DNA of 64,000 nucleotides from Candidatus Poribacteria bacterium (lineage in GTDB: Bacteria; Poribacteria; WGA-4E; JAJDTR01). The stretch spans positions 3,392,001 to 3,456,000 of the forward strand of contig CBDCTK010000002.1 in assembly GCA_965222225.1 (NCBI GenBank). Direction: 5' to 3'. Shown here piece after piece: positions 1 to 64,000 of the stretch. Below the pieces are notes generated by a model. The model was not told the origin of the DNA and searched no databases. It saw only the letters and a list, made by a program, of their open reading frames with translations. Every line of letters starts with the position of its first letter. Positions within the stretch are counted from its first letter, which is position 1. A program made the position numbers and the translations under genes.

Positions 1-248
1 CGCAAATAAACGAGACAAGCGTAGCTCGCGTTGAAAATTTCACTTTCATGGACGTCAAACCCCAAGGTTCGCATTTGTTCATGGAGCATTTTCGGGGTCT
101 TGGCTGTGATATTTGTAAGAAAACGAATCTGATACCCTTTCTCGCGCAGATATTTTACAGTTCGAACTGCCTTGGGGTAAGGTTCATTCTTGAAATAGAG
201 CGTGCCATCCAGGTCGATTAGGAAAGCCTTGGGGTTTGCTGTTGTCAT
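1..248 (-). CDS. HAD-superfamily hydrolase, subfamily IIA (runs off window edge)
   Basis: Manual translation MTTANPKAFLIDLDGTLYFKNEPYPKAVRTVKYLREKGYQIRFLTNIT shows the DxDGT motif I and LTN motif II; GGAGG RBS just upstream. Confidence 0.85.
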   Translation of the reverse strand, partial: MTTANPKAFLIDLDGTLYFKNEPYPKAVRTVKYLREKGYQIRFLTNITAKTPKMLHEQMRTLGFDVHESEIFNASYACLVYL

Positions 249-360
249 ACCTCCCTCCTCATCTTGTGCACGATCTTGTGCACGCGTGCGCAAGTCATTC
301 CGCCAACGGGCTGCGCAGATTCCTTGGCAGAAAGATCCTCGGAGCAAACCCTTTCGTGCA

Positions 361-1190
361 TCATGGGGTCCAACACCCCTCTGTGTACGCTTCGCGGGTA
401 AACAGCTTCTTACGCGTCGTGTTGGCGTGCGCCATCCATTCGGGCGGAATCTCTTGGGTGTAACGGTGTGGGGGCCAGCTTCCTTGAAGATATCGATATT
501 GAAGATTCGGTACGGTTGTGGGGAATCTAACGCTTTCGCCTCAACCGCATGAAAAATACGGGCGTTAATGTAGACCATGCTACCCGGTGGCAGGGAGAGC
601 CGTTTCTCTTTGAGCCTGCATCCAGCCTCGGCGTCGAATTCGCCCGTCAGCATCCGCTCCGGCGTCGCGGATTCGGTCGGCGCAACCCGGTGGCTGCCGG
701 GGATGACTTTCAGATTGCGGTCACCGAGGGTGAATCCGTTGGGATAATACAGAATCTGCACATAATACTTGTCACGTTCGGCAAGATTGATCGGATTCTC
801 ATGCTTCCAATGGTGATGGTCCTGATGGTACGGAACCGACCCAATGCCGCGTGGGGCGATATTCATCGCAGAATGGCAGAAATGATAATCGTCGCCGATG
901 GTGGATCGTAGCAAGGAGGTTATGAAGGGATCGTCAATCAACCGATCACTATACGGTCGGCGTTCGTTCCAGGGGCGAATGAAATACGATTTCGGTTCCG
1001 CGCCATTTTGCTCCATTGCATCAAGGTACTGCCGCGCAGGTTCGTATTCCGTGATTTCCGCAATCAGGTTTTCCCTTGCCTCATCGGTGAGGACATCCGG
1101 ATAGACGATGTACCCATCGTTATGAAAGGAATCAATATCCGCTTCGGTTGGCCCCGATATGCGAAATAGAGATTCCAATTCAACTGTCAT
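361..1190 (-). pseudogene. Phytanoyl-CoA dioxygenase (PhyH) family protein with an apparent 1-nt frameshift near its 3' end
   Basis: Manual translation from ATG 1190 gives FHNDGYIV, YHQDH, VIPGSH, PPGSMVYINARIFHA. The natural-looking C-terminus (HRYTQEIPPEW...TP*, stop 361-363) is in another frame after the G5 run at 470-474. Confidence 0.75.
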
Positions 1191-1252
1191 GAATACCACT
1201 CCTTCCGTTCTCCCATCCTTCCAATCTTCCGTTGCAACGCAATTGAATTAAT

Positions 1253-2392
1253 TCAACGGTGTATTGGTCTTGCGCGTCCAACTTTCGCCTTTTCACAATA
1301 GGCCTCCACCTGTTTCGCAAGTGAAAGCAACCGTGCTTCCGAAACGTCACCACGTGGTTCCAGTTCCGTCAACAGCCTTTCAAGTTCTTCGGCATCAATC
1401 GGCTTCCTTCTGGCAATTTCCTCCACGAAGCTAGTTGTCTCCAGATTCGGGTTGATATGCCATCGTGCCGCAAGATCTGACCGAAATGTGTCGCGTATCT
1501 GCCTCAAAATTGCACGACGTGCATCTCCTTTCTGATACAAGGCGGTCATGGCGTGCACATACTCTGAACTGACGCGCCTGTTTGATTCCTCCACCGCTAT
1601 CGGGTTGCCGAATCGCCTGCCGCGAAGAATCAGAAACAGGAAAACAATCCCCCCTGTATAAACGACACCCAAACCACCCGATGTATTGAACAACAGATAC
1701 GTCAACGGGTTTGCTGGCGATGCCGAACCGGCAGCGTAGTAGCCGAATTGCGCGAGCCCGACACGCGCACGGTTGGGCAACGTCGTCATCAGGTTGTATA
1801 GGAATGTTGCGTTTCGATTATCTTGTAAGCCGTGACGGGCAAAAATCTCTGGGCAGGACATGAAAACGGCATGCCCGTCCCCCTCATGAAAAGTTACGAT
1901 CGAATAATCTGTGCCCTGTCCGTAAAGCGGTGCAACATCCCGTCCCGACGATTGGATGGCGTAATCCGTATTGGAGTAGATTTCGTCCACCGGACGGTTT
2001 GGAAAGAGGGGGTCTGTTGGAATTCGATGTGAGGTTTCCAACGAGTTTGACGCTTTATGCATCTCCAATCCGTAATGGTGCAATAAAGAATTAAGTGATT
2101 CGTGTTCCCCTGCGACAATCAGGGTGCCGCCGTCTTCAACGAAGCGGCGTATCTCCTCAATCTCCTGATCGCTTAATTCTCGACGTAGGCGCCACAGAAA
2201 TAGCGCGTCCAACCGATCTAGCCTAGCGGGTTGTGCCGCGTTAATCTTCGTCACGCGGAATTTTAACCTCTGCATGACACGGTAAAGCGCGCTTTCCTGA
2301 TCGGGCAGGCCGCACGAGGATTCAAGAAAGCAGAGTGCAATCAAGACGATGTAAAGGAGGCAAGACTTGGAGTTGCTCACAGAAAAATTCAC
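1253..2392 (-). CDS. DUF4350-type membrane-anchored protein
   Basis: 379 aa ORF; FVEDGGTLIVAG, DNRNATFL, TM helix then RGRRFG, EYVHAMTALYQK, typical of DUF4350 proteins. Confidence 0.7.
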   Translation of the reverse strand: MNFSVSNSKSCLLYIVLIALCFLESSCGLPDQESALYRVMQRLKFRVTKINAAQPARLDRLDALFLWRLRRELSDQEIEEIRRFVEDGGTLIVAGEHESLNSLLHHYGLEMHKASNSLETSHRIPTDPLFPNRPVDEIYSNTDYAIQSSGRDVAPLYGQGTDYSIVTFHEGDGHAVFMSCPEIFARHGLQDNRNATFLYNLMTTLPNRARVGLAQFGYYAAGSASPANPLTYLLFNTSGGLGVVYTGGIVFLFLILRGRRFGNPIAVEESNRRVSSEYVHAMTALYQKGDARRAILRQIRDTFRSDLAARWHINPNLETTSFVEEIARRKPIDAEELERLLTELEPRGDVSEARLLSLAKQVEAYCEKAKVGRARPIHR

Positions 2393-3033
2393 CCGCTCGA
2401 TACATACACTTTTTTCAACATCTCTCGGTAATAGGTAACGGTATCCGCGTCACACGGTTTGTAGCCGTACCAAACATCATCAAACACCTGAATTGCCGGC
2501 CGCAGCGCGCTCTGTAATTCAGCGCGCATCTGCAATGTGCGCAGATATTCCAGATTGGTCAAGCTCTTATCATAGGTGAGTATGCCGCGCTCCTGAAGGT
2601 GAAAAATTGCCGATAAATAGAGGAAGCGGAGCGCTTCCCTAAAGTTCTGTGATGCAACTGCTTTTTCAGATTGCGTGAGCGCCGCCTGCTCTGTCGCCAC
2701 GCTTTCCATTGCAGATTCGGTCATCTCATCCCGCGCCTCGGTAACCAGATTCCCGCGAATCTGTTGAATGAAAAAGATGCTTACACCAATCAGAAGGATG
2801 CAGCCTAGCACGAGAAGAACGTGTTTGAGATTGATATCCATGTGCCTACGAGGTGCGAGGAGCTTGCTCAAAAGATTCTCGTACTCCTCAAAGGAAACTT
2901 CCATCTTATCGTGGTTCGCTTCCACCTCTTCTCTAAATCGCTTCTCCTCTGTCTCGACCGCGAACAAAACAGGGATTGTCGTCAAAAAGAGTATCGCGCA
3001 GATAGCAGTTTTAAGGTTTGAGAATATCTTCAC
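2389..3033 (-). CDS. DUF4129 domain membrane protein
   Basis: FREALRFLYL, SLTNLEYL, FDDVWYG motifs; 4-nt overlap with the DUF4350 gene. Confidence 0.8.
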   Translation of the reverse strand: MKIFSNLKTAICAILFLTTIPVLFAVETEEKRFREEVEANHDKMEVSFEEYENLLSKLLAPRRHMDINLKHVLLVLGCILLIGVSIFFIQQIRGNLVTEARDEMTESAMESVATEQAALTQSEKAVASQNFREALRFLYLSAIFHLQERGILTYDKSLTNLEYLRTLQMRAELQSALRPAIQVFDDVWYGYKPCDADTVTYYREMLKKVYVSSG

Positions 3034-3176
3034 AATGTCTAGGATTCGTGAAACTGGGCTAGCTAATACCTAAGCTTAGATAGGCTCCACGTTAATTGAT
3101 AGGTAAGGCTGGGGAGAGTTCGGCTAGGTCGACTGTGGAAACGAGGGTTGAAATGCCTGTTAGCCCACGACTGTTG

Positions 3177-4073
3177 TCACGCCCCTTCGCTAGTCACGCG
3201 CATCTCAATATCGAACCCCTCTTTCCGAATTCGACGGTCGAAGTAGACCAGTGTTGCACCAATAATGCCGATTGGCAGCATCAGGCTAGTGATGGCGAGA
3301 CTGACGAAATGCCGGATTGAATAAGCGATTAATTCTTCCCAAGTCGTCAGTTGCGGCATGAACATTTGTCGCAGTATTTCCACCAAATCTCCATCTCCAC
3401 CAATCGCTTGCGATAAGCCGAGCACGAACAGTAAAGAAAATTGTAGTATGGATTGAACAAAGAAAACCAGCAGAATAACCCCTATCATCATACCAAAAAC
3501 ACGCCACCACCCGCCTTTAACCAATTCACTGCTGCGTTTGAGTGCCCTGACTGCCGATTTTTCCTCAAACACTGCCGCCAGACTGCAAAATATCCAACGA
3601 AATCCAAAAAACAAAGCGAAAGGAATACCGATGAGAGTAACAGTCAATAACCCGACAACTAAAGCGTAGAGAAGATTGCTTTCAAGGTAGGGCCAAAACC
3701 TGCGTTTGGTTTGCTTGAATGCCGTGCCAGCGGTAATCCGTTTACCCAAGAAGGCTTGAGCGCTTCCGAAGACTAATCCGCCTATGACGAACAGCATAAC
3801 CACGGAGCTAATCAAGGTAAGGACACCGGTTATTAGTATCAACATGCTGGTTTCGCCAGAGCTGGCGGCGGCAACCGTGGAAATACTAATCAAAAGATTG
3901 ACAACGAATCCGCAGACAAAATAAACGCTGCAAATGCTCACAAACAGGCGGAAATGGTTGCGATAGAGACTGAACATTGAGTCTAAAATGTCCGTGAACC
4001 CCATCGGTTGAAGCGATGCCGCACCCGTCTCATCACCGCCGCTTACTCCAGATGAATCATTAGATTGTAACAT
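3177..4073 (-). CDS. Multi-pass membrane protein (glycerophosphodiester phosphodiesterase membrane-domain-like)
   Basis: LQPMGFTDILD, ALKRSSELVKGGWWRVFG, YFDRRIRKEGFDIE. Start moved to ATG 4073 (GGGGAG RBS) because the upstream ORF extension runs through a REP repeat. Confidence 0.75.
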   Translation of the reverse strand: MLQSNDSSGVSGGDETGAASLQPMGFTDILDSMFSLYRNHFRLFVSICSVYFVCGFVVNLLISISTVAAASSGETSMLILITGVLTLISSVVMLFVIGGLVFGSAQAFLGKRITAGTAFKQTKRRFWPYLESNLLYALVVGLLTVTLIGIPFALFFGFRWIFCSLAAVFEEKSAVRALKRSSELVKGGWWRVFGMMIGVILLVFFVQSILQFSLLFVLGLSQAIGGDGDLVEILRQMFMPQLTTWEELIAYSIRHFVSLAITSLMLPIGIIGATLVYFDRRIRKEGFDIEMRVTSEGA

Positions 4074-4100
4074 TTTCTCTCCCCATGTACTCAAATGGCT

Positions 4101-4190
4101 TGACTCACGCGGCAACAAGCGGCCCCGCGTTGGTAGACAGGGCATCTTGCCCTGCCACGCTAGGTGGTCACGATCGGGAGGCGCTCCTAC
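4101..4190 (-). repeat. GTAG-type REP doublet, homologous to 26697-26788 in the opposite orientation
   Basis: Reverse complement GTAGGAGCGCCTCCCGATCGTGACC...GGCAGGGCAAGATGCCCTGTCTACC matches 26697 GTAGGAGCGATCTCCTGGTCGCGACC...GGCAGGCCAAGATGCCCTGCCTACC. Confidence 0.8.
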
Positions 4191-4418
4191 AGGGATTGGA
4201 ACGTAGAAACAAGTAATAAACTGCTCTGCCGCGAGCCTGTAGTTACTCAATTGCACAAGTCCTATGGTAAATCACAGTTGATCCATGACGCACACATACA
4301 GGTGCAATAATAGCACACCCCACTACGATTGTAAAGAGCCGGCGAGAAAGTCTTGGTTGTCGTCTTCACTGAACAATCCGCCCGATACACCATCTATCTT
4401 GTCGAGGCAAGTCCTGCC

Positions 4419-4633
4419 TAGGGCGTGTAGACATTCATGTGAGTTGTGTCCACAATTCGCCGATAAATACCCAATCGTAGGGGCGAGGTCCCCTCGCCCA
4501 ATGACTTGAGAAACGCAACCCCTACGGCCTCTGCTCCGCCTACTCCCGTTTCCCGCTTCCGTTGGGTTGAGCATTGGGTTTCACGGTTCCCGTTCAACCC
4601 AACCTACGTGATGTCAAATGTCAACAGAACCTA
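4419..4633. mobile_element. Putative MITE containing two GTAG REP hairpins
   Basis: Imperfect terminal inverted repeats TAGGGCGTGTAGACATT / AATGTCAACAGAACCTA (13 of 17 match). Inside: GTAGGGGCGAGGTCCCCTCGCCC at 4477 and a minus-strand GTAGGTTGGGTTGAACG ending at 4607. Confidence 0.5.
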
Positions 4634-4656
4634 GTAATTGTAGGGTACGCACTGCG

Positions 4657-4800
4657 ATCAGGCGACTGGACAAGGAGCGATCAAACGAGTGGACAGCGAG
4701 TGCGATAGAGATCCCCCTCAAACGAGTGGATAACGATCAACCGACTGAATAAGGAGGGCGATAGCAAATCCCATGCGATAGAAATCCCCTATAGATTCCT
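4657..4800 (+). repeat. GA-hairpin element cluster (4 units, nested)
   Basis: Units start at 4657, 4680, 4718 and 4736; follows the truncated REP GTAGGGTACGCACTGCG (4640). Confidence 0.9.
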
Positions 4801-4913
4801 CTCCCGATCGCGACTTCTTGAGCGTTTGTAGAATCAACAGGTCGCATGAGGCGACTTCACCAGCCAAGAAGCAGCCAACAAAAATCTAGTATGACTCGCT
4901 GTTTCCCGCACCT

Positions 4914-7505
4914 TCATATTCTCGCGCGTCGGAAATCTATACGACGCAGCGCAATGTCTGCGAGCAACAGCAGTAGAGCAATTATGAGGAATGGTCGCCA
5001 GAGATGAATCCGAAGAACGACCGGCTGATCGGGGGAACGAAATGTGTCTTCAGGTAGGACGTTGAATCTGCCGCCGGACACCGCCGCCAGTTGGGTTAGG
5101 CGGGCTTCGTCGGCGTTGTGAACGAGGTATTCTTCCGGATAGGAAACCACAGTGCCGGTTACTTGCGTATGCACGACCTCGCCGCTCCGCTTCTGCATGA
5201 TGTTGACGAAATACGGTCCGACATCATTCGTCGAGAAATCAAGTTCATACCGCCCCGGAGCAGTCTGCGCCACCCCAAGTTGCTTCTTCTTCAGGTCAGG
5301 CGCGATAAGGGAGATGTCGCTCTCCAACTCGTTCAGAAAATCTCCGGTCTCACCAAGGGCGTCAATCGCCAGGTGTGCGTTTCCCTTCTCCTGCTTGATT
5401 TCCGCTTGAAAATTGCTCAGCGTTGTTTTGCGCATCGTGTCGCGCACCAACTGTGCCCAAAACTTGCCGTAACCTGGCCACTCCAACCAATCGGAAGCCC
5501 AACGCGCTTTGGCGTCGGAGGTGAAGGCGACAGATTTGCCCAAGCCGTACTGCCAACTTGCCAATAGTGGATCGCCGCGATCGGAGACGGGGAAAATTTC
5601 AGCCGTTGGTCGTGGTTGTGTGGCGACGTAGCCGAGTAGAAATGGTGCAACTTGAAGATCGATCCCGCTCAAGACCTGCGTAGGCTTGATGAGTTGAGGA
5701 ATAAACGGTTCATCAATGATTGCCGACTTTGATGCGGTTATGGTCTCCTTTGCAAAAATCTGCGGAATATTGTAAGGATCCTGCGTAACGTAATCGCGTC
5801 CGCCTCCCCAGTTGGCGAGGTTGCCCAGCAGATTCATGTCGGCACCGCTGCCGATGCCGACTGTGGAAATCGTGATGCGCTCCGCACGCATTGAACTCGC
5901 GATGCCGTACCAATCCCCGGGTTGTGACATGCCGTCGCTCAGAACGATGACATTTTTTAGCTTGGCATTCGTCTCCGTCAGAGCGAGATACGCTTGTTCG
6001 AGTGCGGGGTAGAGGTTCGTACCGCCGTTCGCAGTGATTGAACCTATCTGATCGGAGAGGTACAGCTTGTCCGAAGCGGAATGCATCTCGGCAATCCAGA
6101 ACGGCGAGCCGTCAAAAGCGACAACACCGATTTTGTCGCGTCTGCCCAACAGTTCTACCGCCCCGCGCGCCGCCTCTTTTGCCAACTCAATCTTGATGCC
6201 GCCCATGCTTCCCGACTTGTCAATCACTAGCACCATTGCCAGAGAAGGCGTTTCCTTTTTCTTCTCCGTGTCGGTACGGACAGGCAAGATGGCTTCAATC
6301 GGCGTTTTGTAGTAGCCTCCAAGTCCAAAACTGTTTTCGCTGCCCAACATCATGAATCCGCCGCCGAGATCCTGCACGTATGTGCGGATAAGCTCCATCT
6401 GCTTCTTGGTCAGGCGATTGGCAGGCACATCCGCGAACACGACAAGATCGTAGTTATGCAGGTCGGCAAGTTCGTCCGGAACTCCCAAGCCATTGCGGAC
6501 ATTAACGCGAATGTCGGCATCCTCGAGCGCCTGAGTTAGATAGCGCGCTTGCGGTTCGTTCTCGTCAATTAACAACACCTTCGATTTACCCGATACTACG
6601 ACAATGCCGAGTGCCCGATTGTTGTCGTAACGGGTGTCCTGCGTTGAGCGGGCAAGGGCATCAAAGGTTAACGTTCCGCTCTCCGTTGATGTCTGTGTAA
6701 ACAGCACCCGATTTTCGCCCGCAACCAAGCGAACCTCTTGCGTTGCGGCCTCGAATTTGTTCTTGAAAAGACGAATCTCCGCGATGTCCTCATGGTTGCT
6801 GTGGACAAGCACCTCCAAACTGAACGGCTCGCCCTGCTTAACTTGCACCGGAGCGTCAATCCGCTCCAGCATAACTTCCGGCTCATCACTCGGATAGAGT
6901 GGCACTGTGTCTATCTGTACGCCAAAGTCCTGCCCGCGATGTCCCGTGTGAATCGCATCTCCCTGCGTCTCCACGCCGTCAGTAACGAGAACAATCCGCT
7001 TATTCGCATTCGCCGGAAAAACACCCCACGCCATCTCGACCGCCTGTGCGATGTTGGTGGCGTCGCCTGCCTCCTCATCAGCTTCCAACCAAGACTGCTT
7101 GATTTCAGCAAGGTCCAGCTCATCTTCGGATTCAACGCGAAAATCTTTGAGTATCTCTGCCCTGTCCGTGAATCCAATGACACCCGCCTGCTGCCCTGCG
7201 CCTTGTGATTCCAGAGCTTCGTTGATATAGTCCGTCGACGTTTCTAAACCGATCGCCGAAATACTATCCGATATATCCGCCAGAAAGATTACCGCCAGTT
7301 CGTCGTCGGTCTTCAGGTATTGAAGATAGGCAACGCTCAGGATAAGCAGCACGACAATGATTGCTCTCATAATCAAGCTGACAATCCGCTGTGTTCGCGT
7401 CAGGTCCACGAGACTGCGGCGGTCGCCGTAGTATAGAGCGGGCAGCAGAAGAACCAGGAAAAGTAGAAATGGACGCGCGATTTCCATCGGTCTAAACCCG
7501 ATCAA
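4914..7505 (-). CDS. VWA-domain membrane protein with glutamine amidotransferase-like domain
   Basis: Two MIDAS motifs (DISDS, DKSGS), VLVTDG and VLSDG, GGGFMMLG, WQYGLGKSVAFTSD; N- and C-terminal TM helices. Confidence 0.85.
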   Translation of the reverse strand: MIGFRPMEIARPFLLFLVLLLPALYYGDRRSLVDLTRTQRIVSLIMRAIIVVLLILSVAYLQYLKTDDELAVIFLADISDSISAIGLETSTDYINEALESQGAGQQAGVIGFTDRAEILKDFRVESEDELDLAEIKQSWLEADEEAGDATNIAQAVEMAWGVFPANANKRIVLVTDGVETQGDAIHTGHRGQDFGVQIDTVPLYPSDEPEVMLERIDAPVQVKQGEPFSLEVLVHSNHEDIAEIRLFKNKFEAATQEVRLVAGENRVLFTQTSTESGTLTFDALARSTQDTRYDNNRALGIVVVSGKSKVLLIDENEPQARYLTQALEDADIRVNVRNGLGVPDELADLHNYDLVVFADVPANRLTKKQMELIRTYVQDLGGGFMMLGSENSFGLGGYYKTPIEAILPVRTDTEKKKETPSLAMVLVIDKSGSMGGIKIELAKEAARGAVELLGRRDKIGVVAFDGSPFWIAEMHSASDKLYLSDQIGSITANGGTNLYPALEQAYLALTETNAKLKNVIVLSDGMSQPGDWYGIASSMRAERITISTVGIGSGADMNLLGNLANWGGGRDYVTQDPYNIPQIFAKETITASKSAIIDEPFIPQLIKPTQVLSGIDLQVAPFLLGYVATQPRPTAEIFPVSDRGDPLLASWQYGLGKSVAFTSDAKARWASDWLEWPGYGKFWAQLVRDTMRKTTLSNFQAEIKQEKGNAHLAIDALGETGDFLNELESDISLIAPDLKKKQLGVAQTAPGRYELDFSTNDVGPYFVNIMQKRSGEVVHTQVTGTVVSYPEEYLVHNADEARLTQLAAVSGGRFNVLPEDTFRSPDQPVVLRIHLWRPFLIIALLLLLADIALRRIDFRRARI

Positions 7506-7653
7506 TTACGAGATTGAGGATTAAATGGCACTCACGATCGGCTTGTCTTGAAATCATTCAAATCAAAGAGCATCCAGTGTTAGTTACATCATTTCCATAG
7601 TTGTTTAGTTCGGTCCATAGAACCAGTCGGTTAGGATTCACGTATTTCGGTTT

Positions 7654-7679
7654 GTAGTAGTGCAATTCATTGCACGTCC
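7654..7679 (+). repeat. GTAG REP hairpin GTAGTAGTGCAATTCATTGCAC
   Basis: Identical copy at 46684; variants at 25248 and near 40674; stem GTGCAAT/ATTGCAC. Confidence 0.8.
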
Positions 7680-7754
7680 GGCATGGACGTATGTGAACCT
7701 GCTTCATCCGCATTGGCATTGTACTTCCCTGCTTGACGCCCTCCCTAGCTTCTC

Positions 7755-7831
7755 GGTCTGGATTGGCAAATCCAGACCATCAACCGAATGAACAGATCAA
7801 GCGACTGAATAAGGAGCGCGATTGGGATCCA
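7755..7831 (+). repeat. Palindrome GGTCTGGATT-GGCA-AATCCAGACC followed by 2 GA-hairpin units
   Basis: Related palindromes near 26598 and 36717; units start at 7779 and 7796. Confidence 0.8.
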
Positions 7832-7958
7832 CACGTTCGGATATGCTATTCCGACCAATTCGCGCGCATTATTCACAGGGATTGCGGCATGTCAGCGCAG
7901 ACATCAAAGCCGTAATAATTTGCTGCTGACACCTTTTTCCAAAATGAGCCGTCAGCTC

Positions 7959-8585
7959 CTAACGAATCTCCTCGTAAACGTAATCCAACCACTTATCCTG
8001 CGGTGGTATAATTGGGGGTGTTGCCGAAATCGGTGCCCAAAATAGTTTGAAGACATGCTCTCGATCGCCATTTACCTCCCATTCCTGCGCCGTTTCTCCC
8101 AGCGTGGTTAGCAGGAAAAAATACCTAGTTTTCCGCGCACTCACGTGTTCACTTGGCACCCATCCCGCAATCTTACAGCGGATGCATGTCGGGTCGGGTA
8201 CTCTGTCGTATTCGATATATGAGACGAGCGTGAACTCTTTGTGTTTAGAGTTGTAATTTACGGTTAGCCCCCTAGTCAGTTCTTCCTTGTAGGCGATTGA
8301 GCTTAAACTTGGTCTGCTATAAACCTGGGTTGTTTTGGCGATTATTCTCTCATTCTCTCCCAATTCATTTTCAACACAGCCGAGGGACTTTTCAATTTTT
8401 ACATTCCGCAGGCCAGTTTCCTCATAGACTTCTCTCTTTACAGCAGTTTCGGGGTTTTCACCGTCCTCCACGGTTCCGGCAGGGATTTGTACACCTGCCC
8501 GCGGATGTCTGAACAGCAGTAATTCTTTCACCCCATTGCATTCCCGTGTGACAAATGCAGTAACTTTCTCGACCATGCTGGTCAC
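7959..8585 (-). CDS. NUDIX hydrolase
   Basis: Nudix box GTVEDGENPETAVKREVYEETG. Confidence 0.9.
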   Translation of the reverse strand: MTSMVEKVTAFVTRECNGVKELLLFRHPRAGVQIPAGTVEDGENPETAVKREVYEETGLRNVKIEKSLGCVENELGENERIIAKTTQVYSRPSLSSIAYKEELTRGLTVNYNSKHKEFTLVSYIEYDRVPDPTCIRCKIAGWVPSEHVSARKTRYFFLLTTLGETAQEWEVNGDREHVFKLFWAPISATPPIIPPQDKWLDYVYEEIR

Positions 8586-8659
8586 TTGAATATCCCTCGG
8601 TTTTCGCGCGATGTCTCATGCCAGAGAATAAATTTGAATGCGCCTTTGATTTTCCATTT

Positions 8660-8977
8660 CTATCTCACCTGAGGTTGGGAAGATTTCCATTCTCTCTGAG
8701 CATCTTTGCCGAAGAACTTGCCTTCAACCGCCTCCTCAATGTCAATCTCAAATTGGTCGGCTAAAGCCGCAAGTATCACGAAGGCGTCGGCAATCTCCTC
8801 TTTAAGCCGATCGGCGCGAAACTCGTCGTAGTTTTTCGACCAAAGCCGTTTGAGTTCCGACGCAATCTCCCCAACCTCCTCGGACAATAGCACCCCCAGT
8901 TTAACAGGGTCCGTAACAAAACCACGCTTGCTGCGTTCATCGGCGATTTGTCTCTGAAGATTCGTTAAGTTGGTCAT
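8660..8977 (-). CDS. MazG-like nucleotide pyrophosphohydrolase
   Basis: LSEEVGEIA and EEIAD motifs, 105 aa. Confidence 0.8.
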   Translation of the reverse strand: MTNLTNLQRQIADERSKRGFVTDPVKLGVLLSEEVGEIASELKRLWSKNYDEFRADRLKEEIADAFVILAALADQFEIDIEEAVEGKFFGKDAQREWKSSQPQVR

Positions 8978-9094
8978 AAATTACTCCCTTGGCAAAAGAA
9001 AAAATGATAGCGGTGTTCTTCTGAGATTGTACCATCTTCCCGAAAATTGTGATAAGGAATCTACCCGAGCGCTAATACCGAATTAATAACAATT

Positions 9095-11065
9095 TCACCA
9101 GAACTGATAAATCCAGAAAACGTAGGTCTGCGTCTTGAAGATTATACTTATCCCGTTCAACACGGTAACGACGACATACTCTCCCAACACTAAACCGATA
9201 AAGAACGGAATTGCCTTGCGGTACAACCTCAACCCGCCATACCGGATGAGAGCCAATTTGACGGAGGAACTCAGCACCAAGCAAAACCAAATGTAGTCCG
9301 TGCCAATAAGGTTGGTCGACAGGGCGTATCCTGCCGGGTGAAGTGGCCACCAGATGAACTGTCTTCGCAGGAACATTAGAAACAGGGTCAGCGTAAATCC
9401 TGCCCCCATTCCGCCAATCGCGGCGAAATTGGAGCCTGTTGGATTGCTCATCCGCGCGTCCAGTTGACTGTATATCACACCTCCAAACCATTTCAATGGC
9501 AGATTCAGGCGCCGGTAGCAGCCGTCAAGCATGATCCAGAAACTGACGATGGTGCCAGCAAAAATTGCAAGTATCATGGCTAGGGCAATCCGTTTTGTCT
9601 GCATGCCAGTTTGCTCAGCCATTTTGAACCCCTCAAGCTGATGCGGCATGGGATGGCTGCGCCAGGACCGGTTAAACCACCAAAACATGGAAAACATCGT
9701 CAAGTTGCCCGCTCCAAGTGGGCGCGTACCCATCACATCGGTTAATATATTCTGAGGTGTTACGTAGGTGAGTTCATGGAATGGAGGTCCCAACTCCGCT
9801 CTCATGCGTGCGATGGCGGTGGCAAACGCAAAGTACAGCGCAAAGAACAGGATGATGATACTGATTGACATGCCCGCCCGATAAGAAAAGAATAGCAAAA
9901 ACGTCCCACAACATAAAATTCCCATGATTCCCCATCGGTAAGATGAGGACTCTTGAGATTCATCCCGGGCGGCTTTGTTATTGAAAGCGTTAAGCGCCAC
10001 TTCCTTCAGATGTTTTCGGGTCATCCAGATCAGTACAACCGCAAAACCGATCCAAGCGCCGGAGGATTGTTCGTTGAGATAAGGAAAATTCGGTATACTC
10101 TGTAAACCGAAGGTAGCTGTGAGAACCCGCTGTACCTTCCGAAACAGATAGAAAAACCAGATGGAGAACGAGAGATCCAGCGGCAGGAAAAAGCTGAGAC
10201 CAATGATAAAGGGATAGAATGTGAAGGGCATCCAGCCGATTGCACTCCACGGCTTGGATGTGAATAGATGACCAATGTCATTAAACTTGATTGACACATG
10301 TGGCAGCGTCGGGAAGAAAAAGTTCAGACTGTTCATGATGTCAACGGAAGCCGCCACACCGAAACCTACCCACAGCATGCCGTTCTTGAAAAGCGATACC
10401 GAGCCGCCGTCTTTCGTAATTGTCAAGGGCAATTGAATGATGGGGTACACCAGTTTTTCCCTTTGCGTCCACTGCTTCTTCACCAGAATATTGATGCACA
10501 GCATCATCAATAACAGCGCGCAAATAAACGTCGACCACCATATGACTGGTCTCATCCATGCGGAAAGATTTCGGGTTGTGTACAACGTTGAATCCGCGTT
10601 GTAAAATCCATTGAGCACGCTCCTGTCGTTCACCGTCAGCCATTCCGGGATGTAAGCGAACAATTGATGCCACTCATTCTCTGGAGTAGCGAACCAAAAC
10701 AGATGGGAAATCCCCGCAAAAAGTACCTGTATGAAATCGTGGGAGGCGATGGAAACACCAAGGTTCAACATGATGAATATGGTGAGGAGCTCCCCTTGGT
10801 TTAGTGTCGTTCTCGGCGAAATCCTTCGGAGACAGAGGTTAATGAGAATGATGACCAGCAAACTGATAGTCGTATTCATGAACAACGATATCAGTGTAAT
10901 CATCCCGGAATACCATACCCCCTCTATCTGTATCACCCAGTAGACGTTGACCGGTAGAAGGATGATGCCAATCCATATTGCTCGCCAGGTCACGCCAACT
11001 GGTTGCAGATCGCTCCCACGAGTCAAGTCACCCGGAGATTTTTGACTATTGCGGGATTTGTCCAT
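9095..11065 (-). CDS. DUF6785/DUF6784-type multi-pass membrane protein (putative transporter)
   Basis: QWTQREKLVYPIIQLP, ARMRAELG, WPLHPAGY, LRLYRKAIPFFIGLVLG; paralogs at 29509 and 54539. Confidence 0.75.
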   Translation of the reverse strand: MDKSRNSQKSPGDLTRGSDLQPVGVTWRAIWIGIILLPVNVYWVIQIEGVWYSGMITLISLFMNTTISLLVIILINLCLRRISPRTTLNQGELLTIFIMLNLGVSIASHDFIQVLFAGISHLFWFATPENEWHQLFAYIPEWLTVNDRSVLNGFYNADSTLYTTRNLSAWMRPVIWWSTFICALLLMMLCINILVKKQWTQREKLVYPIIQLPLTITKDGGSVSLFKNGMLWVGFGVAASVDIMNSLNFFFPTLPHVSIKFNDIGHLFTSKPWSAIGWMPFTFYPFIIGLSFFLPLDLSFSIWFFYLFRKVQRVLTATFGLQSIPNFPYLNEQSSGAWIGFAVVLIWMTRKHLKEVALNAFNNKAARDESQESSSYRWGIMGILCCGTFLLFFSYRAGMSISIIILFFALYFAFATAIARMRAELGPPFHELTYVTPQNILTDVMGTRPLGAGNLTMFSMFWWFNRSWRSHPMPHQLEGFKMAEQTGMQTKRIALAMILAIFAGTIVSFWIMLDGCYRRLNLPLKWFGGVIYSQLDARMSNPTGSNFAAIGGMGAGFTLTLFLMFLRRQFIWWPLHPAGYALSTNLIGTDYIWFCLVLSSSVKLALIRYGGLRLYRKAIPFFIGLVLGEYVVVTVLNGISIIFKTQTYVFWIYQFW

Positions 11066-11265
11066 TAGGGCTTTCCTTGGTCTATAGGTCTGTAGTTTTG
11101 GGAGGCCGTTTGAAGTCTCAAGTGGGTTGAAGGTGGGAAAATGGAAAGGGGAGGATTGGAAGAAACGGCGCTGTTAAACTATTTCTTGGATTATCGCAAC
11201 CGGGAAATCGGACCTAGGAAGTGATAAAGCGACTCGGATTAAGAAACAATGTATACAGCTACCCG

Positions 11266-12429
11266 TTACCAATCCGCCACGCTACCGTCGGTCTCATGGT
11301 AGTATTCACCCCCCAGCTCCTCCTCATAGGTGTCGAGATTCCGTTCCGCCGCTTCCGGATTAATCTCGAAGCCAAGACCGGGTTTGGTCGGCAACGTAAT
11401 GTGCCCATCTTCTACAAGCCAATCCTCCGTGAACAACCCGGTGCCTACGGCTCTGTCGGTTTGTTCCTGAATCAAAAAGTTTGGTATTACCGCATCAACG
11501 TGCAACGACGCTGAAAACGCCACGGGACCAATCGCGCAATGAGGTGCCACGTGCATGTAGTAAACCTCTGCCATATTGGCAATCTTCTTGAGTTCCGTGA
11601 TGCCGCCGGCATGGGACACGTCCGGTTGGATATAAGCGACTGCTTGCTTCTCAAAGATTTCACGGAATCCCCACCGTGTCAAGAGACGTTCGCCCGTGGC
11701 AATCGGGAAGGTAACGCCGTCCGAGACGAGCTTCAGTGCATCTATATTTTCTTGGGGCACCGGTTCCTCCACGAACATCGGGCGCATTTCCCTCAATTCG
11801 TGGCAGATTTCGATGGCAAGCGCTGGAGTCATCTTGCCGTGGAAATCAAAGGCAAGCTCGACATCGGGCCCAACCCATTCTCGCATCAAATAGGCTCGCT
11901 CGACAAATGCATCAATAACCGCCGGTGGTTCATGACCCCGCCACATGCCGCCCGGACCTGACTTGAAAGCGGTGTACCCTCCCATTTCCCGCAGCATGTC
12001 GAGACGTTCCCTCGCACAGGCTTTTCCGTCGTCACTCATACTGTCAATCCCCCAGTGGGCGTAGACCCGAATCCGATCTCGTACTGCATCGCCCAACAAC
12101 TTGTACGTCGGCACACCGTAATGTTTTCCCGCGATATCCCACAATGCCTGATCTATACCTGACAAGGCGCTCATAAGGATATTTCCGCCGCGATAGAAAG
12201 CAGACCGGTAGATGTGCTGCCAGTGGTGTTCACTGAGCAACGGGTTTTGACCGATGAGGTAATCCGACAACTCTTCGACTGCGGCGATTGTGCTCTTGGG
12301 TTTACCCTCAAGCGTCGTTTCGCCCCATCCCACAATGCCGTCGTCCGTCGTGATTCTGACAAGGCGCGTCCGGTGACGCGGAAAGAATTGTTCAATCTTA
12401 ACGATTTTCAATGCGTGGGCTCCTTGCAA
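11266..12429 (-). CDS. dgoD: Galactonate dehydratase-like enzyme (mandelate racemase/enolase superfamily)
   Basis: GWGETTLEG, SALSGIDQALWDIAGK, DFHGK, FVEEP, ATGERL, QPDVSHAGGITE, APHC. Confidence 0.75.
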   Translation of the reverse strand: MQGAHALKIVKIEQFFPRHRTRLVRITTDDGIVGWGETTLEGKPKSTIAAVEELSDYLIGQNPLLSEHHWQHIYRSAFYRGGNILMSALSGIDQALWDIAGKHYGVPTYKLLGDAVRDRIRVYAHWGIDSMSDDGKACARERLDMLREMGGYTAFKSGPGGMWRGHEPPAVIDAFVERAYLMREWVGPDVELAFDFHGKMTPALAIEICHELREMRPMFVEEPVPQENIDALKLVSDGVTFPIATGERLLTRWGFREIFEKQAVAYIQPDVSHAGGITELKKIANMAEVYYMHVAPHCAIGPVAFSASLHVDAVIPNFLIQEQTDRAVGTGLFTEDWLVEDGHITLPTKPGLGFEINPEAAERNLDTYEEELGGEYYHETDGSVADW

Positions 12430-12478
12430 CGTTATTTGCGTGTTAGCAATATGAAAACATCATTCGAATTGGTCAGAC

Positions 12479-13315
12479 TCAATTATCCGCTTGCAGCCTT
12501 TGGGAGGCGGAGTAGCCGCCGTCAACCGGCAGGATGGCGCCCGTAATAAAGGAAGCATCCTCCGAGACCAAAAAGAGATCGACTCTGGCAATCTCGTCGG
12601 GAGCTGCCAATCGATTCATGGGCATGACGGCAGAGTGTTTTTTGTAGGCCTCCTCAGATTCTGTAAGCGGGCGCCCCATGCCCTCCGTTGTTACCCAACC
12701 GGGAGCAATAGCATTGACGCGGATGTTGCGTTTCGCCGTTTCCATAGCAAAGTACCTGGTAATGTGGTTAACCATACGCTTGGATAGCAGGTAAGCTACT
12801 AGCGAGTCGTTGACAATCCCGATAAGCGGACACGACCAGTCATCAAGTTCCTCCTTCATTGCCGCCTTTAGTCTCAGAGATGCTTCGTCATCCTCGTCAT
12901 AAACTGTCCATGCCGTGGAGGTACTGATAATTGTGCCGCCATCTCCTGTGAGCATGGCTTCAACACCATATTTGCACCCATAGTAAACTCCTTGCACATT
13001 CACCCGAATCACCTCTTCCCATGAGGGGTAGTCCGCTCCCAACCCTGCGTTGTTGATGACGATATCCAATCTTCCATAGGAATCAAGGGCAGTTCCGATG
13101 CTTGCTCGCACGTCTTCCTCAACCGCCACATTGGTTTTCACAAACACAGCTTGTCCACCCATATCTATTATCTCTTTGGCAACTTTCTCTCCCCTCTCCT
13201 CATGCATATCCGCCACAATTATATTCGCCCCTTCAGATGCAAAACGTATCGCCACGGCTCTCCCCATTCCTGAACCGGCGCCGGTCACCCATGCAGTTTT
13301 CCCATCCAATTTCAT
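12479..13315 (-). CDS. Short-chain dehydrogenase/reductase
   Basis: TGAGSGMG, NNAG, YLLSK, IRVNAIAPG, VDGG. Confidence 0.9.
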   Translation of the reverse strand: MKLDGKTAWVTGAGSGMGRAVAIRFASEGANIIVADMHEERGEKVAKEIIDMGGQAVFVKTNVAVEEDVRASIGTALDSYGRLDIVINNAGLGADYPSWEEVIRVNVQGVYYGCKYGVEAMLTGDGGTIISTSTAWTVYDEDDEASLRLKAAMKEELDDWSCPLIGIVNDSLVAYLLSKRMVNHITRYFAMETAKRNIRVNAIAPGWVTTEGMGRPLTESEEAYKKHSAVMPMNRLAAPDEIARVDLFLVSEDASFITGAILPVDGGYSASQRLQADN

Positions 13316-13420
13316 CTCAAATCTCCCTTGGGTAAATCTTGATTTTCTCTCTGTTATAGACTACGCACAACCAATCTCGTCACTTGCTAATGGAATACGT
13401 CATTGGCCACTATTGTGCCG

Positions 13421-16234
13421 TCAACGTTTCATCAGATAACGAATGAGGCAATCCAACAGATATTCCGCCTCAGGCCGCGCTTCAAGTAAGCGCATCCCCG
13501 TCCCCAAAAGAAAGCCGGCACCCACCTTGGCTTCGAACAGATGGGCGACCAGTTTTGGAAGCGCTTCGGTGTCCCGTGTGCAACGAATAATTCCCGGCAC
13601 GACGGGTTCAATGGCGATGTCGCTTTCGCGCGGAAGCACCGCTTGGTCCAGGAGGAAGCGGAATTGCCACGAAGCATACCCATCATGGGGAAAATTCCCG
13701 AGTGCAGGATGGTGTTCCACGATGGCTCCAAGATTGCGATTTCCGGACACATACCAACCTGGCCAAAACCCCGTTTGTATATGCGAAAAGTCCCCAACCG
13801 ACAGCGCGAGGGCGCGTCCACCCGAATCCAAATAATCACGCACCAGATGTAGTTCCGACACGACTGCCAATGCTGCATCGTTAAGCGAATCCGCAAACCG
13901 TTTTGAAGGATAGAGACGCCGTAACGCCGTGCGAACGCGCTCATCGACAAAAATCCTCTCGGATTCCAGGTCTATGGGTACAGGCCTCGGAAAGAACCAC
14001 AGCGACCACCGATTATCGAGAACCTTCCCTTCTGTCTCAAGTCGAACGGTCAACTCTGCTTTGCAAGGTTGAGAACGGCGCACCGCTGGTATTGTCGTTT
14101 GTCCACACGTCGAAAGCGAAAAAGGGCGTACAGCCACAGACTCGAACGCTCCTGCAGCCAACACTTCGCCGTCGCTATCAAGCGTCCAATCCAAACGGGC
14201 CTTGCGGATGGGAAATACGGAGAAATCGTGGACGAGGAATTCTACTTCCACATCTTCGTCCATATAGTATGTATAGTTCGGAATGACCGGTGAACCGCTG
14301 CGACCACTCGTCGGAAGATTCACAAGAATAGAAGATGCGCTGTTGTAGCGGTGACTTTCTGCCGCAGTCGTCCCCTTCTCTTCGAGAAACTGGTTCAGCA
14401 CCCCCCAAGTCATCGCATTCGGTGTCGTATCGCTCCATGCACAATTGCTGTAACCACCTTTGTGTGGCTGTCTGCGACAAATCTCAATTCCCTCTTTAGT
14501 ATACAGTCCTTGCAAGGCGTAGGAGCTACGCAGATACCGCGGAAAGTCTTCGAGCAACCCTTCTCTCCCCAACCAGTCCTGCATTCCTTGAAGGTAGGTT
14601 GGCGCAATCATGCCTCCCGAATAATTGGTGATAATTCCAATATCTGGCAGTGTGGGAAGATTCAGGTATTCATGCATAACAACCGGCTTGAGTTTATCCT
14701 CCGGATGTACCTCGGACGTTTCTTCCATGTATTCCTGCCAAGATTTGCCGTGGTTGCGAGGGTGAACGAGACGGAGGTCGTTTGTTGGTCGGGGCGGATT
14801 GTCCGGCCATACGCCGTCGGAATCCATTGCAAGCCGTGTGGGATCCCACTCCTTCACCAGATGATAGAGGCGTGTGAGCCGCGGACTCCCTTCCCATGTT
14901 TCATTGCTCAGCTCGTAGGCGAACAAACTGGGATGGTTAAAGAAGCAACTTACAACCTCCGAGAGTTGCCGCGCGAGAAATTCATCCCCATACGACGCAA
15001 ACTTTGGATTGTTGCTCACGTAGTCAAGAGAAGGTTGAACGGCAATCCCGACCTCATCCGCAATCTGGAAGAATTCGTCCGGCAGAATCCACGGTGTGCG
15101 AAGGTAGTTGTAGCCGTATGCCACGAATTTGGAGAGGTACCGCCGCCATTCTTCTCTGTCGACAGGCGGAGAAAGCGTCCGTGCACAGAACCAGTTGCAG
15201 TGCTGACCACGAATGTAGAACGGCCGGTTGTTCAAATACACTTTATCTTTCCGGACTTCCAACTTACGCATACCAAATCGATCTGAATACGAATCAACTA
15301 TTTTTCCATCAATCCAAAGTTCCGAATCGATTCGATACAATTGTGGCTGCTCGGGGGACCACAAGCGAACCGGCTGAATCTTCACCGATGCCCTAACTTC
15401 CGTCGCCTGATTCGCTGCCATGTCAAGTCCCGTTTCCGCAGTGAACTGTTCCCCGTCAGTCAAACTCGTCAGTACGATTCGGAGTTCGCCCGTGAGAGTC
15501 GCAGATGTAGCGTTCAAGACACGAATCTCCGCCCGCGCACATTCGGCGTCAATGTCAGGTATTACGCGCAGAGATTCTATCCAGGAGGGACCAGCCGCTT
15601 CAAGTTCAACACTGTGATACAGCCCGCCCCAGCGCGAATAATGATTCAGGTGGCTGAACAGCGCCATGTTCTCCTCGCGGTTGTCAATCTTCACCACAAC
15701 ACGGTTTTCTTCGCCGTACGCAATCCAGTCGGTTACATCAAACCGCATTGGTGTTCCATTCGCCGAGCGCGCCGCAACGAATCGTCCATTGAGCCAAAGC
15801 CGCAGATTCGGCATAACGCCACCAAAGGTGAGGAAGGTGCGGCGCCCTCGCCAGTCGGCGGGCACCTTCACCTGCCGACAATACCAAGCAGCTCCAAAAT
15901 AGCTGCCTCTGAGCCTAACGTGCAGCGCCGGTTTCATCGGTCCGGTGGCTTGTGCCTTGAATGATGCCGTTGAGCTTCCTCCAACCCCTTGGGCGTTCCA
16001 ATTCCCGGGGACTTGAACCCGATCTGAAAATCGGTTCGGATCAATGTACCATTTGTCCTTCTCGCCTATATCGTCGGAATCGACCGCAAATGCCCACTCC
16101 CCATCCAGCCGTATCAACGGACGGTGCTCTGACTGCCACATCAAGCGCACTCGCCCTGCCTGAGTCAAGAATCCGTTCTCCCCGCCGATTCCAACTGTTT
16201 CTTGTCCCTGCATATCAGTCATTGTTAATTTCAA
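13421..16234 (-). CDS. Glycoside hydrolase family 2
   Basis: LDGEWAF, VQVPGNW, LWSPEQPQLY, FGMRKLEV, NHPSLFAYELSNE (acid/base) and MHEY (nucleophile). Confidence 0.85.
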   Translation of the reverse strand: MKLTMTDMQGQETVGIGGENGFLTQAGRVRLMWQSEHRPLIRLDGEWAFAVDSDDIGEKDKWYIDPNRFSDRVQVPGNWNAQGVGGSSTASFKAQATGPMKPALHVRLRGSYFGAAWYCRQVKVPADWRGRRTFLTFGGVMPNLRLWLNGRFVAARSANGTPMRFDVTDWIAYGEENRVVVKIDNREENMALFSHLNHYSRWGGLYHSVELEAAGPSWIESLRVIPDIDAECARAEIRVLNATSATLTGELRIVLTSLTDGEQFTAETGLDMAANQATEVRASVKIQPVRLWSPEQPQLYRIDSELWIDGKIVDSYSDRFGMRKLEVRKDKVYLNNRPFYIRGQHCNWFCARTLSPPVDREEWRRYLSKFVAYGYNYLRTPWILPDEFFQIADEVGIAVQPSLDYVSNNPKFASYGDEFLARQLSEVVSCFFNHPSLFAYELSNETWEGSPRLTRLYHLVKEWDPTRLAMDSDGVWPDNPPRPTNDLRLVHPRNHGKSWQEYMEETSEVHPEDKLKPVVMHEYLNLPTLPDIGIITNYSGGMIAPTYLQGMQDWLGREGLLEDFPRYLRSSYALQGLYTKEGIEICRRQPHKGGYSNCAWSDTTPNAMTWGVLNQFLEEKGTTAAESHRYNSASSILVNLPTSGRSGSPVIPNYTYYMDEDVEVEFLVHDFSVFPIRKARLDWTLDSDGEVLAAGAFESVAVRPFSLSTCGQTTIPAVRRSQPCKAELTVRLETEGKVLDNRWSLWFFPRPVPIDLESERIFVDERVRTALRRLYPSKRFADSLNDAALAVVSELHLVRDYLDSGGRALALSVGDFSHIQTGFWPGWYVSGNRNLGAIVEHHPALGNFPHDGYASWQFRFLLDQAVLPRESDIAIEPVVPGIIRCTRDTEALPKLVAHLFEAKVGAGFLLGTGMRLLEARPEAEYLLDCLIRYLMKR

Positions 16235-18488
16235 TCGCCAACTACGTTGTCAGACATTTCTTCACCAAGTTTTCCCAAGATTTCAGTTCCGTAATCGTGC
16301 AGATACCTTGAGATGCTGGGCCACCACCCTCGGTGTTGGGAATTTCTCGAATCCATTGCCGCCTGTAATGCTTGCTCAAGTTGGACACTAACTTCCTTCT
16401 TATCCTCGGCATGTTCCGTTGCGGCAAATTCCGTTTTAAGTGATTCCGCCTTCTGAAAAAAATTATACATCAATTCTTCGTCGGCCATAACCCTTTGGAG
16501 TTCATTGGAAATGTGGGCTTTTATCCTCTTTATGCCTCCCTCGGTATTAACAAAACTTGATGCAGATTGGAAAAGCGCCAATACCTGTTCCATCGCCTCC
16601 TTGCTGGAATAAGAATATGAATTTTCTGATAATCAAATCGATCTCCGTATTTTTCTAGTATCGGGCGAATGTATTGCTTGTGAATCGAATCCCTCAGATG
16701 TGGACCATAGGTGCCATACGGCAAGTTTAATAAGCAGGAATGATCTTCAAGTAGAAAATAGGCTTTCACTAGGTAATCAATCCCTTTTCCATGAACGCCG
16801 TAGAAGTTCGTTACAAAATCTCTGAAGAAATCTTCCTCTGTCATCATGGGGTTCCAACTCGCCATTGAGATGTAGCTTGCCAGATGCTCGTATCCACATA
16901 ACCGCCAATATCCAGCGTGAAAGCCATCAAAACCGTGTTGAATCGCTTTGATAAACCCCAATCTCGCCGGGATTACCCCGCCCTGTGGGTAGTCCTGAAT
17001 CATATCAAAGCCAATCGCCGTATTGAAAATCCTGTCGTATGAACCCGTGAATCCCGGAACGGCGTCGTCTATTCTATCGGGCAACGCCCAATCTGAGTGC
17101 GAAAAGTTGGTCAAAACAATCATATCCGACGGCAAAATCTGATCCAGAAAAGGATACAGACTCGTCATGACCGTGGCGCCGAACCCAAGATGTGCCGGTT
17201 GTAAAGATGTCAAAAATTCGGGATGTTTCAACAAGGATTCATTCAGTAGAGCGACATGTTCAAACCGCTCATAACCTGTGAGATGATACCCGCCTTTTCT
17301 TAGCGAATCGTAGTCAATTCCGTAGGCATCCCTGTATTTGTCAATGAAACTGACGCAGTCCGAATTGCCGCACGCCGCGGGCGCCTCCCCCGACCACACA
17401 AAAAGATAATCTGCATCTGGAAAGGTTTCTCTCAATGTTCTGACCTTCATCCTTTCCATTTCTTGAAGCACCGGATCTGTCACATCACGCCAATCGGGAG
17501 TATCCTTATCGCTCAATTCGCCAAAATTGTCCCGTATCTCAGGCGGAACGTTCGTCAAATCGATGCCAACGGCAACCACAAATCCCCGTTTTTTTGCATA
17601 AGCCATTGCTTGTCTGAGAATACTCGTACTTCTTGGCAACCCTTCCTTTACCGTTCCAAGACCCTTGTATTCGAAATGCCAATACTGCGGGATGAAGTCG
17701 TGCCCTGGCAAATAGATGTAATTCAAGCCGAAGTGGATATAGTTAAATCTCAATTTTGCCATCTGATCTAAAAATCGCGCATAGTCATTCCACTGCACAA
17801 ACCCATAATCCATATACGGTTCTTTGAAAGGATAATCAGCAGGCTGTTTCTTCGTGTAGTCAATCACGTCCATGTTGAGAAAGTTGTTCAGACCCCTTAT
17901 TCTAAAGTATGGCTTCTCTCTGAAATCCAGGACTGGAAGTGAAAACGGGTTTGGGTTATCAGGCAAGACATCGCCAGTTGAGTAGAATCTGATGCCATAC
18001 AGTTGTAAGAATTCGTATACCCCATACAACACACCATTTTCATTGCTCCCGCCAATGAGAATGACATTTTGGTTTTTACAACAGGTTGCGCTCCTTATTA
18101 TGTAACCATCGCCGCCCGGGGTCTCTTCATCAAACGGCACGCTGTCACGAGCCAATAACTCCACCAGTAATGGATTCGATTGCGGAGTGCCGAGGATTAT
18201 CGCTGGCTGGTGTACCGAACCTTTCGCAAGGTTTCGCCCATGTTCCTTCGATATGTTGATGTCGAAAAGCAGTCTGAGGTATTTGACCAATTCATCTGAT
18301 GCGTATGATTCGAGATCCGTCGTCGCTTCACCAACCACGACTACCATGCGTTGCACGGGAATCGCCCTAGTCCAGTCTATGTTTTTCTTGCAGTTCATAA
18401 TTTGTAGCTCGCAAGATGCAGGTTTTGGAAATGACAAAGCCGTGATCAGTATGGGGATAAGCGACATCCCCGCCGCGATTTTCATCAT
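16231..18488 (-). pseudogene. Secreted glycoside-hydrolase-like protein (GH20/GH67-type N-terminal domain), apparently split by a frameshift into ORFs 16530-18488 and 16231-16593
   Basis: Signal peptide, GDGYII, GGSNENGVLYGVYEFL, FRIRG, LDQMAKLRFN. Adding one A in the run at 16622-16625 joins the two overlapping ORFs. Confidence 0.6.
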
Positions 18489-18606
18489 TCGTTATCGTTC
18501 CTTGATAATGCCAAGACCGAACACGTCAACAATGCTTATACCATTTCGCTTGAATTATGGCGCATATGATGTCTGAATTATATAGTTCACTTTCTCCGTA
18601 GGCGGC

Positions 18607-18670
18607 ATCAAGCGACTGAACAAGGAGCGCGATAGAAATCCCATAGCAAATCCCGTGCGATAGAGATTCT
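18607..18670 (+). repeat. GA-hairpin element plus two 3' fragments
   Basis: ATCAAGCGACTGAACAAGGAGCGCGATAGAAATCCC directly after GTAGGCGGC. Confidence 0.9.
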
Positions 18671-18760
18671 TTTGCCCCGTACTGGGTAAGATTTGATTAA
18701 CGCAACTAATCCACTGCAAATATAGAGAAATGGTATAAACACCGCCAATCAAGGCAATCC
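18671..18760 (+). repeat. Dispersed repeat of about 80 bp (3 copies: 18671, 19150, 58421)
   Basis: TTGCCC...TGG...GATT(A/G)ACGC...TAA...CACTG...AAAT(G/C)GTAT shared by all three copies. Confidence 0.75.
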
Positions 18761-18819
18761 CAAAATCGTACGAATCATAGTTCAGACAATCTTCTGCCAA
18801 ACAATCAAGGGTAATCGTT

Positions 18820-19069
18820 TATAGTCATTGCAACTAAGAATTACACATGTGTTTATTAACATACCCAAATCCCCACCCATTCCCGTAGGTCGGGATCAAC
18901 CGAACGAATAGTGAGGGATCAAGGGAATGAAAAATGACCGCGATAGAGTTCCCATAGAGATCCCTTCCAGCCCGACCCGCTCAATGGGAAACGTCGCAAA
19001 CCGGGAGATTGTGAGCTAAGTCGAGTCAATCGACGCTCATATGTGTAAATATAAATGCAAACGACTATA
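18820..19069. mobile_element. Putative MITE with about 29-bp imperfect TIRs, related to 40553-40759
   Basis: Left TATAGTCATTGCAACTAAGAATTACACAT; right ATGTGTAAATATAAATGCAAACGACTATA; left end nearly identical at 40553. Confidence 0.65.
18895..18964 (+). repeat. Nested GA-hairpin elements inside the REP GTAG-GTCGGG...CCCGAC
   Basis: Units at 18895 and 18918; REP arms at 18889-18894 and 18971-18976. Confidence 0.9.
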
Positions 19070-19094
19070 GCCCATCGTTTAGTTCGTAGTAGAA

Positions 19095-19149
19095 ATCAAG
19101 CGAGTGAATAACAATCAACCGACCGGATAGGGAGTGCGATAGAGATCTT
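19095..19149 (+). repeat. GA-hairpin elements (2 units)
   Basis: Units at 19095 and 19114 after GTTCGTAGTAGAA. Confidence 0.85.
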
Positions 19150-19247
19150 CTTGCCCTGCTTGGGAAGGCTTGATTGACGCTATTAACGCACTGCGAATAC
19201 AGAGAAATGGTATTAACAATCAAAGCAAATTCTACGAAGGCTCAGGT

Positions 19248-20636
19248 CTAATACAACTGTTCAACAAACCGACGCAACTGGAGTTCCAGCTCCCTGCCTA
19301 TTTCCGGGTGTTTATCCACAAGGTTGTTCAGTTCGTATAGATCTGTCTTTCGATTATAGAGTTCTGTTTTTGGCGGCGTTTCCAAACTGCCGACAAGCGT
19401 GCAGGAGATTGCGCCAAGCGTGCCCGGCATGCTCTGCTCAATCTTGGGAAGGGTTGGCAGCCACCAGATATAACTCCAATCGGGCGTGCGTATACTCCAC
19501 GATTTCAGGTAGAAGCCGGTGTAGGCATAATCCCGAATTGTTTCGATTTGGCCGGACATGATTGGAATTAGACTTTGGCCGTGCATGTGCTCTGGCCCGC
19601 CGATATCCAAGAAATCTAGAGTAGTCGGCATAATATCCGGCGGTTGCGCGAATGCTGACCGACGTTGACCGCTGCCGATTCCCTCAGGATGTCTAATCAT
19701 CAACGGAATATGCACAAGTTCCTCGTAGGGCCAAGGGCGTGCTTTTCGCATGATGCCATGCCCCCACTTGCCTTCGCCTAGCGGTTCGCCGTGGTCGGAC
19801 ATAAAGACAATCAATGTGTTATCGAACATCCCGAGTTCGCGTAACCGGTCTAGGAAGATACCCATCCATTTGTCCACCAATGAGATTTCGCCAGCGTATA
19901 GTGCTTGAACACATTTTAGGTCTTCCTCTGTGAGATACCCCTCCACCTCACCCGGGATTGGGTGAATGAGTTCTTTGCCGTTGTAGTCGGGCTGATACAT
20001 CCGATTGAAGGGCTCCGGCGGGTCCCAAGGTTCATGCGGATCAAAGCAGTCCATCCACAGAAATAGACCATCCTTCTTGGGTTGATGCTCAATCCAATGC
20101 AGAGATGATTTGACAACCTGCGCGATAAAGTGGTCTTCATCACTCTTCCAGTGCGATCGATTTCGCAGATATTGTTCGAGCTGGTCGCGAACGTTTGCAC
20201 TTGCTCCTATGTCGCCGCTTGATTTGTGATACGCGTCCACATCAACTTGAATCGTCCCGTCAAGAATATGTGGGTCACCCTCCTGCCCCCGGATGAAGTG
20301 GACGTAGTCGAAACCGCGCTCAAACGCCATCTGCGGCTTGTGCATGTGGTAGGTATCGGTAATCAAAGCCGAAGTGTAACCCGAACTCCAGAGTACCTCC
20401 GCTAAGAGAACATCGTCGTGCTCAAGACGTTGCCAGCCCCGAAAAGGAAAGGTATAACGTCCGGTGAACAGCGAGGTACGCGTTGGGATGGTTGGCAATC
20501 CTTCCGAAAAAGCCATATCGAAGACACAGCTTTCCGCTGCAAATCGATCGAGATTTGGCGTCTGAATCCACTCGTTGCCGTAGCAACCGAAATGGTCGAC
20601 ACGCCAACTGTCAGCCATGATGATGATAACGTTCAT
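19248..20636 (-). CDS. Sulfatase-like hydrolase (alkaline phosphatase superfamily)
   Basis: MNVIIIMADSWR, TPNLDRFA, PTIPTRTSLFTGRY, DPHEPW, MSDHGE; start set at ATG 20636. Confidence 0.85.
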   Translation of the reverse strand: MNVIIIMADSWRVDHFGCYGNEWIQTPNLDRFAAESCVFDMAFSEGLPTIPTRTSLFTGRYTFPFRGWQRLEHDDVLLAEVLWSSGYTSALITDTYHMHKPQMAFERGFDYVHFIRGQEGDPHILDGTIQVDVDAYHKSSGDIGASANVRDQLEQYLRNRSHWKSDEDHFIAQVVKSSLHWIEHQPKKDGLFLWMDCFDPHEPWDPPEPFNRMYQPDYNGKELIHPIPGEVEGYLTEEDLKCVQALYAGEISLVDKWMGIFLDRLRELGMFDNTLIVFMSDHGEPLGEGKWGHGIMRKARPWPYEELVHIPLMIRHPEGIGSGQRRSAFAQPPDIMPTTLDFLDIGGPEHMHGQSLIPIMSGQIETIRDYAYTGFYLKSWSIRTPDWSYIWWLPTLPKIEQSMPGTLGAISCTLVGSLETPPKTELYNRKTDLYELNNLVDKHPEIGRELELQLRRFVEQLY

Positions 20637-20778
20637 AGTTTTGAATTTAGATTTGGTAAGCGTTGAGTGATACCAATTCACATTCGATTCGGTATCGTTT
20701 GGGGGGGAATCGGTGACAGCCATCCCATGGATAGGAAAACACACCGATAGGCTTAGGTTGAATTGGAATTACAAGTTT

Positions 20779-21729
20779 CTAGTTGGGTGGTGGGTCGCTG
20801 AGGAGGTATCTCTTCCCGCCATTCAGAAGGGAGGCCTTCGCATAGGTGAGAATCTTGGCAACTTCGAGCTGTTCATCGTAAGACACCGGCATGTTGCCTG
20901 TGCGAAACATTTCGATTGCCGCTCTCACTGTGCGGATATGGAAATGCTCCTCCGCGAAGTCGGGATCGTCGGGCAGAATAGAGAATCGAGCTACACCGCC
21001 GCTGCCGAAAAGGCTGAAGTGGAATCCGTAAGCCATTTGCAGGGAGCGGAAGCACACCGTTCTCTCGCCTTCGTAGCCAACGACAACAACGTGTCGCGTC
21101 TCTCCGCCCAAATGCTCTACCCATTGGGCGCCGGCCCCAACCAATGACGTCAACGGATCGATTACGTGCACGCCGTAGAAGAAAAGCCAAGCCAATGGTC
21201 CTGCGCCATCAGCGGCAATAATGTCACCCAAGTCGGCTATGCGAGCCTTCTGGTCTAATACAGCCTGCGTAAACCGAATCCCGGAGCAGCAGAGCACGGG
21301 TGTGTTCTTATTCCGCGCTAGGGAGACAATGTCTTCAGACTGCTGCGCCGAGTGGCTGAGCGGCTTGTCTAGAAAGACCGGAGTGCCAGCCGCAATATAG
21401 GGCTCCGCCCAAGAGGCATTCCGATCCGCCCACTCTTCACACCCATCGTCACTTGAGATAACAGCATCCACCTGTCCCACAGCCTCGTCCGGCCGATCAA
21501 GAACACCCGGGATCTTAAGCGCTTGGGCAATAACCCGTGTTCGATCGGGGTCAGGCGTCCAAAGCGCAACTACTTTGGCATCCTCGCATAGCTGCCCAGC
21601 GGCAGGTGCAATAAACTTTATACCTGCGGCCTCTGCACGCTCCGGGGTACATCCGTTAATAATCTGGCTAAAATTGACTCCGTGGCTCCAGTCGTACTTG
21701 GCGGCGGTCAACGCTGCAATTCTAATCAT
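20779..21729 (-). CDS. Gfo/Idh/MocA-like oxidoreductase
   Basis: AGTPVFLDKPL, CSGIRF, FYGVH. Confidence 0.75.
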   Translation of the reverse strand: MIRIAALTAAKYDWSHGVNFSQIINGCTPERAEAAGIKFIAPAAGQLCEDAKVVALWTPDPDRTRVIAQALKIPGVLDRPDEAVGQVDAVISSDDGCEEWADRNASWAEPYIAAGTPVFLDKPLSHSAQQSEDIVSLARNKNTPVLCCSGIRFTQAVLDQKARIADLGDIIAADGAGPLAWLFFYGVHVIDPLTSLVGAGAQWVEHLGGETRHVVVVGYEGERTVCFRSLQMAYGFHFSLFGSGGVARFSILPDDPDFAEEHFHIRTVRAAIEMFRTGNMPVSYDEQLEVAKILTYAKASLLNGGKRYLLSDPPPN

Positions 21730-21943
21730 CGGTAAAGACTCCTTCTAGGCTTGAAACGTATGACGAGAGCACAGTTGCTAGGAAGTTGACGGCTGAAAAT
21801 AATAACGGCAAACAGAGATTTCCCCATACGTGTGACAGGAGTTGCCGAGTAGCGTTCAATACACCAAAGACAGAACGAAAAATTCCGCCTTCAACTGCAA
21901 TACGTCGTCGGGAATCTTCTCTTGGATTGTCGGCCCCGTCGGG

Positions 21944-22174
21944 TTATGCAAAAACTGCGACCGCCACCGGGCGTTTAATCCGCTCAATTTCGTGAAGTGT
22001 TTGTGCGGTCAGATAGCTTTCACCACAATGGGAGCAACTCTGCATCGGTATCCTTTCAATGACAAGAGGTGATTCGCCTTTCCCATAACTCCGTGAAATG
22101 TACCGCCGGCACACACCAGCATGCCCACAAACATCACACATCATGGTTTGATTCTTTGTTGCTTTATTCGACAT
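21944..22174 (-). CDS. YgiT-type zinc finger protein (MqsA-like antitoxin domain)
   Basis: CDVC...VIERIPMQSCSHCGESY. Confidence 0.75.
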   Translation of the reverse strand: MSNKATKNQTMMCDVCGHAGVCRRYISRSYGKGESPLVIERIPMQSCSHCGESYLTAQTLHEIERIKRPVAVAVFA

Positions 22175-22249
22175 AGACGCTGCGGTAACGATGCCGACTT
22201 TCCCATCAACTCGTTGATGGCATTACGGATAATGAAATTGACGCTTGAC

Positions 22250-23008
22250 TCACTTGCTTTGCTTGATTGTCCCCCAGGTCGTCGTGAGTTTGTCCAATGG
22301 CGAAACCGCAAAAATCACCTGCTTGAGTCCCTCGTTGACGATACGGCTCACCTCCACCGCTCTCAGTACACGGTCAAAAAGTGCCACTTCGTCAATGATG
22401 CCCCTGTACCTTCCGTTGTGCCCTGCAGCGATGGTTGTATGTGCTTCCTCACCCTTACTCCCCGGGATTTTCTTGTTTAGCCTCTTTTCCGCTGCGATTC
22501 GCCCATCAAGATACAGTTTCGCAATTGTTCCATCGTACGTCGCGGCGACATGATGCCATTCCTTTAGCGGAACCACATCAACTGAATCAATGACCGGATT
22601 GCCCGGCCCCAAGCCAAAACGAACCGCGCCCTCCTTGCCGGCATCGGCAGAGAGTACTGCGAAACGAAAGCTGTCGGCGCGCTGAAAAAAGGTGCCTTCA
22701 ATACCGGCCTGCGCCTTGTATTTTTCTACATATATCCACGCCACAATGGTGAGCTCGCTCGTTGGATTCAAACTCTCGTCGGTCCCGAGATTGAGCTGAT
22801 CGTCTTCACCGTCAAATCGCAGTGCATTGCCCGATTTGCCCGGCACCCATTTCTCGCCGCCGTGGTATGATCCATCGTTACCGTTGCCCGAGGCGTCCTT
22901 GGTTACAACATTGCCTCTTCCTTCATCACAGTACCATATCCCTCGAGCGTTTTCGGGGTTGAATGCGGAAGTGGCTTGTCCCGTGGACAGTAGTTCTGGC
23001 ACAATCAA
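22250..23008 (-). CDS. LamG-like jellyroll protein with Poribacteria-type C-terminal motif
   Basis: DASGNGNDG, GNALRFDG, WHHVAATYDG, GIIDEVALF, terminal AVSPLDKLTTTWGTIK; no clear signal peptide, so the start is uncertain. Confidence 0.85.
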   Translation of the reverse strand: MIVPELLSTGQATSAFNPENARGIWYCDEGRGNVVTKDASGNGNDGSYHGGEKWVPGKSGNALRFDGEDDQLNLGTDESLNPTSELTIVAWIYVEKYKAQAGIEGTFFQRADSFRFAVLSADAGKEGAVRFGLGPGNPVIDSVDVVPLKEWHHVAATYDGTIAKLYLDGRIAAEKRLNKKIPGSKGEEAHTTIAAGHNGRYRGIIDEVALFDRVLRAVEVSRIVNEGLKQVIFAVSPLDKLTTTWGTIKQSK

Positions 23009-23047
23009 ACTCGCAAATATTAATGATGCCCGCTAATCGATCGGGAT

Positions 23048-23881
23048 TTAGGATTCAAATTTCTGCAGTGAACACAGATAATCTGCACTTATCTGCGCCG
23101 CTTCGGCTGGCGCCATGATCTCGGCGAGCGCCTGGTGGACGGTCACATATCCGTCGTAGCCAACCGTTTGCAAAGCGTCGAAGACTTCACGCCAGTTCAC
23201 TCCGCGTGGATCGTGGAGCGGAATGTGGTCGAAATGGATTACCCCGCGAACCCATGTTTCGATGTTCGCTCTGCCTTCGGGATTCGGCAGATAATTCTGG
23301 AGGTAAACATTAAACAGATATGGCTTGAAGGCATTGAGCGCCTCCACACCGTATGCTTGACCACACATGCGCAGATTCGCAGGCTCATAAATGATACCGA
23401 AATTCGCGCGATCAATGCGGCGCAACACATCCACCGAACCTTCAATCGTCTCGAACAAACTTGCAACGTGGCATTGATGAGCCAGACGTATGCCTCGCTC
23501 CGCAGCTTCATCAGATGCGCGCTGCGCCCAAGGGATGTCTTCCTCTTTCTTCATGCAGATCCGCATCAGGTCACAGGGGAACGCTTCGGCAAGGTCAAGG
23601 TAGGGTGTGATGTTTCGCAGAGCGTCGGGCCCTTGCTCGAAATTCTCCGGGATGGCGAAGTCACCGGTGACCATTGAGACGTTTAGATTCAAGTGGTCGA
23701 GAATTTGGCGCACCTCTGCGACACGTTCCTTTGGCGACTGAATGCCGGCAACAGATGCTCGCATACAGATTGCATGATAGCCGTTGTCCCTCGCTAGTTG
23801 TGCCAGGTCTTCAAACGGTACGATAGACTCCTCTTTCTTGAAGAACGCTTCCGCAATCCGTGCGGAGAGTGAAAGTTTCAT
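23048..23881 (-). CDS. Sugar phosphate isomerase/epimerase (xylose isomerase-like TIM barrel)
   Basis: GIRLAHQCH, NFGIIYEPAN, VGYDGYVTVH. Confidence 0.75.
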   Translation of the reverse strand: MKLSLSARIAEAFFKKEESIVPFEDLAQLARDNGYHAICMRASVAGIQSPKERVAEVRQILDHLNLNVSMVTGDFAIPENFEQGPDALRNITPYLDLAEAFPCDLMRICMKKEEDIPWAQRASDEAAERGIRLAHQCHVASLFETIEGSVDVLRRIDRANFGIIYEPANLRMCGQAYGVEALNAFKPYLFNVYLQNYLPNPEGRANIETWVRGVIHFDHIPLHDPRGVNWREVFDALQTVGYDGYVTVHQALAEIMAPAEAAQISADYLCSLQKFES

Positions 23882-23904
23882 GTGCGATGCTCCTATCGGT
23901 CTTG

Positions 23905-24867
23905 TTACAGCCCAAAAGCGGTGTGGAAAGTGCCTTCCGTGCGCTGAAGCCTCATTAGCTCAATCGATCGGCACACTCCCGCTTTCACGTCAAATCGAGG
24001 CTTGAATCCCAGCTCATTTTCCACCGCTTCTGCTTGACAGTTCCAATCAATATTGGTTCGTCCAGGAAGTAAGTTAATTTGGGCTGAAGGGATAAGATCT
24101 TTGACGCAGTCCGCCGTGTACCGCATCGATTGGTAATCGCCGGGACAGTTGACAGATCTGCCTTCAAATTTGCCGGATTCGCTGGCGAGAACGGTTAACT
24201 CCGCAGCGTCCTCCACATACTGCCACGTATAAATTTCATCGCCGCACGGTGATTCAAACGGACAACCGCGTAGCGATGAGTCGATGAGGTGACTTCAGAA
24301 CACGCCGTTTCCTCGGAGTCTGCCCGCTCCATAGACAAACATGTAGCGCAAACCCACCGAATCCACCCGGAACTGTTTGTAGTAGTGACGAGCGAGGAAT
24401 TCTGCGTATGACTTCGACGCGCCGTAGACATTTTGAGGAAGGTGATCCGATGAATCTGTAACAGGCCCTTCATAACACCCAACGGGGCCAAACACCGCCA
24501 CGGAACTTGCCCAAACCACCCGCTCAATCTCGCACAGACGCGCCGCTTCAAGGACATTCACCATTGCCAGACAAATATCCTTCACAGCTACTGAAGGAAA
24601 CGGTTCAGTCACGGGATCGAGCGGAGAAGCTATGTGAATTATCTTCTCAATTCGGTTGTCTTTTACGGCACCGAGGAGACGATGAAAATCGCTTATTGAG
24701 CCGGAGATGATCTGTGCCTCTGACAACGTCCGAGAGTCAAGCAGCAGAGAAAGGGTATTGCCATGCAGGTGGGAATCGTAGACAAAAGGTTCATGTCCAC
24801 GCTTGAGCAATTCGTGGACGGTATAAGCGCCGATAAAACCACCGCCGCCCGTGACAAGGTAGCGCAT
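23905..24867 (-). pseudogene. NAD-dependent epimerase/dehydratase interrupted by an in-frame TGA
   Basis: VTGGGGFIG, ASSVAVFG, YGASK. After the TGA at 24295-24297 the same frame continues SHLIDSS...YTWQYVEDAAEL to 23905. Confidence 0.8.
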
Positions 24868-25209
24868 TGTTGTATCTACCCTTGTTAGTTGTGGGGAAGG
24901 GTCCTAGCAAACCAAAATCTAGATATTGCGCAGGTGGAGGACGTATCGCAACACGGTGTCTTGCTTCTCGATCAGTTCACCACAGACTGCGGTGCAAAAG
25001 GCTTCTTTATGCAAACCGTGCTGTTTCGCGCCTTATCGCCACCCCAGATCTCACCCCTAACGAGTAGCCTTGGAACATACGCAACATAATTATAACTCTA
25101 GCACGATCAACGTTTTCTGTCAATGAAAATTAGCTCTCGATTCATCGTAGAGGACGGCCGCTGTGCCTTCCCATGCCGGTGATTTCACAATTCTCCCATC
25201 ACGTTTCCT

Positions 25210-25273
25210 GTCCTTCCATCCTTCCCCTCTTCCATCCTTCCCTCTTCGTAGTAGGACAATTCATTGCACGCCC
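25210..25273 (+). repeat. Pyrimidine-rich (T)CTTCC tandem repeat followed by a GTAG REP
   Basis: Similar tracts near 1201-1230, 37993-38025 and 54426-54455, and on the minus strand near 11129-11163. Confidence 0.6.
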
Positions 25274-25383
25274 TGACGTTCTTTTCTCACTTCTAATAGC
25301 GAATTCATCAGGCAATCAGGTATCATAGTTTCTGCAACCGGAACGGAAACTATGCCAATGCGCTCATCCGCTATAGCGAAAAC

Positions 25384-26490
25384 ATGGAGATATTCATGCA
25401 AGACCAAATGAAAATCGGAATCATCGGCTGTGGCAATATTAGCAGGGCATACTTTAGTGGCGCCCAGAACACGGACGCCTTGGAAATCAAATCCTGCGCC
25501 GACATTCGCATGGAAGCCGCCCAAGCGGCGGGGGGCAAGTGGGGATGCCAAGCGGTCAGCGTGGACGACCTCTTAGCTGACGAAGAAATTGAACTCGTCA
25601 TAAACTTGACCGTTCCAAAGGCGCATGTAGAGGTGGCGATTGCGGTGTTGGAATCGGGCAAGCACGTTTACAGCGAAAAGCCGTTCGGTGTGAACATCGA
25701 AAGTGGTCGGCAACTCCTCGCTAAAGCGGCTGAAACCAAGTTGCGCGTCGGTAATGCCCCGGACACCTTCTTCGGGGCTGGCATTCAGACTTCGCGGAAG
25801 GTGGTTGACGAAGGTGGAGTCGGAAAGCCCATCGCGGGCACGGCATTCATGTGCAGCCACGGTCCCGAGAGCTGGCACCCCAACTCCGTGTTCTATTATG
25901 ACATCGGCGGCGGTCCAATGCTCGACATGGGCCCCTACTACGTGACTGCGCTGGTCAACCTCCTCGGCTCCGTCAAACGTGTCGCTGCCGTGACCACGAA
26001 GGCGTTTGAAGAAAGAGTGGCAACCAGCGAAACCGCTTATGGCTTGCGCATTCCCGTGAACACGACCACACACCTGACCGGGGCGCTTGAGTTTGTAAGC
26101 GGTGCCGTCATCACAATGATTATGAGTTTTGATATGTGGAGGCATTGCCTACCGTGCATTGAGCTCTACGGCGAGACCGGCTCCATACAAGTGCCCGACC
26201 CGAACGGATTTGCAGGCCCAGTGCTTCTCGCCGAGAATCATGACGATTGGTCCGAAGTCCCGCACGCATTTCCGGCAAATGCTCGTACGTTTGGCGTAAT
26301 CGACATGGTTCGTGCGATTCGCTCCGGACGGCCGCACCGCGCTAGCGGCGCTCTGGCTTACCATGTTCTGGAAGTCATGCTCGCATTTGACAAGTCGTCA
26401 GAGTCGGGAGTGCATGTCGAAATTCAGAGCACGGTCGAACGGCCCGCACCCCTACCGCTGGGACTTGACGAGTGGAAGGTGGAAGACTGA
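25384..26490 (+). CDS. Gfo/Idh/MocA oxidoreductase
   Basis: IGIIGCGNIS, GKHVYSEKP, GGGPMLDMGPYY. Confidence 0.9.
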   Translation: MEIFMQDQMKIGIIGCGNISRAYFSGAQNTDALEIKSCADIRMEAAQAAGGKWGCQAVSVDDLLADEEIELVINLTVPKAHVEVAIAVLESGKHVYSEKPFGVNIESGRQLLAKAAETKLRVGNAPDTFFGAGIQTSRKVVDEGGVGKPIAGTAFMCSHGPESWHPNSVFYYDIGGGPMLDMGPYYVTALVNLLGSVKRVAAVTTKAFEERVATSETAYGLRIPVNTTTHLTGALEFVSGAVITMIMSFDMWRHCLPCIELYGETGSIQVPDPNGFAGPVLLAENHDDWSEVPHAFPANARTFGVIDMVRAIRSGRPHRASGALAYHVLEVMLAFDKSSESGVHVEIQSTVERPAPLPLGLDEWKVED

Positions 26491-26696
26491 GAGATTTTCG
26501 GTGGGAGAGAATCGAAAAACGGGAACGATAACGCTCGTCCACGTAAGCAACTTTACCTTTTGACAGAGGCCACGGTGCACCAGGGCCATCCGCGCCTTCT
26601 GGATTGCCAAATCCAGCATATTTAGTATTTACGTAACTGAAAACCCAAAGGTTCACTGTAGGATAGCTTATTTTCTGTCTTGACGCTACGATCTGT

Positions 26697-26788
26697 GTAG
26701 GAGCGATCTCCTGGTCGCGACCGCCTATTCTTGGCAGGCCAAGATGCCCTGCCTACCGTCGTGACCTCCAGTTGCTGCGTAAGTTCTA
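26697..26788 (+). repeat. GTAG REP doublet (uninterrupted copy)
   Basis: Inverse homolog of 4101-4190; ends in TGCGTAAGTTCTA. Confidence 0.75.
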
Positions 26789-26815
26789 ATATCTTTATCT
26801 AATCTGTGGGTTGGG

Positions 26816-26887
26816 ATCAAGCGAGTGGACAACGATCAAGCGAACGGATAGTGAGCGCGATAGCAAATCCCGTGCGATAGAAATCCC
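26816..26887 (+). repeat. Nested GA-hairpin elements inside the REP GTGGGTTGGG...GAACCCAAC
   Basis: Units at 26816 and 26835; uninterrupted REP homolog at 56612-56647. Confidence 0.9.
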
Positions 26888-26947
26888 ATAGAACACAGTG
26901 GAACCCAACTCCAACTTGAATACGACAACTTCCTTAAAGGCAATACA

Positions 26948-27790
26948 ATGAATCAGGGTCTCAAAGCGCAATGGCAGGAAGAATTCGATGAGGCAGACGT
27001 ACAGACCGTTAGACAGATGCTCGCCCAAGAGCCACAATTGGTTAATGTGCGGGTTAGGCGCAGCAATCAAGCCGTACCGCAATGGGGACCATTATTCGTT
27101 GCCAGCGTCAAGCTCAATAGTCTTGACAAGGTCAAAGCCCTTGTCGAAGCGGGGGCGAACATAAACAACAGTGAGCTTGGCACGCACTGGCCCAGTACCG
27201 ATTACGAAATCAACCGGTACTTCATTGAATGTGGTATTGATGTAAACCAGCCGAGTTATCTGGGGTTCCACGCCATCGGCGTTACAGGATTAGATTCCAT
27301 TCTGCTGATGATGAAAAACGGTCTCGATCCCAACTTCACTTGGGGCTACATTGGACAGACGATGTTGCATCTGCAAGCGTTGCATGATGCCGACAAAGAG
27401 TTGGCGTGTACCTTTATGTTGATTCGGGCGGGGGCAAATGTCAACGCGCAAGCGCTGACCGGTTTGGATGACGAACCGATTATGGAGAACGAGCACGGTA
27501 TCCGGTACGGTCGAGAGACCCCGCTTCACTCCGCCGCCCGGTCCGGCAGTAAGCTACAAGTGCGACTTCTACTTGATCACGGGGCGGACGCCTCGCTTAA
27601 AACAGTCAGCCGAATAGTCGAGCCGAAAAAACTCACCGAGTGGACCGAGGGGGTTACATCCTTCCTCTGGCCCATGACCGAGTTCAAACGAGTGCTGTTT
27701 GAGCCGTATGCCGGCGAAACGCCGTTGGAGATGGCAATCCGTTACGGCCATCATGAGGTGGCGGCAATCCTTGACGAGAGAACAGGTTGA
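26948..27790 (+). CDS. Ankyrin repeat protein
   Basis: ETPLHSAARSG, LLDHGAD, GETPLEMAIRYGHHEVAAIL. Confidence 0.85.
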   Translation: MNQGLKAQWQEEFDEADVQTVRQMLAQEPQLVNVRVRRSNQAVPQWGPLFVASVKLNSLDKVKALVEAGANINNSELGTHWPSTDYEINRYFIECGIDVNQPSYLGFHAIGVTGLDSILLMMKNGLDPNFTWGYIGQTMLHLQALHDADKELACTFMLIRAGANVNAQALTGLDDEPIMENEHGIRYGRETPLHSAARSGSKLQVRLLLDHGADASLKTVSRIVEPKKLTEWTEGVTSFLWPMTEFKRVLFEPYAGETPLEMAIRYGHHEVAAILDERTG

Positions 27791-27884
27791 ATCTGGCTTG
27801 TGTCAGGTGCGATCTGCTATCGCCAAGTAGGACTCAGTCCGGTACTGTCTTCGACCGATGCTCAAGAAAAGAGGATTTCAATCA

Positions 27885-29483
27885 ATGCAGAAACCATTGT
27901 ATCTTGACACGGATGAACCACTTGACGGCGATCTGGATGTTGGTGGGCGTGGCAACGACGTATGGAGGATATGCGAAAGCGCGTACACGGGAGACGTTAA
28001 AACCGTACAAGAACTGATAAACCGCGACCCAAAATTGGTTTCTTATGAATACATAACCAGCCCGGTAGGCTTTGCCGTCGCCGCGGGAAACACGGAAGTT
28101 GCCAGAACCCTGTTGAGTCATGGCGCCAGTCCGTGCGCCTCTCTTCACGAGCATTCGCTTCTGAGAGTTGCCGAAATCCGGGGGTATTCTGAGATCCATC
28201 AACTCCTACTAAACACACTGAAATCCCGATTCGACTACTCGGAAAACCAGCGCTCCATGACCGAACTGTTTCAAGCAATCACGGCGTTGGATTCTAACCG
28301 AATCAGTGAGCTTCTCAAGGGGCAACCACAACTGGGAACGGAGGCAACTCTATCAGGTGATACCGCTCTGCACCATGTAGCGTCCCTCTCCACCGAGAAC
28401 GTGAAAGAAATCGTCGATCTACTGCTTAGGTATGGTGCACGACTCGATGCGCGCAATGGAGGCGAACAAACGCCCATTGACGTGGGGATGGATGGCGGGA
28501 AATCCAAGTTGGTTCGTTATTTTCTCGAAAAACATCCGGTCAACCACATCACAATTGCCGCCTTTGAAGGAGACTTAGACAGAGTAGAGGCCTCGCTGAA
28601 AGCGGATCCATCGCAAGCAAACGCGCTCAGCCCTGCGGGACAACGTCCGCTGTCTCTCGCTGCGAAAGGGGGTTATCTAACCGTTGCCAAATCCCTGCTT
28701 GAAGCCGGCGCTCAGATTGAGGCACCAGAACGAAAAGCGCGGCACGGGATGGCGCTGGCAGAAGCCGTCTCCGGCAACCACTATGAGATAGCGGAGTTGC
28801 TTCTTGAGCACGGAGCTAATCCAAACCATCAACCTCTGACGCTTCACGCCAATGACGACAAGATGGTTGCGCTGCTTTATCGCTATGGCGCCTACGTATC
28901 GTTCTGGGATCGATGTGGCGGAGACGATATTGAAATCGTGTCGTCAATGTTGAACATGAACCCTGCAATGGCACGGTGTGAAGCGCCAATTTTGCTTGGT
29001 CGTTCGCGAGGTGATAATCCGCTTACGACGGGCGGCAAAAACTTGGACATTATTCGACTGCTGCTCCGTTACGGCGCTCAACTACAACCCACAAGTAATT
29101 GGTGCAACAGCTATATGTGGAATGACTACGACAAAGCGCAGTTGCTGTTAGATTACGGAGCCAGCCCGGACATGCAAACAATGACGGGCGTACGTCCACT
29201 CCATTTTCTGGCGACGGAAGTGTGGGACGCCCAAAAACCGAGCACCGCCGAACTATTGCTCAAGCGTGGTGTAGAGGTCGATTCGGTTGAGGAACTTTCG
29301 GGGGCAACCCCACTCGGTTGGGCGTCAAGCTGCGGAGATACAGAGTTTATGGAACTCCTAATAGACCACGGCGCCGACGTGAATCCCCCGACACAACCGT
29401 GGTCAAACCCTTTAGCGTTAGCTGAGCAAAATAGCCAGAAAAACGCAATTATGCTACTAAAGCGTCATGGAGCAAGAGTCTGA
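27885..29483 (+). CDS. Ankyrin repeat protein
   Basis: GDTALHHVA, RPLSLAAKGG, LLEHGANPN, GATPLGWA; start may instead be 27858. Confidence 0.9.
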   Translation: MQKPLYLDTDEPLDGDLDVGGRGNDVWRICESAYTGDVKTVQELINRDPKLVSYEYITSPVGFAVAAGNTEVARTLLSHGASPCASLHEHSLLRVAEIRGYSEIHQLLLNTLKSRFDYSENQRSMTELFQAITALDSNRISELLKGQPQLGTEATLSGDTALHHVASLSTENVKEIVDLLLRYGARLDARNGGEQTPIDVGMDGGKSKLVRYFLEKHPVNHITIAAFEGDLDRVEASLKADPSQANALSPAGQRPLSLAAKGGYLTVAKSLLEAGAQIEAPERKARHGMALAEAVSGNHYEIAELLLEHGANPNHQPLTLHANDDKMVALLYRYGAYVSFWDRCGGDDIEIVSSMLNMNPAMARCEAPILLGRSRGDNPLTTGGKNLDIIRLLLRYGAQLQPTSNWCNSYMWNDYDKAQLLLDYGASPDMQTMTGVRPLHFLATEVWDAQKPSTAELLLKRGVEVDSVEELSGATPLGWASSCGDTEFMELLIDHGADVNPPTQPWSNPLALAEQNSQKNAIMLLKRHGARV

Positions 29484-29508
29484 TTCCGCATTGAGCAGGT
29501 TTATATTG

Positions 29509-31404
29509 TCAAGGAAAGAAACGATACCCATATCCCCCGACAATCTCACGTATGATTGTCCATAAACCGCCGATAACGTGCTGGCCCAAGATTACCCCCA
29601 AGAAAAACGGCACCATCTTGCGATAGAGTTGAATGCCCCCGAACTTCAGTATCACCCACTTCGTTAACCACGCAAGAAAGACCGAAAACCACATGGCGCT
29701 CATCACCCAACCGCAAGCCACCGCATACCCGACAGGATGAAACGGAAACCCGACAAATCGATGATGCAGCACCGTAAATAGCGCCGTGATGCCAGCCCCC
29801 ACACCGACCTCCCGAAGCATGAGATCGTTACCCTCGCCCGGGTTTTGCAACCATACTTCGAGCCGACGAAGCGCTTCCGACCCTAGATTGTATCGGGTTC
29901 CCGTGCCGTGACGATACATGGCGTCCGTGTACGCCCAAAAACCCGCGACCGTGCCGACAATGGAAGCCACAATCATCGCCGCCAGAAATCGTCGACTCGA
30001 AGCTCCCACAGACTGGGCAAGCTTGAAACCTTCTAGCTGATGCCCAACCGGGTGAGACCGATACGCCCGGCTCATCCAATAGAGCCTGGTGAACAACGCG
30101 ATATTGCGCGCCCCCGTACGGCGTGCCCCGAGTCCGTTCAGGATGAGTTGCTCGGGACCTATCCACTCGGCATCGTGCGCTGGCGGTCCGGTCTCCGCAC
30201 GGATTCGGGCAATCGCAATCATGTAGAGAAAATAGATTAGAAGAAAAAGTGCCGCAATCCCCACAGACATGCCAACGTAGTACAGCGCCAACACCAAAAT
30301 ACAAATGCCAGCCACCATCCCGACTAGCGCTGTTCGGTAGCGCATTGGCTCGTTCGCCTCGGCTCCTTCCGGGGGGTTACCGCGAATTCCCCAGCCCAGT
30401 ACCTGCTTGAGGTATTTGCGGCTTGCCCACAATGCGAGAATTGTAAGTACCATCCACGCGCCCGATGTCTGATAGCTCCGATACGGTCCTGGCGTATCCC
30501 AGACACCAATCGCTCGCCGAAAGATGAGTTCCGCCTTCCAGAATAGATGGAAAAACCACGCCGAAAACGAGAGATTCACCGGTAGAAAGTAGACCAACCC
30601 AATCACGAAAGGGTACACTGCCACCGGAGTCCAGCCAATAGCATTCCACGGCTTTGCCGTGAACAGCGACGCAGGGTCGTAGACAATTTTGAAACTCGGA
30701 ATAACGGGAAAAAGCCCGTGCAAGCCGTTGATAACATCTATGCTGCCGGTCAAGATAAATCCAATCCACAGAGCCCGATTCGAGAGTAGTCCTATGCCGC
30801 CTCTCGCCAGTTCCAGCGGCAACTGGATGACCGGGTAGGACAGTTTCTCGTTTTCCGTCCACTGCTTTCTGATGATAGCGTTCATACACAGCAGAACGAA
30901 GAGGAGTACGACCAAGAATCCGCCCCAAAACACCACGGGAAGTAACCACGCACTCAAATTCCTGTCACTGTAAAGCGTGGTTTCCCCTTTCTGGAAGGCG
31001 ATTAAAGCTCTCTCATCATATACGGTAAGCCATTGAGGGATATGCCGTCCGAACAGGACTGCCCACTCGTTTTCCGGCGTTGCGCCCCACAGAGATGTCA
31101 GCGTTGGAACCATGACATTCATCAGGTCATGTCCAAAGATGCCGGTGCCAATCGACAGCATCACATACACAATTAGGAGTTCGCTAGGTTGGAAAGCAAT
31201 CTGCGGAGCGGCTTTCTTCAGCAGTGCGTTCAGAATCGCCAGAACAAAGATGCTGAACGTCACGTTATAGAAAAGCGTGAAAAGCGTAGAATAGACGGCG
31301 GGATGGAGCGACTCCGCGTGCATTAGCCAGTAGAGGTTGATCGGTATCAATAGCGCTCCCAGAATCAGGGCGCGATAGAACGACATCTTCCTCTCTGTTT
31401 GCAA
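29509..31404 (-). CDS. DUF6785/DUF6784-type membrane protein, paralog 2
   Basis: QWTENEKLSYPVIQLP, ARIRAETG, FPFHPVGY. Confidence 0.75.
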   Translation of the reverse strand: MQTERKMSFYRALILGALLIPINLYWLMHAESLHPAVYSTLFTLFYNVTFSIFVLAILNALLKKAAPQIAFQPSELLIVYVMLSIGTGIFGHDLMNVMVPTLTSLWGATPENEWAVLFGRHIPQWLTVYDERALIAFQKGETTLYSDRNLSAWLLPVVFWGGFLVVLLFVLLCMNAIIRKQWTENEKLSYPVIQLPLELARGGIGLLSNRALWIGFILTGSIDVINGLHGLFPVIPSFKIVYDPASLFTAKPWNAIGWTPVAVYPFVIGLVYFLPVNLSFSAWFFHLFWKAELIFRRAIGVWDTPGPYRSYQTSGAWMVLTILALWASRKYLKQVLGWGIRGNPPEGAEANEPMRYRTALVGMVAGICILVLALYYVGMSVGIAALFLLIYFLYMIAIARIRAETGPPAHDAEWIGPEQLILNGLGARRTGARNIALFTRLYWMSRAYRSHPVGHQLEGFKLAQSVGASSRRFLAAMIVASIVGTVAGFWAYTDAMYRHGTGTRYNLGSEALRRLEVWLQNPGEGNDLMLREVGVGAGITALFTVLHHRFVGFPFHPVGYAVACGWVMSAMWFSVFLAWLTKWVILKFGGIQLYRKMVPFFLGVILGQHVIGGLWTIIREIVGGYGYRFFP

Positions 31405-31527
31405 AGGCGTCGAAGCTCCTCAAGTGTGAATTGGAAAGGGGGACATGTCTCTCACGATTCACGTGGGATGGTGTATGATTGGGCATCCTGAAATTCATCA
31501 GCGGCTGCCAGCTCCGTTAAACTCGTG

Positions 31528-31746
31528 TCAAGCGACAACGGATGCTTCTACGTGCGACTCACGGTGTTTGTCACCCCGGAAAACTGGTGCACCTGTATGA
31601 CACTCAATGTCGCTTGTGCAAGCGCCCCACGCGTCTGCTATCCGAAATGCCGACCTAACATTGACGGGGGCTTGCACATCCTGTACGATAAAAGCCAGTT
31701 TTCTTTCTGGCGCTTCCGCCTGCTTAGAGCTTGTTTGAACATCCAT
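31528..31746 (-). pseudogene. Fragment resembling the N-terminus of a SpoU/TrmH RNA methyltransferase
   Basis: IVQDVQAPVNVRSAFRIADAWG resembles SPOUT motif 1; the ORF is only 72 aa. Confidence 0.45.
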
Positions 31747-31794
31747 TTTTGTAGCGCTATTCGTCTCAAAACCAAGGTTTTTGTCAGCGTTTTT

Positions 31795-31874
31795 GTAGGG
31801 TGTGCACTGCGCACCAGCCTTTAGAAGCCCCAGCGGGGATCGAGCGAACGGATAGTGAGTGCGATAGAGATCTC
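31795..31874 (+). repeat. GTAG REP (GTAGGGTGTGCACTGCGCACC) plus a single GA-hairpin element at 31839
   Basis: REP homologs at 56462 and, truncated, at 4640. Confidence 0.85.
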
Positions 31875-31982
31875 ACAGATAATTGCACTCGAAATGCCCA
31901 AAAATGGCTTTTCCATCTATTTTTCAAACAGGATCTTCAGAAAATCTTTGAGCGGTTACCGCGAGGTTGTTTCATCTGAACG

Positions 31983-32777
31983 TCAAGCTGCTTTGTGCTG
32001 TATCAAACGTCGTCTCGCACTCGCACGTGCAAGCCCAACATCGAAAGTGATATGGCGATACTCAGTAATACCGAGATTGATTGCATGTGCTGTTTCAAGG
32101 TTGAAACCCCACTCAATCCATTCCGGCATATCTGCCTCCGGGATGTCACCCGCGGCGATAACCTTCATGATACTAATACCTTTTCCGAGCTGATACGCGC
32201 GTTGGAGGTATTCCAGATGTCGATCGAGGGCACCACCCTCTAACATCCTGCCTTCCTTATTTGCCGTCGCTAGGATAACCTCGATTTCGGGATGGTCAAT
32301 TACCGCACCCATGACAGCACCTGTATAGACATGCGTGGAACACCCGATAGCTCGGACTTTGCCAGCTTCTTTTGCTTCTCGAAACGCGTCTAGAGCTCCC
32401 TCTCGCGATGCCAAATCTTCGGGTGTAGAGATGCCGTGTAGCAACAATACATCTATGTAATCCGTTTTCAGCTCCTGAAGTGAACGCGCAATGCTTGCAG
32501 AGGCACCTTCGTAGTCTTTCGCACCGTTCTTCGTTTGAATGACAACCTCGTGCCGAAGAATCTGGCGCACTGCCTCTCCGAGATGGGGTTGCGTCCCATA
32601 CCCCTCGGCAGTATCCCAAAAAGTAATACCCTCGTCAAAAACTCTCAACATCAGTTTGCTGCCCGCTTCGTAGGTATCGCAGGTGTCCTTAATCCGTCCT
32701 GCACCGAAGCAGAGCCGTGAAATCTCTATCCCCGTTTTTCCATAGGCCAAATATTCCATTTTGTCCTCCGCAACCAT
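31983..32777 (-). CDS. Aldo/keto reductase
   Basis: GKTGIEISRLCFG, WDTAEGYG, SLQELKTDYIDVLLLH, GKVRAIGCS. Confidence 0.9.
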   Translation of the reverse strand: MVAEDKMEYLAYGKTGIEISRLCFGAGRIKDTCDTYEAGSKLMLRVFDEGITFWDTAEGYGTQPHLGEAVRQILRHEVVIQTKNGAKDYEGASASIARSLQELKTDYIDVLLLHGISTPEDLASREGALDAFREAKEAGKVRAIGCSTHVYTGAVMGAVIDHPEIEVILATANKEGRMLEGGALDRHLEYLQRAYQLGKGISIMKVIAAGDIPEADMPEWIEWGFNLETAHAINLGITEYRHITFDVGLARASARRRLIQHKAA

Positions 32778-32912
32778 CTGTTGTGATTCGCGTCAAACGG
32801 TCTTTATGACTCTAATTCTATAAACTGGTTCAGATGCCTTCCGGTATACTTTAACCGAATCCCACCTGATGTTATACCAATTCCCTATTGAGGTTGTCCG
32901 CTTCATAGCACT

Positions 32913-33674
32913 CTATTCCGAATCGTAGCATGCCTCCTTCAAGAATTGGAGCATCCGCAGCCGTCGTGGCGGGGCATCTTTGAACGTTTCGGGCGTGTAA
33001 TAGCCCCCGTCTTTGCGGTAGAGCCACTTGATGTGCTCCGCCTCCTCTGGCGTTCGTGGCTTTTGCAGATAGTTAAGATAAATACCGCGCCGTCTCACGC
33101 CCGCGCCGAATGCCGCATGGTAAAGTTTCACATTGAACGCCAATAGATCGCCCGGATCCGTTTCGATCGGATAGATGCCCGGAACATCCCTCCCAAGAGG
33201 CAGAATGTCTTCGCCGCATTTCTCCAGCCGCTCCCGGTAGGGAAGAAAGTGGCTCCCCGGCAGCACGGAGAGGCAGCCAGTTGTTGCCCGAACGGGCTCC
33301 AGATAGAAAATCACTTTCAGATGAAGATGTCCCTCGGGCGCAATATCGTCATGATGCCACCTCGTGTTGTGAGTTCGAATAGCCCCCTGCGAAACCGTAA
33401 AAACATAGTCTTCGCCGAGCAAATCCTCGATGAGTTCATTGAGTTTGTCGCTGTCAAGCAGTGGATGGTAGACCGCAGGATTGGATTCGAAGAACTGGAG
33501 CGTATTTATCATCCTTTTCTCTTCGTTTGTCTCCAGTGTCTTCAGACCTTTGGCTCTTTTCAATGTCTCATCGAATGCATCGGTGTACTTCTGCAGTTCG
33601 TCAGCAGGAAGAAAGTCCTTCAAACAGAGAAATCCCAAGGTTTCAAAATGGTGTTTCTGGGTTTCTGTTAGCAT
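32913..33674 (-). CDS. PhyH family dioxygenase (tandem copy A)
   Basis: FETLGFL, WHHD, VLPGSH, LYHA. Confidence 0.9.
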   Translation of the reverse strand: MLTETQKHHFETLGFLCLKDFLPADELQKYTDAFDETLKRAKGLKTLETNEEKRMINTLQFFESNPAVYHPLLDSDKLNELIEDLLGEDYVFTVSQGAIRTHNTRWHHDDIAPEGHLHLKVIFYLEPVRATTGCLSVLPGSHFLPYRERLEKCGEDILPLGRDVPGIYPIETDPGDLLAFNVKLYHAAFGAGVRRRGIYLNYLQKPRTPEEAEHIKWLYRKDGGYYTPETFKDAPPRRLRMLQFLKEACYDSE

Positions 33675-33748
33675 CTTACACCTCCGTGAATTCAGTGCGT
33701 TCTTCTAAGTTCGACTTTGTACAAAGTACAATTCTGAATTGTCATCTT

Positions 33749-33780
33749 AATGAGCGCGAAAGAACTCCCATAGAGATCCC
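33749..33780 (+). repeat. 3' fragments of the GA-hairpin element
   Basis: AATGAGCGCGAAAGAACTCCC-ATAGAGATCCC. Confidence 0.6.
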
Positions 33781-33892
33781 TTCAAGCAAACATATAACCC
33801 CGCACGGAAAGAGCATTCGGACGGGCGTAATCCACTGCACCCGCTCCACTCCTATCCGCCACGCCTATCAAGGTTGTCCGCTTTAAAGTATA

Positions 33893-34654
33893 CTATTCCG
33901 AATCGTAGCACGCCTCCTTCAAGAATTGGAGCATCCGCAGCCGTCGTGGCGGGGCATCTTTGAACGTTTCAGGGGTGTAATAACCTCCGTCTTTGCGGTA
34001 GAGCCACTTTATGTACTCCGCCTCCTCAGGGGTCCTAGGCTTCTGTATATAGTTGATATAAACGCCGCGTCGTTTCGCGCCTTCGCCGAATGCGGAATGG
34101 TAAAGTTTCACATTGAAAACCAGGAGATCGCCGGGATCCGTCTCAATCGGATAGATGCCGGGAACATCCTTCCCGAGAGGCAGAATGTCTTCGCCATATT
34201 TCTCCATCCGTTCCCGGTAGGGAAGAAAGTGGCTGCCCGGCAGCACGCAGAGGCAGCCGGTTGTTGCCCTGACGGGTTCTAGATAGAAAATCACTTTCAG
34301 ATGACGATGTCCCTCCGGAGCGACATCGTCATGATGCCACCTCGTGTTGTTGGTGCGAAGGGCGCACTCTGAAACCGTAAACACATACTCTTCGCCGAGC
34401 AAGTCCTCAATGAGCTCGTTGAGTTTGTCGCCATCAAGCAGTGGGTGGTAAACCGCTGGATTCGACTCGAAGAACCGGAGGGTACCTATCGTCCTTCTCT
34501 CTTCATTTATCTCCAGCGTCTTGAGACCTTTGGCCCTTTTCAAGGTCTCATCGAATGCATCGGTGTACCGTTGTAGTTCGTCAGCAGGAAAAAAGTCCCT
34601 CAAACAGAGAAATCCCAACGTTTCAAAATGGTGTTTCTGAGCTTCTGTTAACAT
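33893..34654 (-). CDS. PhyH family dioxygenase (tandem copy B)
   Basis: Same length (253 aa) and motifs as copy A; identical C-terminus. Confidence 0.9.
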   Translation of the reverse strand: MLTEAQKHHFETLGFLCLRDFFPADELQRYTDAFDETLKRAKGLKTLEINEERRTIGTLRFFESNPAVYHPLLDGDKLNELIEDLLGEEYVFTVSECALRTNNTRWHHDDVAPEGHRHLKVIFYLEPVRATTGCLCVLPGSHFLPYRERMEKYGEDILPLGKDVPGIYPIETDPGDLLVFNVKLYHSAFGEGAKRRGVYINYIQKPRTPEEAEYIKWLYRKDGGYYTPETFKDAPPRRLRMLQFLKEACYDSE

Positions 34655-34787
34655 TTTTCACCTTCCGTGGGTTCGTTCAGTGATTTTTGACGTGGCCGTT
34701 TTGCATATTCTGCGACCATCATGGTCACTGTTTCTATTTCTCAATCTCGACCCATCAACAGACTGCCCATCGCCAGAATTCAGCCCG

Positions 34788-36632
34788 TTACCAGATAATC
34801 CCTTTCAGATTAGGTATAAACCGGGTTCTCTTCACCTGGTTTCCGGATGGCACATCTTCATAAAGCGGATAAGCCACCCCTTTTGGATCAATGGAGATGA
34901 CATCTGAACCGCGCAGAACCAATTTGTACGGAATTTCCCCGAGCACCCGATGCACCTCTCGTTGCGGCACCGGGAACTCCAACGTGACCCGATCGCCCGG
35001 TTTCAGCCAGCCGACCCGCAGATAACGCCCTTCAATCAACGCCCGGCGCGCTTCTGCCCCAACGGTTACCCGCACCGCGTCGGGTTTGCACCACTCCGGA
35101 ATCCGCACAGCCACTTCTGGCGCATCCTTAATTCGAAGTATAACCTTTCCCTCCACCGGCAAATAACTGTCAATGTCGAGCCATTCGGAGGCGCGATTCA
35201 GCAACAGATGCACCTTCACCAGATCGCCCGTCTTGCTCACCATGCTATCCCACACGCAATAAAACGTCCGCGCACCGTTAGCCGTGCAGCAGTGCATAAT
35301 TGACGAATCCATTAGCTTTGGACCATCGGGAGTTTGATTCACGGTCAGGGCTTCATTGGCGCGCATCCAACCGAAGAACGAACCGACAGATCTCTCGCGA
35401 ATATTTGTGGAGTCACGGTACAACCGGTTGTCCGGTTCCGTATTATAATATTCCTCCGGGATATCTTCAAACAGGTGAGGGTCGCACAGTTGCCCCTGAG
35501 CGTACACATTACGCACCCACCGATCAACATCGTCCCAGTAATCGCCCAACCCGGCGCGGGTCAAGTAAAGCGCCAGCCAGACCATATCGGCAACCTCGCA
35601 GATCTCGACCGTATTGCCGTACCTTTCTAGGTAACGGTCGGTGCCCTGTTGAACCTCCGGATAGAACCCGATAAGCGGATCGCCCATCTCCCGCGCCCAA
35701 CGGTAGCACGCGTCCACCCGCTCCAGCACCTCCCGATTTCCGGTGGCGTAGCCGTACTCGCACACTGCCATCAGGGCGTAAAGCCCGTGATGAAAATGCC
35801 AAAACGAGTAGCGGCCATCCTCGTCGTTAAAAACGCGATCTAACGCCCAACGAGCCAAACCACGACACAACTCCAGAGCAGGCTCATAACCCGTGACGCG
35901 GTAGAAGAGCCCCGCACCGTGCCCGGTAGAACCTATCGAATATATCGTTGTAAACAGATGTTCCTTGCTATATAAACCGCCGCCTTCGTCCGGCAACATG
36001 CCCGGTTCATCGGCATTGCTCGGTGGAATTTGTCCCGGTTGGTATTGCGCTCGCCAGAGAAACCTGAAACCATCCTTTTCTCGCGTCAGGGATAGAATGC
36101 GATCAACTTTGCGTTTGCCAAACTCAATCCATTGTGGGTTGTCGTCAACCTGCGCCAGTATTGACATCGTCACGATTTGCCTGCCTTCACCCCAAATCTC
36201 GGCGAAAGGTATCATCTCATCGGCCTCACCTTCCGCAAAATGGGCCATTCCCATAGGAACCGTGTCGAATATATCGGTCGGGCAATAGGTAAGTCCGTCC
36301 GCACCGATAAGGTCTACCTGTGCCTGAATGACCCCCGAATCCACCTCCAAACTGGACTCATCCCCGGAAGCCAGTCGGCCCAACGCCAACGCCTCCACGA
36401 ATTTCGGCGGAATATTCAGATAGACATCGATTAAATGGTTGACAAACAGCACCGCCGGTCTACGCGAGAAATCCACGATGAATTTCAAACCCCACCGTGA
36501 CTCCGCGTCCCAGACATTGGTTAGGGCATTGATAGCCAACGCCATCCTATCTGCCAAATCGAGTGTATCTGGCACTTCGACCTCATAGCGGTCACCCTTT
36601 ATGCATTGTGCGGTAGGGTTATCATCAGCCAT
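34788..36632 (-). CDS. GH127/GH146-like (alpha/alpha)6 protein
   Basis: VEICEVAD, MHCCTANG, VRIPEWC, resembling beta-L-arabinofuranosidase-type Cys/Glu motifs. Confidence 0.6.
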   Translation of the reverse strand: MADDNPTAQCIKGDRYEVEVPDTLDLADRMALAINALTNVWDAESRWGLKFIVDFSRRPAVLFVNHLIDVYLNIPPKFVEALALGRLASGDESSLEVDSGVIQAQVDLIGADGLTYCPTDIFDTVPMGMAHFAEGEADEMIPFAEIWGEGRQIVTMSILAQVDDNPQWIEFGKRKVDRILSLTREKDGFRFLWRAQYQPGQIPPSNADEPGMLPDEGGGLYSKEHLFTTIYSIGSTGHGAGLFYRVTGYEPALELCRGLARWALDRVFNDEDGRYSFWHFHHGLYALMAVCEYGYATGNREVLERVDACYRWAREMGDPLIGFYPEVQQGTDRYLERYGNTVEICEVADMVWLALYLTRAGLGDYWDDVDRWVRNVYAQGQLCDPHLFEDIPEEYYNTEPDNRLYRDSTNIRERSVGSFFGWMRANEALTVNQTPDGPKLMDSSIMHCCTANGARTFYCVWDSMVSKTGDLVKVHLLLNRASEWLDIDSYLPVEGKVILRIKDAPEVAVRIPEWCKPDAVRVTVGAEARRALIEGRYLRVGWLKPGDRVTLEFPVPQREVHRVLGEIPYKLVLRGSDVISIDPKGVAYPLYEDVPSGNQVKRTRFIPNLKGIIW

Positions 36633-36777
36633 ACGCTTCTTGTCCTTTCAATCTCAACACTGTTTCAAGTTTCACGCTCCCAACTTCTCTGACTCGACGC
36701 GCACCCTCAATGCTCAGACTGGATTGGCAAATCCAGACTGCACACTCGAATCCACCCGTCCGAATCACTCGTCTTTC

Positions 36778-37638
36778 TTATCTCTGCCGGATAAACTTCT
36801 GCAGCCGACCATCTGCCTGCACCTCGCTCACATACATATCCCCATGCGAATCTACCCAGAGACCGTGTGGGCAAGCATAGAACAACCCGGGCACCTCATT
36901 TCCGCGCTCACTCCCCCACTGGGTAATCACCTCCCCATCAAGCGTCATTATCGTGAGGTGCTGATCCATCTCCGCAATGTAAACGATGTCGTCCTCATCA
37001 ATGTAAATGGTGTCCGGATGCTTTAACCCGCCCCACTCTTCAATGTACTCGCCGTCAAGCGTGAAGAACTGGATGCGGTTGTTGCTGCGGTCTGCCACCA
37101 TCACCCGGTTGCGCGGATCCACCCGAACACAATGCGGCAAATCAAACTCTCCGGGTCCCGTCCCCGGCCTACCCCACGACATTATCAACTCTCCGTCGGG
37201 CGAATACTTGTGTACACGCGCGTTTCCGTACCCATCACTGATGAACATCTCGCCATTCGGGCCTAGTGCAAGATCGGTCGGCAAATTGAACGGTTCTCCA
37301 TCCGCACCAGGCTGACCTTGGTTGCCGATGGACATCAGCAGTTCGCCGTCCGACGTGAATTTGTGCATAATATGTGCGTCCCGCTCAACACAATAGATGT
37401 TATCTTCGGCATCAATGAAAATGCCGTGTGCATCCACAAGGATGTCGTCTCCCCACGAAGCGAGAAAGTTACCTTCGCGATCGAAAACCACCATGGGGTG
37501 CTCACTTCGGCTGTAGACATAAACCCTGTCTTGCGAATCCACGCCAACGGCTGGAATCCAACCGAAATTCCATCCTTCGGGTAATTGCCACCAATCTTCC
37601 TGAACTTCGTAAGTATGACTACCTGCTCCGTATGTCAT
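36778..37638 (-). CDS. NHL-repeat protein (peptidyl-alpha-hydroxyglycine amidating lyase-like)
   Basis: FNLPTDLA, SDGYGNARVHKY, GEFDLPH, VADRSNNRIQ. Confidence 0.85.
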   Translation of the reverse strand: MTYGAGSHTYEVQEDWWQLPEGWNFGWIPAVGVDSQDRVYVYSRSEHPMVVFDREGNFLASWGDDILVDAHGIFIDAEDNIYCVERDAHIMHKFTSDGELLMSIGNQGQPGADGEPFNLPTDLALGPNGEMFISDGYGNARVHKYSPDGELIMSWGRPGTGPGEFDLPHCVRVDPRNRVMVADRSNNRIQFFTLDGEYIEEWGGLKHPDTIYIDEDDIVYIAEMDQHLTIMTLDGEVITQWGSERGNEVPGLFYACPHGLWVDSHGDMYVSEVQADGRLQKFIRQR

Positions 37639-37729
37639 GCGACTTTTCCTCCGAGAGTCTAAATATTGTGCACATAAATCATTCCATATCCTGCATTCAT
37701 TATCTCATAGTTATTGCCGAATTGCAACA

Positions 37730-37834
37730 ATCAACCAATCAAACGAGATCAACCGAACGGACAGTGAGGGCGATAGACATCCTGATAGCGACTGCGATAG
37801 TAAATCCCGTGCGATAGTATTCCTATAGAAATCT
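37730..37834 (+). repeat. Multiply nested GA-hairpin element cluster
   Basis: Two 5' stubs (37730, 37738), a full unit at 37748, then three 3' fragments. Confidence 0.85.
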
Positions 37835-38038
37835 TCTCCAACCTGTAGGAGGGAGCTCCGGCTCGCGACAAACCCAAGTTTATTCTCGAAATCTCGGTTT
37901 TACCTCCATCGCCTTCTTCGCCTTGCAGCACCGTATTTCGCCGCGCCGCCCGCGCTCTCACGATTCACGCACTACGTTTCATGTGCGTCCCGTCCTTCCA
38001 ATCTTCCCTCCTTCCATCCTTCCCCGTTCGTAGTAGTG

Positions 38039-38074
38039 ATCAAGGAAGCGAATAGCGACCGCGATAGAAATCCT
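38039..38074 (+). repeat. Single GA-hairpin element truncating the REP GTAGTAGTG
   Basis: ATCAAGGAAGCGAATAGCGACCGCGATAGAAATCCT. Confidence 0.85.
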
Positions 38075-38106
38075 TTCTCCGCACATCTGGTCTATCGGCT
38101 TTTTGC

Positions 38107-38136
38107 TTGACTGCGTTCTGCGATTGGATTTATAAT
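38107..38136 (+). promoter_or_regulatory. Sigma70-type promoter
   Basis: TTGACT-18 nt-TATAAT upstream of a run of + strand genes. Confidence 0.6.
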
Positions 38137-38273
38137 CCCATCCTTGATAAGCGCACAATTAAGAACACGCGGAAACGGAACGCACGAAATCAAAGAGAAA
38201 CAAACGTGACACAATCGAAGGAGTTTATGCGACTGCTTCACAACAATCTTTGCCAAGAGGGATTCATAAGATT

Positions 38274-39317
38274 ATGAGTATGCAGGCGGCGTTTATGCAC
38301 GGCGCGCGCGACATGCGCGTTGAACGAACAGAAATTCCCCATGCTACGGAAACAACCGCCGTCATAAAAGTTATGAGCAGCGGCGTCTGCGGCTCCGATC
38401 TGCACTGGTACGCAGTCCGACCCTACCCGGAGCCCACCGTGCTGGGACACGAAGTTAGCGGCGAGATCGTGGAAGTTGGAACCGAGCTTGGAGGGTTCCG
38501 CGAAGGCGATCGCGTCTGCGTGGACCTCACCCGACACTACGCGTGTGGGGATTGCCCATCCTGCCGTGGGGGCACATACTTTCACTGTCCGAACAAGGCT
38601 CGCGTGCCGTGGGGCGGTGGTTTCGCGGAATACATGGAAGTCAAGGGCTTGGGAATCCACCCCCTGCCGGATTCGCTTACCCACGAACAGGGAGCAATGG
38701 TCGAACCGGTCGCTGTCGGAGTTCACGCCTGCCGCTACGGCAATGTCAAATCCGGCGAGAGTGTGTTGGTGCTCGGTGCGGGAACAATTGGCTTGCTATC
38801 TCTTGCTGTGGCAAAGGTGTTTGGCGCCAAACGTGCCTACATTGTAGCCAAGTACGATGTGCAGGTGCGTATGGCGGAGGCGATGGGCGCAGATGGCATT
38901 ATCCGCTTGGGAACCGGCCACTTGGCTCAGCAGGTGCAAGAAATTTCGGATGGAGAACCCATTGACACCGTTATTGAAACTGTCGGCGGATCTGCTCCAA
39001 CCATCGATCAAGCAGTAAGCGCCGTCAGACCCGAAGGCAAGGTTGTTGTTACCGGCGTCTTTCCCAAACCCGTCCCGATCAACTTGGAACAGGCACTGGA
39101 AAAGGAGGCGAAAATCATCTTCTCCGTATGTTACAGCGCGGAAAACGGAACACACGACTATGAAGCCGCTTCCGATCTCATCGCCTCCGGAAAAGTGAAC
39201 GCGACGCAACTCATCACGCATCGCTTCCCGCTGAACCAAACGCCCGAGGCATTTGAAACTGCCCTTGACAAAACGACCGGCTCGGTCAAAGCCATGATAA
39301 ACGTGTCCGCGCCATAA
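38274..39317 (+). CDS. Zn-dependent alcohol/polyol dehydrogenase (MDR family)
   Basis: GVCGSDLH, LGHEVSG, CGDCPSC..C, GAGTIG. Confidence 0.9.
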   Translation: MSMQAAFMHGARDMRVERTEIPHATETTAVIKVMSSGVCGSDLHWYAVRPYPEPTVLGHEVSGEIVEVGTELGGFREGDRVCVDLTRHYACGDCPSCRGGTYFHCPNKARVPWGGGFAEYMEVKGLGIHPLPDSLTHEQGAMVEPVAVGVHACRYGNVKSGESVLVLGAGTIGLLSLAVAKVFGAKRAYIVAKYDVQVRMAEAMGADGIIRLGTGHLAQQVQEISDGEPIDTVIETVGGSAPTIDQAVSAVRPEGKVVVTGVFPKPVPINLEQALEKEAKIIFSVCYSAENGTHDYEAASDLIASGKVNATQLITHRFPLNQTPEAFETALDKTTGSVKAMINVSAP

Positions 39318-39493
39318 AATTGTCCACAACTTGCACGCATCTTGACTTCCGAGGATAAAAGCGTATGCGTCTCGTTTACTCTTGAGTCCGGTACTCACCA
39401 CAAAACTGTTTAAACAACGACGGGAACAACACCGATACATTTCCAGTGCCACTGTGAAAGTCCTTTTCCTTCTTAAAAAGAGAGGTCATCTAC

Positions 39494-40540
39494 ATGGACA
39501 AACATGCTCACACTCGAAATAACCCGAACCCCCATTTGACCATCCCTGCCTCGGAAACTGCCGAGCGGATGGCTAATTCTTGTGCGAATTTTCTGGAAGC
39601 CTTGACACCCGCTCTGCGACAAAAGGCGGAATTTCCGTTTGCCGACACCGAGCGGTTACGTTGGCACTTCGTCCCGGTAGAGTTGTGGGAACGAAAAGGC
39701 ATACCGCTTAAGGAGATGAATGATGCGCAGCGGAAGGCAGCCTTCAAACTACTGGCGTGCGGGCTAAGCAATCAGGGATATCGCAAAGCGAAAGCAATCA
39801 TCAACTTGGAGCCGACACTCGGTGAAATTGAGCGTGCCGAGGGCGATACCCGATTTCCGCGTGACCCGGAGCAATACTTCTTTTCGGTATTTGGCGATCC
39901 GACCAATAACGAGCCTTGGGGCTGGCGGGCGGAAGGACACCACGTCTCGCTCCACTTCACGGTGATAAATCGGGAATTCATCTCTCCAAATCCCTGCTTT
40001 TTCGGTTCCAATCCCGCAGAAGTTCGGCACGGTGCTAACAAAGGGCTACGTATTCTCTCGGCGGAGGAAGATCTTGCGCGGCAACTGCTTGGCAGCTTGA
40101 AGACCGATCAGAGAGGCAAAGCGGTTATCAACCCAACCGCGCCCCCTGACATTCTGACGCGTGAACAACTGAAAGTTGAAGTTGGGGCGGTGCAAGGGCT
40201 GGCTGCCGAGTCGATGGAGACCCCGCAACGAGAACTACTCGTAAAACTAATTCACGAGTATGTGGAAAGACTGCCGCAGGAGATAGCCGACATAGAAATT
40301 CGGAAACTTCGAGATGCCAACCTGAACGACATCCATTTTGCGTGGGCAGGCGCGGAAGAGCGCGGCAAACCGCACTACTACCGCCTTCACGGACCATTCT
40401 TCTTCGCCGAATACGACAACACGCAGAATAACGCCAACCACATTCATACCGTGTGGCGACACATGGAGGACGATTTCGGTTTCGATTTGCTCCGATTGCA
40501 CTATCAACACGCGGAACCCACGAAACACCATCAACATTGA
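39494..40540 (+). CDS. DUF3500 family protein
   Basis: WGWRAEGHHVSLHFT, PCFFGSNP, EYDNTQNNANHIHTVWR. Confidence 0.85.
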   Translation: MDKHAHTRNNPNPHLTIPASETAERMANSCANFLEALTPALRQKAEFPFADTERLRWHFVPVELWERKGIPLKEMNDAQRKAAFKLLACGLSNQGYRKAKAIINLEPTLGEIERAEGDTRFPRDPEQYFFSVFGDPTNNEPWGWRAEGHHVSLHFTVINREFISPNPCFFGSNPAEVRHGANKGLRILSAEEDLARQLLGSLKTDQRGKAVINPTAPPDILTREQLKVEVGAVQGLAAESMETPQRELLVKLIHEYVERLPQEIADIEIRKLRDANLNDIHFAWAGAEERGKPHYYRLHGPFFFAEYDNTQNNANHIHTVWRHMEDDFGFDLLRLHYQHAEPTKHHQH

Positions 40541-40552
40541 CGAATCGGAGTT

Positions 40553-40759
40553 TATAGTCATTGCAACTAAGAATTATACATTTAGGATTTATGCAGTGCG
40601 GTTTGTAGGAGCGATCAAAGGAATGAATAATGACTGCGATAGAGATCCCTCTCCGAATCGCGACCATGGGTTTATAGCAGCGCAGTTCATTGCGCGTCGC
40701 TTGGTGCTTCACTTACCTATAGATCGCAATATGTGTAAATGTGAAGGTAGATGATTATA
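40553..40759. mobile_element. Putative MITE carrying REPs and a GA-hairpin element
   Basis: Left TATAGTCATTGCAACTAAGAATTATACAT; right ATGTGTAAATGTGAAGGTAGATGATTATA. Confidence 0.6.
40614..40649 (+). repeat. Single GA-hairpin element inside the REP GTAGGAGCG|TCTCCGAATCGCGACC
   Basis: Removing 40614-40649 restores a REP like those at 26697 and 4190. Confidence 0.9.
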
Positions 40760-40842
40760 AGAATGCTGGACATATCCACGACGACGTCGGAAATCGGAAG
40801 TAGCATTTTCCTCCAATCCACAGAAATCCTAACAAAGACTAT

Positions 40843-42018
40843 ATGAACACTGTACGCGTTGGCATCGTCGGGTTGGGGCTTGTTGCTGCCTCACACTTGA
40901 AAGGCTACGGGTGCCATCCACATGCCCAAGTCGTTGCCATCTGCGATCTTGAGGCGGCAAGAGCAGATCGTTTTGCGTCGGAACACGGAATTGAGGATGT
41001 CTATACGTCGTATGAGGAGATGTTGGCAAAAGCCCAAATCAACACGGTTGATATCGCCACCCCGACCTTTCTACACCCATCAATGACCCGCCAAGCCGCC
41101 GAAGCCGGAATGCATGTCCACTGCGAGAAACCCTTCTGCCGGAGTGTGGGCGAAGGCCTTGAAGCCTGCGAGGCTGTACACCGTAGCGGGGTCAAGCTAG
41201 TTGTCGGTGAGACGTATGTCTTTATCGCCTCCCACATGAAGGCTCGTGAACTAATTGATGCCGGAGAGATTGGACGCCCCCTCCAACTACGCCAACGGCA
41301 CGGTGCTTGGTTCGAGCGTGAAAGAGAAGTGGTTGGAGAAATCCCCGAAGCCCGAAACTGGCGCGTCAATGGCGAAAAATCGGGCGGTGGTGACTATCCG
41401 TGGATCTTCGACCATGCCGTGCATTTCTTCGCCACAGCCGAATACCTCATGGGAGATACCCGGATTGCCGAAATCTCTGCCGTCACCGGTACCTGTCGAA
41501 CGGATTCGAACGGAGGCGGTGCTGCCCACGATCCTTATTCGATCCCCGATGTCGATATTCCCATCATCACGTGGAAGTATGAGGATACTGATTGCCAGGG
41601 GCTTTGGATGCGAGCTGAACGGCTGAACGGCAAATACGACTACATGCACGGCTTCAGCACGACGGTCATCGGTGAGCGCGGTATGATTGAGGTGCTGGGG
41701 GAGGGCGGTCACAATCTGTTGTGGAACGGCGAGCAGCAGCATCTGCTTTTGCATCGCGAAGGCAAAGAAACCCGCTCCTTCCGCTTTGACGAGGGAGGCG
41801 ATGATGTTTGGCAATCTGATATCAGCTACTACAGCCGCGGACATATTAACCAAGTCCACCATCTTATCGACTGTGTCCACCATGATACTTCACCCCGTTA
41901 TTCCGGGGAGGATGGTGTACATGCCGTACGCTGCACCTTAGCCGCAATACGCTCCGCTCGCGAAAGCCGCCCCATCGCCGTAGAGGACATCGCTCCAAGC
42001 TACACCGCCTACTCCTAG
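40843..42018 (+). CDS. Gfo/Idh/MocA oxidoreductase
   Basis: VGIVGLG, HVHCEKP, FDHAVH. Confidence 0.9.
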   Translation: MNTVRVGIVGLGLVAASHLKGYGCHPHAQVVAICDLEAARADRFASEHGIEDVYTSYEEMLAKAQINTVDIATPTFLHPSMTRQAAEAGMHVHCEKPFCRSVGEGLEACEAVHRSGVKLVVGETYVFIASHMKARELIDAGEIGRPLQLRQRHGAWFEREREVVGEIPEARNWRVNGEKSGGGDYPWIFDHAVHFFATAEYLMGDTRIAEISAVTGTCRTDSNGGGAAHDPYSIPDVDIPIITWKYEDTDCQGLWMRAERLNGKYDYMHGFSTTVIGERGMIEVLGEGGHNLLWNGEQQHLLLHREGKETRSFRFDEGGDDVWQSDISYYSRGHINQVHHLIDCVHHDTSPRYSGEDGVHAVRCTLAAIRSARESRPIAVEDIAPSYTAYS

Positions 42019-42088
42019 GTCTATTTGCCTTGAAGATTAGAACTTACCCATTCGGTAATGAGACGATGACCATTTTAGAGGTATCGGT

Positions 42089-43372
42089 ATGAACATCACC
42101 CAATTCTCAATCGAAGAGGTACGCTGTTTGGCCGAACGCCAAAATTTTGAGATTCGCCCCTTGACGTTCTTGGTCGGCGAAAACAGCACCGGCAAAACAA
42201 CAGCATTGGGGTGTTTCCAAGCATTGGCAAACTGTTTTACTGAGGGGGTAGTGGATTTTAATCGTTCCCCGTATTCAATGGGGAATTTTGAGGATGTTGT
42301 TAGAAATAGCAGGAAAAAAGGAAAGACTTTCAAACTTGGGTTTAATTTTGAACACGGAAAGGAAAACGTCGAATGGATCCTTGAATTCGTTGAGCAGAAG
42401 GGGAAACTTGAACCTGCTGTCGATGCGGCGTCACTGAGATTCAGTGATGGTAAAATCGTTTGCATTCCGGATTTTGGACTGGAGCTGGATACACATGTAG
42501 CCGACTTTGATGGAGAAAAAAATCAGTATCATATTGTTCATGGCTATGATTTGGTGAGTGAATTTCCGCCTTCTGCTTTTCTTCGCTATATTATGTCTGG
42601 AGCCGAATCTGAAGACGAGAAGGCTTTACAAAAGTATTTGAAGACAAAGCCTACGGCTCTATGGCGCGATAAACCTATACTCGTGTTTAGTATCGCGCCT
42701 ATTCGATCGCACCCAAAACAGTCCTATAATGCGACAGAGGTATCTGATGACCCTGAGGGGAGCGATGTACCGATGCAGTTGATGGAGAGAAAAACGACTA
42801 AAGAAAAGGAATGGGAGGCCTTGAAGCAGCAGTTGGTCAAATTTGGGAAGAGTTCGGGACTGTTTCAGAACATAGAGATTGTAAATCTAAGGTCACCCGA
42901 GGCTTCATTCCAACTAAGAATCAAGGTGAGGGGGCCCAACGCCAGTATCATTGATGTCGGCTACGGCATTAGTCAAATTCTGCCGATTCTGGTGCAGATT
43001 CTTGACCCGCCGAGTTCTCGTGGACCCGTAACAGAGATGCCCTTCTTCCTACTACAACAGCCTGAAATCCATTTGCATCCCAAAGCACAAGCCGAACTTT
43101 CTACTCTAATAGCGAAATTGGCGGGCGAGCATAAGAGGGCATTCATCGTTGAAACACATAGCGACTACATGATTGACCGCGCACGGATCGAAATCAGGAA
43201 AGGCACTATTCGTCCCGAGGATGTATCATTGATATATTTGGAGCCAAAGGGACGAGTTGTCAAGGTACACAATATCAGTTTTGACAAGACTGGAGATATG
43301 ATTTCCATACCGAATTCGTATCGAGAATTCTTCATGAAGGAAGTTACCCACCTCATGGGTTTTGAGGGCTAA
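42089..43372 (+). CDS. ABC/AAA ATPase (AAA_15/DUF3696-like), putative defence protein
   Basis: Walker A GENSTGKT, DVGYGISQILP, LLQQPEIHLHP, VETHS. Confidence 0.8.
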   Translation: MNITQFSIEEVRCLAERQNFEIRPLTFLVGENSTGKTTALGCFQALANCFTEGVVDFNRSPYSMGNFEDVVRNSRKKGKTFKLGFNFEHGKENVEWILEFVEQKGKLEPAVDAASLRFSDGKIVCIPDFGLELDTHVADFDGEKNQYHIVHGYDLVSEFPPSAFLRYIMSGAESEDEKALQKYLKTKPTALWRDKPILVFSIAPIRSHPKQSYNATEVSDDPEGSDVPMQLMERKTTKEKEWEALKQQLVKFGKSSGLFQNIEIVNLRSPEASFQLRIKVRGPNASIIDVGYGISQILPILVQILDPPSSRGPVTEMPFFLLQQPEIHLHPKAQAELSTLIAKLAGEHKRAFIVETHSDYMIDRARIEIRKGTIRPEDVSLIYLEPKGRVVKVHNISFDKTGDMISIPNSYREFFMKEVTHLMGFEG

Positions 43373-43374
43373 CT

Positions 43375-43799
43375 ATGTGTATTATTTTGGATGCCAATAT
43401 GTTGAGCAGATTCAAGAAACGCGCCGATGAGGACATAAAGCCTGTGTGGGACTGGGTATATAACAGAAATGGAAAGATAGCTTACTCTACCACTGAGAAG
43501 TTTAAAGAAGAATGGACAAAGGGAGGAGGAGACAATGTGCTGAAAGAACTGCAAACGAATAAAAAACTCAAACCAGTGTCGGCTCAAGATGTATTAGAGA
43601 ACAAAACGAACTGGAGGGACAAATAAAATCAAATGACCCGCATATTATCGCGTTAGCCATCGTTGCAAACGTAAAGGTATTAGTTTCCGAAGACGGAACA
43701 TTGATAAACGACTTTACCAATCGCAATCTGGTGGTTCGAGGCAGAGTCTATCGGAGGGCGGAACATGCGCATTTACTGACTAGCGTTCGTTGTCCTTAA
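43375..43799 (+). pseudogene. PIN-like domain protein with an apparent frameshift near 43600
   Basis: MCIILDANM in the first frame; IKSNDPHIIALA..VLVSED continues in another frame to TAA 43797-43799. Confidence 0.65.
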
Positions 43800-43852
43800 C
43801 TGGCTGAGGCGTTCCCTCATTCTCAATCACTGGACGTATAACACAAGTAATC

Positions 43853-46540
43853 ATGGCACTACACCCAAACTTCCCTCAGTCCCCGCACGCAATTAGCGAC
43901 CCCTCGGTGCGCTGGTTCCCAGCCGACGAAGAACTGCGGGACACCGGCTACGGAAAACTCATTCCCCCACTCGTCCACAAAATCCGCGAAAAGGTCAAAA
44001 CGTGGCGAGAGGCCGGCTACGGAGAAGCTGCCGAAACCAGCAAATCCCTTCTCAACTGGTGGTTTAACACTCCCCATCTCATGGAAGGCGCCGATGGCGA
44101 AACCAGCGGATTCCAATACTACTTCGCCCAGAGAGAGGCGTTGGAGACCGTAATCTACCTGTACGATGTCATTAGGGTACAGGACAAATACGACTTAATG
44201 CGATTTGACAGTTCAGGCGCAATCTCAACCGGCATGTTTGATGAAGATTGGCGCCGGTTCGTGCTGAAGATGGCAACCGGCACCGGCAAAACAAAGGTGA
44301 TGGGCCTTGTCGTCGCTTGGAGTTTCTTTCACAAACTCTACGAACCCGACTCCGACCTGTCGCGCAACTTTCTGGTCATCGCTCCCAACATCATTGTGCT
44401 TGACCGTATCTATCACGATTTTCAAGGGCTACGCGTTTTCTTTGGCGACCCCGTGTTGCCCGACAACGGTTTTGACGGTCACAACTGGCGTGACGATTTC
44501 CAACTGACCCTGCATCGACAGGACGAAGTGCGCGTCTCCCGTGCCACCGGCAACATCTTTCTTACCAATATCCATCGGGTCTATTCTAGCGACCAAGCCC
44601 CGCCGTCCCCCGATGACGAAAACACGATGGACTACTTTCTCGGCAAACGACCCACGGGGGCAACCACGGATTCAAAGGTAGACGTAGGGGATATTGTCCG
44701 GGAGGTGGACGAACTCATGGTACTGAACGATGAAGCGCATCATATCCATGACCCGAGATTAGCATGGTTCAAATCCATTGAGGACATTCATAACCGCCTA
44801 CTGCAGAAAGGCGGCAAGCTATCGTTGCAAGTAGATGTCACCGCCACGCCCAAACACAACAACGGAGCGATCTTTGTCCAGACGGTGGCGGATTATCCGC
44901 TCGTGGAAGCCATCTCCCAAAATGTTGTCAAACACCCCGTGCTGCCCGATGCGCCGAGTCGAGCCAAGTTGGAGGAGCGGCAAAGCGCGAAGTACACCGA
45001 GAAATATGCGGACTACCTCGAACTTGGCGTCATCGAGTGGCGCAAAGCCTATGCGGAACATGAAAAACTGGGTAAGAAAGCCATTCTATTTGTAATGACC
45101 GACGATACCCGAAACTGCGATGAGGTCGCCGAATATCTCGAAAGCCGTTATCCCGAACTGAAAGATGCCGTCTTGGTGATTCACACACAGAGGAATGGCG
45201 AAATTTCTGAGGCAACTTCGGGCAAGAAGAAAGAGGAGTTGGGCGAACTGCGTAAACAGGCGAATGAAATTGATTCGATGGGGAGCCCCTACAAGGCGAT
45301 CGTATCGGTGCTGATGCTCAAGGAGGGATGGGATGTCAGGAATGTGACCACCATTGTCGGCTTACGCGCCTACTCCGCCAAGAGCAACATCCTGCCGGAA
45401 CAGACCTTGGGACGCGGGCTGCGCCGCATGTACGGCGAGGAAGTGAAGGAGTCAGTCAGCGTCATCGGCACCAACGCTTTCATGGAATTTGTCGAGTCTA
45501 TCCAAGCGGAAGGAGTTGAATTGGAACGCCAAGCCATGGGCGAGGGCACTGGCCCCAAAACACCGCTGGTGATTGAAGTGGACAAAGACAACCCCAGCAA
45601 AGACATTGACGCTCTAGATATCAGTATTCCTAAACTAACCGGGCGTGTTTATCGGGAATACAAGAATCTGTCCGAACTTGATGTGACGCGCTTCGATTTT
45701 ACCCCTGTGACCTATCGGGAGTTTAGCGAAGAAGAGCAACGGGAGATTGTTTTTAAGGACATGACGACGGGTGAGACGACGCATACCACACAGATGGATA
45801 GTGCCGGCATCGCGGATTATCGGAGTGTGATTGCCTACTTCGCACAGACTATCATGAAAGAGTTACGACTGGTCGGTGGCTACGACGCCCTATACCCCAA
45901 GGTACAAAGTTTCATTGAGAGCCACTTGTTCGGCAGATCGGTGGCGTTGGAAGACCCAAATACCTTACGCAATCTGTCAGAGGTTGCGGCAACAAAAACC
46001 GTATTCGATACCTTCAAGCGAGCGATTAACGACCTCGCAGTTCGGGACAAGGGTGACACAAAGATTAGCGATACTATCAAGCTGCGAAGTACGCGCCCCT
46101 TCGTGGTCAAAGACCAGCGGTACGTAGTGTCGAAAAAGTCCGTGTTCAACAGAATCACGGGCGATAATCAACTAGAACGCGACTTCGCCACTTTCTTGGA
46201 AAACTGCCCCGATGTCCTTTCCTACGCCAAGAACTACTTCGCGGTAAATTTCAAGCTTGATTATGTCAACGCCGATGGTGATATTTCCAACTACTACCCG
46301 GATTTCATAGTTAAACTCGCAGATGGCAGTGTAATCATCGCCGAGACAAAAGGTAGAGAAGATACCGATGTGGCACCAAAAATGCGCAGACTCGCCCAGT
46401 GGTGCGAAGATGTCAACAAAATTCACCACGAAGTTTCTTATGACTTTGTCTACGTTGACGAGGACAGCTTTCGGACGTACAACCCACACACATTTCAACA
46501 ACTGCTGGAGGGATTCACCGAATACAAAACCCGCGACTGA
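43853..46540 (+). CDS. res: Type III restriction enzyme Res subunit
   Basis: KMATGTGKT, NDEAHH, TATP, LKEGWDV, EQTLGRGLR, C-terminal YYPDF..ETKG nuclease motif. Confidence 0.9.
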   Translation: MALHPNFPQSPHAISDPSVRWFPADEELRDTGYGKLIPPLVHKIREKVKTWREAGYGEAAETSKSLLNWWFNTPHLMEGADGETSGFQYYFAQREALETVIYLYDVIRVQDKYDLMRFDSSGAISTGMFDEDWRRFVLKMATGTGKTKVMGLVVAWSFFHKLYEPDSDLSRNFLVIAPNIIVLDRIYHDFQGLRVFFGDPVLPDNGFDGHNWRDDFQLTLHRQDEVRVSRATGNIFLTNIHRVYSSDQAPPSPDDENTMDYFLGKRPTGATTDSKVDVGDIVREVDELMVLNDEAHHIHDPRLAWFKSIEDIHNRLLQKGGKLSLQVDVTATPKHNNGAIFVQTVADYPLVEAISQNVVKHPVLPDAPSRAKLEERQSAKYTEKYADYLELGVIEWRKAYAEHEKLGKKAILFVMTDDTRNCDEVAEYLESRYPELKDAVLVIHTQRNGEISEATSGKKKEELGELRKQANEIDSMGSPYKAIVSVLMLKEGWDVRNVTTIVGLRAYSAKSNILPEQTLGRGLRRMYGEEVKESVSVIGTNAFMEFVESIQAEGVELERQAMGEGTGPKTPLVIEVDKDNPSKDIDALDISIPKLTGRVYREYKNLSELDVTRFDFTPVTYREFSEEEQREIVFKDMTTGETTHTTQMDSAGIADYRSVIAYFAQTIMKELRLVGGYDALYPKVQSFIESHLFGRSVALEDPNTLRNLSEVAATKTVFDTFKRAINDLAVRDKGDTKISDTIKLRSTRPFVVKDQRYVVSKKSVFNRITGDNQLERDFATFLENCPDVLSYAKNYFAVNFKLDYVNADGDISNYYPDFIVKLADGSVIIAETKGREDTDVAPKMRRLAQWCEDVNKIHHEVSYDFVYVDEDSFRTYNPHTFQQLLEGFTEYKTRD

Positions 46541-46550
46541 ATCCTGTTTA

Positions 46551-46834
46551 TAGGACTTACGCATTTCGGTTTGTAGTTGCCCGAATCTGTAACTGTTTAG
46601 TTGAGTTCATAGAAGTGAGAAAAGGGGCCGCATGTTGTAGAGTACGCACCTCGCAGCAAACGTGTCGGCGTTAGGTCTGGTTCGTAGTAGTGCAATTCAT
46701 TGCACGTCCCAAGCAGGCATGTAATATCCCGATTCATCTAGTTCTGTCAACCGCTAGCGCAACAAGCATATTAATCCGTGCAATCCGCGTAATCCATTTA
46801 ATCCGCGATTCAGACAGTGTTTGCGTAAATCCTA
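46551..46834. mobile_element. Putative MITE with TAGGACTTACGCA TIRs, containing a REP (46684) and AATCCG short repeats
   Basis: TAGGACTTACGCA ... TGCGTAAATCCTA (12 of 13 match); related ends near 4252-4264, 7632, 26776-26788 and 40583. Confidence 0.6.
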
Positions 46835-46893
46835 GTTTGTATTAAAATGTGGCTTTCCCGACTGCTTGGCTGCGAGTGCTTGCGTTTCTTAGA

Positions 46894-46922
46894 TTGACAG
46901 CGTAACACATGTATAGTATAAT
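46894..46922 (+). promoter_or_regulatory. Consensus sigma70 promoter
   Basis: TTGACA-17 nt-TATAAT, a perfect match. Confidence 0.8.
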
Positions 46923-46998
46923 TTGACAGGAACATGAGTTTATTGCCAAAATCATAATTATACGCTTTCTCCGTAAGTCCCGGATAATAGAGGAACCG

Positions 46999-47283
46999 AT
47001 GAATCATACAAATATGCCACAGACTGATTCAATTCAAGAACTCGCTCATTTCTGGGACACACATGACTTAACGGATGTCGAGGACGAACTTGAAGAAGTG
47101 AGTGCCCCGGTTTTTGAACGTAAAACTATGGTCATTGTTCGCTTAGAAGTTGCCCTTCGTTTAGAACCCGAAGAATCTGAGGTTGTCCAAGCGCTTGCCA
47201 ATTCGCGTGGAATCTCTCCTGCGAATCTGATTCGGGAATGGGTAATCGAACGCATTGAGGCATCGTCAGAACCGACAACTTAA
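46999..47283 (+). CDS. CopG/BrnA-like antitoxin
   Basis: SIQELAHFWDTHDLTD and an RHH-like C-terminus (LANSRGISPANLIREWV). Confidence 0.7.
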   Translation: MNHTNMPQTDSIQELAHFWDTHDLTDVEDELEEVSAPVFERKTMVIVRLEVALRLEPEESEVVQALANSRGISPANLIREWVIERIEASSEPTT

Positions 47284-47417
47284 CGTTTGTGACAATCAGA
47301 TGTTAATCCGCTGTTGCTAGATGGCACGAATCTGCGTTATATTATTTTGAACCTACCGGTGTGTGATACCGCGACAACTATGCCGGTACAATTGAATTTT
47401 AGTTTAAGAAGGATACT

Positions 47418-47885
47418 ATGAATATAGAATCGTATTTAACCGATAGAGTTGACGACCAGATAAAATACTTCGACCTGAACGCCATTCGGAACCAGAGAAT
47501 ATACAGGTTTTTGAGGATGACCGCAATCTCGTGCAATGTTCTCACCGCCTTGGCAATCGCGTTGACATTCGCTGCGCCAGCGTTATACAAGGTATATGTC
47601 GGGCTTGCGGCATTGGGGCTCACGCTGATTGTCCTTGCCACATACCAGATCGAAGAGTTCTACAATTTCGGCGCCAAGTGGCAAAAGTTCCGTATAGTTG
47701 GCGAACTGGTAAAGTCTGAAAAGTACATATTTTTGAATGGCGCGGGGGTGTATTCCTCCGGTGATATGGAGCAGCGGAAACGGTTATTCGTCAAGAAGGT
47801 TGAGGACATCTTTCGCGGTACAGATATGTCATACTTTTCATTGATGGTAGAGCCGGGCAAGGGACTGGAAAGGCGCTCGTCATAG
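47418..47885 (+). CDS. DUF4231 / SLATT-like two-TM protein
   Basis: YLTDRVDDQIKYF, two TM helices, WQKFRIVGELVKSEKYIF. Confidence 0.75.
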   Translation: MNIESYLTDRVDDQIKYFDLNAIRNQRIYRFLRMTAISCNVLTALAIALTFAAPALYKVYVGLAALGLTLIVLATYQIEEFYNFGAKWQKFRIVGELVKSEKYIFLNGAGVYSSGDMEQRKRLFVKKVEDIFRGTDMSYFSLMVEPGKGLERRSS

Positions 47886-47933
47886 TGTCAAGCAGCATAA
47901 GATGCTAAGAAGATTCTGTATGCTTTGAAACCG

Positions 47934-48004
47934 ATCAAGCGACCGAATAGGATCAAACGAGTGAATAACGAGTGCGATAGTGATTCCCGCGCGATAGAAA
48001 CCCC
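47934..48004 (+). repeat. Nested GA-hairpin elements inside the palindrome GAAACCG...CGGTTTC
   Basis: Units at 47934 and 47952; palindrome arms at 47927 and 48022-48028. Confidence 0.9.
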
Positions 48005-48207
48005 TTTTTTTCCTGAAAACTCGGTTTCTGCAAGCCGTCATTCCCGTGGGATGCGATCGGCAATCGTCAAATTCCTATCCCATTTATCTTCTTCTCAGTC
48101 CAAATTGAGAAAAAACGAATTCGAAAAGCACCATGTCTTAACTGATTACTGCCTTTACGATGCTGCCCACGCGTCGCAATACAATCTAAAATAAACAAAA
48201 TATCACC

Positions 48208-50463
48208 ATGCCACGACTCACTGAACAAGAACAACAAGAAATTCTCCGTTTCATTGAGGCGGACAAACCTCTCCCCGAGAAGTATCGCTTTCTGCTATTC
48301 GAGGACAAACGCGAGGTGGAGTTAGTCTGGAATAGCAAGACCAACGAAGTCTGCAACATCGTCCTCCCCTTTCAGTCAATTGAACTCGTGGATGAACCTC
48401 GCGCCGAAAAACCTGACGACACCAGTCCGTGGCTAGAGTTGTTCGATGAGCGCGGACGCCAACTCAAGGGCTGGACGAACAAACTGATTTGGGGCGACAA
48501 CAAGTTGATTCTGTCCTCGCTTAAGAATGGTCCCCTGCGCGAGGAGATTGAAGCCGAGGGTGGACTCAAGTTAATCTATATCGATCCCCCTTTTGACGTG
48601 GGCGCGGACTTTTCCATGAACATTGAAATTGGCGAAGACACCTTTACGAAAAAACCGAACATCCTTGAAGAGATTGCCTACCGTGACACTTGGGGCAAGG
48701 GATCGGATTCATTCATTGCTATGATTTACGAGCGCGTGGTGCTAATGAGGGATTTGCTAGCAGAGGACGGAAGTATTTACGTGCATTGTGACTGGAGAAT
48801 GATCGGTTATTTGCGACTAGTTGTCGATGAAGTCTTCGGACATGACCATTTCCAAAACATAATCACTTGGCGTAGAGGCCCTCAAAAATCACATGGATTA
48901 GGTTATGGACACAACGCCGACTATATAATTTACGGAACGAAAACGGATCGATTTGTCTGGAATATACAAACCGGTGAGTTGTCAGGTGAATACTTAGAAT
49001 CCTTCAAAGAAGATGAGTATGGAAAGTATGTTACCACCCCCCTTCACAGTGGTCGTCCACCAAAAATTGTACCAGAATGGCGAGGAGTTAAACCACCCTC
49101 AGGAAGGGGCTGGGCATACACAATTGAGACACTTGAGCATTTTGATAAAGAAGGCAAAGTTGAGTGGAGCAAGAATGGTATTCCCCGGTTAAAGCGTTAC
49201 TTAAGCGAGATAAAAGGTGCGGCAGTTCAAGAAATATGGACAGATATTAAACCACTATTAGCAAAGTCCTCATCACACGTCGGATACCCCACGCAAAAAC
49301 CGGAAGCCCTGATCGAACGCATCATCAAAGCATCGTCAAACGAAGGCGATCTCATTGCCGACTTCTTCTGCGGCTCCGGCACCACTGCCGCCGTTGCCGA
49401 AAAACTCGGGCGAAAGTGGATTGCCACAGACCTCGGTAAGTTCGCTATCCACACCACGCGTAAACGAATGATCGGCGTCCAACGTCAACTGAAAACCGAT
49501 GGCAAAGACTACCGTGCCTTTGAGATTCTCAACCTCGGCAAATACGAGCGCCAACACTATATCGGCGTCAATCCAAACCTGCGCGAGGTCGAACAGCAAA
49601 GGCAATTGGAGGAAAGAGAAAAGGAATTTATCAGCCTCATTCTGCGCGCCTATTCCGCCGAGAAAACCGACGGTTTCGCCGCCTTCCAAGGCGTGCGAGC
49701 CGGGCGGCTGGTGGCGGTCGGTCCCGTCAACCTGCCGGTCACCCGCCTGTACGTGGAGGAAATCATCCTCGAATGCCGCAAACATCGAATCACCCGTGTG
49801 GATATCCTCGGCTTTGAGTTTGAGATGGGGCTGTTCCCCAACGTGCTGGATGAGGCGAAAAACAAAGGCATTGACATCGCGCCAAAATACATCCCCGCCG
49901 AGGTGTTCGACAAACGGGCAGTGGAGCGTAATCAAGTGGTGTTCCACGACGTGGCGTTTATCGAAGTCAAACCGCATATTCACGCTCCGAGCAAAGCAAG
50001 TGCACTGCCAACCGTAGCCGTCGAATTGACCAATTTTTCCGTCTTCTACTCACAAGACTCCATCGCCCACGCCGAGCAGTCGCTCAGAACGAGGGGCAGC
50101 CGCATCGCCGTCGAAAAAGGGCAGATTGTCAAGGTGAGTCGAGATGCCAACGGCGTCTACACCCGCGAGGTGTTGACCAAGCATTGGACTGACTGGATTG
50201 ATTACTGGTCCGTAGATTTTGACTTCGAGAGCAAACGTGAAATTATCCGCGTCCAAGAGCCTGAGACCGGAGAGTGGGAGGAGCAGTGGACAGGCGACTA
50301 CATCTTTGAAAACGAGTGGCAGAGCTTCCGCACAAAAAAAGACCGCTCATTGGAGTTGACCAGCGTCGCTCACGAGTGCATTCCCGGCCGCCGCAAACTC
50401 GCTGTCAAGGTGGTTGACATCTTCGGTAACGACACAATGACGGTTCTGGAGGTGTCGGTGTGA
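48208..50463 (+). CDS. mod: Type III DNA adenine methyltransferase (Mod)
   Basis: IYIDPPF, YPTQKPEALIERII, DFFCGSGTT. Confidence 0.9.
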   Translation: MPRLTEQEQQEILRFIEADKPLPEKYRFLLFEDKREVELVWNSKTNEVCNIVLPFQSIELVDEPRAEKPDDTSPWLELFDERGRQLKGWTNKLIWGDNKLILSSLKNGPLREEIEAEGGLKLIYIDPPFDVGADFSMNIEIGEDTFTKKPNILEEIAYRDTWGKGSDSFIAMIYERVVLMRDLLAEDGSIYVHCDWRMIGYLRLVVDEVFGHDHFQNIITWRRGPQKSHGLGYGHNADYIIYGTKTDRFVWNIQTGELSGEYLESFKEDEYGKYVTTPLHSGRPPKIVPEWRGVKPPSGRGWAYTIETLEHFDKEGKVEWSKNGIPRLKRYLSEIKGAAVQEIWTDIKPLLAKSSSHVGYPTQKPEALIERIIKASSNEGDLIADFFCGSGTTAAVAEKLGRKWIATDLGKFAIHTTRKRMIGVQRQLKTDGKDYRAFEILNLGKYERQHYIGVNPNLREVEQQRQLEEREKEFISLILRAYSAEKTDGFAAFQGVRAGRLVAVGPVNLPVTRLYVEEIILECRKHRITRVDILGFEFEMGLFPNVLDEAKNKGIDIAPKYIPAEVFDKRAVERNQVVFHDVAFIEVKPHIHAPSKASALPTVAVELTNFSVFYSQDSIAHAEQSLRTRGSRIAVEKGQIVKVSRDANGVYTREVLTKHWTDWIDYWSVDFDFESKREIIRVQEPETGEWEEQWTGDYIFENEWQSFRTKKDRSLELTSVAHECIPGRRKLAVKVVDIFGNDTMTVLEVSV

Positions 50464-52007
50464 GAATTAGAAACATATACTTGACAAATTTTAAGCGGTT
50501 TACTGACCTAACCATTGAAGACATTCCCGATACGGCTAAACTCGTTATTTTGGTTGGCCCTAGTGGCAGTGGAAAATCGTCCCTGTTTGACGCTATAAAT
50601 GCTTGGGGCAAGGATTACAACTCCAGCCGCTATGACCCTGAATATTATAGAAAAGATGGCCAACAAGCAACTTCCCGCCAGGGCTATCGGTTCAACAATC
50701 TCGGCGTAAGAATCGATGCCGTTGATTGTCCCTCAAACTTGGGAGAAGCTTGTTATGTTCGTACGGCATACCGGCATACGTCCAAATTTAGCGTCTCGCA
50801 GATGACAAAAATTGACGAAAGCGAATACTGGCGACTTGACACGGGGCGTAACTTATCCGAACCCGATCAGGAAGTAGAACGAAATTATCACAGGGTGTAT
50901 GCACAAATAATGAGAGAGGTTTTTCAACAAGAAAAGCGTACTAATTTCCAAATCAGGGAAAACGTTATTGGCCAAGTTCGCGATTCCTTGCAGTCAATTT
51001 TTTCTGACGTTCGGCTGCATTCTCTCGACGATTCTGAAGGACAAATCACATTTTATTTTGAGAAGGGAGAGGCAAAAAGATACAACTATGTCAATTTATC
51101 AGGCGGAGAGAAAGCGGCTTTCGATCTACTTCTAGACTTTATCGTCAGAAAGGAATCTTACTCCAATGCAGTAATGTGTATTGACGAACCAGAAGTGCAT
51201 ATGGGATTGGGTGCCCAGAGCAGGTTGTTAGAAATTCTCTATGAGTTAATTCCTGAAAAGTCACAACTTTGGTTGGGAACACATTCCATTGGGATTTTGC
51301 GGGCATCGAAACGAATCTTAGAAGCAAATCCCGGGAAAGTTGTTTTCTTGGATTTTTCTGGACATGATTTTGACCAAACAGTCAAGATAAAGCCAGTGAC
51401 ATATCCTGACCGCAATTTGTGGACAGGACTTCATCATAGTGTCCTTGAGGATCTCTCTGGCTTGCTGGCCCCCGAAACAATTATTCTCTGCGAATCTACA
51501 CCCGGCGCTGGTTTCGATGCCCGTTGCTACAACAAGATTTTCGCAAAGAATTACCCTGATGCCCTATTTGTCTCGGCCGGAGGTAAGCCTGAGTTAGATA
51601 GGGTTATTCCAATACTCCAGGAAGTTATTCAGAAAGCGGAGATTTTCGCTCTGCGCGATCGAGATGACTTACTTGATGAAAAGCGTAATGAACTTATCAA
51701 GAAAGGTATCAGGGTTTTAACTCGCCGCAGTATAGAAGATTACCTCATTGATGATGAGATCCTAGCAAAATTTGCCGATGACAATAGCTTAAATGAAGGC
51801 CAATTGCAAACATTAAAAGACACCAACGGGGATAATGCTAAGGCAAGGTCCGGACAGATATATCAAAAAGTTAGGCAGTACGCGGTGCCCGTTGGAGAAA
51901 CGAAAGAGGAATTTCTTTCCGACGTAATTGCCCCTCTGTTCAGCGAAGAGATGGCTGTTTACCGAGAACTGGAAAAAGACATTTTTGAAGAGGTAGACCA
52001 TGCTTGA
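50460..52007 (+). CDS. ABC ATPase with TOPRIM-like nuclease domain (OLD-like)
   Basis: GPSGSGKS, LSGGEK, IDEPE, GTHS; C-terminal ILCES, RDRD, SIEDYL. Confidence 0.75.
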   Translation: MRIRNIYLTNFKRFTDLTIEDIPDTAKLVILVGPSGSGKSSLFDAINAWGKDYNSSRYDPEYYRKDGQQATSRQGYRFNNLGVRIDAVDCPSNLGEACYVRTAYRHTSKFSVSQMTKIDESEYWRLDTGRNLSEPDQEVERNYHRVYAQIMREVFQQEKRTNFQIRENVIGQVRDSLQSIFSDVRLHSLDDSEGQITFYFEKGEAKRYNYVNLSGGEKAAFDLLLDFIVRKESYSNAVMCIDEPEVHMGLGAQSRLLEILYELIPEKSQLWLGTHSIGILRASKRILEANPGKVVFLDFSGHDFDQTVKIKPVTYPDRNLWTGLHHSVLEDLSGLLAPETIILCESTPGAGFDARCYNKIFAKNYPDALFVSAGGKPELDRVIPILQEVIQKAEIFALRDRDDLLDEKRNELIKKGIRVLTRRSIEDYLIDDEILAKFADDNSLNEGQLQTLKDTNGDNAKARSGQIYQKVRQYAVPVGETKEEFLSDVIAPLFSEEMAVYRELEKDIFEEVDHA

Positions 52008-52356
52008 AAATATTCGAATATCCATGTTTGAAGTTGTGGGCAGCCCTTTCTGTGTTGCTTCGAGTGATGGGCAGAAGATTTGTGACCATCTCACCACCGC
52101 CATCAAAGCGGACCGGGGTATCGCACTCTCATTTCGCAATGTTACGGCGTTGACAGCCGCTTTCCTGAATGCCGCGATTGGACAATTATACGGGATTTTC
52201 AGTGAGGAACAAATACGTTCCCGGTTGAAGGTGGAGGACGTGGGGGCGGATGATTTAGCTTTGTTGAAGCGCGCCGTTGACACCGCGAAGTTGTACTTCA
52301 AGGACCCGGAGAGATTCAATCGAGTAATCCAAGAGATAATGGAAGACGAGGAATGA
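52000..52356 (+). CDS. STAS-like DUF4325 protein
   Basis: CVASSDGQKI, LSFRNV..LTAAFLNAAIGQLY. Confidence 0.8.
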   Translation: MLENIRISMFEVVGSPFCVASSDGQKICDHLTTAIKADRGIALSFRNVTALTAAFLNAAIGQLYGIFSEEQIRSRLKVEDVGADDLALLKRAVDTAKLYFKDPERFNRVIQEIMEDEE

Positions 52357-52415
52357 GAGTGTGGCGGCAACCTTAGAGATGATACGATGGTGGTTTTGGG
52401 GGTGAAAGCATAAGC

Positions 52416-53804
52416 ATGAAAATAACGTTGAAAAACCTTGGAATTCTGAAACATGCCGAGTTTTCTCTTGGAGATTTGACCATTATCTGCGGTGAAAACA
52501 ACACTGGCAAAACCTATGCTACCTATGCACTGTATGGTTTCTTAGCAGATTGGCGCAAGTTTGTCAATTTTCCGTTGAGTTCAAGGTTAGTTGCAAGCCT
52601 ACTTACGGATGGTGTTCTCACAGTCGCGTTGAAACCATTTGTCGATATGGCGGAACGCATGCTTGTTATAGCATGTAGAAGATATACTACTCGATTAGAC
52701 GATGTTTTTTCGGCAGCTGAGGGACAGTTTAGCAATAGTGAATTTCACCTCCGATTATGCACCTCCAATATACTTGATAAGGAATTGAAAGGCGAGATCG
52801 AAATTACCCAAGAGAGAAATTTTGCCTATTCAAAGAGAAGAGGTAGTGACGAATTAACAGTTACTTTGATGATGGGAAAAGAACAAGAGAAACCAATCAA
52901 TTCAAGTTTGGCGGGCTTTGTAGCCAACGCTATCATCAGCAACGCTATTTTTGCTGATTCTTTTCCTACCCCCTTTATCTCCTCCGCCGAGCGCACCGGT
53001 GTGGCTATTTTTCGGAAGGAACTCAATTTTGCTCGGAACCGTGTCCTTGAAGAAATGGGTCGGACAGACCAAAAGATTGATCCTAGGGAAATCCTATTCA
53101 AAGCGCATCAAAGTTACCCTCAACCAATAGAAGACAATGTGGATTTTATACGCCAACTTGAAGATATTACAAAAAGAGAAAGTTTCATTGCTAAGGAACA
53201 TCCGGAAGTATTGAAAGAGTTTGCAGACATAATCGGTGGCGATTATCAGATATCACAAAATGACCAACTTCATTATACTCCTAAAGGGACCGGGCTCAAA
53301 TTGGCGATGGACCAAAGTTCAAGTGCCGTGCGTTCACTCTTGGACATTGGCTTTTATCTGGGCCACGTGGCTCGGAAGGGCGACCTACTCATGGTAGACG
53401 AACCGGAGTTAAATCTTCATCCAGCCAACCAACGTCGTGTCGCTAGGCTTTTTGCGCGTTTGGTAAATTTAGGCGTTAAGGTCTTCATCACGACCCACAG
53501 CGATTACATAATCAAAGAGTTGAACACGCTCATCATGCTCAATCACGATAAGCCACACCTGAAAAGAATTGCCCAAGAAAACGGTTATCGGGAATCGGAA
53601 CTGATTTCTTCCGACCAAGTTAAGGTCTATATGGCTCGCGAAGAACTAATGCCGCTAGAGGAAAGACAGAAAAGACGGAGAAGGGGGCACACACTAGTGG
53701 AAGCGGATATTGATCCGGTGCTTGGCATTGAAGCCCCAAGTTTTGACAAGACCATAGATGAGATGACCGCTATTCTAGAGGACATTGTGTGGGGCGCGGA
53801 GTAG
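52416..53804 (+). CDS. ABC/AAA ATPase, putative defence protein
   Basis: GENNTGKT, SSSAVRSL, VDEPELNLHP, TTHSD. Confidence 0.8.
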   Translation: MKITLKNLGILKHAEFSLGDLTIICGENNTGKTYATYALYGFLADWRKFVNFPLSSRLVASLLTDGVLTVALKPFVDMAERMLVIACRRYTTRLDDVFSAAEGQFSNSEFHLRLCTSNILDKELKGEIEITQERNFAYSKRRGSDELTVTLMMGKEQEKPINSSLAGFVANAIISNAIFADSFPTPFISSAERTGVAIFRKELNFARNRVLEEMGRTDQKIDPREILFKAHQSYPQPIEDNVDFIRQLEDITKRESFIAKEHPEVLKEFADIIGGDYQISQNDQLHYTPKGTGLKLAMDQSSSAVRSLLDIGFYLGHVARKGDLLMVDEPELNLHPANQRRVARLFARLVNLGVKVFITTHSDYIIKELNTLIMLNHDKPHLKRIAQENGYRESELISSDQVKVYMAREELMPLEERQKRRRRGHTLVEADIDPVLGIEAPSFDKTIDEMTAILEDIVWGAE

Positions 53805-53809
53805 AGAGT

Positions 53810-54391
53810 GTGAATGATATTGAGATATTACAAGACATGCTTTCCTCTGCGGTCAGAGTTCCATTACAACAAGAGGGACAAAATAAGCCTTCCGTCCAAC
53901 TAATCGACGACCAAGCCGCGACAGCAGTAGAAATAAAAGGATTGCCTTATGACTCAATCGTTATCAGAGCGGAGGATTTTGAAAACCCCCTTACCATCTT
54001 TAACGGTTCAAAAGGCGAACGCAAGCGGGCGGATTTCGTGATTGTATCAAATGAGGAGCAAGGAAAATGGATTATCTGCATTGAAACTCAGGCGGGGAAC
54101 GACAAAAGTGAGGGGCATATTATAGCTCAATTAAAAGGAGCACAATGCTTTATCGGTTACTGCAAATGTATAGGCATCTCGTTCTGGGAATCTGTAGAAT
54201 TTCTTGATGGTTACCAGTACCGATTTGTAAGCATGGCAAACATAAACAGCAACAAGGTAACCAAGAAAACGCGTCCCTACTCTCCTCACATACAATCCAA
54301 AGGTGAGTTGCACGACACGCCTGACGATTTTCTGAAATTCTTGCAGAGTCCGAGCCTCTATTTTCGTAAGTTACTTCATGAAGTGTCTTGA
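53810..54391 (+). CDS. Hypothetical protein, probable PD-(D/E)xK-like nuclease partnered with the ATPase
   Basis: KRADFVIVS..IICIETQ..AQLKG. Confidence 0.55.
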   Translation: MNDIEILQDMLSSAVRVPLQQEGQNKPSVQLIDDQAATAVEIKGLPYDSIVIRAEDFENPLTIFNGSKGERKRADFVIVSNEEQGKWIICIETQAGNDKSEGHIIAQLKGAQCFIGYCKCIGISFWESVEFLDGYQYRFVSMANINSNKVTKKTRPYSPHIQSKGELHDTPDDFLKFLQSPSLYFRKLLHEVS

Positions 54392-54538
54392 CCGCATTCT
54401 CTTGAAGGGATGGCTGATTGTTAACCTTCCAGTCTTCCTCTCTTCCAATCTTCCGACCGACCAAACAAACAGGTTGTTTGGAAGATAAACCTCAAAACCA
54501 ACACCTGCTTTACACCCATAGGAGGCGCACAAACACGA

Positions 54539-56443
54539 TTGCAATCCAATAGTCAGGGACGATTTATCCGTCCAGTCATCCTCGGAATCATCCTGATACC
54601 GATCAACCTCTATTGGGTTATGCAAGCGGAGACCATCTATCGCCCCGTTTTTTCGACGCTCTTTACGCTCTTTTACAATGTTACGTTCAGTCTCTTTGTC
54701 TTGGTGATACTCAATGCCCTGCTAAAGAGATGTATCCCCAGCATCGCCTTCCACCCAAGTGAACTGCTGATTGTTTACGTGATGCTTTCCATCGCTACGG
54801 CAATTTTTGGGCACGATCTGATGCTGGTGATGATACAAAATCTCTCGGCTTTCTGGTTTGCGACGCCTGAGAATCAGTGGGCAGTCCTTTTCGGGAAGCA
54901 TCTGCCGCACTGGTTGAGCATGGTCGATGAACAAGCGCTCATCGGCTACCAGCACGGAGAATCCACACTCTATAACGAAATAAATCTCAAAGCTTGGCTA
55001 ATACCCGGGGCGTTTTGGGGCGGGTTCCTGATAATATTGCTCCTCGTACTGATCTGCATCAACACCATCGTTAGAAAACAGTGGACAGAAAATGAGAAGT
55101 TAGCTTATCCAATCATCCAACTACCGCTCGAGTTGGCGCGCGGCGGCACCGGACTGCTAGGCAATCGCGGGTTGTGGCTCGGTTTTGCACTCGCCGGCGG
55201 AATGGACATAATAAACGGGGTCCACGGAATCTTTCCGTCATTCCCAGCCCTGAAGCCGACCTACGATGTCACGCCGCTGTTTACCACCAAACCGTGGAAT
55301 GCCATTGGCTGGACACCGGTAGCCGTCTATCCCTTTGTGGTGGGGTTGGGTTACTTTTTGCCGTTAAATCTTTCGTTTTCCGCGTGGTTTTTCCACGTCT
55401 TCTGGAAGTCGGAGCTTATTTTTCGGAATGCGGTAGGAATTTGGAGCGTTCCGGGACCCTACAGGAGCTTTGAGACCGCTGGCGCTTGGATAGTCATCGC
55501 TTTCGTTGCGTTGTGGGGCAGTCGGAAATACCTAAAACAGGTTGCGGCTTGGACAATTCGCGGTCAACCGCCGGAAATCACGGCCGATGAGCCGATGACC
55601 TACCGAACCGCGATTGGGGGAATGCTGGTAGGGGGAGCCATTTTGGTGCTTGCCCTGAGTTACGCCGGAATGACTCCTTGGATAGCGATTCTTTTTCTGT
55701 TAATCTACATTGTCTATGCCGTAGCCATTGCCCGGATTCGAGCAGAGATTGGACCGCCCGCCCATGATGCGGAATGGATAGGGCCCGAAATGATGCTCCT
55801 CAACAGTTTAGGCGCACGAACAGTAGGGCAACGAAACATCGCGCTGTTCAGCCGCACCTACTGGATGAGCCGCGCGTACCGTTCTCACCCCGTCGGTCAC
55901 CAACTGGAAGGCTTCAAAATCGCACAATCCGTTGGGGCGTCGAGTCGTGGCTTTCTGGGAGCAATGGTGATTGCCATCGTCGTCGGCACCATCGCCGGAT
56001 TTTGGGTGTTTCTGGATAGCATGTATCGGCATGGCGCGTTGAATGTCTATCACAATATTTCCAATGAGTCGTTCCGCCGTCTCGAAGTTTGGTTAGAAAA
56101 CCCGCTGGAAGGAAACAATCAAATGCTCATGGATGTCGGGCTAGGTGCGGGCATAACGATTGTGTTGACGCTGCTTCACCAGCGCTTCGTCGGCTTCCCA
56201 TTCCACCCTGTCGGTTATGCCGTCGCCTGTGGATGGGTATTTAGCGTCGCCTGGGCTTCACTTTTTTGTGCATGGCTGATTAAATGGTGCATCCTGCGAA
56301 TCGGTGGAATTCGACTCTATCGGAAGGCAGTCCCCTTTTTTGTGGGCCTCATATTGGGACAGCATGTGATCGGCGGGTTATGGACGATTTTCGGCGAAAT
56401 TCGGGGCGCTCATGTGCATCAGTTCTTTCCCTACGCTTTCTAA
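54539..56443 (+). CDS. DUF6785/DUF6784-type membrane protein, paralog 3
   Basis: Very similar to 29509-31404 (GPPAHDAEWIGPE, YRSHPVGHQLEGFK). Confidence 0.75.
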   Translation: MQSNSQGRFIRPVILGIILIPINLYWVMQAETIYRPVFSTLFTLFYNVTFSLFVLVILNALLKRCIPSIAFHPSELLIVYVMLSIATAIFGHDLMLVMIQNLSAFWFATPENQWAVLFGKHLPHWLSMVDEQALIGYQHGESTLYNEINLKAWLIPGAFWGGFLIILLLVLICINTIVRKQWTENEKLAYPIIQLPLELARGGTGLLGNRGLWLGFALAGGMDIINGVHGIFPSFPALKPTYDVTPLFTTKPWNAIGWTPVAVYPFVVGLGYFLPLNLSFSAWFFHVFWKSELIFRNAVGIWSVPGPYRSFETAGAWIVIAFVALWGSRKYLKQVAAWTIRGQPPEITADEPMTYRTAIGGMLVGGAILVLALSYAGMTPWIAILFLLIYIVYAVAIARIRAEIGPPAHDAEWIGPEMMLLNSLGARTVGQRNIALFSRTYWMSRAYRSHPVGHQLEGFKIAQSVGASSRGFLGAMVIAIVVGTIAGFWVFLDSMYRHGALNVYHNISNESFRRLEVWLENPLEGNNQMLMDVGLGAGITIVLTLLHQRFVGFPFHPVGYAVACGWVFSVAWASLFCAWLIKWCILRIGGIRLYRKAVPFFVGLILGQHVIGGLWTIFGEIRGAHVHQFFPYAF

Positions 56444-56461
56444 ATTGTACTACTTAAATCC

Positions 56462-56647
56462 GTAGGGTGCGCACTACGCACCAGCCTTTGTAAGTGTAAG
56501 CGGCAATCGAGCGAAAGAATAATGAGCGATCAACTGAGTGGTTAACGAACGCGATAGGAGATCTTGGTAGAGTTCCAACAGAGATCGCAAGGCGATGAAA
56601 TCCCATAGCTTCTAGGTTGGGTTGAACGTAGTGAAACCCAACTCCAA
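56462..56647 (+). repeat. REP, degenerate nested GA-hairpin cluster (56506-56608), and a second REP
   Basis: GTAGGGTGCGCACTACGCACC; units at 56506 and 56529; TAGGTTGGGTTGAACGTAGTGAAACCCAAC. Confidence 0.85.
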
Positions 56648-56748
56648 GCGTGAATCTAGTTCGCTTGGCAAACACCCATGCATACCTTCGGCTAAAATTT
56701 TCATGCCTCCCATTGATAGGGCGGCTAATTCGTGGGAGTTATAACTTG

Positions 56749-58281
56749 ATGGACTACACAACCGACATAGAAAAGACCGAGAAACTAATTGACTCAACCT
56801 TGGCGTTGACGCAGAAATTCCAGAACGATCCACATCGACCGGTCTACCATTTTATGCCGCCGTCAGCGTGGATGAACGACATCAACGGCACAATCTACTG
56901 GGATGGGCGATATCACCTCTTCTACCAGTACAACCCGCAAGCCGCCTACTGGGATCAGATTCATTGGGGGCACGCGTCGAGCACGGATCTCGTCCACTGG
57001 GTGCACCATCCCGTTGCGCTGGCGCCGGGCCCCGACCGCCCTGACCGCATCGGTTGTTTCAGCGGCGGCGCATTCATCAGCAAAGAGGGTGTTCCAACCT
57101 TCATCTACTACGGCTTCCCCGACGGAATCTGTCTGGCGACGAGTCAAGATGACCTGCTTCTCAACTGGACAAAGCATCCCGACAACCCCGTTATCCCGGC
57201 GCCCCAACCGGGCGATCCCGATTTTGGGAAATATAGTGTCCATGATCCGTGCGCTTGGCTTGAAGGCGACACCTATTATGCGCTGCTCAACCGCCACAAC
57301 CCGGAGGGAAAGGGTGATTCGGGATACCTGTTCAAATCAGGAAATCTGACGGAATGGGAATATCTCGGCGAGTTTTACGAATCCTCTAGGGGCTGGACGG
57401 AGGCTGACGAAGACCTTGCCGTGCCCGATTTCTTCCCCTTGGGTGACAAACACATGCTGCTCTTCTGTAGCCATCTTCGTGCCACGCAATATTACCTCGG
57501 TCGTCTGGAAAACGAGCGATTCTACCCCGAATGTCATGCACGAATGAGCTGGCCCGGTGGACATCTCGGCGGTGCAAGGACGCTTCTGGACAATCAGAAT
57601 CGACGTATCTTCTTCGATTGGATTGGCGAGATGGGCGGTGTGGAGCGAGCGCGTGCTGCGGGTTGGTGCGGGGTTATGACGCTGCCGCGGGTGCTCTCTC
57701 TGAACGAAAACAGTACGTTGCGGATTGAGCCGGTGCCCGAGCTGAGCGTGCTCCGCATGAATGAGCGTAGCCATCAAAATCTGCACGTGCAATCCGATTC
57801 AGAGTTAGTCGTCGAAGATATGGCGGGGGACTGTCTGGAATTGGCAATCGACATCTCCTCTGCGGACGCGCGGGAATTCGGTGTGAAAGTGCGTTGCTCT
57901 CCCGATGGCGTGGAGCAGACTACCATCTTCTACGACAGGGCGTCCAAAACGCTGAAGGTAGGTGTCAGGCAGTCAACCTTGGACGATTCCATCCGATACA
58001 TTTACTACCGCACCTCGGAAGCGACGGAGCGGCTGCCCGAGGCGGAACGATTTGTAGCCGCCCAAGCGGCGCCGTTTGAGCTTGCTGCTGGCGAATCGCT
58101 CGAACTTCGGATTTTCCTCGATCGTTCGGTATTGGAAGTGTTTGCCAATCATCGCGAGTGCATCACACAGCGAATCTACCCGACCCGACCCGATAGCACG
58201 GGTGTGCGTCTGTTCTCCAAAGGCGGGAGCGCCCACGTCAGATCCATTCGGGCTTGGGATATGGCACCAACCCACCACTGA
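56749..58281 (+). CDS. Glycoside hydrolase family 32-like protein
   Basis: HFMPPSAWMNDING, YHLFYQYNP, WGHASSTDLVHW, CFSG, DRSVLEVF. Confidence 0.85.
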   Translation: MDYTTDIEKTEKLIDSTLALTQKFQNDPHRPVYHFMPPSAWMNDINGTIYWDGRYHLFYQYNPQAAYWDQIHWGHASSTDLVHWVHHPVALAPGPDRPDRIGCFSGGAFISKEGVPTFIYYGFPDGICLATSQDDLLLNWTKHPDNPVIPAPQPGDPDFGKYSVHDPCAWLEGDTYYALLNRHNPEGKGDSGYLFKSGNLTEWEYLGEFYESSRGWTEADEDLAVPDFFPLGDKHMLLFCSHLRATQYYLGRLENERFYPECHARMSWPGGHLGGARTLLDNQNRRIFFDWIGEMGGVERARAAGWCGVMTLPRVLSLNENSTLRIEPVPELSVLRMNERSHQNLHVQSDSELVVEDMAGDCLELAIDISSADAREFGVKVRCSPDGVEQTTIFYDRASKTLKVGVRQSTLDDSIRYIYYRTSEATERLPEAERFVAAQAAPFELAAGESLELRIFLDRSVLEVFANHRECITQRIYPTRPDSTGVRLFSKGGSAHVRSIRAWDMAPTHH

Positions 58282-58348
58282 CGCATACATCAACCATTAT
58301 GTTCACCGGTAATACCATTTCGCTGCACACCAAACTCGGTTGACGGGG

Positions 58349-58420
58349 ATCAAGGGAGTGAATAACGACCGATCAACTAACTGGACAAGGAAGGCGATAG
58401 TAAATCCCGATAGAGATCCC
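58349..58420 (+). repeat. Nested GA-hairpin elements
   Basis: Units at 58349 and 58372, 3' remainder at 58409-58420; flanks CGGGG / CCCCG. Confidence 0.9.
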
Positions 58421-58539
58421 CTTGCCCCGCGTTGGAAAGACTCGATTGACGCTATTAATGCACTGTAAATATGGGGAAATCGTATAAATTTCCGTAACAC
58501 AATAGCACGGCAAATCCGCCTCATGAAGGAGAATGACTT

Positions 58540-58956
58540 GTGTTAACCGGATTATGGACAATTGGCATTAAGGTGCCCTCTCTTGAACGGGAATTGGCGT
58601 TCCATCGGCAGATGGGCAACGAAATTGTCCTTGATGAGATTTTGGAACTTGACGGTGAGTCCTTTCGCCTACCCCTGATCGAGATGGGAGACAAATACAT
58701 CCATGTGGCGGAGAAGATGGCATACGAATCTTTCTTGGATGAACCTCTCCCCTACGGCATGACGCACCTGGTTTACATCAGCAATCGCTTTGATGAAGAT
58801 GTCGCCAAAGCCATTGAAAGCGGTGCCGTCGCCTTGAGGGAACCTGCTGAAGTAAAGGCGGAGTTCGGCGAGAGAAGAGTAGCGTTTCTGCGCGCCCCAA
58901 GTGGTTGGATCTTCGAGATCATCGAAATCAAGCGGAATCTAGTTCCCGAGGTCTAA
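58540..58956 (+). CDS. VOC/glyoxalase family protein
   Basis: IGIKVPSLE, THLVY, RVAFLRAPSGWIFEIIE. Confidence 0.8.
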   Translation: MLTGLWTIGIKVPSLERELAFHRQMGNEIVLDEILELDGESFRLPLIEMGDKYIHVAEKMAYESFLDEPLPYGMTHLVYISNRFDEDVAKAIESGAVALREPAEVKAEFGERRVAFLRAPSGWIFEIIEIKRNLVPEV

Positions 58957-59085
58957 AAGAGCAAATAGCGACGGAGCACTGACCGATTGGGAAGGCGCTA
59001 GAACTCCCATCACGCATTTATACTGTAAACTACTTCGTTGACTAATACAGAATATGCCAAAATCTGCACAAGCAAGGACAACTCC

Positions 59086-59457
59086 ATGACCGGAACACAG
59101 CAACAAATCACCGAATCATTGATAACCGATCTTCAGAACGGAACCCTCACCGAAGCCCGATTGCGCCAGAAAATCGCTGCTATCGCGACGGAAACGGAAA
59201 AAAAACGCCAGGACATTCTTTATCTACAGGTTGGAACAACATCCCCCGCATCGCAAGTGGTCGGCATGACGTACATAGAGGCCGGTGTCCTCAAAGAAGC
59301 ATCTTCCGACCCAAACGAATGGCAATATCAGACAGTGCTCAACGCCGTTCAGAGCGGTTGGCGGATCATCTCTTTTCCCAACATGGCGCTATTAGCCATG
59401 TCCGACGAAGAATCCTACGGCCTCGGTTTTGAGTTTATTTTGGAACGCTGGAGGTAA
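59086..59457 (+). CDS. Hypothetical protein adjacent to PhyH
   Basis: AAGGA RBS, ORF ending 3 nt before PhyH; YQTVLNAVQSGWRIISFP. Confidence 0.65.
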   Translation: MTGTQQQITESLITDLQNGTLTEARLRQKIAAIATETEKKRQDILYLQVGTTSPASQVVGMTYIEAGVLKEASSDPNEWQYQTVLNAVQSGWRIISFPNMALLAMSDEESYGLGFEFILERWR

Positions 59458-59460
59458 ATC

Positions 59461-60306
59461 ATGAAACCATCCGAGATGAAAACCTACGATTGTGAACCAA
59501 CCCTGACCGATTCGCAGGTGGTGGAATTTTGCACGAACGGCTATCTGATGCTTGAGGGTGTGGTATCCGACGAAACCAACCGCCGGTCGATGGACTACTG
59601 CGACGAGTATTCCAATCACGAGCCGAGCGGTATTCTACAACAAGGCTGGTTCGTGGAGGATGTCATCATCAATCCGGTCGCAGCCGGTGCCGTGCGGTCG
59701 CTGTTAGGGACGAACTTTCACTTGCCTATACTGATGAGTAACCACCGCGTTCCCTGTCCGCAGGGCCCCACGCACTGGCACGTAGACGGAAACTACAAGC
59801 ATCAATATGAGTTGAATTTCCTCCAAGTTTTCTACTATCCTCAAGATACGCCAATTGAAATGGGACCGACGCAGGTTCTGCCGGGATCTCACCTGATACG
59901 AAATAAGGCGCGATTCATGTGTCATCTAAGCGGGATTCGTGGAGCAATCTCGACCGCCGCCCCAGCAGGCTCTATTTTTCTCACGGTGTATCACATTTGG
60001 CACCGCCGCGGTCCCTCGACGGCGACGGCCATGCGAAACTTGCTCAAATACTTCTACTGGCGCACAACACCGCCCAAACGCGACTGGGTAATTGAACCGG
60101 ATTTCGACTTTGCGACTGCCCGTTACGGTGGCCCCGGGCAAAACTATTCCGAACAGTTTCGCGATACGGTAAAGGTTGCCGAGACGTTCTTGTGGCTCTG
60201 CGGCAAGCATGAGTCCTTTCGGAATTTGGGCGGACAGAGTTGGCCGCTTCCCGCGAATCGGATTGATCTCCCTTATGGCTTTCCCGAAGGTCTCCCGCAG
60301 CCCTAA
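59461..60306 (+). CDS. PhyH family dioxygenase
   Basis: FCTNGYL, WHVD, GPTQVLPGSH, IWHR. Confidence 0.9.
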   Translation: MKPSEMKTYDCEPTLTDSQVVEFCTNGYLMLEGVVSDETNRRSMDYCDEYSNHEPSGILQQGWFVEDVIINPVAAGAVRSLLGTNFHLPILMSNHRVPCPQGPTHWHVDGNYKHQYELNFLQVFYYPQDTPIEMGPTQVLPGSHLIRNKARFMCHLSGIRGAISTAAPAGSIFLTVYHIWHRRGPSTATAMRNLLKYFYWRTTPPKRDWVIEPDFDFATARYGGPGQNYSEQFRDTVKVAETFLWLCGKHESFRNLGGQSWPLPANRIDLPYGFPEGLPQP

Positions 60307-60365
60307 ACCGCAAAGAGTCGCTGCTCATATCCACTAGCGTTTGCGCAATGTGGCTCGTATTAGCG

Positions 60366-60435
60366 ATCAACTGAGTGGATAACGAAGGAGCAACTGACCG
60401 ATAGGGAAGGCGGTAGAGATCTCATAGAAATTCCC
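60366..60435 (+). repeat. Nested GA-hairpin elements inside a TAGCG...TGCTA hairpin
   Basis: Units at 60366 and 60389, remainder ATAGAAATTCCC. Confidence 0.85.
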
Positions 60436-60480
60436 GTCCGATTGCTATCCCGACAGGTTATGGCAGGTAATAACAGAAAT

Positions 60481-61707
60481 ATGAGAAAATCCCTCCTTAC
60501 GCGATCGAAAATTTCCCTGCCACCAACTATTCAAACAGGTTTTAAGCATATGCTGTGCTTCGCGTTACTGTGTGGTACAATCCTGACAGCGGCAGCGCAA
60601 CCGGAGGTCTCCTATGCGGAAGACCAAGCAGCCCTTCAATTGTACGACGAAGGACTACGTGTCGCTTTTCGCGGCGAAGTAGATGAAGCCATCTCTGCAT
60701 TCAAGCAGGCCGCACTGCTTGACGACACGCTGGCGGATGCGCACGCCTATCTTGGCATGCTATACGGGATTCGTGGTCAGTGGAAGGACGCAATTCAAGC
60801 GTTTCAAGATGCCTTAGAAGCCGATCCCACCTATGTCGAGGTCTATAGTGAGCTTGGAGAAGCCTACCTGAACACGCTTGGCAGCGTTGATCGGGCAATT
60901 TCACCCCTTGAGAAAGCTGTTCAACTCCATCCCCATGACGAACGAGCGAGACGACTGTTGGGCACGGCATATCTCCGCATGAATCGGATTGATGAGGCAA
61001 AACACGAACTCCAAAAAGCCCTTGAACTCAATCCCTCTGACGCGGACGCCATTTACAACCTTGGTCTAGCCTTTTTTCGCCAAGGGAAATTCCAAGCGGC
61101 GAGTTTGCGCTTTAAGCAACTGCTAGAACACAACCCCCTCCATGCTCAAGCGCATTTCAACCTGGGAAATTGCTTGGCTCGTACCGGGGAGCGAGCCGGA
61201 GCCAATAGAATCCTCCAAACCTTTGAGAAACTCCGAATCCAAGAAGAGCAAATTAAGCAGCTCGACCGAATGGTCGGTCGTCAGCCAAATAACCCGGATG
61301 TTTGGCGTCAGTTAGGTCTGCTTCGCTTGGAGCGCCGTGAGTGGGACAACGCGATTACGGCGCTTGAAAAATGCATCGGGCTGGCACCGCAGGAAACTAG
61401 ATGTCAGGAAGCTCTCGGTTTCCTCTATGCCCAACTCAAGGACTACGAAAAGGCGCACGAGATATACAAGCAGCTTGTTCGTAGCCGTCCCGATGTCCCG
61501 GAATATCGACACAGCCTTGGTCTCGTTCACTACATGCTGGCAGATTACTCTCAAGCCATAGAGCAGTTTCAAGCATCAATTCGTCTGGCGCCGTCCAAAC
61601 CCCGATTCCGCGCGAGTTTAGCCAATGCCTACAAACTCGCGGGAGACGAAGCCAAAGCGGCAGAAGAATATCAACGCTACCAAGAGTTGCAGTCCCAAGA
61701 GAAATGA
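60481..61707 (+). CDS. TPR-repeat protein, probably exported
   Basis: Repeated A..LG..Y...G....A...F..A motifs; hydrophobic signal-like segment; start uncertain (60481 or 60550). Confidence 0.85.
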   Translation: MRKSLLTRSKISLPPTIQTGFKHMLCFALLCGTILTAAAQPEVSYAEDQAALQLYDEGLRVAFRGEVDEAISAFKQAALLDDTLADAHAYLGMLYGIRGQWKDAIQAFQDALEADPTYVEVYSELGEAYLNTLGSVDRAISPLEKAVQLHPHDERARRLLGTAYLRMNRIDEAKHELQKALELNPSDADAIYNLGLAFFRQGKFQAASLRFKQLLEHNPLHAQAHFNLGNCLARTGERAGANRILQTFEKLRIQEEQIKQLDRMVGRQPNNPDVWRQLGLLRLERREWDNAITALEKCIGLAPQETRCQEALGFLYAQLKDYEKAHEIYKQLVRSRPDVPEYRHSLGLVHYMLADYSQAIEQFQASIRLAPSKPRFRASLANAYKLAGDEAKAAEEYQRYQELQSQEK

Positions 61708-62576
61708 GTTCACGTAAACCGTCGCCCCTAGTCCTACTCCTCGCCTTCGTGTGTCTCTTCCTGACCTTCCCAGACCTCTTTTGGAAACATAAATCCTCTG
61801 CGTTTGCCCAAACGCCACGAGCCCCGGAGGGAATGGTTCGAGTTCCTGCCGGTGAGTTTGCCATGGGCAACGATGATGGGGCACAACATGAAAAGCCTAA
61901 TCACAAGGTGTTCCTCGATTCCTACTATATCGATCTGCATGAAGTCACCAACGCAGAATATCACGCCTTCTGGATTGCTGATGGCAGTGAGGATAGCGCC
62001 CACACCCCCGTCAGTTATGGCGACAGGCTTGGTGTGGAAAATTGGCCCAAGATTGCTAAGACCAAGCCGGACTATCCGGTGGTGGGCGTGTCTTGGCATG
62101 ATGCCGTTGCCTATGCAAAATGGGCTGACAAACGATTGCCGACGGAAGCCGAATGGGAAAAAGCCGCGCGGGGAACGGATAGCCGGCTATGGCCCTGGGG
62201 GAATGCCTTTTCGCTGCGAATCCGAGGAACGAACGTCCACGCTAACGTGTGGGGCAGCAACGATGGTTATCACGATGGTCTAGCCCCCGTGGGAACTTAT
62301 CCAACCGGCGCAAGTTCGTATGGCGTTCTGGACATGGCTGGAAATGTCTGGGAATGGGTGGCAGATTGGTATTCGGAGTCTTACTATCATTGGGGACCGT
62401 CTCGAAATCCCAAAGGCCCCGAACGCGGAGGCAGGCGGGTAGTACGGGGCGGTTCGTGGGCAAATGGAGCACAACTGACACAATGCTCGAATCGTATGGG
62501 ACACTATCCAGCCGTAGGAACGAGTTTTATCGGTTTTCGTCTCGCAAAGGACGCCGAGAAAGAATTGCAGGAATGA
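61704..62576 (+). CDS. Formylglycine-generating enzyme (SUMF1/FGE-sulfatase) domain protein
   Basis: HEVTNAEY, KRLPTEAEWEKAARG, DMAGNVWEW, RGGSW, IGFRLA. Confidence 0.9.
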   Translation: MSSRKPSPLVLLLAFVCLFLTFPDLFWKHKSSAFAQTPRAPEGMVRVPAGEFAMGNDDGAQHEKPNHKVFLDSYYIDLHEVTNAEYHAFWIADGSEDSAHTPVSYGDRLGVENWPKIAKTKPDYPVVGVSWHDAVAYAKWADKRLPTEAEWEKAARGTDSRLWPWGNAFSLRIRGTNVHANVWGSNDGYHDGLAPVGTYPTGASSYGVLDMAGNVWEWVADWYSESYYHWGPSRNPKGPERGGRRVVRGGSWANGAQLTQCSNRMGHYPAVGTSFIGFRLAKDAEKELQE

Positions 62577-64000
62577 GTATAACGACAAATTGGTTGACTT
62601 CTTTACTCACAAATAATAAACCTTGGTTTGCTTGTTTGGTAATACTGTTGGCGCCGCCTATAGTACACGGTGACATGCCTCAAGTTGAATTTACCGATGT
62701 CACCGTAGGTGCCGGGATTAAATTTCGGCACGTAAACGGGGCAAAAGGCGACTACCATCTTCCGGAGACCATGGGCGCTGGCGGGGCGTTCTTTGACTAC
62801 GACTCCGATGGCAATCTCGATCTCTATCTCATCAACAGCGGATATTTAACAGACACTGCATCGCAGGCGTCGGTCACAAGTATTCTCTATCGTAACAACG
62901 GCGACGGAACGTTTACAGACACTACGGCCCAAGCAGGTGTTGGCAACGCCGGGAATTACGGAATGGGCGCCGCGTGCGCCGACTATGACAACGACGGGGA
63001 TACCGATCTCTACGTCACGAATTTCGGTACGAACATACTTTATCAAAACAACGGCGATGGTACATTCACGGACATAACCGATAAGGCGGGCGTCGGGGAT
63101 GAGTTGCTGGGAAGTAGCGCAACCTTCTTCGATTACGACCGCGATGGGCACTTGGACCTTTACGTTGTCAACTACGTTCATTATGCGGTAGATGTCCCGC
63201 GCCGTCCATGCGGCATTAACGGCATCCGCACTTACTGCCATCCGGAGCACTTTATTGGCGCCCCCGACCAACTTTATCGGAACAATGGCGACGGTACATT
63301 TTCGAATGTCACTGAGGCGGCAGGTATAACAAACGTCAGTGGCCCCCACAGCGGAAAAGGCCTCGGAGTCATCGCGGCGGATTTCAGCAACGACGGAGAA
63401 CCCGATCTCTACGTCGCCAACGACACCACTCCCAACTTTCTCTTTTACAACAACGGGAACGGTACCTTTACGGAGATTGGTCTTTTCTCGGGTTGTGCCT
63501 ATAGCTTTGACGGTATTGCGCAGGCAAGCATGGGGGTTGACGCCGGAGACTACAACCGCGATGGGTTCTTGGACATCTTTGTGATTAACTTCTCTCAAGA
63601 AACAAACGCGCTCTACCAAAACAACGGCGATGGTACATTCACTGATGTAATTTACGACGTGAACCTGGGAAAGGAGAGCTACATCTTCCTTGGATTCGGA
63701 ACAGGTTTTTTTGACTATGACAACGATGGGTGGCTCGACCTCTTCATTGCAAATGGGCACATTAGCGACAATATCGAACAGATTACCAATGTAGTGACGT
63801 ACGCACAGCGTGACCAGCTGTTCCATAACAACAAGGATGGCACGTTTACCGAAGTGTCGCTAAGTTCCGGCAGCTATTTTCAATACGAAGGCGTGGGACG
63901 CGCCGCAATCTTCGGGGATTATGACAATGACGGAGACGTTGACATCGCCGTAACCCAATCCAACGGCCCCGCCCATCTACTACGCAACGATGGCGGAAAT
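62573..64000 (+). CDS. CRTAC1/ASPIC-UnbV-like FG-GAP repeat protein (runs off window edge)
   Basis: Manual translation FTDVTVGAGI, PETMGAGGAFFDYDSDGNLDLY; repeated DYDNDG and NNGDGTF motifs. Confidence 0.85.
   Translation, partial: MSITTNWLTSLLTNNKPWFACLVILLAPPIVHGDMPQVEFTDVTVGAGIKFRHVNGAKGDYHLPETMGAGGAFFDYDSDGNLDLYLINSGYLTDTASQASVTSILYRNNGDGTFTDTTAQAGVGNAGNYGMGAACADYDNDGDTDLYVTNFGTNILYQNNGDGTFTDITDKAGVGDELLGSSATFFDYDRDGHLDLYVVNYVHYAVDVPRRPCGINGIRTYCHPEHFIGAPDQLYRNNGDGTFSNVTEAAGITNVSGPHSGKGLGVIAADFSNDGEPDLYVANDTTPNFLFYNNGNGTFTEIGLFSGCAYSFDGIAQASMGVDAGDYNRDGFLDIFVINFSQETNALYQNNGDGTFTDVIYDVNLGKESYIFLGFGTGFFDYDNDGWLDLFIANGHISDNIEQITNVVTYAQRDQLFHNNKDGTFTEVSLSSGSYFQYEGVGRAAIFGDYDNDGDVDIAVTQSNGPAHLLRNDGGN

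What the first reader, a model, noticed from the sequence alone, without database searches (positions are those of the whole stretch)
4657..60435. 36-37 nt dispersed element with hypervariable but covarying GA-hairpin, about 25 units at 15 loci
Seen: consensus ATCAA-N1N2-GA-N3N4-G(RAY)A-N5N6-GA-N7N8-GCGATAG-(N)NNATCCC at 4657, 7779, 18607, 18895, 19095, 26816, 31839, 33749 (fragment), 37730, 38039, 40614, 47934, 56506, 58349 and 60366. By hand count, N3N4/N5N6 are Watson-Crick complementary in 22 of 24 units (1 G-T, 1 mismatch), using six combinations (CT/AG, GT/AC, AC/GT, AT/AT, CC/GG, GC/GC). N1N2/N7N8 are complementary in 17 of 20 (1 G-T, 2 mismatches), also with six combinations (GC/GC, AC/GT, CC/GG, GG/CC, AG/CT, CT/AG). 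ATC can pair with GAT to close the stem. Established: tandem GA/GA steps form sheared G.A pairs in ssDNA and RNA. The complementary strand would have T.C mismatches, so the fold is strand-specific. Inference: a structure-recognised ssDNA or RNA module whose paired bases are free while its unpaired bases are fixed, unlike ordinary REP copies. I do not recognise it as a described family.
Basis: partly seen in the sequence, partly recalled or inferred. Interest (0 to 1): 0.95.

Follow-up and report, generated by a model that had tools for sequence, protein, structure and literature searches.

The report
Mobile GA-hairpin repeat in Poribacteria
A 35-base hairpin-forming DNA repeat, present about a thousand times per genome in some sponge-symbiont Poribacteria, behaves like a tiny mobile element related in design to the REP repeats of E. 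coli, and often sits inside other REP hairpins.

Summary
The window holds about 25 units at 15 loci, all on the + strand. The genome holds 870 exact-frame units (1334 with one mismatch, 884 clusters). The two 2-bp stems covary strongly (98.2% paired against 79.9% in shuffles). The unpaired G/A positions are 94-99% fixed. G.T pairs far outnumber A.C pairs, so only the GA strand folds.

No Rfam family matches. It is not an oddity unlike REPs. It follows the REP / IS200-IS605 logic of fixed mismatches and free stems. It shares the AA/GC internal loop of E. coli REPs.

Its orientation ignores gene direction but tracks GC skew, as the genome's own GTAG-REPs do. About 29% of clusters lie directly after the GTAG 5' arm of a resident REP, in its loop. 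Comparison with a congeneric genome shows clean 30-36 nt presence/absence differences without target duplication. Only 11 of 37 occupied syntenic gaps are shared.

Best reading: a 34-36 nt non-autonomous single-strand-DNA hairpin element, probably moved in trans by a Y1/HUH enzyme. No cognate enzyme was identified. An RNA role is not excluded.

The parts
4476..4499 (+). Empty target: a resident REP hairpin, CGTAG-GGGCGAGG-TC-CCCTCGCCC. The orthologous hairpin in congener G005 carries a 35-nt GA element in its loop.
4657..4799 (+). Cluster: units at 4657-4679 and 4680-4702, tail CGATAGAGATCCCC, truncated unit at 4717-4735, unit at 4736-4758, then three tail modules. It is preceded by GTAGGGTACGCACTGCG, a REP 5' part. 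G005 lacks about 170 nt of it.
7779..7830 (+). Truncated unit at 7779-7795, unit at 7796-7818, and a degenerate tail CGATTGGGATCC. G005 has one more unit and longer tails here.
18607..18669 (+). One unit at 18607-18629 plus three tail modules. It lies inside a MITE-like composite at 18538-18736.
18895..18964 (+). Two tandem units at 18895-18917 and 18918-18940 plus two tails. They are enclosed by the REP arms GTAGGTCGGG ... CCCGACC. This stretch is absent from G005.
19095..19149 (+). Truncated unit at 19095-19113, unit at 19114-19136, and one tail.
26816..26891 (+). Truncated unit at 26816-26834, unit at 26835-26857, and two tails, following GTGGGTTGGG. In G005 the first unit is orthologous. 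The second unit and everything 3' of it are replaced.
31839..31874 (+). Single unit (ATCGA variant) plus tail, placed directly after the hairpin AAGCCCCAGCGGGG.
33749..33782 (+). Tail-only remnant (GCGAAAGAACTCCCATAGAGATCCC). The G005 copy of this sequence still carries its hairpin units.
37730..37835 (+). Partial heads at 37730-37747, unit at 37748-37770, and five tail modules.
38039..38073 (+). Single unit plus tail, after GTAGTAGTG.
40614..40649 (+). Single unit plus tail, inside a REP of the GTAGGAGCG...TCGCGAC type.
47934..48004 (+). Truncated unit at 47934-47951, unit at 47952-47974, and two tails.
56506..56612 (+). Two tandem units at 56506-56528 and 56529-56551, plus several degenerate tails.
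58349..58421 (+). Two tandem units at 58349-58371 and 58372-58394, plus two tails, inside a MITE-like composite.
60366..60435 (+). Unit at 60366-60388, degenerate unit at 60389-60410, and two tails.

Best explanation
The element is a 34-36 nt non-autonomous mobile DNA module. Its form is ATCAA, a hairpin, GCGATAG, then (A)RATCC(C). It works as folded single-stranded DNA. The hairpin is two 2-bp helices of free sequence separated by a fixed tandem GA/GA step. It is capped by a fixed G-RAY-A loop and seated on a fixed ATC/GAT mini-stem with an AA/GC internal loop. An enzyme reads the shape and the fixed unpaired bases, not the stem letters. The element is cut out and pasted after a G, without target duplication. 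It lands preferentially at the 5'-arm/loop junction of resident GTAG-REP hairpins and next to copies of itself. This builds tandem arrays and BIME-like mosaics. The enzyme is most likely a Y1/HUH single-strand transposase (a RAYT or IS200-like TnpA) acting in trans. Shown here: the structure, its strand specificity, the copy number, the contexts, the replication-strand bias, and the presence/absence polymorphism. Inferred: action as ssDNA, the cut-and-paste chemistry, and the identity of the enzyme.
For: Structure. In alignment A1, 98.2% of cells are paired against 79.9% in shuffles (0 of 500 reach it). There are 232 cells changed on both sides against 41.6. Slid controls give 15-49% paired. 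Mutual information of partner columns is 0.42-1.16 bits, against 0.25 or less for all others. Unpaired G/A positions are 94-99% fixed. Strand. G.T pairs greatly outnumber A.C pairs. DNA level rather than transcript. In tandem intergenic regions 277 clusters are co-oriented with the flanking genes and 251 are anti-oriented. The GA strand lies on the locally C-rich strand in 568 of 884 clusters. Spearman rho between skew and the fraction on + is -0.50 over 85 bins, while gene strand gives rho +0.13. Canonical GTAG-REPs of the same genome show the same bias: 49/68, 60/78, 11/14, 21/33. Context. GTAG lies within 12 nt upstream on the same strand in 256 of 884 clusters, against 29 in a random control and 24 for CTAC. 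In at least five REP families the cluster follows the 5' arm directly and the 3' arm follows the tail at a fixed offset. Mobility. In 87 syntenic gaps between G000 and G005, 11 hold the element in both genomes, 12 only in G000 and 14 only in G005. Of 235 indels of 20 nt or more inside alignments, 22 carry a unit. At least six of these are clean 30-36 nt single-element differences with conserved flanks and no duplication. Distribution. It is patchy: g1 9/9 (650-1400 pattern hits per genome), g4 4/4 (about 220 hits each), and none in f2 (0/100). Y1 genes are present (5 loci in G000). Some are flanked by inverted copies: L001, L005, L048, and RAYT-E in G015, G009 and G000. The design matches known TnpA-REP substrates. 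E. coli REPs carry GAT-AA...GC-ATC, and that mismatch is required for cleavage (PMC8266576 passages).
Against: No cognate enzyme was found. Four Y1 families were tested (IS200-like L001 type, L005 type, L003 type, RAYT-E). None has the element's phyletic pattern, and each is flanked by its own GTAG- or GCCCC-type REP. No autonomous gene-bearing version was found among 91 genes flanked on both sides. Nearest-neighbour folding gives the hairpin no advantage over shuffles (z about 0). With DNA parameters the proposed fold is not the minimum-energy structure. The strand bias is moderate (64%). It is opposite to what I recall for IS608/ISDra2 (recalled, not checked). Presence/absence differences cannot separate insertion from precise loss. 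RNA data were contigs only and say nothing about transcription.
Confidence: 0.55

Rival explanations
1. It is a structured RNA module: a protein-binding tandem-GA hairpin in transcripts, or a small RNA. The DNA copies would be genes or cis-elements for that RNA.
For: G.U-type wobble is tolerated on one strand only. With RNA parameters the proposed fold, including the ATC/GAT stem, is the minimum-energy structure in 3 of 4 GA-strand copies. It is so in none of the 4 complements. Tandem sheared G.A is a common RNA motif (established knowledge).
Against: Orientation is unrelated to flanking gene direction (277 against 251) but is related to GC skew. The element inserts inside REP hairpins on the GTAG strand. 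Positional conservation between congeners is low (11 of 37 occupied gaps). There is no Rfam match. Fold energies are no better than shuffles.
Confidence: 0.12
2. It is a host-recruited DNA site, for example for a nucleoid, replication or methylation-linked protein. It would be kept by selection and spread by recombination rather than transposition.
For: The bias follows the replication strand. Each element carries GATC at its head (a G precedes ATCAA in 87% of clusters) and often in its tail. GA clusters hold 1599 of 4326 intergenic GATC sites, in a genome where GATC is at 0.57 of expectation. Unit-level indels occur between short direct repeats.
Against: Intrastrand covariation with G.T tolerance is not expected for a duplex binding site. 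Loci are poorly conserved between congeners. Orthologous copies show decay. Clean 30-36 nt differences occur at unrelated sites.
Confidence: 0.13
3. It has no mobility of its own. It is a passenger in the loop of resident REPs and is copied only when a RAYT moves the enclosing REP.
For: About 29% of clusters directly follow a GTAG 5' arm. In about half of the cases in five REP families the 3' arm follows the tail. According to PMC8266576 the upper half of the E. coli REP is not read by sequence.
Against: The same module occurs in at least five unrelated REP families and at non-REP sites. Clean polymorphisms involve the 30-36 nt module alone while the surrounding REP or flank is present in both genomes. 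Most clusters (628 of 884) have no GTAG within 12 nt.
Confidence: 0.15

Closest known systems
REP / BIME elements and their RAYT (TnpA-REP) enzymes, group 2 as in E. coli K-12
   Same: Both are short (about 35 nt), extragenic and present in hundreds of copies. Both form an imperfect hairpin recognised on one strand, with a fixed internal mismatch and a free upper stem. The AA (5' arm) / GC (3' arm) internal loop is shared: E. coli has GAT-AA...GC-ATC and this element has ATC-AA...GC-GAT. Both form mosaic clusters with other repeats. Y1 genes occur in the genome, and some are flanked by inverted copies.
   Different: GTAG is not part of the element. Where present, it belongs to a neighbouring REP (256 of 884). 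The stem is only 2+2 bp around a tandem GA/GA step. Arrays are mostly direct tandems, not inverted doublets. There is a repeated 3' tail module, CGATAG-N-ATCCC. No RAYT family co-occurs with it.
IS200/IS605 ends and their miniature derivatives (single-strand 'peel and paste' transposition)
   Same: Both rely on a strand-specific hairpin with irregularities and a fixed 4-5 nt directly 5' of the hairpin foot. Insertion leaves no target duplication and no inverted terminal repeats. Orientation is linked to replication. An intact IS200-like Y1 gene is present (65.8 bits to NF033573).
   Different: This element has one hairpin, not distinct left and right ends. No fixed target tetranucleotide is seen beyond a preceding G. 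The strand bias is opposite to the one I recall for IS608/ISDra2 (recalled). I also recall that ISDra2 targets TTGAT, the complement of ATCAA. That is a lead only and was not tested.
Insertion sequences that target REP loops (IS1397-type; recalled from the literature, not read here)
   Same: Insertion into the apical part of REP hairpins.
   Different: Those are full insertion sequences with a transposase gene. This is a 35-nt module with no gene.
Integron attC sites
   Same: Both are folded single-strand DNA sites in which structure and a few unpaired bases are conserved while stems vary. PMC8266576 draws the same parallel for REPs.
   Different: There are no cassette arrays. No integrase link was examined. 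The length and conserved motifs differ.
Pneumococcal BOX elements (recalled)
   Same: Both have a modular head - repeated middle unit - tail architecture with a variable number of units.
   Different: The sequence and fold are unrelated, and BOX units are longer.

Membership tests
REP / REPIN-RAYT system | Short extragenic repeat in high copy number | tested here: met
   There are 1334 units (up to 1 mismatch) in 884 clusters. Only 131 unit midpoints fall in crude ORFs. Congeners hold 650-1400 pattern hits per genome.
REP / REPIN-RAYT system | Hairpin-forming imperfect palindrome recognised on one strand | tested here: met
   Covariation is shown. G.T pairs far outnumber A.C pairs. Recognition by a protein was not tested.
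REP / REPIN-RAYT system | Conserved GT[AG]G directly 5' of the hairpin as part of the element | tested here: not met
   GTAG lies within 12 nt upstream in 256 of 884 clusters, at variable distance, and it belongs to resident REP families. The clean 30-36 nt polymorphic module lacks it.
REP / REPIN-RAYT system | A cognate RAYT gene flanked by inverted copies and co-distributed with the repeat | tested here: inconclusive
   Inverted flanks are seen at L001, L005 and L048, and at RAYT-E in 3 of 10 loci from genomes that hold the element. All four Y1 families have their own REPs and phyletic patterns that differ from the element's.
REP / REPIN-RAYT system | Inverted doublet (REPIN) as the main replicating form | tested here: not met
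   576 of 884 clusters are single units and the rest are direct tandems. Neighbouring clusters less than 500 nt apart are inverted in 114 of 177 cases, 19 of them with a 13-nt gap, so this is a minority form.
REP, group 2 (E. coli type) | Conserved AA/GC mismatch in the stem | tested here: met
   ATC-AA...GC-GAT is invariant in this element. E. coli rayT-flanking REPs read GAT-AA...GC-ATC. The functional need for it is stated in PMC8266576. The function was not tested for this element.
IS200/IS605-derived miniature elements | No target duplication, no terminal inverted repeats, insertion at a fixed short target | tested here: inconclusive
   No duplication is seen at six clean sites. The only common feature of the left flank is a G.
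IS200/IS605-derived miniature elements | Distinct left-end and right-end hairpins | tested here: not met
   The minimal polymorphic module has a single hairpin.
Any Rfam 15 family (including Poribacteria-1, if it is held there) | Covariance-model match | tested here: not met
   There is no match at gathering score in the window, nor in 144 kb of Poribacteria loci chosen because each holds at least one exact match to the pattern. No match at E<=10 overlaps an element in window 4500-41000. Poribacteria-1 could not be addressed by name. One accession guessed from memory turned out to be another family.
Kink-turn RNA | Three-nucleotide bulge 5' of the tandem G.A pairs | tested here: not met
   The GA/GA step is a symmetric 2x2 loop between two covarying helices with no bulge.

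The most novel reading that the evidence does not exclude
The 35-nt module is a self-standing single-strand-DNA mobile element and among the smallest known. It parasitises the loops of other REP hairpins, making it a hyperparasite of REP-RAYT systems. It is read through a tandem sheared G.A step by an enzyme specificity not yet described: either a new RAYT or IS200 specificity, or an enzyme outside the Y1 family.
Probability: 0.25. Interest if true: 0.85.

Novelty: new variant of a known kind. Interest (0 to 1): 0.6.

Why it matters
It extends the REP paradigm to Poribacteria, an uncultured sponge-symbiont phylum. It does so with an unusually informative family. About a thousand copies per genome carry hundreds of different stem sequences, which amounts to a natural mutational scan of what the unknown enzyme needs. 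The enzyme would need the tandem G.A step, the G-NNN-A loop and the AA/GC loop, but not the stem letters. The clean 30-36 nt insertions without duplication, many of them into other REP hairpins, suggest nested parasitism among bacterial repeats. They also offer a minimal substrate for studying single-strand DNA transposition. In practice these elements drive intergenic turnover between closely related symbiont genomes and can break assemblies.

Tried and rejected
Rfam. Three scans gave no match to the element. One accession guessed from memory for Poribacteria-1 (RF03057) proved to be nhaA-I, and I guessed no further.

Literature. Searches for 'Poribacteria-1', Poribacteria with 'repetitive extragenic palindromic', Poribacteria with 'candidate structured RNAs', Poribacteria or RAYT and Poribacteria with mobile-element terms found no description of this repeat. 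The main text of PMC5737381 does not mention Poribacteria, and its supplements, which may hold the motif, are closed. PMC3909097 has no passage on intergenic repeats.

RNA evidence. Four RNA-library runs were laid on window 26001-41000. All are assembled contigs. They cover nearly every bin, and the peaks at element loci reflect multi-copy mapping. They give no strand, ends or level, so they are not evidence for or against transcription.

An outer closing helix between the bases before ATCAA and the ATCCC tail: there is no covariation (observed 0.365 and 0.626 against shuffled 0.367 and 0.628). Rejected.

A general enclosing stem around clusters: only a modest excess (161 against 107 six-mers, including inverted doublets). 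It is a subset feature.

Nested insertion, with the number of tails equal to the number of units: weak (rho 0.17; mean tails 0.90, 1.17, 1.42 and 1.12 for 1 to 4 units). Not supported.

An autonomous gene-bearing version: the 91 genes flanked on both sides belong to large ordinary paralogue families and no recurrent candidate emerged.

Thermodynamic support: z-scores are about 0 with both RNA and DNA parameters.

Full report
THE OBSERVATION. The motif ATCAANNGANNGNNNANNGANNGCGATAG (up to 2 mismatches) occurs 14 times in the window, always on the + strand. None was found in 100 shuffles. Four of them are truncated units of 17-19 nt. There is also a truncated unit at 47934, a degenerate unit at 60389 and a tail-only remnant at 33749. 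A covariance model built later finds 15 strong terminal units, all on the + strand.

The window lies in a 5.70-Mb genome of two contigs. That genome holds 870 exact-frame units. With one mismatch allowed there are 1334 units in 884 clusters (576 single, 214 double, 62 triple, up to 10). About 90% of unit midpoints lie outside crude ORFs.

THE STRUCTURE IS REAL. Among the 870 units the inner dinucleotide stem is fully Watson-Crick in 664, and Watson-Crick plus G.T in 140 more. The outer stem is fully Watson-Crick in 590, plus 188 with G.T.

Mutual information between partner columns is 0.42-1.16 bits. It is at most 0.25 for every other pair of variable columns. There are 361 distinct sequences, and inner and outer stem types are widely mixed. 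So a few founder lineages do not explain the pattern.

I aligned 150 distinct 42-mers from the window and from loci of at least twelve Poribacteria MAGs. The search pattern that selected them fixes only the unpaired bases. In this alignment 98.2% of cells pair, against 79.9% in shuffles (0 of 500 reach it). There are 232 cells changed on both sides, against 41.6. Sliding the partner by 1-3 columns gives 15-49% paired.

When only the flanks are fixed (ATCAA N17 GCGATAG, 812 of 836 hits have exactly 17 nt), the internal G, A, G, A, G, A positions are 94-99% conserved. The paired positions are free. G.T pairs (for example 184 and 123 at two positions) far outnumber A.C pairs (9-14). So only the GA strand can fold.

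Nearest-neighbour energies give the hairpin no advantage over shuffles. With RNA parameters the proposed fold, including the ATC/GAT stem, is the minimum in 3 of 4 copies. With DNA parameters it is the minimum in none. The fold is intrinsically marginal. That fits a structure stabilised by non-canonical pairs or by a protein (inference).

WHERE IT OCCURS. No Rfam 15 family matches. This holds at gathering score in the window, at E<=10 over window 4500-41000, and at gathering score in 144 kb of Poribacteria loci that each hold the pattern.

All 102 listed stretches from the scan of one genome per species are Candidatus Poribacteria MAGs.

Among 40 relatives, the pattern (up to 1 mismatch) is in all 9 congeners at 650-1400 hits each. 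It is in all 4 genomes of a genus of another family at about 220 hits each. One further genome has 4 hits. The other 26 have none.

The covariance model found the element in 17 of 151 genomes sampled from the phylum. The breakdown is g1 8/8 (G000 counted apart), g2 1/1, g4 4/4, g6 2/20, g12 1/1 and family f2 0/100. The distribution is patchy.

DNA OR RNA. Orientation is unrelated to neighbouring genes. In tandem intergenic regions 277 clusters are co-oriented and 251 anti-oriented. A further 156 lie between divergent genes and 106 between convergent genes, close to the background proportions. In the window the genes switch strand near 25 kb, yet every element stays on the + strand.

Orientation does follow local GC skew. 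The GA strand is on the locally C-rich strand in 568 of 884 clusters. Spearman rho is -0.50 over 85 bins of 50 kb, and -0.63 with masked intergenic skew. Gene strand correlates positively with skew (rho 0.42) and not with element strand (rho 0.13).

The genome's ordinary GTAG-REP families show the same bias: 49/68, 60/78, 11/14 and 21/33. This points to a replication-linked, DNA-level asymmetry shared with REPs.

RNA-library contigs were uninformative.

CONTEXT. The genome carries several classical REP families, each GT[AG]GG plus a palindrome. Each flanks its own RAYT-like Y1 gene in inverted orientation.

The GA element is often embedded in them. GTAG lies within 12 nt upstream on the same strand in 256 of 884 clusters. 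A random control gives 29, and the complement CTAC gives 24.

In at least five REP families the cluster starts exactly at the end of the 5' arm. In about half of these cases the 3' arm follows the tail at a fixed offset. An example is GTAGGCGGGG-[element]-CTTGCCCCGC beside the canonical GTAGGCGGGGCATCTTGCCCCGC.

Clusters end in one or more tail modules, CGATAG-N(1-4)-ATCC. Neighbouring clusters less than 500 nt apart are inverted in 114 of 177 cases, 19 of them with a 13-nt gap. The whole resembles the mosaic BIMEs of E. coli.

MOBILITY. A congener, G005, is 84-98% identical in aligned blocks. Of 87 syntenic gaps, 50 hold no element, 11 hold one in both genomes, 12 only in G000 and 14 only in G005.

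Within aligned blocks covering 1.28 Mb of G005 there are 235 indels of 20 nt or more, and 22 of them carry a unit. At least six are clean differences of a single 30-36 nt module, with conserved flanks and no target duplication.

Three of these are at the apex of a REP hairpin. One empty site is in the window at 4476-4499, CGTAG-GGGCGAGG-TC-CCCTCGCCC. The others are at non-REP sites.

The only common feature of the left flank is a G, which also precedes 87% of clusters.

At shared loci, orthologous units keep their stems and differ by point changes, some of which break pairs. Sequence 3' of a unit can be swapped wholesale, and units are lost between short direct repeats. So stem diversity is a property of the family, not of rapid change at each locus. 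Individual loci are not strongly conserved.

THE ENZYME IS NOT IDENTIFIED. G000 has five Y1_Tnp loci. One is an intact IS200-like gene of 157 aa (65.8 bits to NF033573). One is an intact 257-aa gene. Three are broken RAYT-like genes. A search with a further RAYT family (RAYT-E) also found a broken remnant in G000.

Inverted GA elements flank L001, L005, L048 and the RAYT-E genes of G015, G009 and G000. However, orthologues elsewhere are flanked by other REPs. None of the four families has the element's phyletic pattern. No gene-bearing version was found.

COMPARISON WITH WHAT IS KNOWN. Passages of PMC8266576 state the following. TnpA-REP recognises single-stranded REPs strand-specifically. E. 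coli REPs carry a conserved AA-GC mismatch, and repairing it abolishes activity. The upper half of the hairpin acts as non-specific structure.

The REPs that flank E. coli rayT read GTAG...GAT-AA-GGCG...CGCC-GC-ATC. The Poribacteria element reads ATC-AA-[hairpin]-GC-GAT. It has the same AA/GC loop in the same polarity.

So the element follows the REP and IS200/IS605 logic rather than departing from it. The features that are its own are these:

- two 2-bp helices around a fixed tandem GA/GA step;
- a G-RAY-A loop;
- no GTAG of its own;
- direct tandem arrays with a repeated tail;
- a habit of sitting in the loops of other REPs.

VERDICT. The element is a new variant of a known kind. I read it as a 34-36 nt REP-like mobile hairpin that acts as single-stranded DNA, with confidence 0.55 for the full mechanism including a Y1-type enzyme. 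An RNA role, a host-recruited DNA site and a pure passenger role remain as rivals. Interest 0.6.

Noticed in passing
window 4476-4499; 31790-31815; genome-wide: The genome carries several classical GT[AG]GG-palindrome REP families (for example GTAGGGTGCGCA.TGCGCACC with 68 copies and GTAGGGTGGGCA..GCCCACC with 78). Several RAYT-like Y1 paralogues are each flanked by their own REP, so there are multiple REPtrons in one genome.
   Followed up: partly
L001 1240-2110 (G000:C2, about 3.080 Mb) and orthologues L011-L023: An IS200-like 157-aa Y1 gene is flanked in inverted orientation by GCCCC-NNN-GGGGC hairpins followed by GACAGGTG, across four genera. In G000, G001 and G005 a GA element sits inside one of these flanking hairpins.
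   Followed up: partly
window 18538-18736, 19095-19213 and about 58310-58475: A MITE-like composite of about 200 nt has ends ATACCATTTC...GAAATGGTAT and carries GA units in its middle. Copies are present or absent between G000 and G005, and one larger insertion is flanked by a 9-nt direct repeat.
   Followed up: partly
whole genome G000: GATC is at 0.57 and GGCC at 0.34 of their Markov expectation. GA clusters hold 1599 of 4326 intergenic GATC sites.
   Followed up: partly
G000 contig C2, whole length: GC skew changes sign many times along the 5.6-Mb contig instead of forming two arms. This suggests many rearrangements or assembly joins.
   Followed up: no
G133 (genus g6): One 130-contig genome of g6 has at least 22 model matches, while 18 of the 20 g6 genomes searched have none. 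This could be horizontal transfer or a binning artefact.
   Followed up: no
window 23022-23023 and about 29487: G005 has a 2.2-kb insertion relative to the window at 23022/23023. Synteny with G005 ends near window 29487.
   Followed up: no
G000:C2 1.545-1.553 Mb: This is a very dense field of GA clusters and other repeats around a broken RAYT-E gene. It lies in the 200-kb bin with the most + strand units (53 on +, 13 on -).
   Followed up: partly

What the first reader, a model, noticed from the sequence alone, without database searches (positions are those of the whole stretch)
4657..60435. Complete strand polarity of the GA-hairpin element over 56 kb, independent of gene direction
Seen: all 15 loci are on the + strand, both among mostly minus-strand genes (1-37 kb) and among plus-strand genes (38-64 kb). 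I found no reverse-complement copy by eye, whereas REPs occur in both orientations (minus at 4190 and 4607). If loci were independent and unbiased, the chance would be about 2 x 0.5^15. Established: IS200/IS605 HUH transposons insert preferentially into the lagging-strand template, and Chi and KOPS motifs are replichore-polarised. Inference: insertion or function is tied to replication-fork ssDNA rather than to transcription.
Basis: partly seen in the sequence, partly recalled or inferred. Interest (0 to 1): 0.85.

Follow-up and report, generated by a model that had tools for sequence, protein, structure and literature searches.

The report
Replication-polarised REP-like GA-hairpin repeats
A small hairpin-forming repeat that litters this sponge-symbiont genome belongs to a single-strand DNA transposase system, and its strand choice follows the replication-related base skew of the chromosome, not the direction of neighbouring genes.

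Summary
In the window every copy lies on the + strand: unit regex 23 + / 0 -; profile search 24 + / 0 - at E<0.01. Copies sit among both minus- and plus-strand genes.

The window is the extreme case. It lies in the longest same-strand run (23 loci) of 693 loci (379 +, 314 -) on the 5.6-Mb chromosome.

Genome-wide:
- Orientation ignores gene direction (248 same / 214 opposite).
- It anticorrelates with transcription-corrected GC skew: 489 of 693 concordant, bin-level rho -0.44 to -0.77, beyond all circular shifts.
- A congeneric genome shows a weaker trend of the same sign.

The element is modular. It has 23-nt units (ATCAA linker plus a 17-nt hairpin with compensatory stems and tandem GA boxes) followed by GCGATAG...ATCC units. 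Inverted copies flank a single-copy IS200-like Y1 HUH transposase with the Y---Q--HH signature of "subclass 1.2". I read it as a REPtron-like system.

Three cautions:
- The folded GA-rich strand sits on the C-rich, presumed lagging, strand. That is opposite to the IS200/IS605 rule.
- There is no clean ori/ter switch.
- Other REP families in this genome show the same polarity.

The parts
4655..4799 (+). GA-hairpin locus 1: about 4 hairpin units (A) and 3 GCGATAG..ATCC units (B), fused at its 5' side to a truncated GTAG-type REP
   Evidence: nhmmer E 1.3e-12 and 7.5e-11
7779..7835 (+). GA-hairpin locus 2: 2 A units and a degenerate B unit
   Evidence: E 2.8e-07
18605..18676 (+). GA-hairpin locus 3: 1 A unit and 2-3 B units, followed by the 65-nt module D12
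   Evidence: E 1.3e-10
18892..18971 (+). GA-hairpin locus 4: 2 A units and B units
   Evidence: E 7.3e-10
19095..19153 (+). GA-hairpin locus 5: 2 A units and 1 B unit, followed by module D12
   Evidence: E 2e-11
26813..26893 (+). GA-hairpin locus 6: 2 A units and 2 B units, between plus-strand genes
   Evidence: E 3.3e-11
31835..31880 (+). GA-hairpin locus 7: 1 A unit and 1 B unit, downstream of a GTAG REP and a GC-rich hairpin head
   Evidence: E 5.6e-11
33749..33787 (+). Remnant with B-type units only. This is the weakest of the 15 loci.
   Evidence: family D10; E 0.93 only
37741..37842 (+). GA-hairpin locus 9: A unit(s) and 3 B units
   Evidence: E 1.9e-09
38036..38080 (+). GA-hairpin locus 10: minimal form (1 A unit, 1 B unit), preceded by a CT-octamer array and a GTAG
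   Evidence: E 8.1e-11
40611..40660 (+). GA-hairpin locus 11: minimal form nested inside a GTAGGAGCGATC-type REP
   Evidence: E 1.9e-12
47932..48010 (+). GA-hairpin locus 12: 2 A units and 2 B units
   Evidence: E 1.7e-12
56503..56600 (+). GA-hairpin locus 13: 2 A units and degenerate B units, downstream of a GTAG REP
   Evidence: E 9e-09
58346..58425 (+). GA-hairpin locus 14: 2 A units and 2 B units, followed by module D12
   Evidence: E 6.2e-08
60363..60441 (+). GA-hairpin locus 15: 1-2 A units and degenerate B units
   Evidence: E 2.8e-05

Best explanation
The GA-hairpin element is a REP-like, non-autonomous repeat family of a Candidatus Poribacteria genus. I propose that it is made and moved as single-stranded DNA by a domesticated, single-copy IS200-like Y1 HUH transposase ("subclass 1.2" TnpA_Y1), in a REPtron-like arrangement.

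Shown here:
- Modular anatomy: n x [ATCAA + 17-nt hairpin N1N2-GA-N3N4-GRAYA-N4'N3'-GA-N2'N1'], then m x [GCGATAG..ATCC(..ATAG)]. The minimal form is 35 nt.
- Compensatory stems, and an excess of G:T over A:C, mark the GA-rich strand as the folded one.
- Inverted copies flank the Y1 gene.
- The B unit looks homologous to the tail of the 'canonical' hairpin+tail repeat that flanks orthologous Y1 genes in other Poribacteria and other phyla.
- Orientation is independent of transcription and anticorrelated with replication-type GC skew.

Inferred:
- Polarity arises because gain and loss of copies happen on single-stranded DNA at replication forks.
- The folded strand is enriched on the C-rich strand, which is presumably the leading-strand template. 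The most economical model is therefore strand-asymmetric loss. Copies whose folded strand is exposed on the lagging-strand template are excised by the Y1 enzyme, or deleted by hairpin slippage. Copies in the other orientation persist and accumulate.
- Many copies are nested in a fixed orientation inside other GTAG-type REPs, which are polarised the same way. The polarity may therefore be a shared property of all Y1-dependent repeats in this genome.
For: Anatomy and structure:
- Of 939 full units genome-wide, the four stem positions are paired (Watson-Crick or G:T) in 90-96%, against 48-77% when the arms are shuffled between units. There are 382 G:T pairs against 82 A:C pairs.
- In the window's 22 units, 88.6% of cells pair against 53.8% in shuffles (0 of 500 reach it). 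The covariation score is 0.944 against 0.285 (0 of 500). Slid registers give 20-49%.

Transposase link:
- There are 5 Y1_Tnp matches in the genome.
- The only clearly intact IS200-like one, C2:3080255-3080728, is flanked by A-B on one side and the reverse complement on the other.
- A degraded copy at C2:3560325-3560519 has the same arrangement.
- The protein has HIH and YIKNQEAHH. It scores 65.8 bits on NF033573 (cut-off 55) and only 30.6 bits on the RAYT model (cut-off 80).
- Its best solved relatives are the ISDra2 and ISHp608 TnpA proteins.
- The Y---Q--HH signature and low copy number are those given for subclass 1.2 in PMC6006769.
- The three closest orthologues (87-91% identity) are flanked by the same element.
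- 42 of 79 orthologous loci with both flanks have at least 18 nt of inverted match around the gene, mostly a GC hairpin plus a GA.A.GT.TATAG tail.
- In L004 the GA module sits between that hairpin and its tail.

Mobility:
- One clean filled-versus-empty orthologous site between G000 and G001 differs by the 35-nt minimal unit (site 122).
- Unit counts are 430-1064 in all 10 genomes of the genus, 117-166 in the 4 genomes of a second genus, and at most 15 in the 27 other genomes of the order.

Polarity:
- Runs test: 243 runs against 344 expected, z=-7.8.
- No tie to transcription: 248 against 214.
- Transcription-corrected skew R over +-25 kb: where R>0, 99 + and 209 -; where R<0, 280 + and 105 -. 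In the upper half of |R| the counts are 48/122 and 142/34.
- Bin-level rho is -0.44 to -0.77, and none of 27-111 circular shifts is as low.
- In the second genome G001 (80 sampled 20-kb stretches, 396 loci): where R>0, 66 + and 140 -; where R<0, 106 + and 84 -. Spearman -0.24, p=0.03.
Against: - Polarity is partial: 489 of 693 loci are concordant.
- In G001 the raw skew shows almost nothing (76/110 against 96/114). The corrected signal there is weak, and G001 is a close relative, so its loci are partly shared by descent.
- There is no clean switch at dnaA. dnaA (C2:2610389-2610874) sits at a negative-to-positive skew change, but element orientation changes at about 2.42 Mb. A two-replichore split at dnaA gives no polarity (my sums).
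- The assignment of the G-rich strand as leading is assumed, and the markers are mixed. 33 of 47 tRNA genes (my count of 17 of 25 clusters, from the list) and the L16 gene are on the G-rich strand. The 16S rRNA gene and rpoC are on the C-rich strand.
- If the usual rule holds, the folded strand is on the leading-strand template. That is opposite to what passages of PMC3971601 and PMC6006769 report for IS200/IS605.
- Nearest-neighbour DNA folding of 4 whole loci, each on both strands, is not better than shuffles: z +1.4 to -0.9.
- No cleavage site, excision product or enzyme activity is shown.
- REP1, REP3 and CT-octamer repeats show equal or stronger polarity. The GA module's polarity could therefore be inherited from the repeats it nests in.
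Confidence: 0.55

Rival explanations
1. Passive polarity. The GA module is not itself coupled to replication. It inserts in a fixed relative orientation into pre-existing REP heads (GTAG-type REPs and the canonical hairpin) and spreads locally. Its strand pattern then copies that of the host repeats and the shared inversion history of chromosome segments.
For: - Many loci start inside truncated REPs or the canonical hairpin, always co-oriented.
- REP1 is more strongly polarised than the GA unit: where R>0, 19 + and 69 -; where R<0, 82 + and 24 -. This holds even more than 150 nt from GA loci (13/33 against 46/16).
- Same-strand correlation between neighbouring loci extends to about 30 kb.
Against: - Something must still set the polarity of the host repeats, so this moves the question rather than answering it.
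- In the random samples, many GA loci show no recognisable REP head. I did not count the fraction.
- GA units far from strict loci remain polarised (10/16 against 35/10).
Confidence: 0.2
2. Selected polar host function. The arrays are binding or structure sites for a replication- or segregation-linked host factor (in the manner of KOPS, Chi or primosome-assembly hairpins). Their orientation relative to the fork would then be kept by selection, not set by the insertion mechanism.
For: - The degree of polarity, about 70-76%, resembles my recollection of Chi in E. coli.
- Structure is conserved on one strand.
- The element is kept at hundreds of copies in all 10 genomes of the genus.
Against: - The copies flank a transposase gene in the REPtron manner.
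- Copy number varies more than 2-fold within the genus, and the element is nearly absent from sister genera.
- Density is very uneven along the chromosome.
- There is no clean flip at dnaA.
- Unrelated repeat families share the polarity.
Confidence: 0.15
3. RNA-level element (terminator, mRNA stabiliser, or GGA-loop protein sponge) whose strand is set by transcription.
For: The hairpins tolerate G:U-type pairs. About a third of the loops read GGATA or GGACA: 353 of 1216. By recollection this resembles CsrA/RsmE-bound loops.
Against: - Orientation is unrelated to flanking gene direction: 248 same, 214 opposite. In convergent and divergent contexts the two strands are even (44/45 and 56/56).
- In the window all copies are on + among both minus and plus genes.
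- The commonest loop, GAATA (489 of 1216), has no GGA.
- No Rfam family matches at gathering threshold.
Confidence: 0.05

Closest known systems
REP / BIME / REPIN repeats with their RAYT (TnpA_REP) gene: the 'REPtron' (passages of PMC6006769, PMC3333891 and PMC3116915 read)
   Same: Short hairpin repeats in hundreds of intergenic copies. Stems vary by compensatory changes. They occur singly, in clusters and nested. A single-copy Y1 HUH gene is flanked by inverted copies. Families are restricted to a genus.
   Different: The protein is not a class 2 RAYT: 30.6 bits against a cut-off of 80. The hairpin foot carries ATCAA, not GTAG or GTGG. The hairpin is tiny (2+2 bp around tandem GA boxes, with a pentaloop) and is repeated in tandem with a second unit type. 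The passages I read on REP/REPIN report no replication-strand polarity.
Subclass 1.2 TnpA_Y1 of Quentin et al. 2018 (PMC6006769; section 18 and passages read)
   Same: Y motif Y---Q--HH, low copy number, close to IS200 TnpA but without IS behaviour.
   Different: The paper describes the subclass as generally lacking typical terminal IS200 structures and as mostly cyanobacterial and Bacteroidetes. Here the gene is flanked by inverted hairpin+tail repeats in 42 of 79 loci from several phyla, and in this genus it is linked to a roughly 700-locus family. The paper's supplementary tables, which I could not open, may already list such structures.
Class 3 TnpA_Y1 with atypical hairpins (CnGA foot, about 600 copies in Solibacter usitatus; PMC6006769, passages read)
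   Same: Atypical small hairpins in high copy number flanking an IS200-like Y1 gene. Described there as intermediate between an IS and a REPtron, and found in Planctomycetes and Acidobacteria.
   Different: The class 3 Y motif and HUH context differ (NHVH and YV..EQ in the paper's table, against DHIH and YIKNQ here). The foot sequence also differs.
IS200/IS605 elements (IS608, ISDra2) and their replication-fork coupling (passages of PMC3971601, PMC2806898 and PMC6006769 read; Ton-Hoang 2010 itself not read)
   Same: Y1 HUH enzyme and single-strand hairpin recognition. Orientation bias relative to replication rather than transcription. The linker ATCAA is the reverse complement of the ISDra2 target TTGAT, which may be coincidence.
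   Different: The ends are inverted, not LE/RE in direct orientation. The element is non-autonomous and 35 nt or a little more. The folded strand is enriched on the C-rich strand, the opposite sign to IS200.
Small dispersed repeats (SDR) of cyanobacteria (recalled; only named in a passage of PMC3116915)
   Same: Very small (20-40 nt) mobile modules nested inside other repeats.
   Different: I ran no sequence or mechanistic comparison. This is a lead from memory only.

Membership tests
REP/RAYT REPtron (class 2 TnpA_REP) | Single-copy Y1 gene flanked by inverted copies of the dispersed repeat | tested here: met
   L004 and L008: A-B [gene] B'-A'. There are 5 Y1 matches in the genome, and only one is an intact IS200-like gene.
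REP/RAYT REPtron (class 2 TnpA_REP) | High-copy, mostly intergenic hairpin repeat | tested here: met
   693 loci, 663 of them intergenic by my own gene calls. Hairpin covariation.
REP/RAYT REPtron (class 2 TnpA_REP) | GTAG/GTGG tetranucleotide 5' to the hairpin foot | tested here: not met
   The foot is preceded by the ATCAA linker. GTAG occurs only in the other REPs in which many loci are nested.
REP/RAYT REPtron (class 2 TnpA_REP) | Protein matches the RAYT model | tested here: not met
   NF047646 scores 30.6 bits against a cut-off of 80. NF033573 (IS200) scores 65.8 bits against a cut-off of 55.
TnpA_Y1 subclass 1.2 (Quentin et al. 2018) | Y motif Y---Q--HH with an HUH motif | tested here: met
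   HIH and YIKNQEAHH in P0001. Signature as quoted.
TnpA_Y1 subclass 1.2 (Quentin et al. 2018) | Low genomic copy number, no IS-like multiplication | tested here: met
   One intact copy plus fragments.
TnpA_Y1 subclass 1.2 (Quentin et al. 2018) | Subclass-specific C-terminal domain and shorter core | not tested
   The defining profile and figures are in supplementary files that were closed.
IS200/IS605 insertion sequence | tnpA carried between distinct LE and RE subterminal hairpins on one (top) strand, in several copies | tested here: not met
   The flanks are inverted copies of one repeat. The gene is single-copy.
IS200/IS605 insertion sequence | Active strand enriched on the lagging-strand template (co-oriented with the fork) | tested here: not met
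   The folded GA strand lies on the C-rich strand in 489 of 693 loci. This rests on the assumption that the G-rich strand is the leading strand.
Replichore-polarised host motifs (KOPS, Chi) | Orientation flips at ori and at dif/ter, with even spread along the replichores | tested here: not met
   There are many switches, none exactly at dnaA, and density is very uneven.
Replichore-polarised host motifs (KOPS, Chi) | Recognised by FtsK or RecBCD-type machinery | not testable with these tools
   This needs biochemistry.

The most novel reading that the evidence does not exclude
All Y1-dependent hairpin repeats of this genus are laid down or purged at replication forks with a polarity opposite to IS200/IS605. 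These are the 35-nt GA module served by a domesticated subclass 1.2 transposase, and the GTAG-type REPs served by RAYTs. This would be the first genome-scale evidence that REP-type systems act on fork single-stranded DNA in vivo. It would also give the so-far function-less subclass 1.2 Y1 proteins their own REP-like substrate (GC hairpin plus GA.A.GT.TATAG tail) across several phyla.
Probability: 0.3. Interest if true: 0.75.

Novelty: new variant of a known kind. Interest (0 to 1): 0.6.

Why it matters
How REP-type repeats move has been argued for years, and only in-vitro cleavage by one RAYT is documented. The passages I read (PMC3333891, PMC6006769) merely suggest that lagging-strand-template DNA could be involved.

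A repeat family whose strand choice follows replication skew and ignores transcription offers a genomic handle on that question. So does the finding that the GTAG REPs in the same genome behave alike.

The work also assigns a candidate substrate to subclass 1.2 Y1 transposases, which were described without one.

The sign of the bias, opposite to IS200, suggests that in high-copy non-autonomous families the census may be shaped by strand-biased loss rather than strand-biased insertion. That is testable with oligonucleotide assays and with plasmids that replicate in one direction.

Tried and rejected
- Rfam at gathering threshold on the whole window gave 0 matches.
- I folded 4 whole loci as single-stranded DNA, each on both strands. 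None beat its shuffles, with z between +1.4 and -0.9. This argues neither way for the small GA-box hairpins, whose non-canonical pairs the energy model may not credit.
- A transcription-linked orientation is rejected.
- A composition artefact is rejected. The elements were masked before the skew calculation, and they are G-rich on their own strand, which would push the correlation the other way.
- A simple two-replichore model anchored at dnaA gives no polarity (my sums).
- Raw GC skew in G001 gives no useful signal. Only the transcription-corrected value does.
- I tried to test the 'canonical' hairpin+tail family in a more distant Poribacteria chromosome (G004). There are only 31 exact copies, mostly in 51-nt tandem arrays, which is too few.
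- Listing both-strand positions genome-wide in other genomes with the genome search fails when there are many matches, because only the first places are listed. A narrower pattern listed 100 of 111 places in G001.
- Empty-site mapping between G000 and G001 was mostly defeated by intergenic divergence. Of 8 candidates printed and 5, only site 122 is clean. Two others (sites 151 and 376) have an ATCAA-like word at the putative empty site and are ambiguous.
- Markers for the leading strand are mixed.
- No paper listed (15 of 652 shown) held RAYT or REPIN together with replichore, leading strand or GC skew. PMC3333891 holds no 'orientation bias' or 'direction of replication'. These searches do not prove that nothing is in print.
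- I did not use structure prediction, complex prediction, the protein searches in the large databases, sequencing-run tools or the atlas.

Full report
**Setting.** The window is G000:C2:3392001-3456000 of a 5.70-Mb assembly in two contigs with GC about 0.50. Relatives of a protein encoded elsewhere on the chromosome are 60-91% identical in chromosomes titled Candidatus Poribacteria, so the organism is a poribacterium. Gene positions throughout come from my own ORF and codon-usage caller (4155 calls, 80% coding), not from an annotation.

**The observation.** The repeat finder (direct repeats only) gave a 47-nt family with 14 copies, plus related families, all read on the + strand.
- A loose regex for the repeat unit, run on both strands, gives 23 + and 0 -.
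- An nhmmer profile trained on 685 copies from outside the window gives 24 + and 0 - at E<0.01. At E<=10 it gives 41 + and a single - hit at E=4.2.
- Called genes are on the minus strand at 1-24.9 kb and 29.5-37.6 kb, and on the plus strand at 25.4-29.5 kb and 38.2-64 kb. The loci therefore lie antisense to their neighbours in one part of the window and sense in the other.

**Anatomy.** Each locus has n copies of a 23-nt unit A, followed by m copies of a 12-18-nt unit B (GCGATAG, a few bases, ATCC, often ATAG).
- Unit A is the linker (G)ATCAA plus a 17-nt hairpin: two base pairs, GA, two base pairs, a pentaloop, two base pairs, GA, two base pairs. The pentaloop is GAATA in 489 and GGATA in 307 of 1216 extracted units.
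- In 939 full units the four stem positions are paired in 90-96%, against 48-77% when 3' arms are swapped between units. About ten different stem pairs are in common use.
- On the window's own 22 units, the pair-counting tool gives 88.6% paired cells against 53.8% in shuffles (0 of 500). All four pairs show changes on both sides, and slid registers give 20-49%.
- G:T pairs outnumber A:C pairs 382 to 82, so the GA-rich strand is the one whose fold is preserved.
- Energy-model folding of 4 whole loci is not better than shuffles. I put this down to the very short stems and non-canonical GA boxes, but it remains a point against.

**Genome-wide distribution.**
- On C2 there are 693 loci with at least one A and one B unit: 379 + and 314 -. 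Of these, 663 are intergenic. The nhmmer profile finds 644 + and 501 - unit matches on C2.
- Orientations are clustered: 243 runs against 344 expected, z=-7.8. The window lies in the longest run, 23 loci.
- Of 273 overlapping 64-kb windows with at least 8 loci, 31 are fully polar. The median majority fraction is 0.77.
- Neighbouring loci share a strand in 60-71% of cases at any spacing up to 30 kb, and in 50% beyond that.

**Transcription or replication.**
- Where both flanking genes point the same way, 248 loci lie on the gene strand and 214 on the other (p=0.12). In convergent and divergent contexts the strands are even.
- Against local GC skew with all element hits masked, orientation correlates at r=-0.32 to -0.36 for half-windows of 2.5-100 kb.
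- The coding strand is itself G-rich here (about +0.056), so I separated a replication-type term R as the mean of the skews of plus and minus genes.
- With +-25 kb: where R>0, 99 + and 209 -; where R<0, 280 + and 105 -. In the upper half of |R| the counts are 48/122 and 142/34.
- Per bin of 50, 100 or 200 kb, Spearman rho is -0.44 to -0.77 for coding-only, intergenic-only and raw skew. No circular shift of the skew profile reaches the observed value.
- The GA-rich strand therefore tends to be the C-rich strand.

**Where are ori and ter?**
- The full-length dnaA lies at C2:2610389-2610874 (-), at a negative-to-positive skew change.
- The skew changes sign at least eight times, and element orientation follows these patches rather than two replichores. 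Summing the table on either side of dnaA and the opposite point gives 227+/190- and 152+/124-.
- The leading-strand assignment is an assumption. tRNA genes favour the G-rich strand, 33 to 14 (my count of 17 to 8 clusters), and so does the L16 gene. The 16S rRNA gene and rpoC lie on the C-rich strand.

**A second genome.** The same unit occurs 1064 times in G001, the closest relative. I fetched 80 stretches of 20 kb. 69 were chosen around listed places of one stem subtype irrespective of strand, and 11 at round coordinates to fill gaps.
- They hold 396 loci, 172 + and 224 -. Raw skew shows nothing.
- With the transcription term removed: where R>0, 66 + and 140 -; where R<0, 106 + and 84 -. Spearman -0.24, p=0.03 over the 80 stretches.
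- The sign is the same but the signal is weaker, the skew estimate is noisy, and the genomes are kin.

**The transposase link.** Pfam Y1_Tnp matches five places in G000.
- The 157-aa gene at C2:3080255-3080728 is flanked on one side by an A-B element pointing at it, and on the other by the reverse complement. A decayed copy at C2:3560325-3560519 has the same arrangement.
- The protein carries HIH and YIKNQEAHH. It passes NCBIfam's IS200 model and fails its RAYT model. It is most like ISDra2 and ISHp608 TnpA among solved structures, at E 5e-6 to 3e-3.
- Quentin et al. 2018 define a subclass 1.2 by Y---Q--HH, low copy number and lack of IS properties (PMC6006769; section 18 and passages). This protein fits.
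- Orthologues at 87-91% identity are flanked by the same GA element.
- More distant orthologues, in Poribacteria and in records titled Acidobacteriota, Verrucomicrobiae, Ignavibacteriales and Bacteroidota, are flanked by inverted copies of a GC-rich 5-bp hairpin followed by a tail of the form GA.A.GT.TATAG. 42 of 79 loci with both flanks have at least 18 nt of inverted match, against 20 with a direct match of that length.
- In G000 that canonical hairpin next to the gene is separated from its tail by a GA module, and unit B resembles the canonical tail.
- The GA element therefore looks like an expansion inside the cognate repeat of this transposase subclass.

**Mobility and spread.** One orthologous intergenic site differs between G000 and G001 by exactly the 35-nt minimal unit (site 122). 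The other candidates are too diverged to read. The unit pattern occurs 430-1064 times in each of the 10 genomes of the genus, 117-166 times in the 4 genomes of a genus in another family, and at most 15 times in the 27 other genomes of the order. The reversed-pattern control gives 0-3, with 10/19 in one genome.

**Other repeats behave alike.** The following counts use R over +-25 kb.
- GTAGGGTG-type REP: where R>0, 19 + and 69 -; where R<0, 82 + and 24 -.
- GTAGGTTGGG-type REP: 12/26 and 31/11.
- CT-octamer arrays: 5/15 and 28/7.
- Canonical hairpin+tail: 3/14 and 19/15.
- The GTAGGAGCGA-type REP is polar overall (30/43 and 58/25). It is not significantly polar away from GA loci (18/21 and 25/16, p=0.26); the other three families tested this way (GTAGGGTG-type REP, GTAGGTTGGG-type REP, CT-octamers) stay polarised more than 150 nt from a GA locus.
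- GA modules are often nested, co-oriented, inside these REPs.
- The polarity is therefore a property of the whole repeat population of this genome. Part of the GA signal may be inherited from host repeats.

**Interpretation.** I read the element as a REP-like family served by a domesticated subclass 1.2 Y1 transposase, with strand choice set by events on fork single-stranded DNA. The link to the enzyme, the strand-specific fold and the skew correlation are shown. Catalysis, the cut sites and the fork coupling are inferred.

The sign is the surprise. Passages of PMC3971601 and PMC6006769 state that IS200/IS605 copies are co-oriented with fork movement because the active strand is used on the lagging-strand template. 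Here the folded strand is enriched on the other strand. I favour strand-biased loss, by excision or hairpin-mediated deletion from the lagging-strand template, as the simplest account for a high-copy non-autonomous family. An inverted leading-strand assignment, or an active complementary strand, is not excluded.

The linker ATCAA is the reverse complement of the ISDra2 target TTGAT (PMC2806898, passages). I note this only as a lead.

**Comparison and novelty.** The kind is known: REP-like repeats with a Y1 HUH gene. The variant is new in four respects:
- the transposase subclass;
- the 35-nt tandem GA-box hairpin module;
- its nesting in other REPs;
- a replication-type polarity shared by the REP families of the genome.

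The passages I read on REP, BIME and REPIN report no such polarity, and my searches found no paper joining these terms.

Noticed in passing
window 1201-1231, 25196-25242, 37986-38024, 54425-54455: Arrays of a CT-rich octamer (CCTTCC..), often directly upstream of a GTAG REP or a GA locus. Genome-wide they are polarised against skew like the other repeats: where R>0, 5 + and 15 -; where R<0, 28 + and 7 -.
   Followed up: partly
window 7649-7679, 25243-25273, 40669-40699, 46679-46709: A further GTAG-type REP family (GTAGTAG plus a GTGCAAT..ATTGCAC hairpin), four + strand copies in the window (family D14).
   Followed up: no
window 18677-18741, 19154-19218, 58426-58490: A 65-nt conserved module (family D12, 72-78% identity) directly follows three of the GA loci, always on the same strand. 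It could be a further part of a composite element or a promoter-like piece.
   Followed up: no
G000:C2:602775-603212 (+); also G001-G003: A second, shorter DnaA-like gene (open frame 393 aa, 136 bits on Bac_DnaA) is present in all four congeneric genomes, far from the full-length dnaA.
   Followed up: no
G004:C1:99905-100422 and 4909447-4909774: In a more distant Poribacteria chromosome, the canonical hairpin+tail repeat forms head-to-tail arrays with a 51-nt period. One array lies next to the Y1 gene locus L013.
   Followed up: no
window 32884-33183 and 33864-34163: A 300-nt direct repeat at 86% identity, lying in two neighbouring 253-aa minus-strand ORFs (32913-33674 and 33893-34654). They look like tandem paralogues.
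   Followed up: no
window 43853-46540 and 48208-50463: A ResIII helicase-type gene and an N6/N4 DNA methylase gene lie close together, a likely type III restriction-modification pair.
   Followed up: no
window 9095-11065 (-) and 54539-56443 (+): Two paralogous large proteins with DUF6785 and DUF6784 domains.
   Followed up: no
window 62795-63958: Repeated NNGDGTF.D and D.D.DG..D motifs at about 160-230-nt spacing inside the last ORF. By recollection these are FG-GAP/VCBS-type repeats of a large secreted protein (families D6 and D9).
   Followed up: no
G000:C2, whole chromosome: GC skew changes sign at least eight times, and synteny with G001 is broken into many inverted blocks. This points to frequent rearrangement, or assembly joins, in these repeat-rich genomes.
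   Followed up: partly

What the first reader, a model, noticed from the sequence alone, without database searches (positions are those of the whole stretch)
18885..48028. The element sits inside REP and other palindromes, with empty-site comparators in the same window
Seen: GTAGGAGCG|element|TCTCCGAATCGCGACC at 40605 (intact relatives at 26697 and 4190). GTAGGTCGGG|element|TTCCAGCCCGAC at 18885. GTGGGTTGGG|element|ATAGAACACAGTGGAACCCAAC at 26806 (intact at 56612). GAAACCG|element|TTTTTTTCCTGAAAACTCGGTTTC at 47927. GTAGTAGTG|element at 38030 (intact at 7654 and 46684). GTAGGGTACGCACTGCG|element at 4640 (intact at 31795 and 56462). The targets share no long sequence, only hairpin potential and usually a G at the 5' junction, and there is no clear target duplication. 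Inference: a tiny mobile unit that targets ssDNA hairpins, possibly using the REP-associated tyrosine transposase (RAYT/HUH) machinery known to act on GTAG REPs. No such enzyme is encoded in this window.
Basis: partly seen in the sequence, partly recalled or inferred. Interest (0 to 1): 0.85.

Follow-up and report, generated by a model that had tools for sequence, protein, structure and literature searches.

The report
Tiny mobile DNA targeting hairpin tips
A 37-letter DNA unit, present in hundreds of copies in one group of sponge-symbiont bacteria, has repeatedly landed in the tips of other DNA hairpins (including copies of itself and CRISPR repeats), which makes it one of the smallest mobile elements seen; the enzyme that moves it is still unknown.

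Summary
The window is from a Candidatus Poribacteria chromosome, not a cyanobacterium. It carries about 15 loci, all on the + strand and all intergenic, of a 37-nt unit: GATCAA-xyGAzw-GRAYA-w'z'GAy'x'-GCGATAGARATCCC. The genome has about 740 such loci.

- **Structure:** the four variable stem pairs covary (96% paired against 65% when shuffled). G·T far outnumbers A·C, so only the top strand folds.
- **Target:** the unit sits at the apex of hairpins. These are GTAG REPs, other palindromes, its own hairpin (AABB forms are nested copies), and 4 of 12 CRISPR repeats.
- **Junctions:** there is no target duplication. The unit replaces 2-4 nt that begin with G.
- **Empty sites:** 114-142 of 709 loci have an empty paralogue. 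One orthologous site is filled in 3 species and empty in 3.
- **Orientation:** it follows the GTAG strand of REPs and local GC skew, not transcription.

The RAYT/HUH part is not shown. The genome's Y1 genes are flanked by their own REPs, none co-occurs with the element across 121 genomes, and no parent element exists.

The closest known kind is the small dispersed repeats of Nostoc, so I class this as a new variant. Earlier notes of this scan had already described the GTAG REPs of this genome.

The parts
4656..4788 (+). Nested cluster of element units (A A B A A B B). Its left flank is the GTAGGGTACGCACTGC REP half and its right flank is the 3' half of a GTAGGAGC-type REP.
7778..7831 (+). Element, AAB form, with a partly degenerate B unit
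18606..18670 (+). Element, ABBB form, in a GTAGGCGG...CCCCG REP. The orthologous copy in relative G019 is a plain AB.
18894..18964 (+). Element, AABB form: a complete inner 37-mer nested in an outer one that lost GCG. It sits at the apex of the REP GTAGGTCGGG...CCCGAC. An empty paralogue reads GTAGGTCGGGCTTCCAGCCCGAC.
19094..19149 (+). Element, AAB form
26815..26887 (+). Element, AABB nested form, in the REP GTGGGTTGG...GGAACCCAAC
31838..31874 (+). Single 37-nt element in the CCCCAGCGGG hairpin that follows the intact REP at 31795. The whole ~240-nt carrier is absent from relative G019.
33756..33780 (+). B-unit remnant (two overlapping B units, no A unit)
37747..37824 (+). Element, one A unit with several B units
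38038..38074 (+). Single 37-nt element right after GTAGTAGT, replacing the loop of a REP that is intact at 7654 and 46684
40613..40649 (+). Single 37-nt element in the REP GTAGGAGC...TCTCCGAATCGCGACC
47933..48004 (+). Element, AABB nested form, in the non-GTAG hairpin GAAACC...GGTTTC
56505..56560 (+). Degenerate element units after the intact REP at 56462
58348..58420 (+). Element, AABB form
60365..60423 (+). Degenerate element (one A unit and, further on, one B unit)
26697..26722 (+). Empty comparator: intact REP GTAGGAGCGATCTCCTGGTCGCGACC
56612..56642 (+). Empty comparator: intact CTAGGTTGGGTTGAACGTAGTGAAACCCAAC hairpin
7654..7679 (+). Empty comparator: intact GTAGTAGTGCAATTCATTGCACGTCC (a second copy lies at 46684-46709)
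31795..31815 (+). Empty comparator: intact GTAGGGTGTGCACTGCGCACC hairpin (a second copy lies at 56462-56482)

Best explanation
The element is a non-autonomous, very small (37-nt) mobile DNA unit of one Poribacteria lineage.

Shown:
- It has fixed ends (GATCAA... and ...GCGATAGARATCCC).
- Its internal hairpin varies in sequence, but its pairing is kept. It has 2 + 2 Watson-Crick pairs around a tandem G·A/A·G step, and only the top strand can form it.
- It is found at the apex of other hairpins, next to the loop, where it takes the place of 2-4 nt that begin with G.
- It makes no target duplication.
- In GTAG REPs it always lies in the orientation of the GTAG strand.
- It nests in itself.

Inferred: the unit moves as, or is copied into, single-stranded DNA at the replication fork. 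There REPs, CRISPR repeats and its own copies fold into hairpins. A trans-acting enzyme recognises the element's hairpin and cuts the target strand twice, a few bases apart, at the hairpin tip. Among the genes found, the single-strand HUH/Y1 enzymes are the most plausible candidates (about 0.3 on its own), above all the IS200-like TnpA present in all 10 genus genomes. No result here links any of them to the element. The confidence given (0.6) is for the whole statement; that the unit is a mobile insert aimed at hairpin tips I hold at about 0.85.
For: Repeat family and its order:
- 740 loci hold A and B units. The order A then B occurs in 414 AB, 78 AAB, 67 AABB and 41 ABB loci, against 5 BA.
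- 376 of the 414 AB loci are exactly 37 nt.

Structure:
- The four pairs are 92-96% paired, against 54-79% in shuffles. There are 128 stem combinations among 376 copies. G·T pairs number 184 against 26 A·C.
- On 77 copies from several genomes, 96.0% of cells are paired against 65.4 +/- 1.8 when shuffled. All 4 pairs change on both sides. Slid controls give 21-60%.

Insertion:
- Empty paralogues exist for 142 of 709 loci against 10 of 709 controls, and for 114 of 709 with strict flanks.
- The replaced strings are GCA 23, GC 23, GCAT 17, GCG 10 and GA 9. They start with G in 109 of 114 and are 2-4 nt long in 105 of 114.
- The 51 target families mostly place the site at the top of a stem beside the loop.
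- The same site in one REP family carries at least 8 different stem types (23 copies after GGCGGG), which means independent insertions.
- 47 of 67 AABB loci resolve into a complete inner unit inside an outer unit that lost 1-4 nt. The inner unit enters at outer positions 12, 17-19 or 23.
- The REP just after the tnpA stop codon is filled in G000, G010 and G019 and empty in G031, G115 and G082, with the same flanks.
- 4 of 12 CRISPR repeats of this genome are cut at the same point, after GAAAAG(C). The same junction occurs in arrays of G017, G115 and G019.

Strand and orientation:
- 295 of 709 have GTAG within 20 nt upstream. The mirror case (CTAC downstream) stays at background.
- Orientation against GC skew gives Spearman -0.50 over 87 bins, 484 against 253.
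- There is no link to gene direction: 229 against 215.
- Only 57 of 737 loci lie inside long ORFs, which cover 76% of the chromosome.

Turnover:
- Only 3 of about 60 element loci are shared in 400 kb of synteny with the closest species.
- Orthologous intergenic regions differ in element content among 9 relatives.

Y1 genes exist in all 10 genus genomes.
Against: - No enzyme is linked. The TnpA (IS200-like) occurs in 79 of 121 genomes, including 19 of 32, 11 of 14 and 35 of 45 genomes of genera without the element, and in only 2 of 4 genomes of genus g3, which has it.
- The RAYT occurs in 66 of 121 genomes and was not found in G031 and G082, which hold hundreds of copies.
- A third Y1 gene occurs in 3 of 121 genomes.
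- Y1 genes are flanked by their own REPs. The element appears there only as an insert in those REPs.
- No long parent with A and B ends exists. No gene recurs between the 61 inverted element pairs examined.
- Loss of 2-4 target bases, a single hairpin, and no conserved target tetranucleotide do not fit IS200/IS605 insertion as I recall it for IS608.
- The top strand lies mostly on the C-rich strand. By the usual reading that is the leading-strand template, the opposite of IS608.
- Nearest-neighbour folding gives the element alone no DNA structure (MFE 0, z +1.1). With RNA parameters 4 of 5 copies take the covarying hairpin, but no better than shuffles (z about 0).
- The nesting test explains none of the 78 AAB, 41 ABB and 11 AAABB loci, and only 3 of 14 AABBB loci. 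One orthologous copy differs as AB against ABBB. A second process therefore adds or removes sub-units.
- Some target families are dominated by one stem type (16 of 24 and 18 of 24). Part of the copy number is hitch-hiking on amplified carriers.
Confidence: 0.6

Rival explanations
1. Copy-choice origin, with no dedicated transposase. During lagging-strand synthesis the growing strand stalls at a folded hairpin and switches to another copy of the element through a one- or two-base match. It copies the 37 nt and returns a few bases further on, so that 2-4 target bases are skipped.
For: - There is no target duplication, and there is a small target loss at every strict junction pair.
- The top strand lies preferentially on the C-rich, lagging-strand sequence, 484 against 253.
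- Sub-unit gain occurs in place, AB against ABBB at an orthologous site. AAB and ABB forms are not explained by clean nesting.
- No enzyme gene co-occurs with the element, and there is no parent element.
Against: - The 5' junction is exact to the base in hundreds of copies, and the inserted unit has fixed ends.
- Non-G first bases are not target-derived, 12 of 12. So the supposed one-base match at entry is not needed.
- Invariant non-stem positions, with pairing kept in 128 stem variants, point to recognition of a defined structure.
- Orientation relative to GTAG is near-absolute although REP stems are palindromic.
- Lineages with the same REPs and CRISPR-like hairpins lack the element: family f3, 0 of 82.
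Confidence: 0.2
2. Passenger only. The unit is not mobile itself. It entered a few REP or MITE carriers once and was spread by their amplification and by gene conversion between carrier copies.
For: - Two target families are dominated by one stem type, 16 of 24 and 18 of 24.
- Most species differences are whole-carrier indels: 35 of about 60 elements lie in a larger indel.
- The flanks of many elements are themselves repeats.
Against: - There are 51 unrelated target families.
- One site carries at least 8 stem types.
- The unit is nested in itself at defined positions, 47 of 67 AABB.
- It is inserted in CRISPR repeats of four species.
- At one orthologous site only the element differs.
Confidence: 0.05
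3. A functional structured RNA or cis-regulatory motif (terminator, small RNA, protein-binding RNA hairpin) kept by selection, rather than a mobile DNA.
For: - Covariation with G·U-type wobble occurs on one strand only.
- RNA parameters recover the hairpin in 4 of 5 copies.
- Contigs from a metatranscriptome run reach across elements. This does not show transcription.
Against: - There is no orientation bias to neighbouring genes: 229 co-oriented, 215 anti-oriented, 96 and 140 mixed.
- The window has no Rfam family at gathering score.
- Positions are not conserved between species.
- The unit nests in itself and in CRISPR repeats.
- Folding energy is no better than shuffles.
Confidence: 0.05
4. 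Off-target integration by the CRISPR adaptation machinery (Cas1-Cas2). The unit has the length of this genome's spacers and lands in hairpins that resemble the GTAG-starting CRISPR repeat.
For: - Spacers of the array are 35-39 nt and the repeat is a 37-nt GTAG hairpin.
- 4 of 12 repeats are invaded.
- One Cas1 gene lies 2 kb upstream.
- From memory (Nunez et al. 2015), Cas1-Cas2 integrates off-target next to cruciforms.
Against: - Three of 10 genus genomes have no copy of this repeat yet carry the element.
- The 49 repeats of G010 are spaced regularly, with no sign of an insert, in a genome with 751 copies.
- Spacer integration duplicates the target. Here the target loses bases.
- This idea does not explain why one fixed sequence would be integrated hundreds of times.
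Confidence: 0.04

Closest known systems
Small dispersed repeats SDR1-8, especially SDR5, of Nostoc punctiforme and relatives (Elhai et al. 2008, Genome Res 18:1484). The paper is not held. I saw only what two later papers say of it (passages of PMC5861425 and PMC4390886); the rest is recalled.
   Same: - Far below MITE size, with no coding capacity.
- Lineage-restricted bursts.
- Precise insertion into a short palindrome (SDR5 inserts between bases 3 and 4 of HIP1).
- Nesting in other repeats (recalled).
- The mechanism is unknown.
   Different: - 37 nt instead of 21-27 nt, and a different sequence.
- A different phylum. The 2018 paper states that no SDR-like repeat was found outside Nostocaceae among HIP1-rich cyanobacteria.
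- The target is the apex of hairpins of many sequences, with loss of 2-4 nt.
- Its defined tandem G·A hairpin could not be compared with the SDR sequences.
REP / REPIN elements with their RAYT (TnpA-REP) genes (PMC3116915 and PMC6006769, passages seen)
   Same: - Short intergenic repeats with a hairpin on one strand.
- Hundreds of copies.
- The same orientation bias to GC skew as this genome's own REPs.
- Thought to be handled as single strands.
   Different: - No GTAG/GTGG head.
- Not the repeat that flanks any Y1 gene.
- Not organised as inverted doublets.
- It is a parasite of REPs, sitting inside their loops.
IS200/IS605 family and its miniature derivatives (PATEs); IS608 as the model (recalled)
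   Same: - No target duplication.
- Strand-specific.
- A hairpin is needed on one strand.
- Orientation is linked to replication asymmetry.
   Different: - One hairpin, not two subterminal ones.
- No conserved target tetranucleotide.
- Target bases are lost.
- No full-length relative in the genome and no TnpB.
- The skew bias has the opposite sign to that recalled for IS608.
REP-targeting insertion sequences of the IS110/IS1111 family, such as IS621 (recalled)
   Same: Orientation-specific insertion into REP hairpins without target duplication.
   Different: - Those are full insertion sequences of more than 1 kb that carry their own recombinase gene.
- No IS110-type transposase domain was found in this genome.
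- A 37-bp double-stranded circle is not feasible.
GC clusters and double-hairpin elements of fungal mitochondria
   Same: Gene-less palindromic units of tens of bases that insert into one another. The mover is unknown.
   Different: They occur in organelle genomes, are GC-rich perfect palindromes, and make a short target duplication (recalled).

Membership tests
REP/REPIN (RAYT-associated) | 5' GTAG or GTGG tetranucleotide followed by an imperfect palindrome | tested here: not met
   The element begins GATCAA. GTAG belongs to the host REP 8-9 nt upstream.
REP/REPIN (RAYT-associated) | Copies flank a RAYT gene in inverted orientation as its cognate repeat | tested here: not met
   The 8 RAYT loci examined are flanked by GTAG REPs of their own. 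The element occurs there only as an insert in those REPs. The same holds for the IS200-like tnpA.
IS200/IS605 miniature elements (PATE) | Ends match a full-length IS that carries tnpA (and tnpB) | tested here: not met
   There is no excess of same-strand A...B pairs beyond 250 nt. No gene recurs between 61 inverted pairs. No TnpB domain was found.
IS200/IS605 miniature elements (PATE) | Subterminal hairpin at both ends; insertion 3' of a fixed tetra- or pentanucleotide with no gain or loss of target bases | tested here: not met
   There is one covarying hairpin. The target is only G-S-G-like. 2-4 nt are lost at 105 of 114 strict junctions.
IS200/IS605 miniature elements (PATE) | No target duplication; strand-specific; orientation tied to replication | tested here: met
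   The sign of the skew bias is the opposite of what I recall for IS608.
MITE of a DDE transposon | Terminal inverted repeats of 10 nt or more and a fixed-length target duplication | tested here: not met
   Only GATC is shared by both ends. There is no duplication.
Small dispersed repeats (SDR, Elhai 2008) | Repeat under about 40 nt, dispersed, lineage-restricted, inserted precisely into other repeats or palindromes, nested | tested here: met
   The list of defining features is partly recalled.
Small dispersed repeats (SDR, Elhai 2008) | Sequence or structural likeness to SDR1-8 | not testable with these tools
   The paper and its sequences are not held.
CRISPR repeat | Regular array of repeats separated by unique spacers, next to cas genes | tested here: not met
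   Copies are dispersed singletons or nested. The genome's real array has a different repeat, which the element interrupts.
Any Rfam RNA family | Match at the gathering score | tested here: not met
   0 matches in the 64-kb window on both strands.

The most novel reading that the evidence does not exclude
The element moves by a mode of DNA insertion that has not been described. An unknown enzyme, or the replisome itself, recognises a small purine-stacked hairpin (tandem G·A). It swaps the 37-nt unit for 2-4 bases at the tip of any folded single-strand hairpin. As a side effect it erodes CRISPR arrays by splitting their repeats, so it may act as a selfish disabler of host immunity.
Probability: 0.3. 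Interest if true: 0.85.

Novelty: new variant of a known kind. Interest (0 to 1): 0.66.

Why it matters
How repeats of a few dozen bases spread has been an open question since the Nostoc small dispersed repeats were described. No enzyme has been assigned to them in anything I could read.

This family makes the question testable:
- It has a defined 37-nt unit whose hairpin is proven by covariation.
- Its target rule is sharp: the hairpin apex, 2-4 nt beginning with G replaced, GTAG-strand orientation.
- Hundreds of copies occur in each of at least 8 species genomes. Sister lineages (0 of 82 genomes of one family) lack it, which allows a comparative search for the enzyme.

It also shows that REPs, CRISPR repeats and the element itself are seen by one machinery as the same kind of target, which argues for recognition of structure rather than sequence. 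Splitting of CRISPR repeats in four species suggests a cost to host immunity.

For genome annotation of sponge symbionts, it explains much of the extreme turnover of intergenic regions between species.

Tried and rejected
- **Cyanobacterial origin.** This was my first guess, from HIP1-like and GTAG motifs. I rejected it because the exact-pattern scan finds only Candidatus Poribacteria records.
- **Strain-level filled and empty alleles from public runs.** Twenty runs hold the stretch or part of it. Four were laid, but their contigs break at the elements and the short joints have sides of only 20-39 nt, so no clean allele could be read. Nothing is concluded from this.
- **Orthologous single-element indels against the closest species.** Only 1 of about 60 was element-sized, and its flanks aligned poorly.
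- **A guide-like match between the variable stem and the target.** Mutual information is at most 0.10 bit. Rejected.
- **First G kept from the target.** Rejected.
- **Terminal inverted repeat GGGATC/GATCCC as a closing stem.** It rests on invariant bases only, so no covariation is possible. Left open.
- **Long parent element, or a gene flanked by inverted copies.** None found.
- **Viral carriers.** 0 matches in viral contigs.
- **Reverse transcriptase route.** There is only one weak RT-domain match, 27.5 bits. Considered unlikely.
- **IS110-type route.** No such domain was found.
- **Whole-genome CRISPR finder script.** I replaced it with a Cas1 search and a look at its neighbourhood.
- **Literature.** Two searches for Poribacteria with REP or MITE terms gave no paper on such repeats.

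Full report
**What is there**

The element is a modular repeat. One to three 'A' units (GATCAA + xyGAzw + GRAYA + w'z'GAy'x', 18-23 nt) are followed by one to three 'B' units (GCGATAGARATCCC). In the window the B motif occurs 19 times within 2 mismatches, always on the + strand, against 0.94 expected; 0 of 100 shuffles reach 19. The A start occurs 16 times, again all on the + strand. The repeat finder groups 14 copies of a 47-nt family.

All of the roughly 15 loci lie between long ORFs. Genes run on the minus strand in the first 24 kb and on the plus strand afterwards, yet every element is on the + strand. The window has no tRNA gene and no Rfam family at gathering score.

**Whose genome**

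The window is G000:C2:3392001-3456000 of a 5.70-Mb assembly. I first took it for a cyanobacterium. Nearly all of the listed records are titled Candidatus Poribacteria, which are sponge symbionts; one is titled 'uncultured bacterium'.

Across 121 genomes of the phylum:
- With the strict pattern at no more than 1 mismatch, there are 278-751 copies in all 8 genomes of the window's genus, 3 in the sister genus, 9-17 in the 4 genomes of genus g3, 1 in 1 of 14 genomes of g5, and 0 elsewhere, including 0 of 82 genomes of family f3.
- A covariance model built from 77 copies shows that g3 in fact holds at least 53 copies per genome. The tool scores only 56 candidates per genome. It finds none in f3.
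- No viral contig holds the element.

**Anatomy and structure**

The genome has 1,695 clusters of units, and 740 hold both A and B (395 on the + strand, 345 on the - strand; 3 on the 63-kb second contig). The order A then B is nearly absolute: AB 414, AAB 78, AABB 67, ABB 41, against BA 5. Of the 414 AB loci, 376 are exactly 37 nt, and the non-stem positions are conserved at up to 99%.

- **Covariation.** Positions 6-7 pair with 22-21, and 10-11 pair with 18-17. They are 92-96% paired, against 54-79% in column shuffles, with 128 stem combinations among 376 copies.
- **Formal count.** On 77 copies from several species, 96.0% of cells are paired against 65.4 +/- 1.8. All 4 pairs change on both sides. 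There are 104 doubly changed cells against 16.8 expected. Slid controls give 21-60%.
- **G·A steps.** Between the two pair blocks lies an invariant GA opposite GA, and the loop G...A is also fixed.
- **Which strand folds.** G·T 'pairs' (184) far outnumber A·C (26). Only the top strand can therefore form the structure.
- **Context.** The mostly pyrimidine-GA-purine context is the one that, from my knowledge of nucleic-acid structure, favours tandem sheared G·A pairs. This is inference.
- **Energy models.** They do not support the fold on their own. As DNA the element has MFE 0 (z +1.1). As RNA, 4 of 5 copies take exactly the covarying hairpin, but no better than shuffles. The bottom strand folds worse than shuffles.

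**Where it sits**

- **GTAG association.** GTAG lies within 20 nt upstream of 295 of 709 elements, with sharp peaks at 8-9 nt (175), 4-6 nt (54) and 16 nt (39). The control word CTAC is found upstream of 33 of 709. The mirror arrangement (CTAC downstream) stays at background. 8.8% of random positions have GTAG within 40 nt.
- **Empty sites.** Joined flanks find another genomic site across the junction for 142 of 709 elements, against 10 of 709 displaced controls. With an exact 11-nt left flank and a right flank within 1 mismatch, 114 of 709 have an empty paralogue.
- **What is lost.** In those pairs the element stands in place of GCA (23), GC (23), GCAT (17), GCG (10), GA (9) and others. The replaced string begins with G in 109 of 114 and is 2-4 nt long in 105 of 114. 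No target is duplicated.
- **The G is not simply retained.** All 12 elements that begin with A or C sit where the empty sites have G.
- **Hairpin apex.** The 114 pairs fall into 51 target families. Folding the empty forms puts the replaced bases, in most families, at the top of a stem next to the loop, usually in a G-rich arm.
- **Background comparison.** Joined flanks of all elements fold better than intergenic background: MFE <= -4 in 41.6% against 19.2%, Mann-Whitney p about 1e-45.

**Independent insertions, nesting and passengers**

The same site after GGCGGG carries at least 8 different stem types in 23 copies, and the site after AGGAGC likewise in 17. These are separate events. Two families are dominated by one stem type (16 of 24 and 18 of 24), so filled carriers have also been amplified as units. 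The variable stem bears no guide-like relation to the flanks (at most 0.10 bit).

Of 67 AABB loci, 47 resolve into a complete inner 37-mer inside an outer one that lost 1-4 nt. The inner unit enters at outer positions 12 (first loop base), 17-19 or 23, each of which is a G in the canonical unit. The window's loci at 18894, 26815 and 47933 are of this kind.

The same test explains none of the 78 AAB, 41 ABB and 11 AAABB loci, and only 3 of 14 AABBB loci. One orthologous copy is AB in the closest species and ABBB here. Sub-units are therefore also gained or lost in place. I cannot explain this.

**Relatives**

Orthologous intergenic regions of 9 same-genus genomes differ greatly in length and element content. 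For example, one region is 579 nt with an element here, 368 nt without one in G019, and 98 nt in six others.

In 400 kb of synteny with G019 (genes 82-97% identical), only 3 of about 60 element loci are shared, 35 lie in larger indels and 21 are partial. The carriers are mobile too.

One clean orthologous pair exists. The REP just after the stop codon of an IS200-like tnpA is filled in G000, G010 and G019 and empty in G031, G115 and G082, with the same flanks. On that strand the empty form reads ACCTGT-CG-CCCCTCTGGGG, and the filled form reads ACCTGT[element]CCTCTCTGGGG.

Public-run contigs break at the elements and gave no usable alleles.

**Orientation**

Element orientation follows local GC skew. 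The Spearman coefficient is -0.50 over 87 bins of 50 kb, and 484 copies lie with the top strand on the C-rich strand against 253. Empty REPs mostly show the same bias: 105:50, 19:5, 85:61, 22:14 and 9:3 for five families, and 25:24 for the sixth.

Orientation is unrelated to neighbouring genes: 229 co-oriented, 215 anti-oriented, 96 and 140 mixed. Only 57 of 737 copies lie inside long ORFs, which cover 76% of the chromosome.

This argues against an RNA-level role and for a process tied to DNA strands.

**Enzymes**

- **Y1 genes present.** The genome has five Y1 (PF01797) matches, none in the window.
- **IS200-like TnpA.** One is a 157-aa protein that NCBIfam names IS200/IS605 family transposase (65.8 bits, cut-off 55). 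Its YIKNQEAHH motif matches subclass 1.2 of Quentin et al. 2018 (table passage seen).
- **RAYT-like genes.** The others are of this kind. One relative scores 126.9 bits against a cut-off of 80.
- **Flanks.** Every such gene I looked at is flanked by its own repeat. For the TnpA these are arrays of AAGCCCCAGCGGGGCGACAGGTGTATAG, direct upstream and inverted downstream, in 12 loci of 4 genera. For the RAYTs they are GTAG REPs (8 loci). The element occurs there only as an insert in these REPs.
- **Presence patterns do not fit.** The TnpA is in 79 of 121 genomes, common in element-free genera, and in only 2 of 4 genomes of g3. The RAYT is in 66 of 121 and was not found in two element-rich genomes. 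A third gene is in 3 of 121. All 10 genus genomes do hold at least one Y1 gene.
- **No parent or linked gene.** There is no long parent with A and B ends, and no gene recurs between 61 inverted element pairs.
- **Other machinery.** No IS110 or TnpB domain was found. There is one weak RT match and one Cas1.

**CRISPR**

There lies an array with the repeat GTAGCAACCATTGCCSCGAYGAAAAGSGGACTGAAAG. Of its 12 repeats, 4 are split right after GAAAAG(C) by element-bearing inserts, and about 30 element units crowd 6 kb.

The same junction is seen at the distal (trailer-side) end of the arrays of G017, G115 and G019. The 49 repeats of G010 are regularly spaced, and three genus genomes lack this repeat altogether.

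So a hairpin of quite different function is hit at the same kind of place, a G run next to the loop. The CRISPR system is not needed for the element.

**Reading**

Shown: this is a 37-nt unit with a selected top-strand hairpin that has been inserted many times, independently and recently, at hairpin apices. It causes a small target loss, and in REPs it lies in the orientation of the GTAG strand.

Inferred: it acts through single-stranded DNA at the fork and needs a trans-acting enzyme. The HUH/Y1 proteins are the only single-strand DNA enzymes found, but nothing links them to it. The junctions do not look like IS608-type insertion as I recall it.

A copy-choice route explains the base loss and the skew sign. 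It does not explain the exact ends, the selected hairpin, or the element's absence from sister lineages.

The closest described kind is the small dispersed repeats of Nostoc. I could read about them only through two citing papers; the original is not held. Two literature searches found nothing on such repeats in Poribacteria.

Earlier notes of this scan had already described the GTAG REPs of this genome and SDR-like hairpin units in other phyla.

Noticed in passing
G000:C2:2705500-2707800 (outside the window); also L183 2300-2900, L180 1560-1680, L179 1500-1710: The genome's CRISPR array (37-nt repeat that begins with GTAG, next to Cas1 at C2:2703012) has 4 of 12 repeats split by element-bearing inserts. 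Each insert is bounded by an element on the + strand at the left and one on the - strand at the right, and the loop segment CCCGAYGAAAAG is present on both sides. The origin of this architecture is not explained.
   Followed up: partly
L137-L148 (tnpA loci of 12 genomes); own copy at G000:C2:3080258-3080728: The IS200-like TnpA with a YIKNQEAHH motif (subclass 1.2 of Quentin et al. 2018, whose table lists 'no' REP for it) is flanked in 4 Poribacteria genera by arrays of AAGCCCCAGCGGGGCGACAGGTGTATAG, direct upstream and inverted downstream. It therefore does form a REPtron-like unit here. The paper's supplements could not be seen.
   Followed up: partly
window 18830-19069 and 40553-40759: A larger MITE-like palindrome (TATAGTCATTGCAACTAAGAATTAYACAT ... 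ATATGTGTAAAT..GCAAACGACTATA) encloses different REPs plus the element in its middle. This gives three levels of nesting.
   Followed up: no
window about 31705-31945: A ~240-nt insert with imperfect terminal inverted repeats (AGAGCTTGTTTGAA / TTCAAACAGGATCTT) carries a REP and an element. It is absent from the orthologous site of the closest species, G019.
   Followed up: partly
window 18677-18741, 19154-19218, 58426-58490: A 65-nt repeat (CCGTACTGGGTAAGATTTGATTAACGC...GAAATGGTATAAACA, 72-78% alike) follows three of the elements. It is probably the 3' part of a larger carrier of the GTAGGCGGG REP.
   Followed up: no
window 1201-1231, 25196-25242, 37986-38024, 54425-54455: Runs of an 8-nt CCTTCC-type repeat (CCTTCCATCCTTCCC...) lie in intergenic DNA, twice directly upstream of GTAGTAG REPs.
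   Followed up: no
window 62249-64000: An ORF has repeated DYDNDGD.DLYV.N segments spaced 150-400 nt apart. From memory this looks like an FG-GAP/VCBS-type repeat protein.
   Followed up: no
G000:C2:2563965-2564705 and G019:C1:3780663-3781403: A 247-aa RAYT-like gene is 99% identical between two species whose genes are otherwise 82-97% identical, and it was found in only 3 of 121 genomes. This suggests recent transfer.
   Followed up: no
G000:C2 whole chromosome: GC skew is patchy, with sign changes every few hundred kb and a sharp switch near 1.95 Mb where element orientation flips from 19:0 to 3:22. This points to many inversions or to assembly joins.
   Followed up: no
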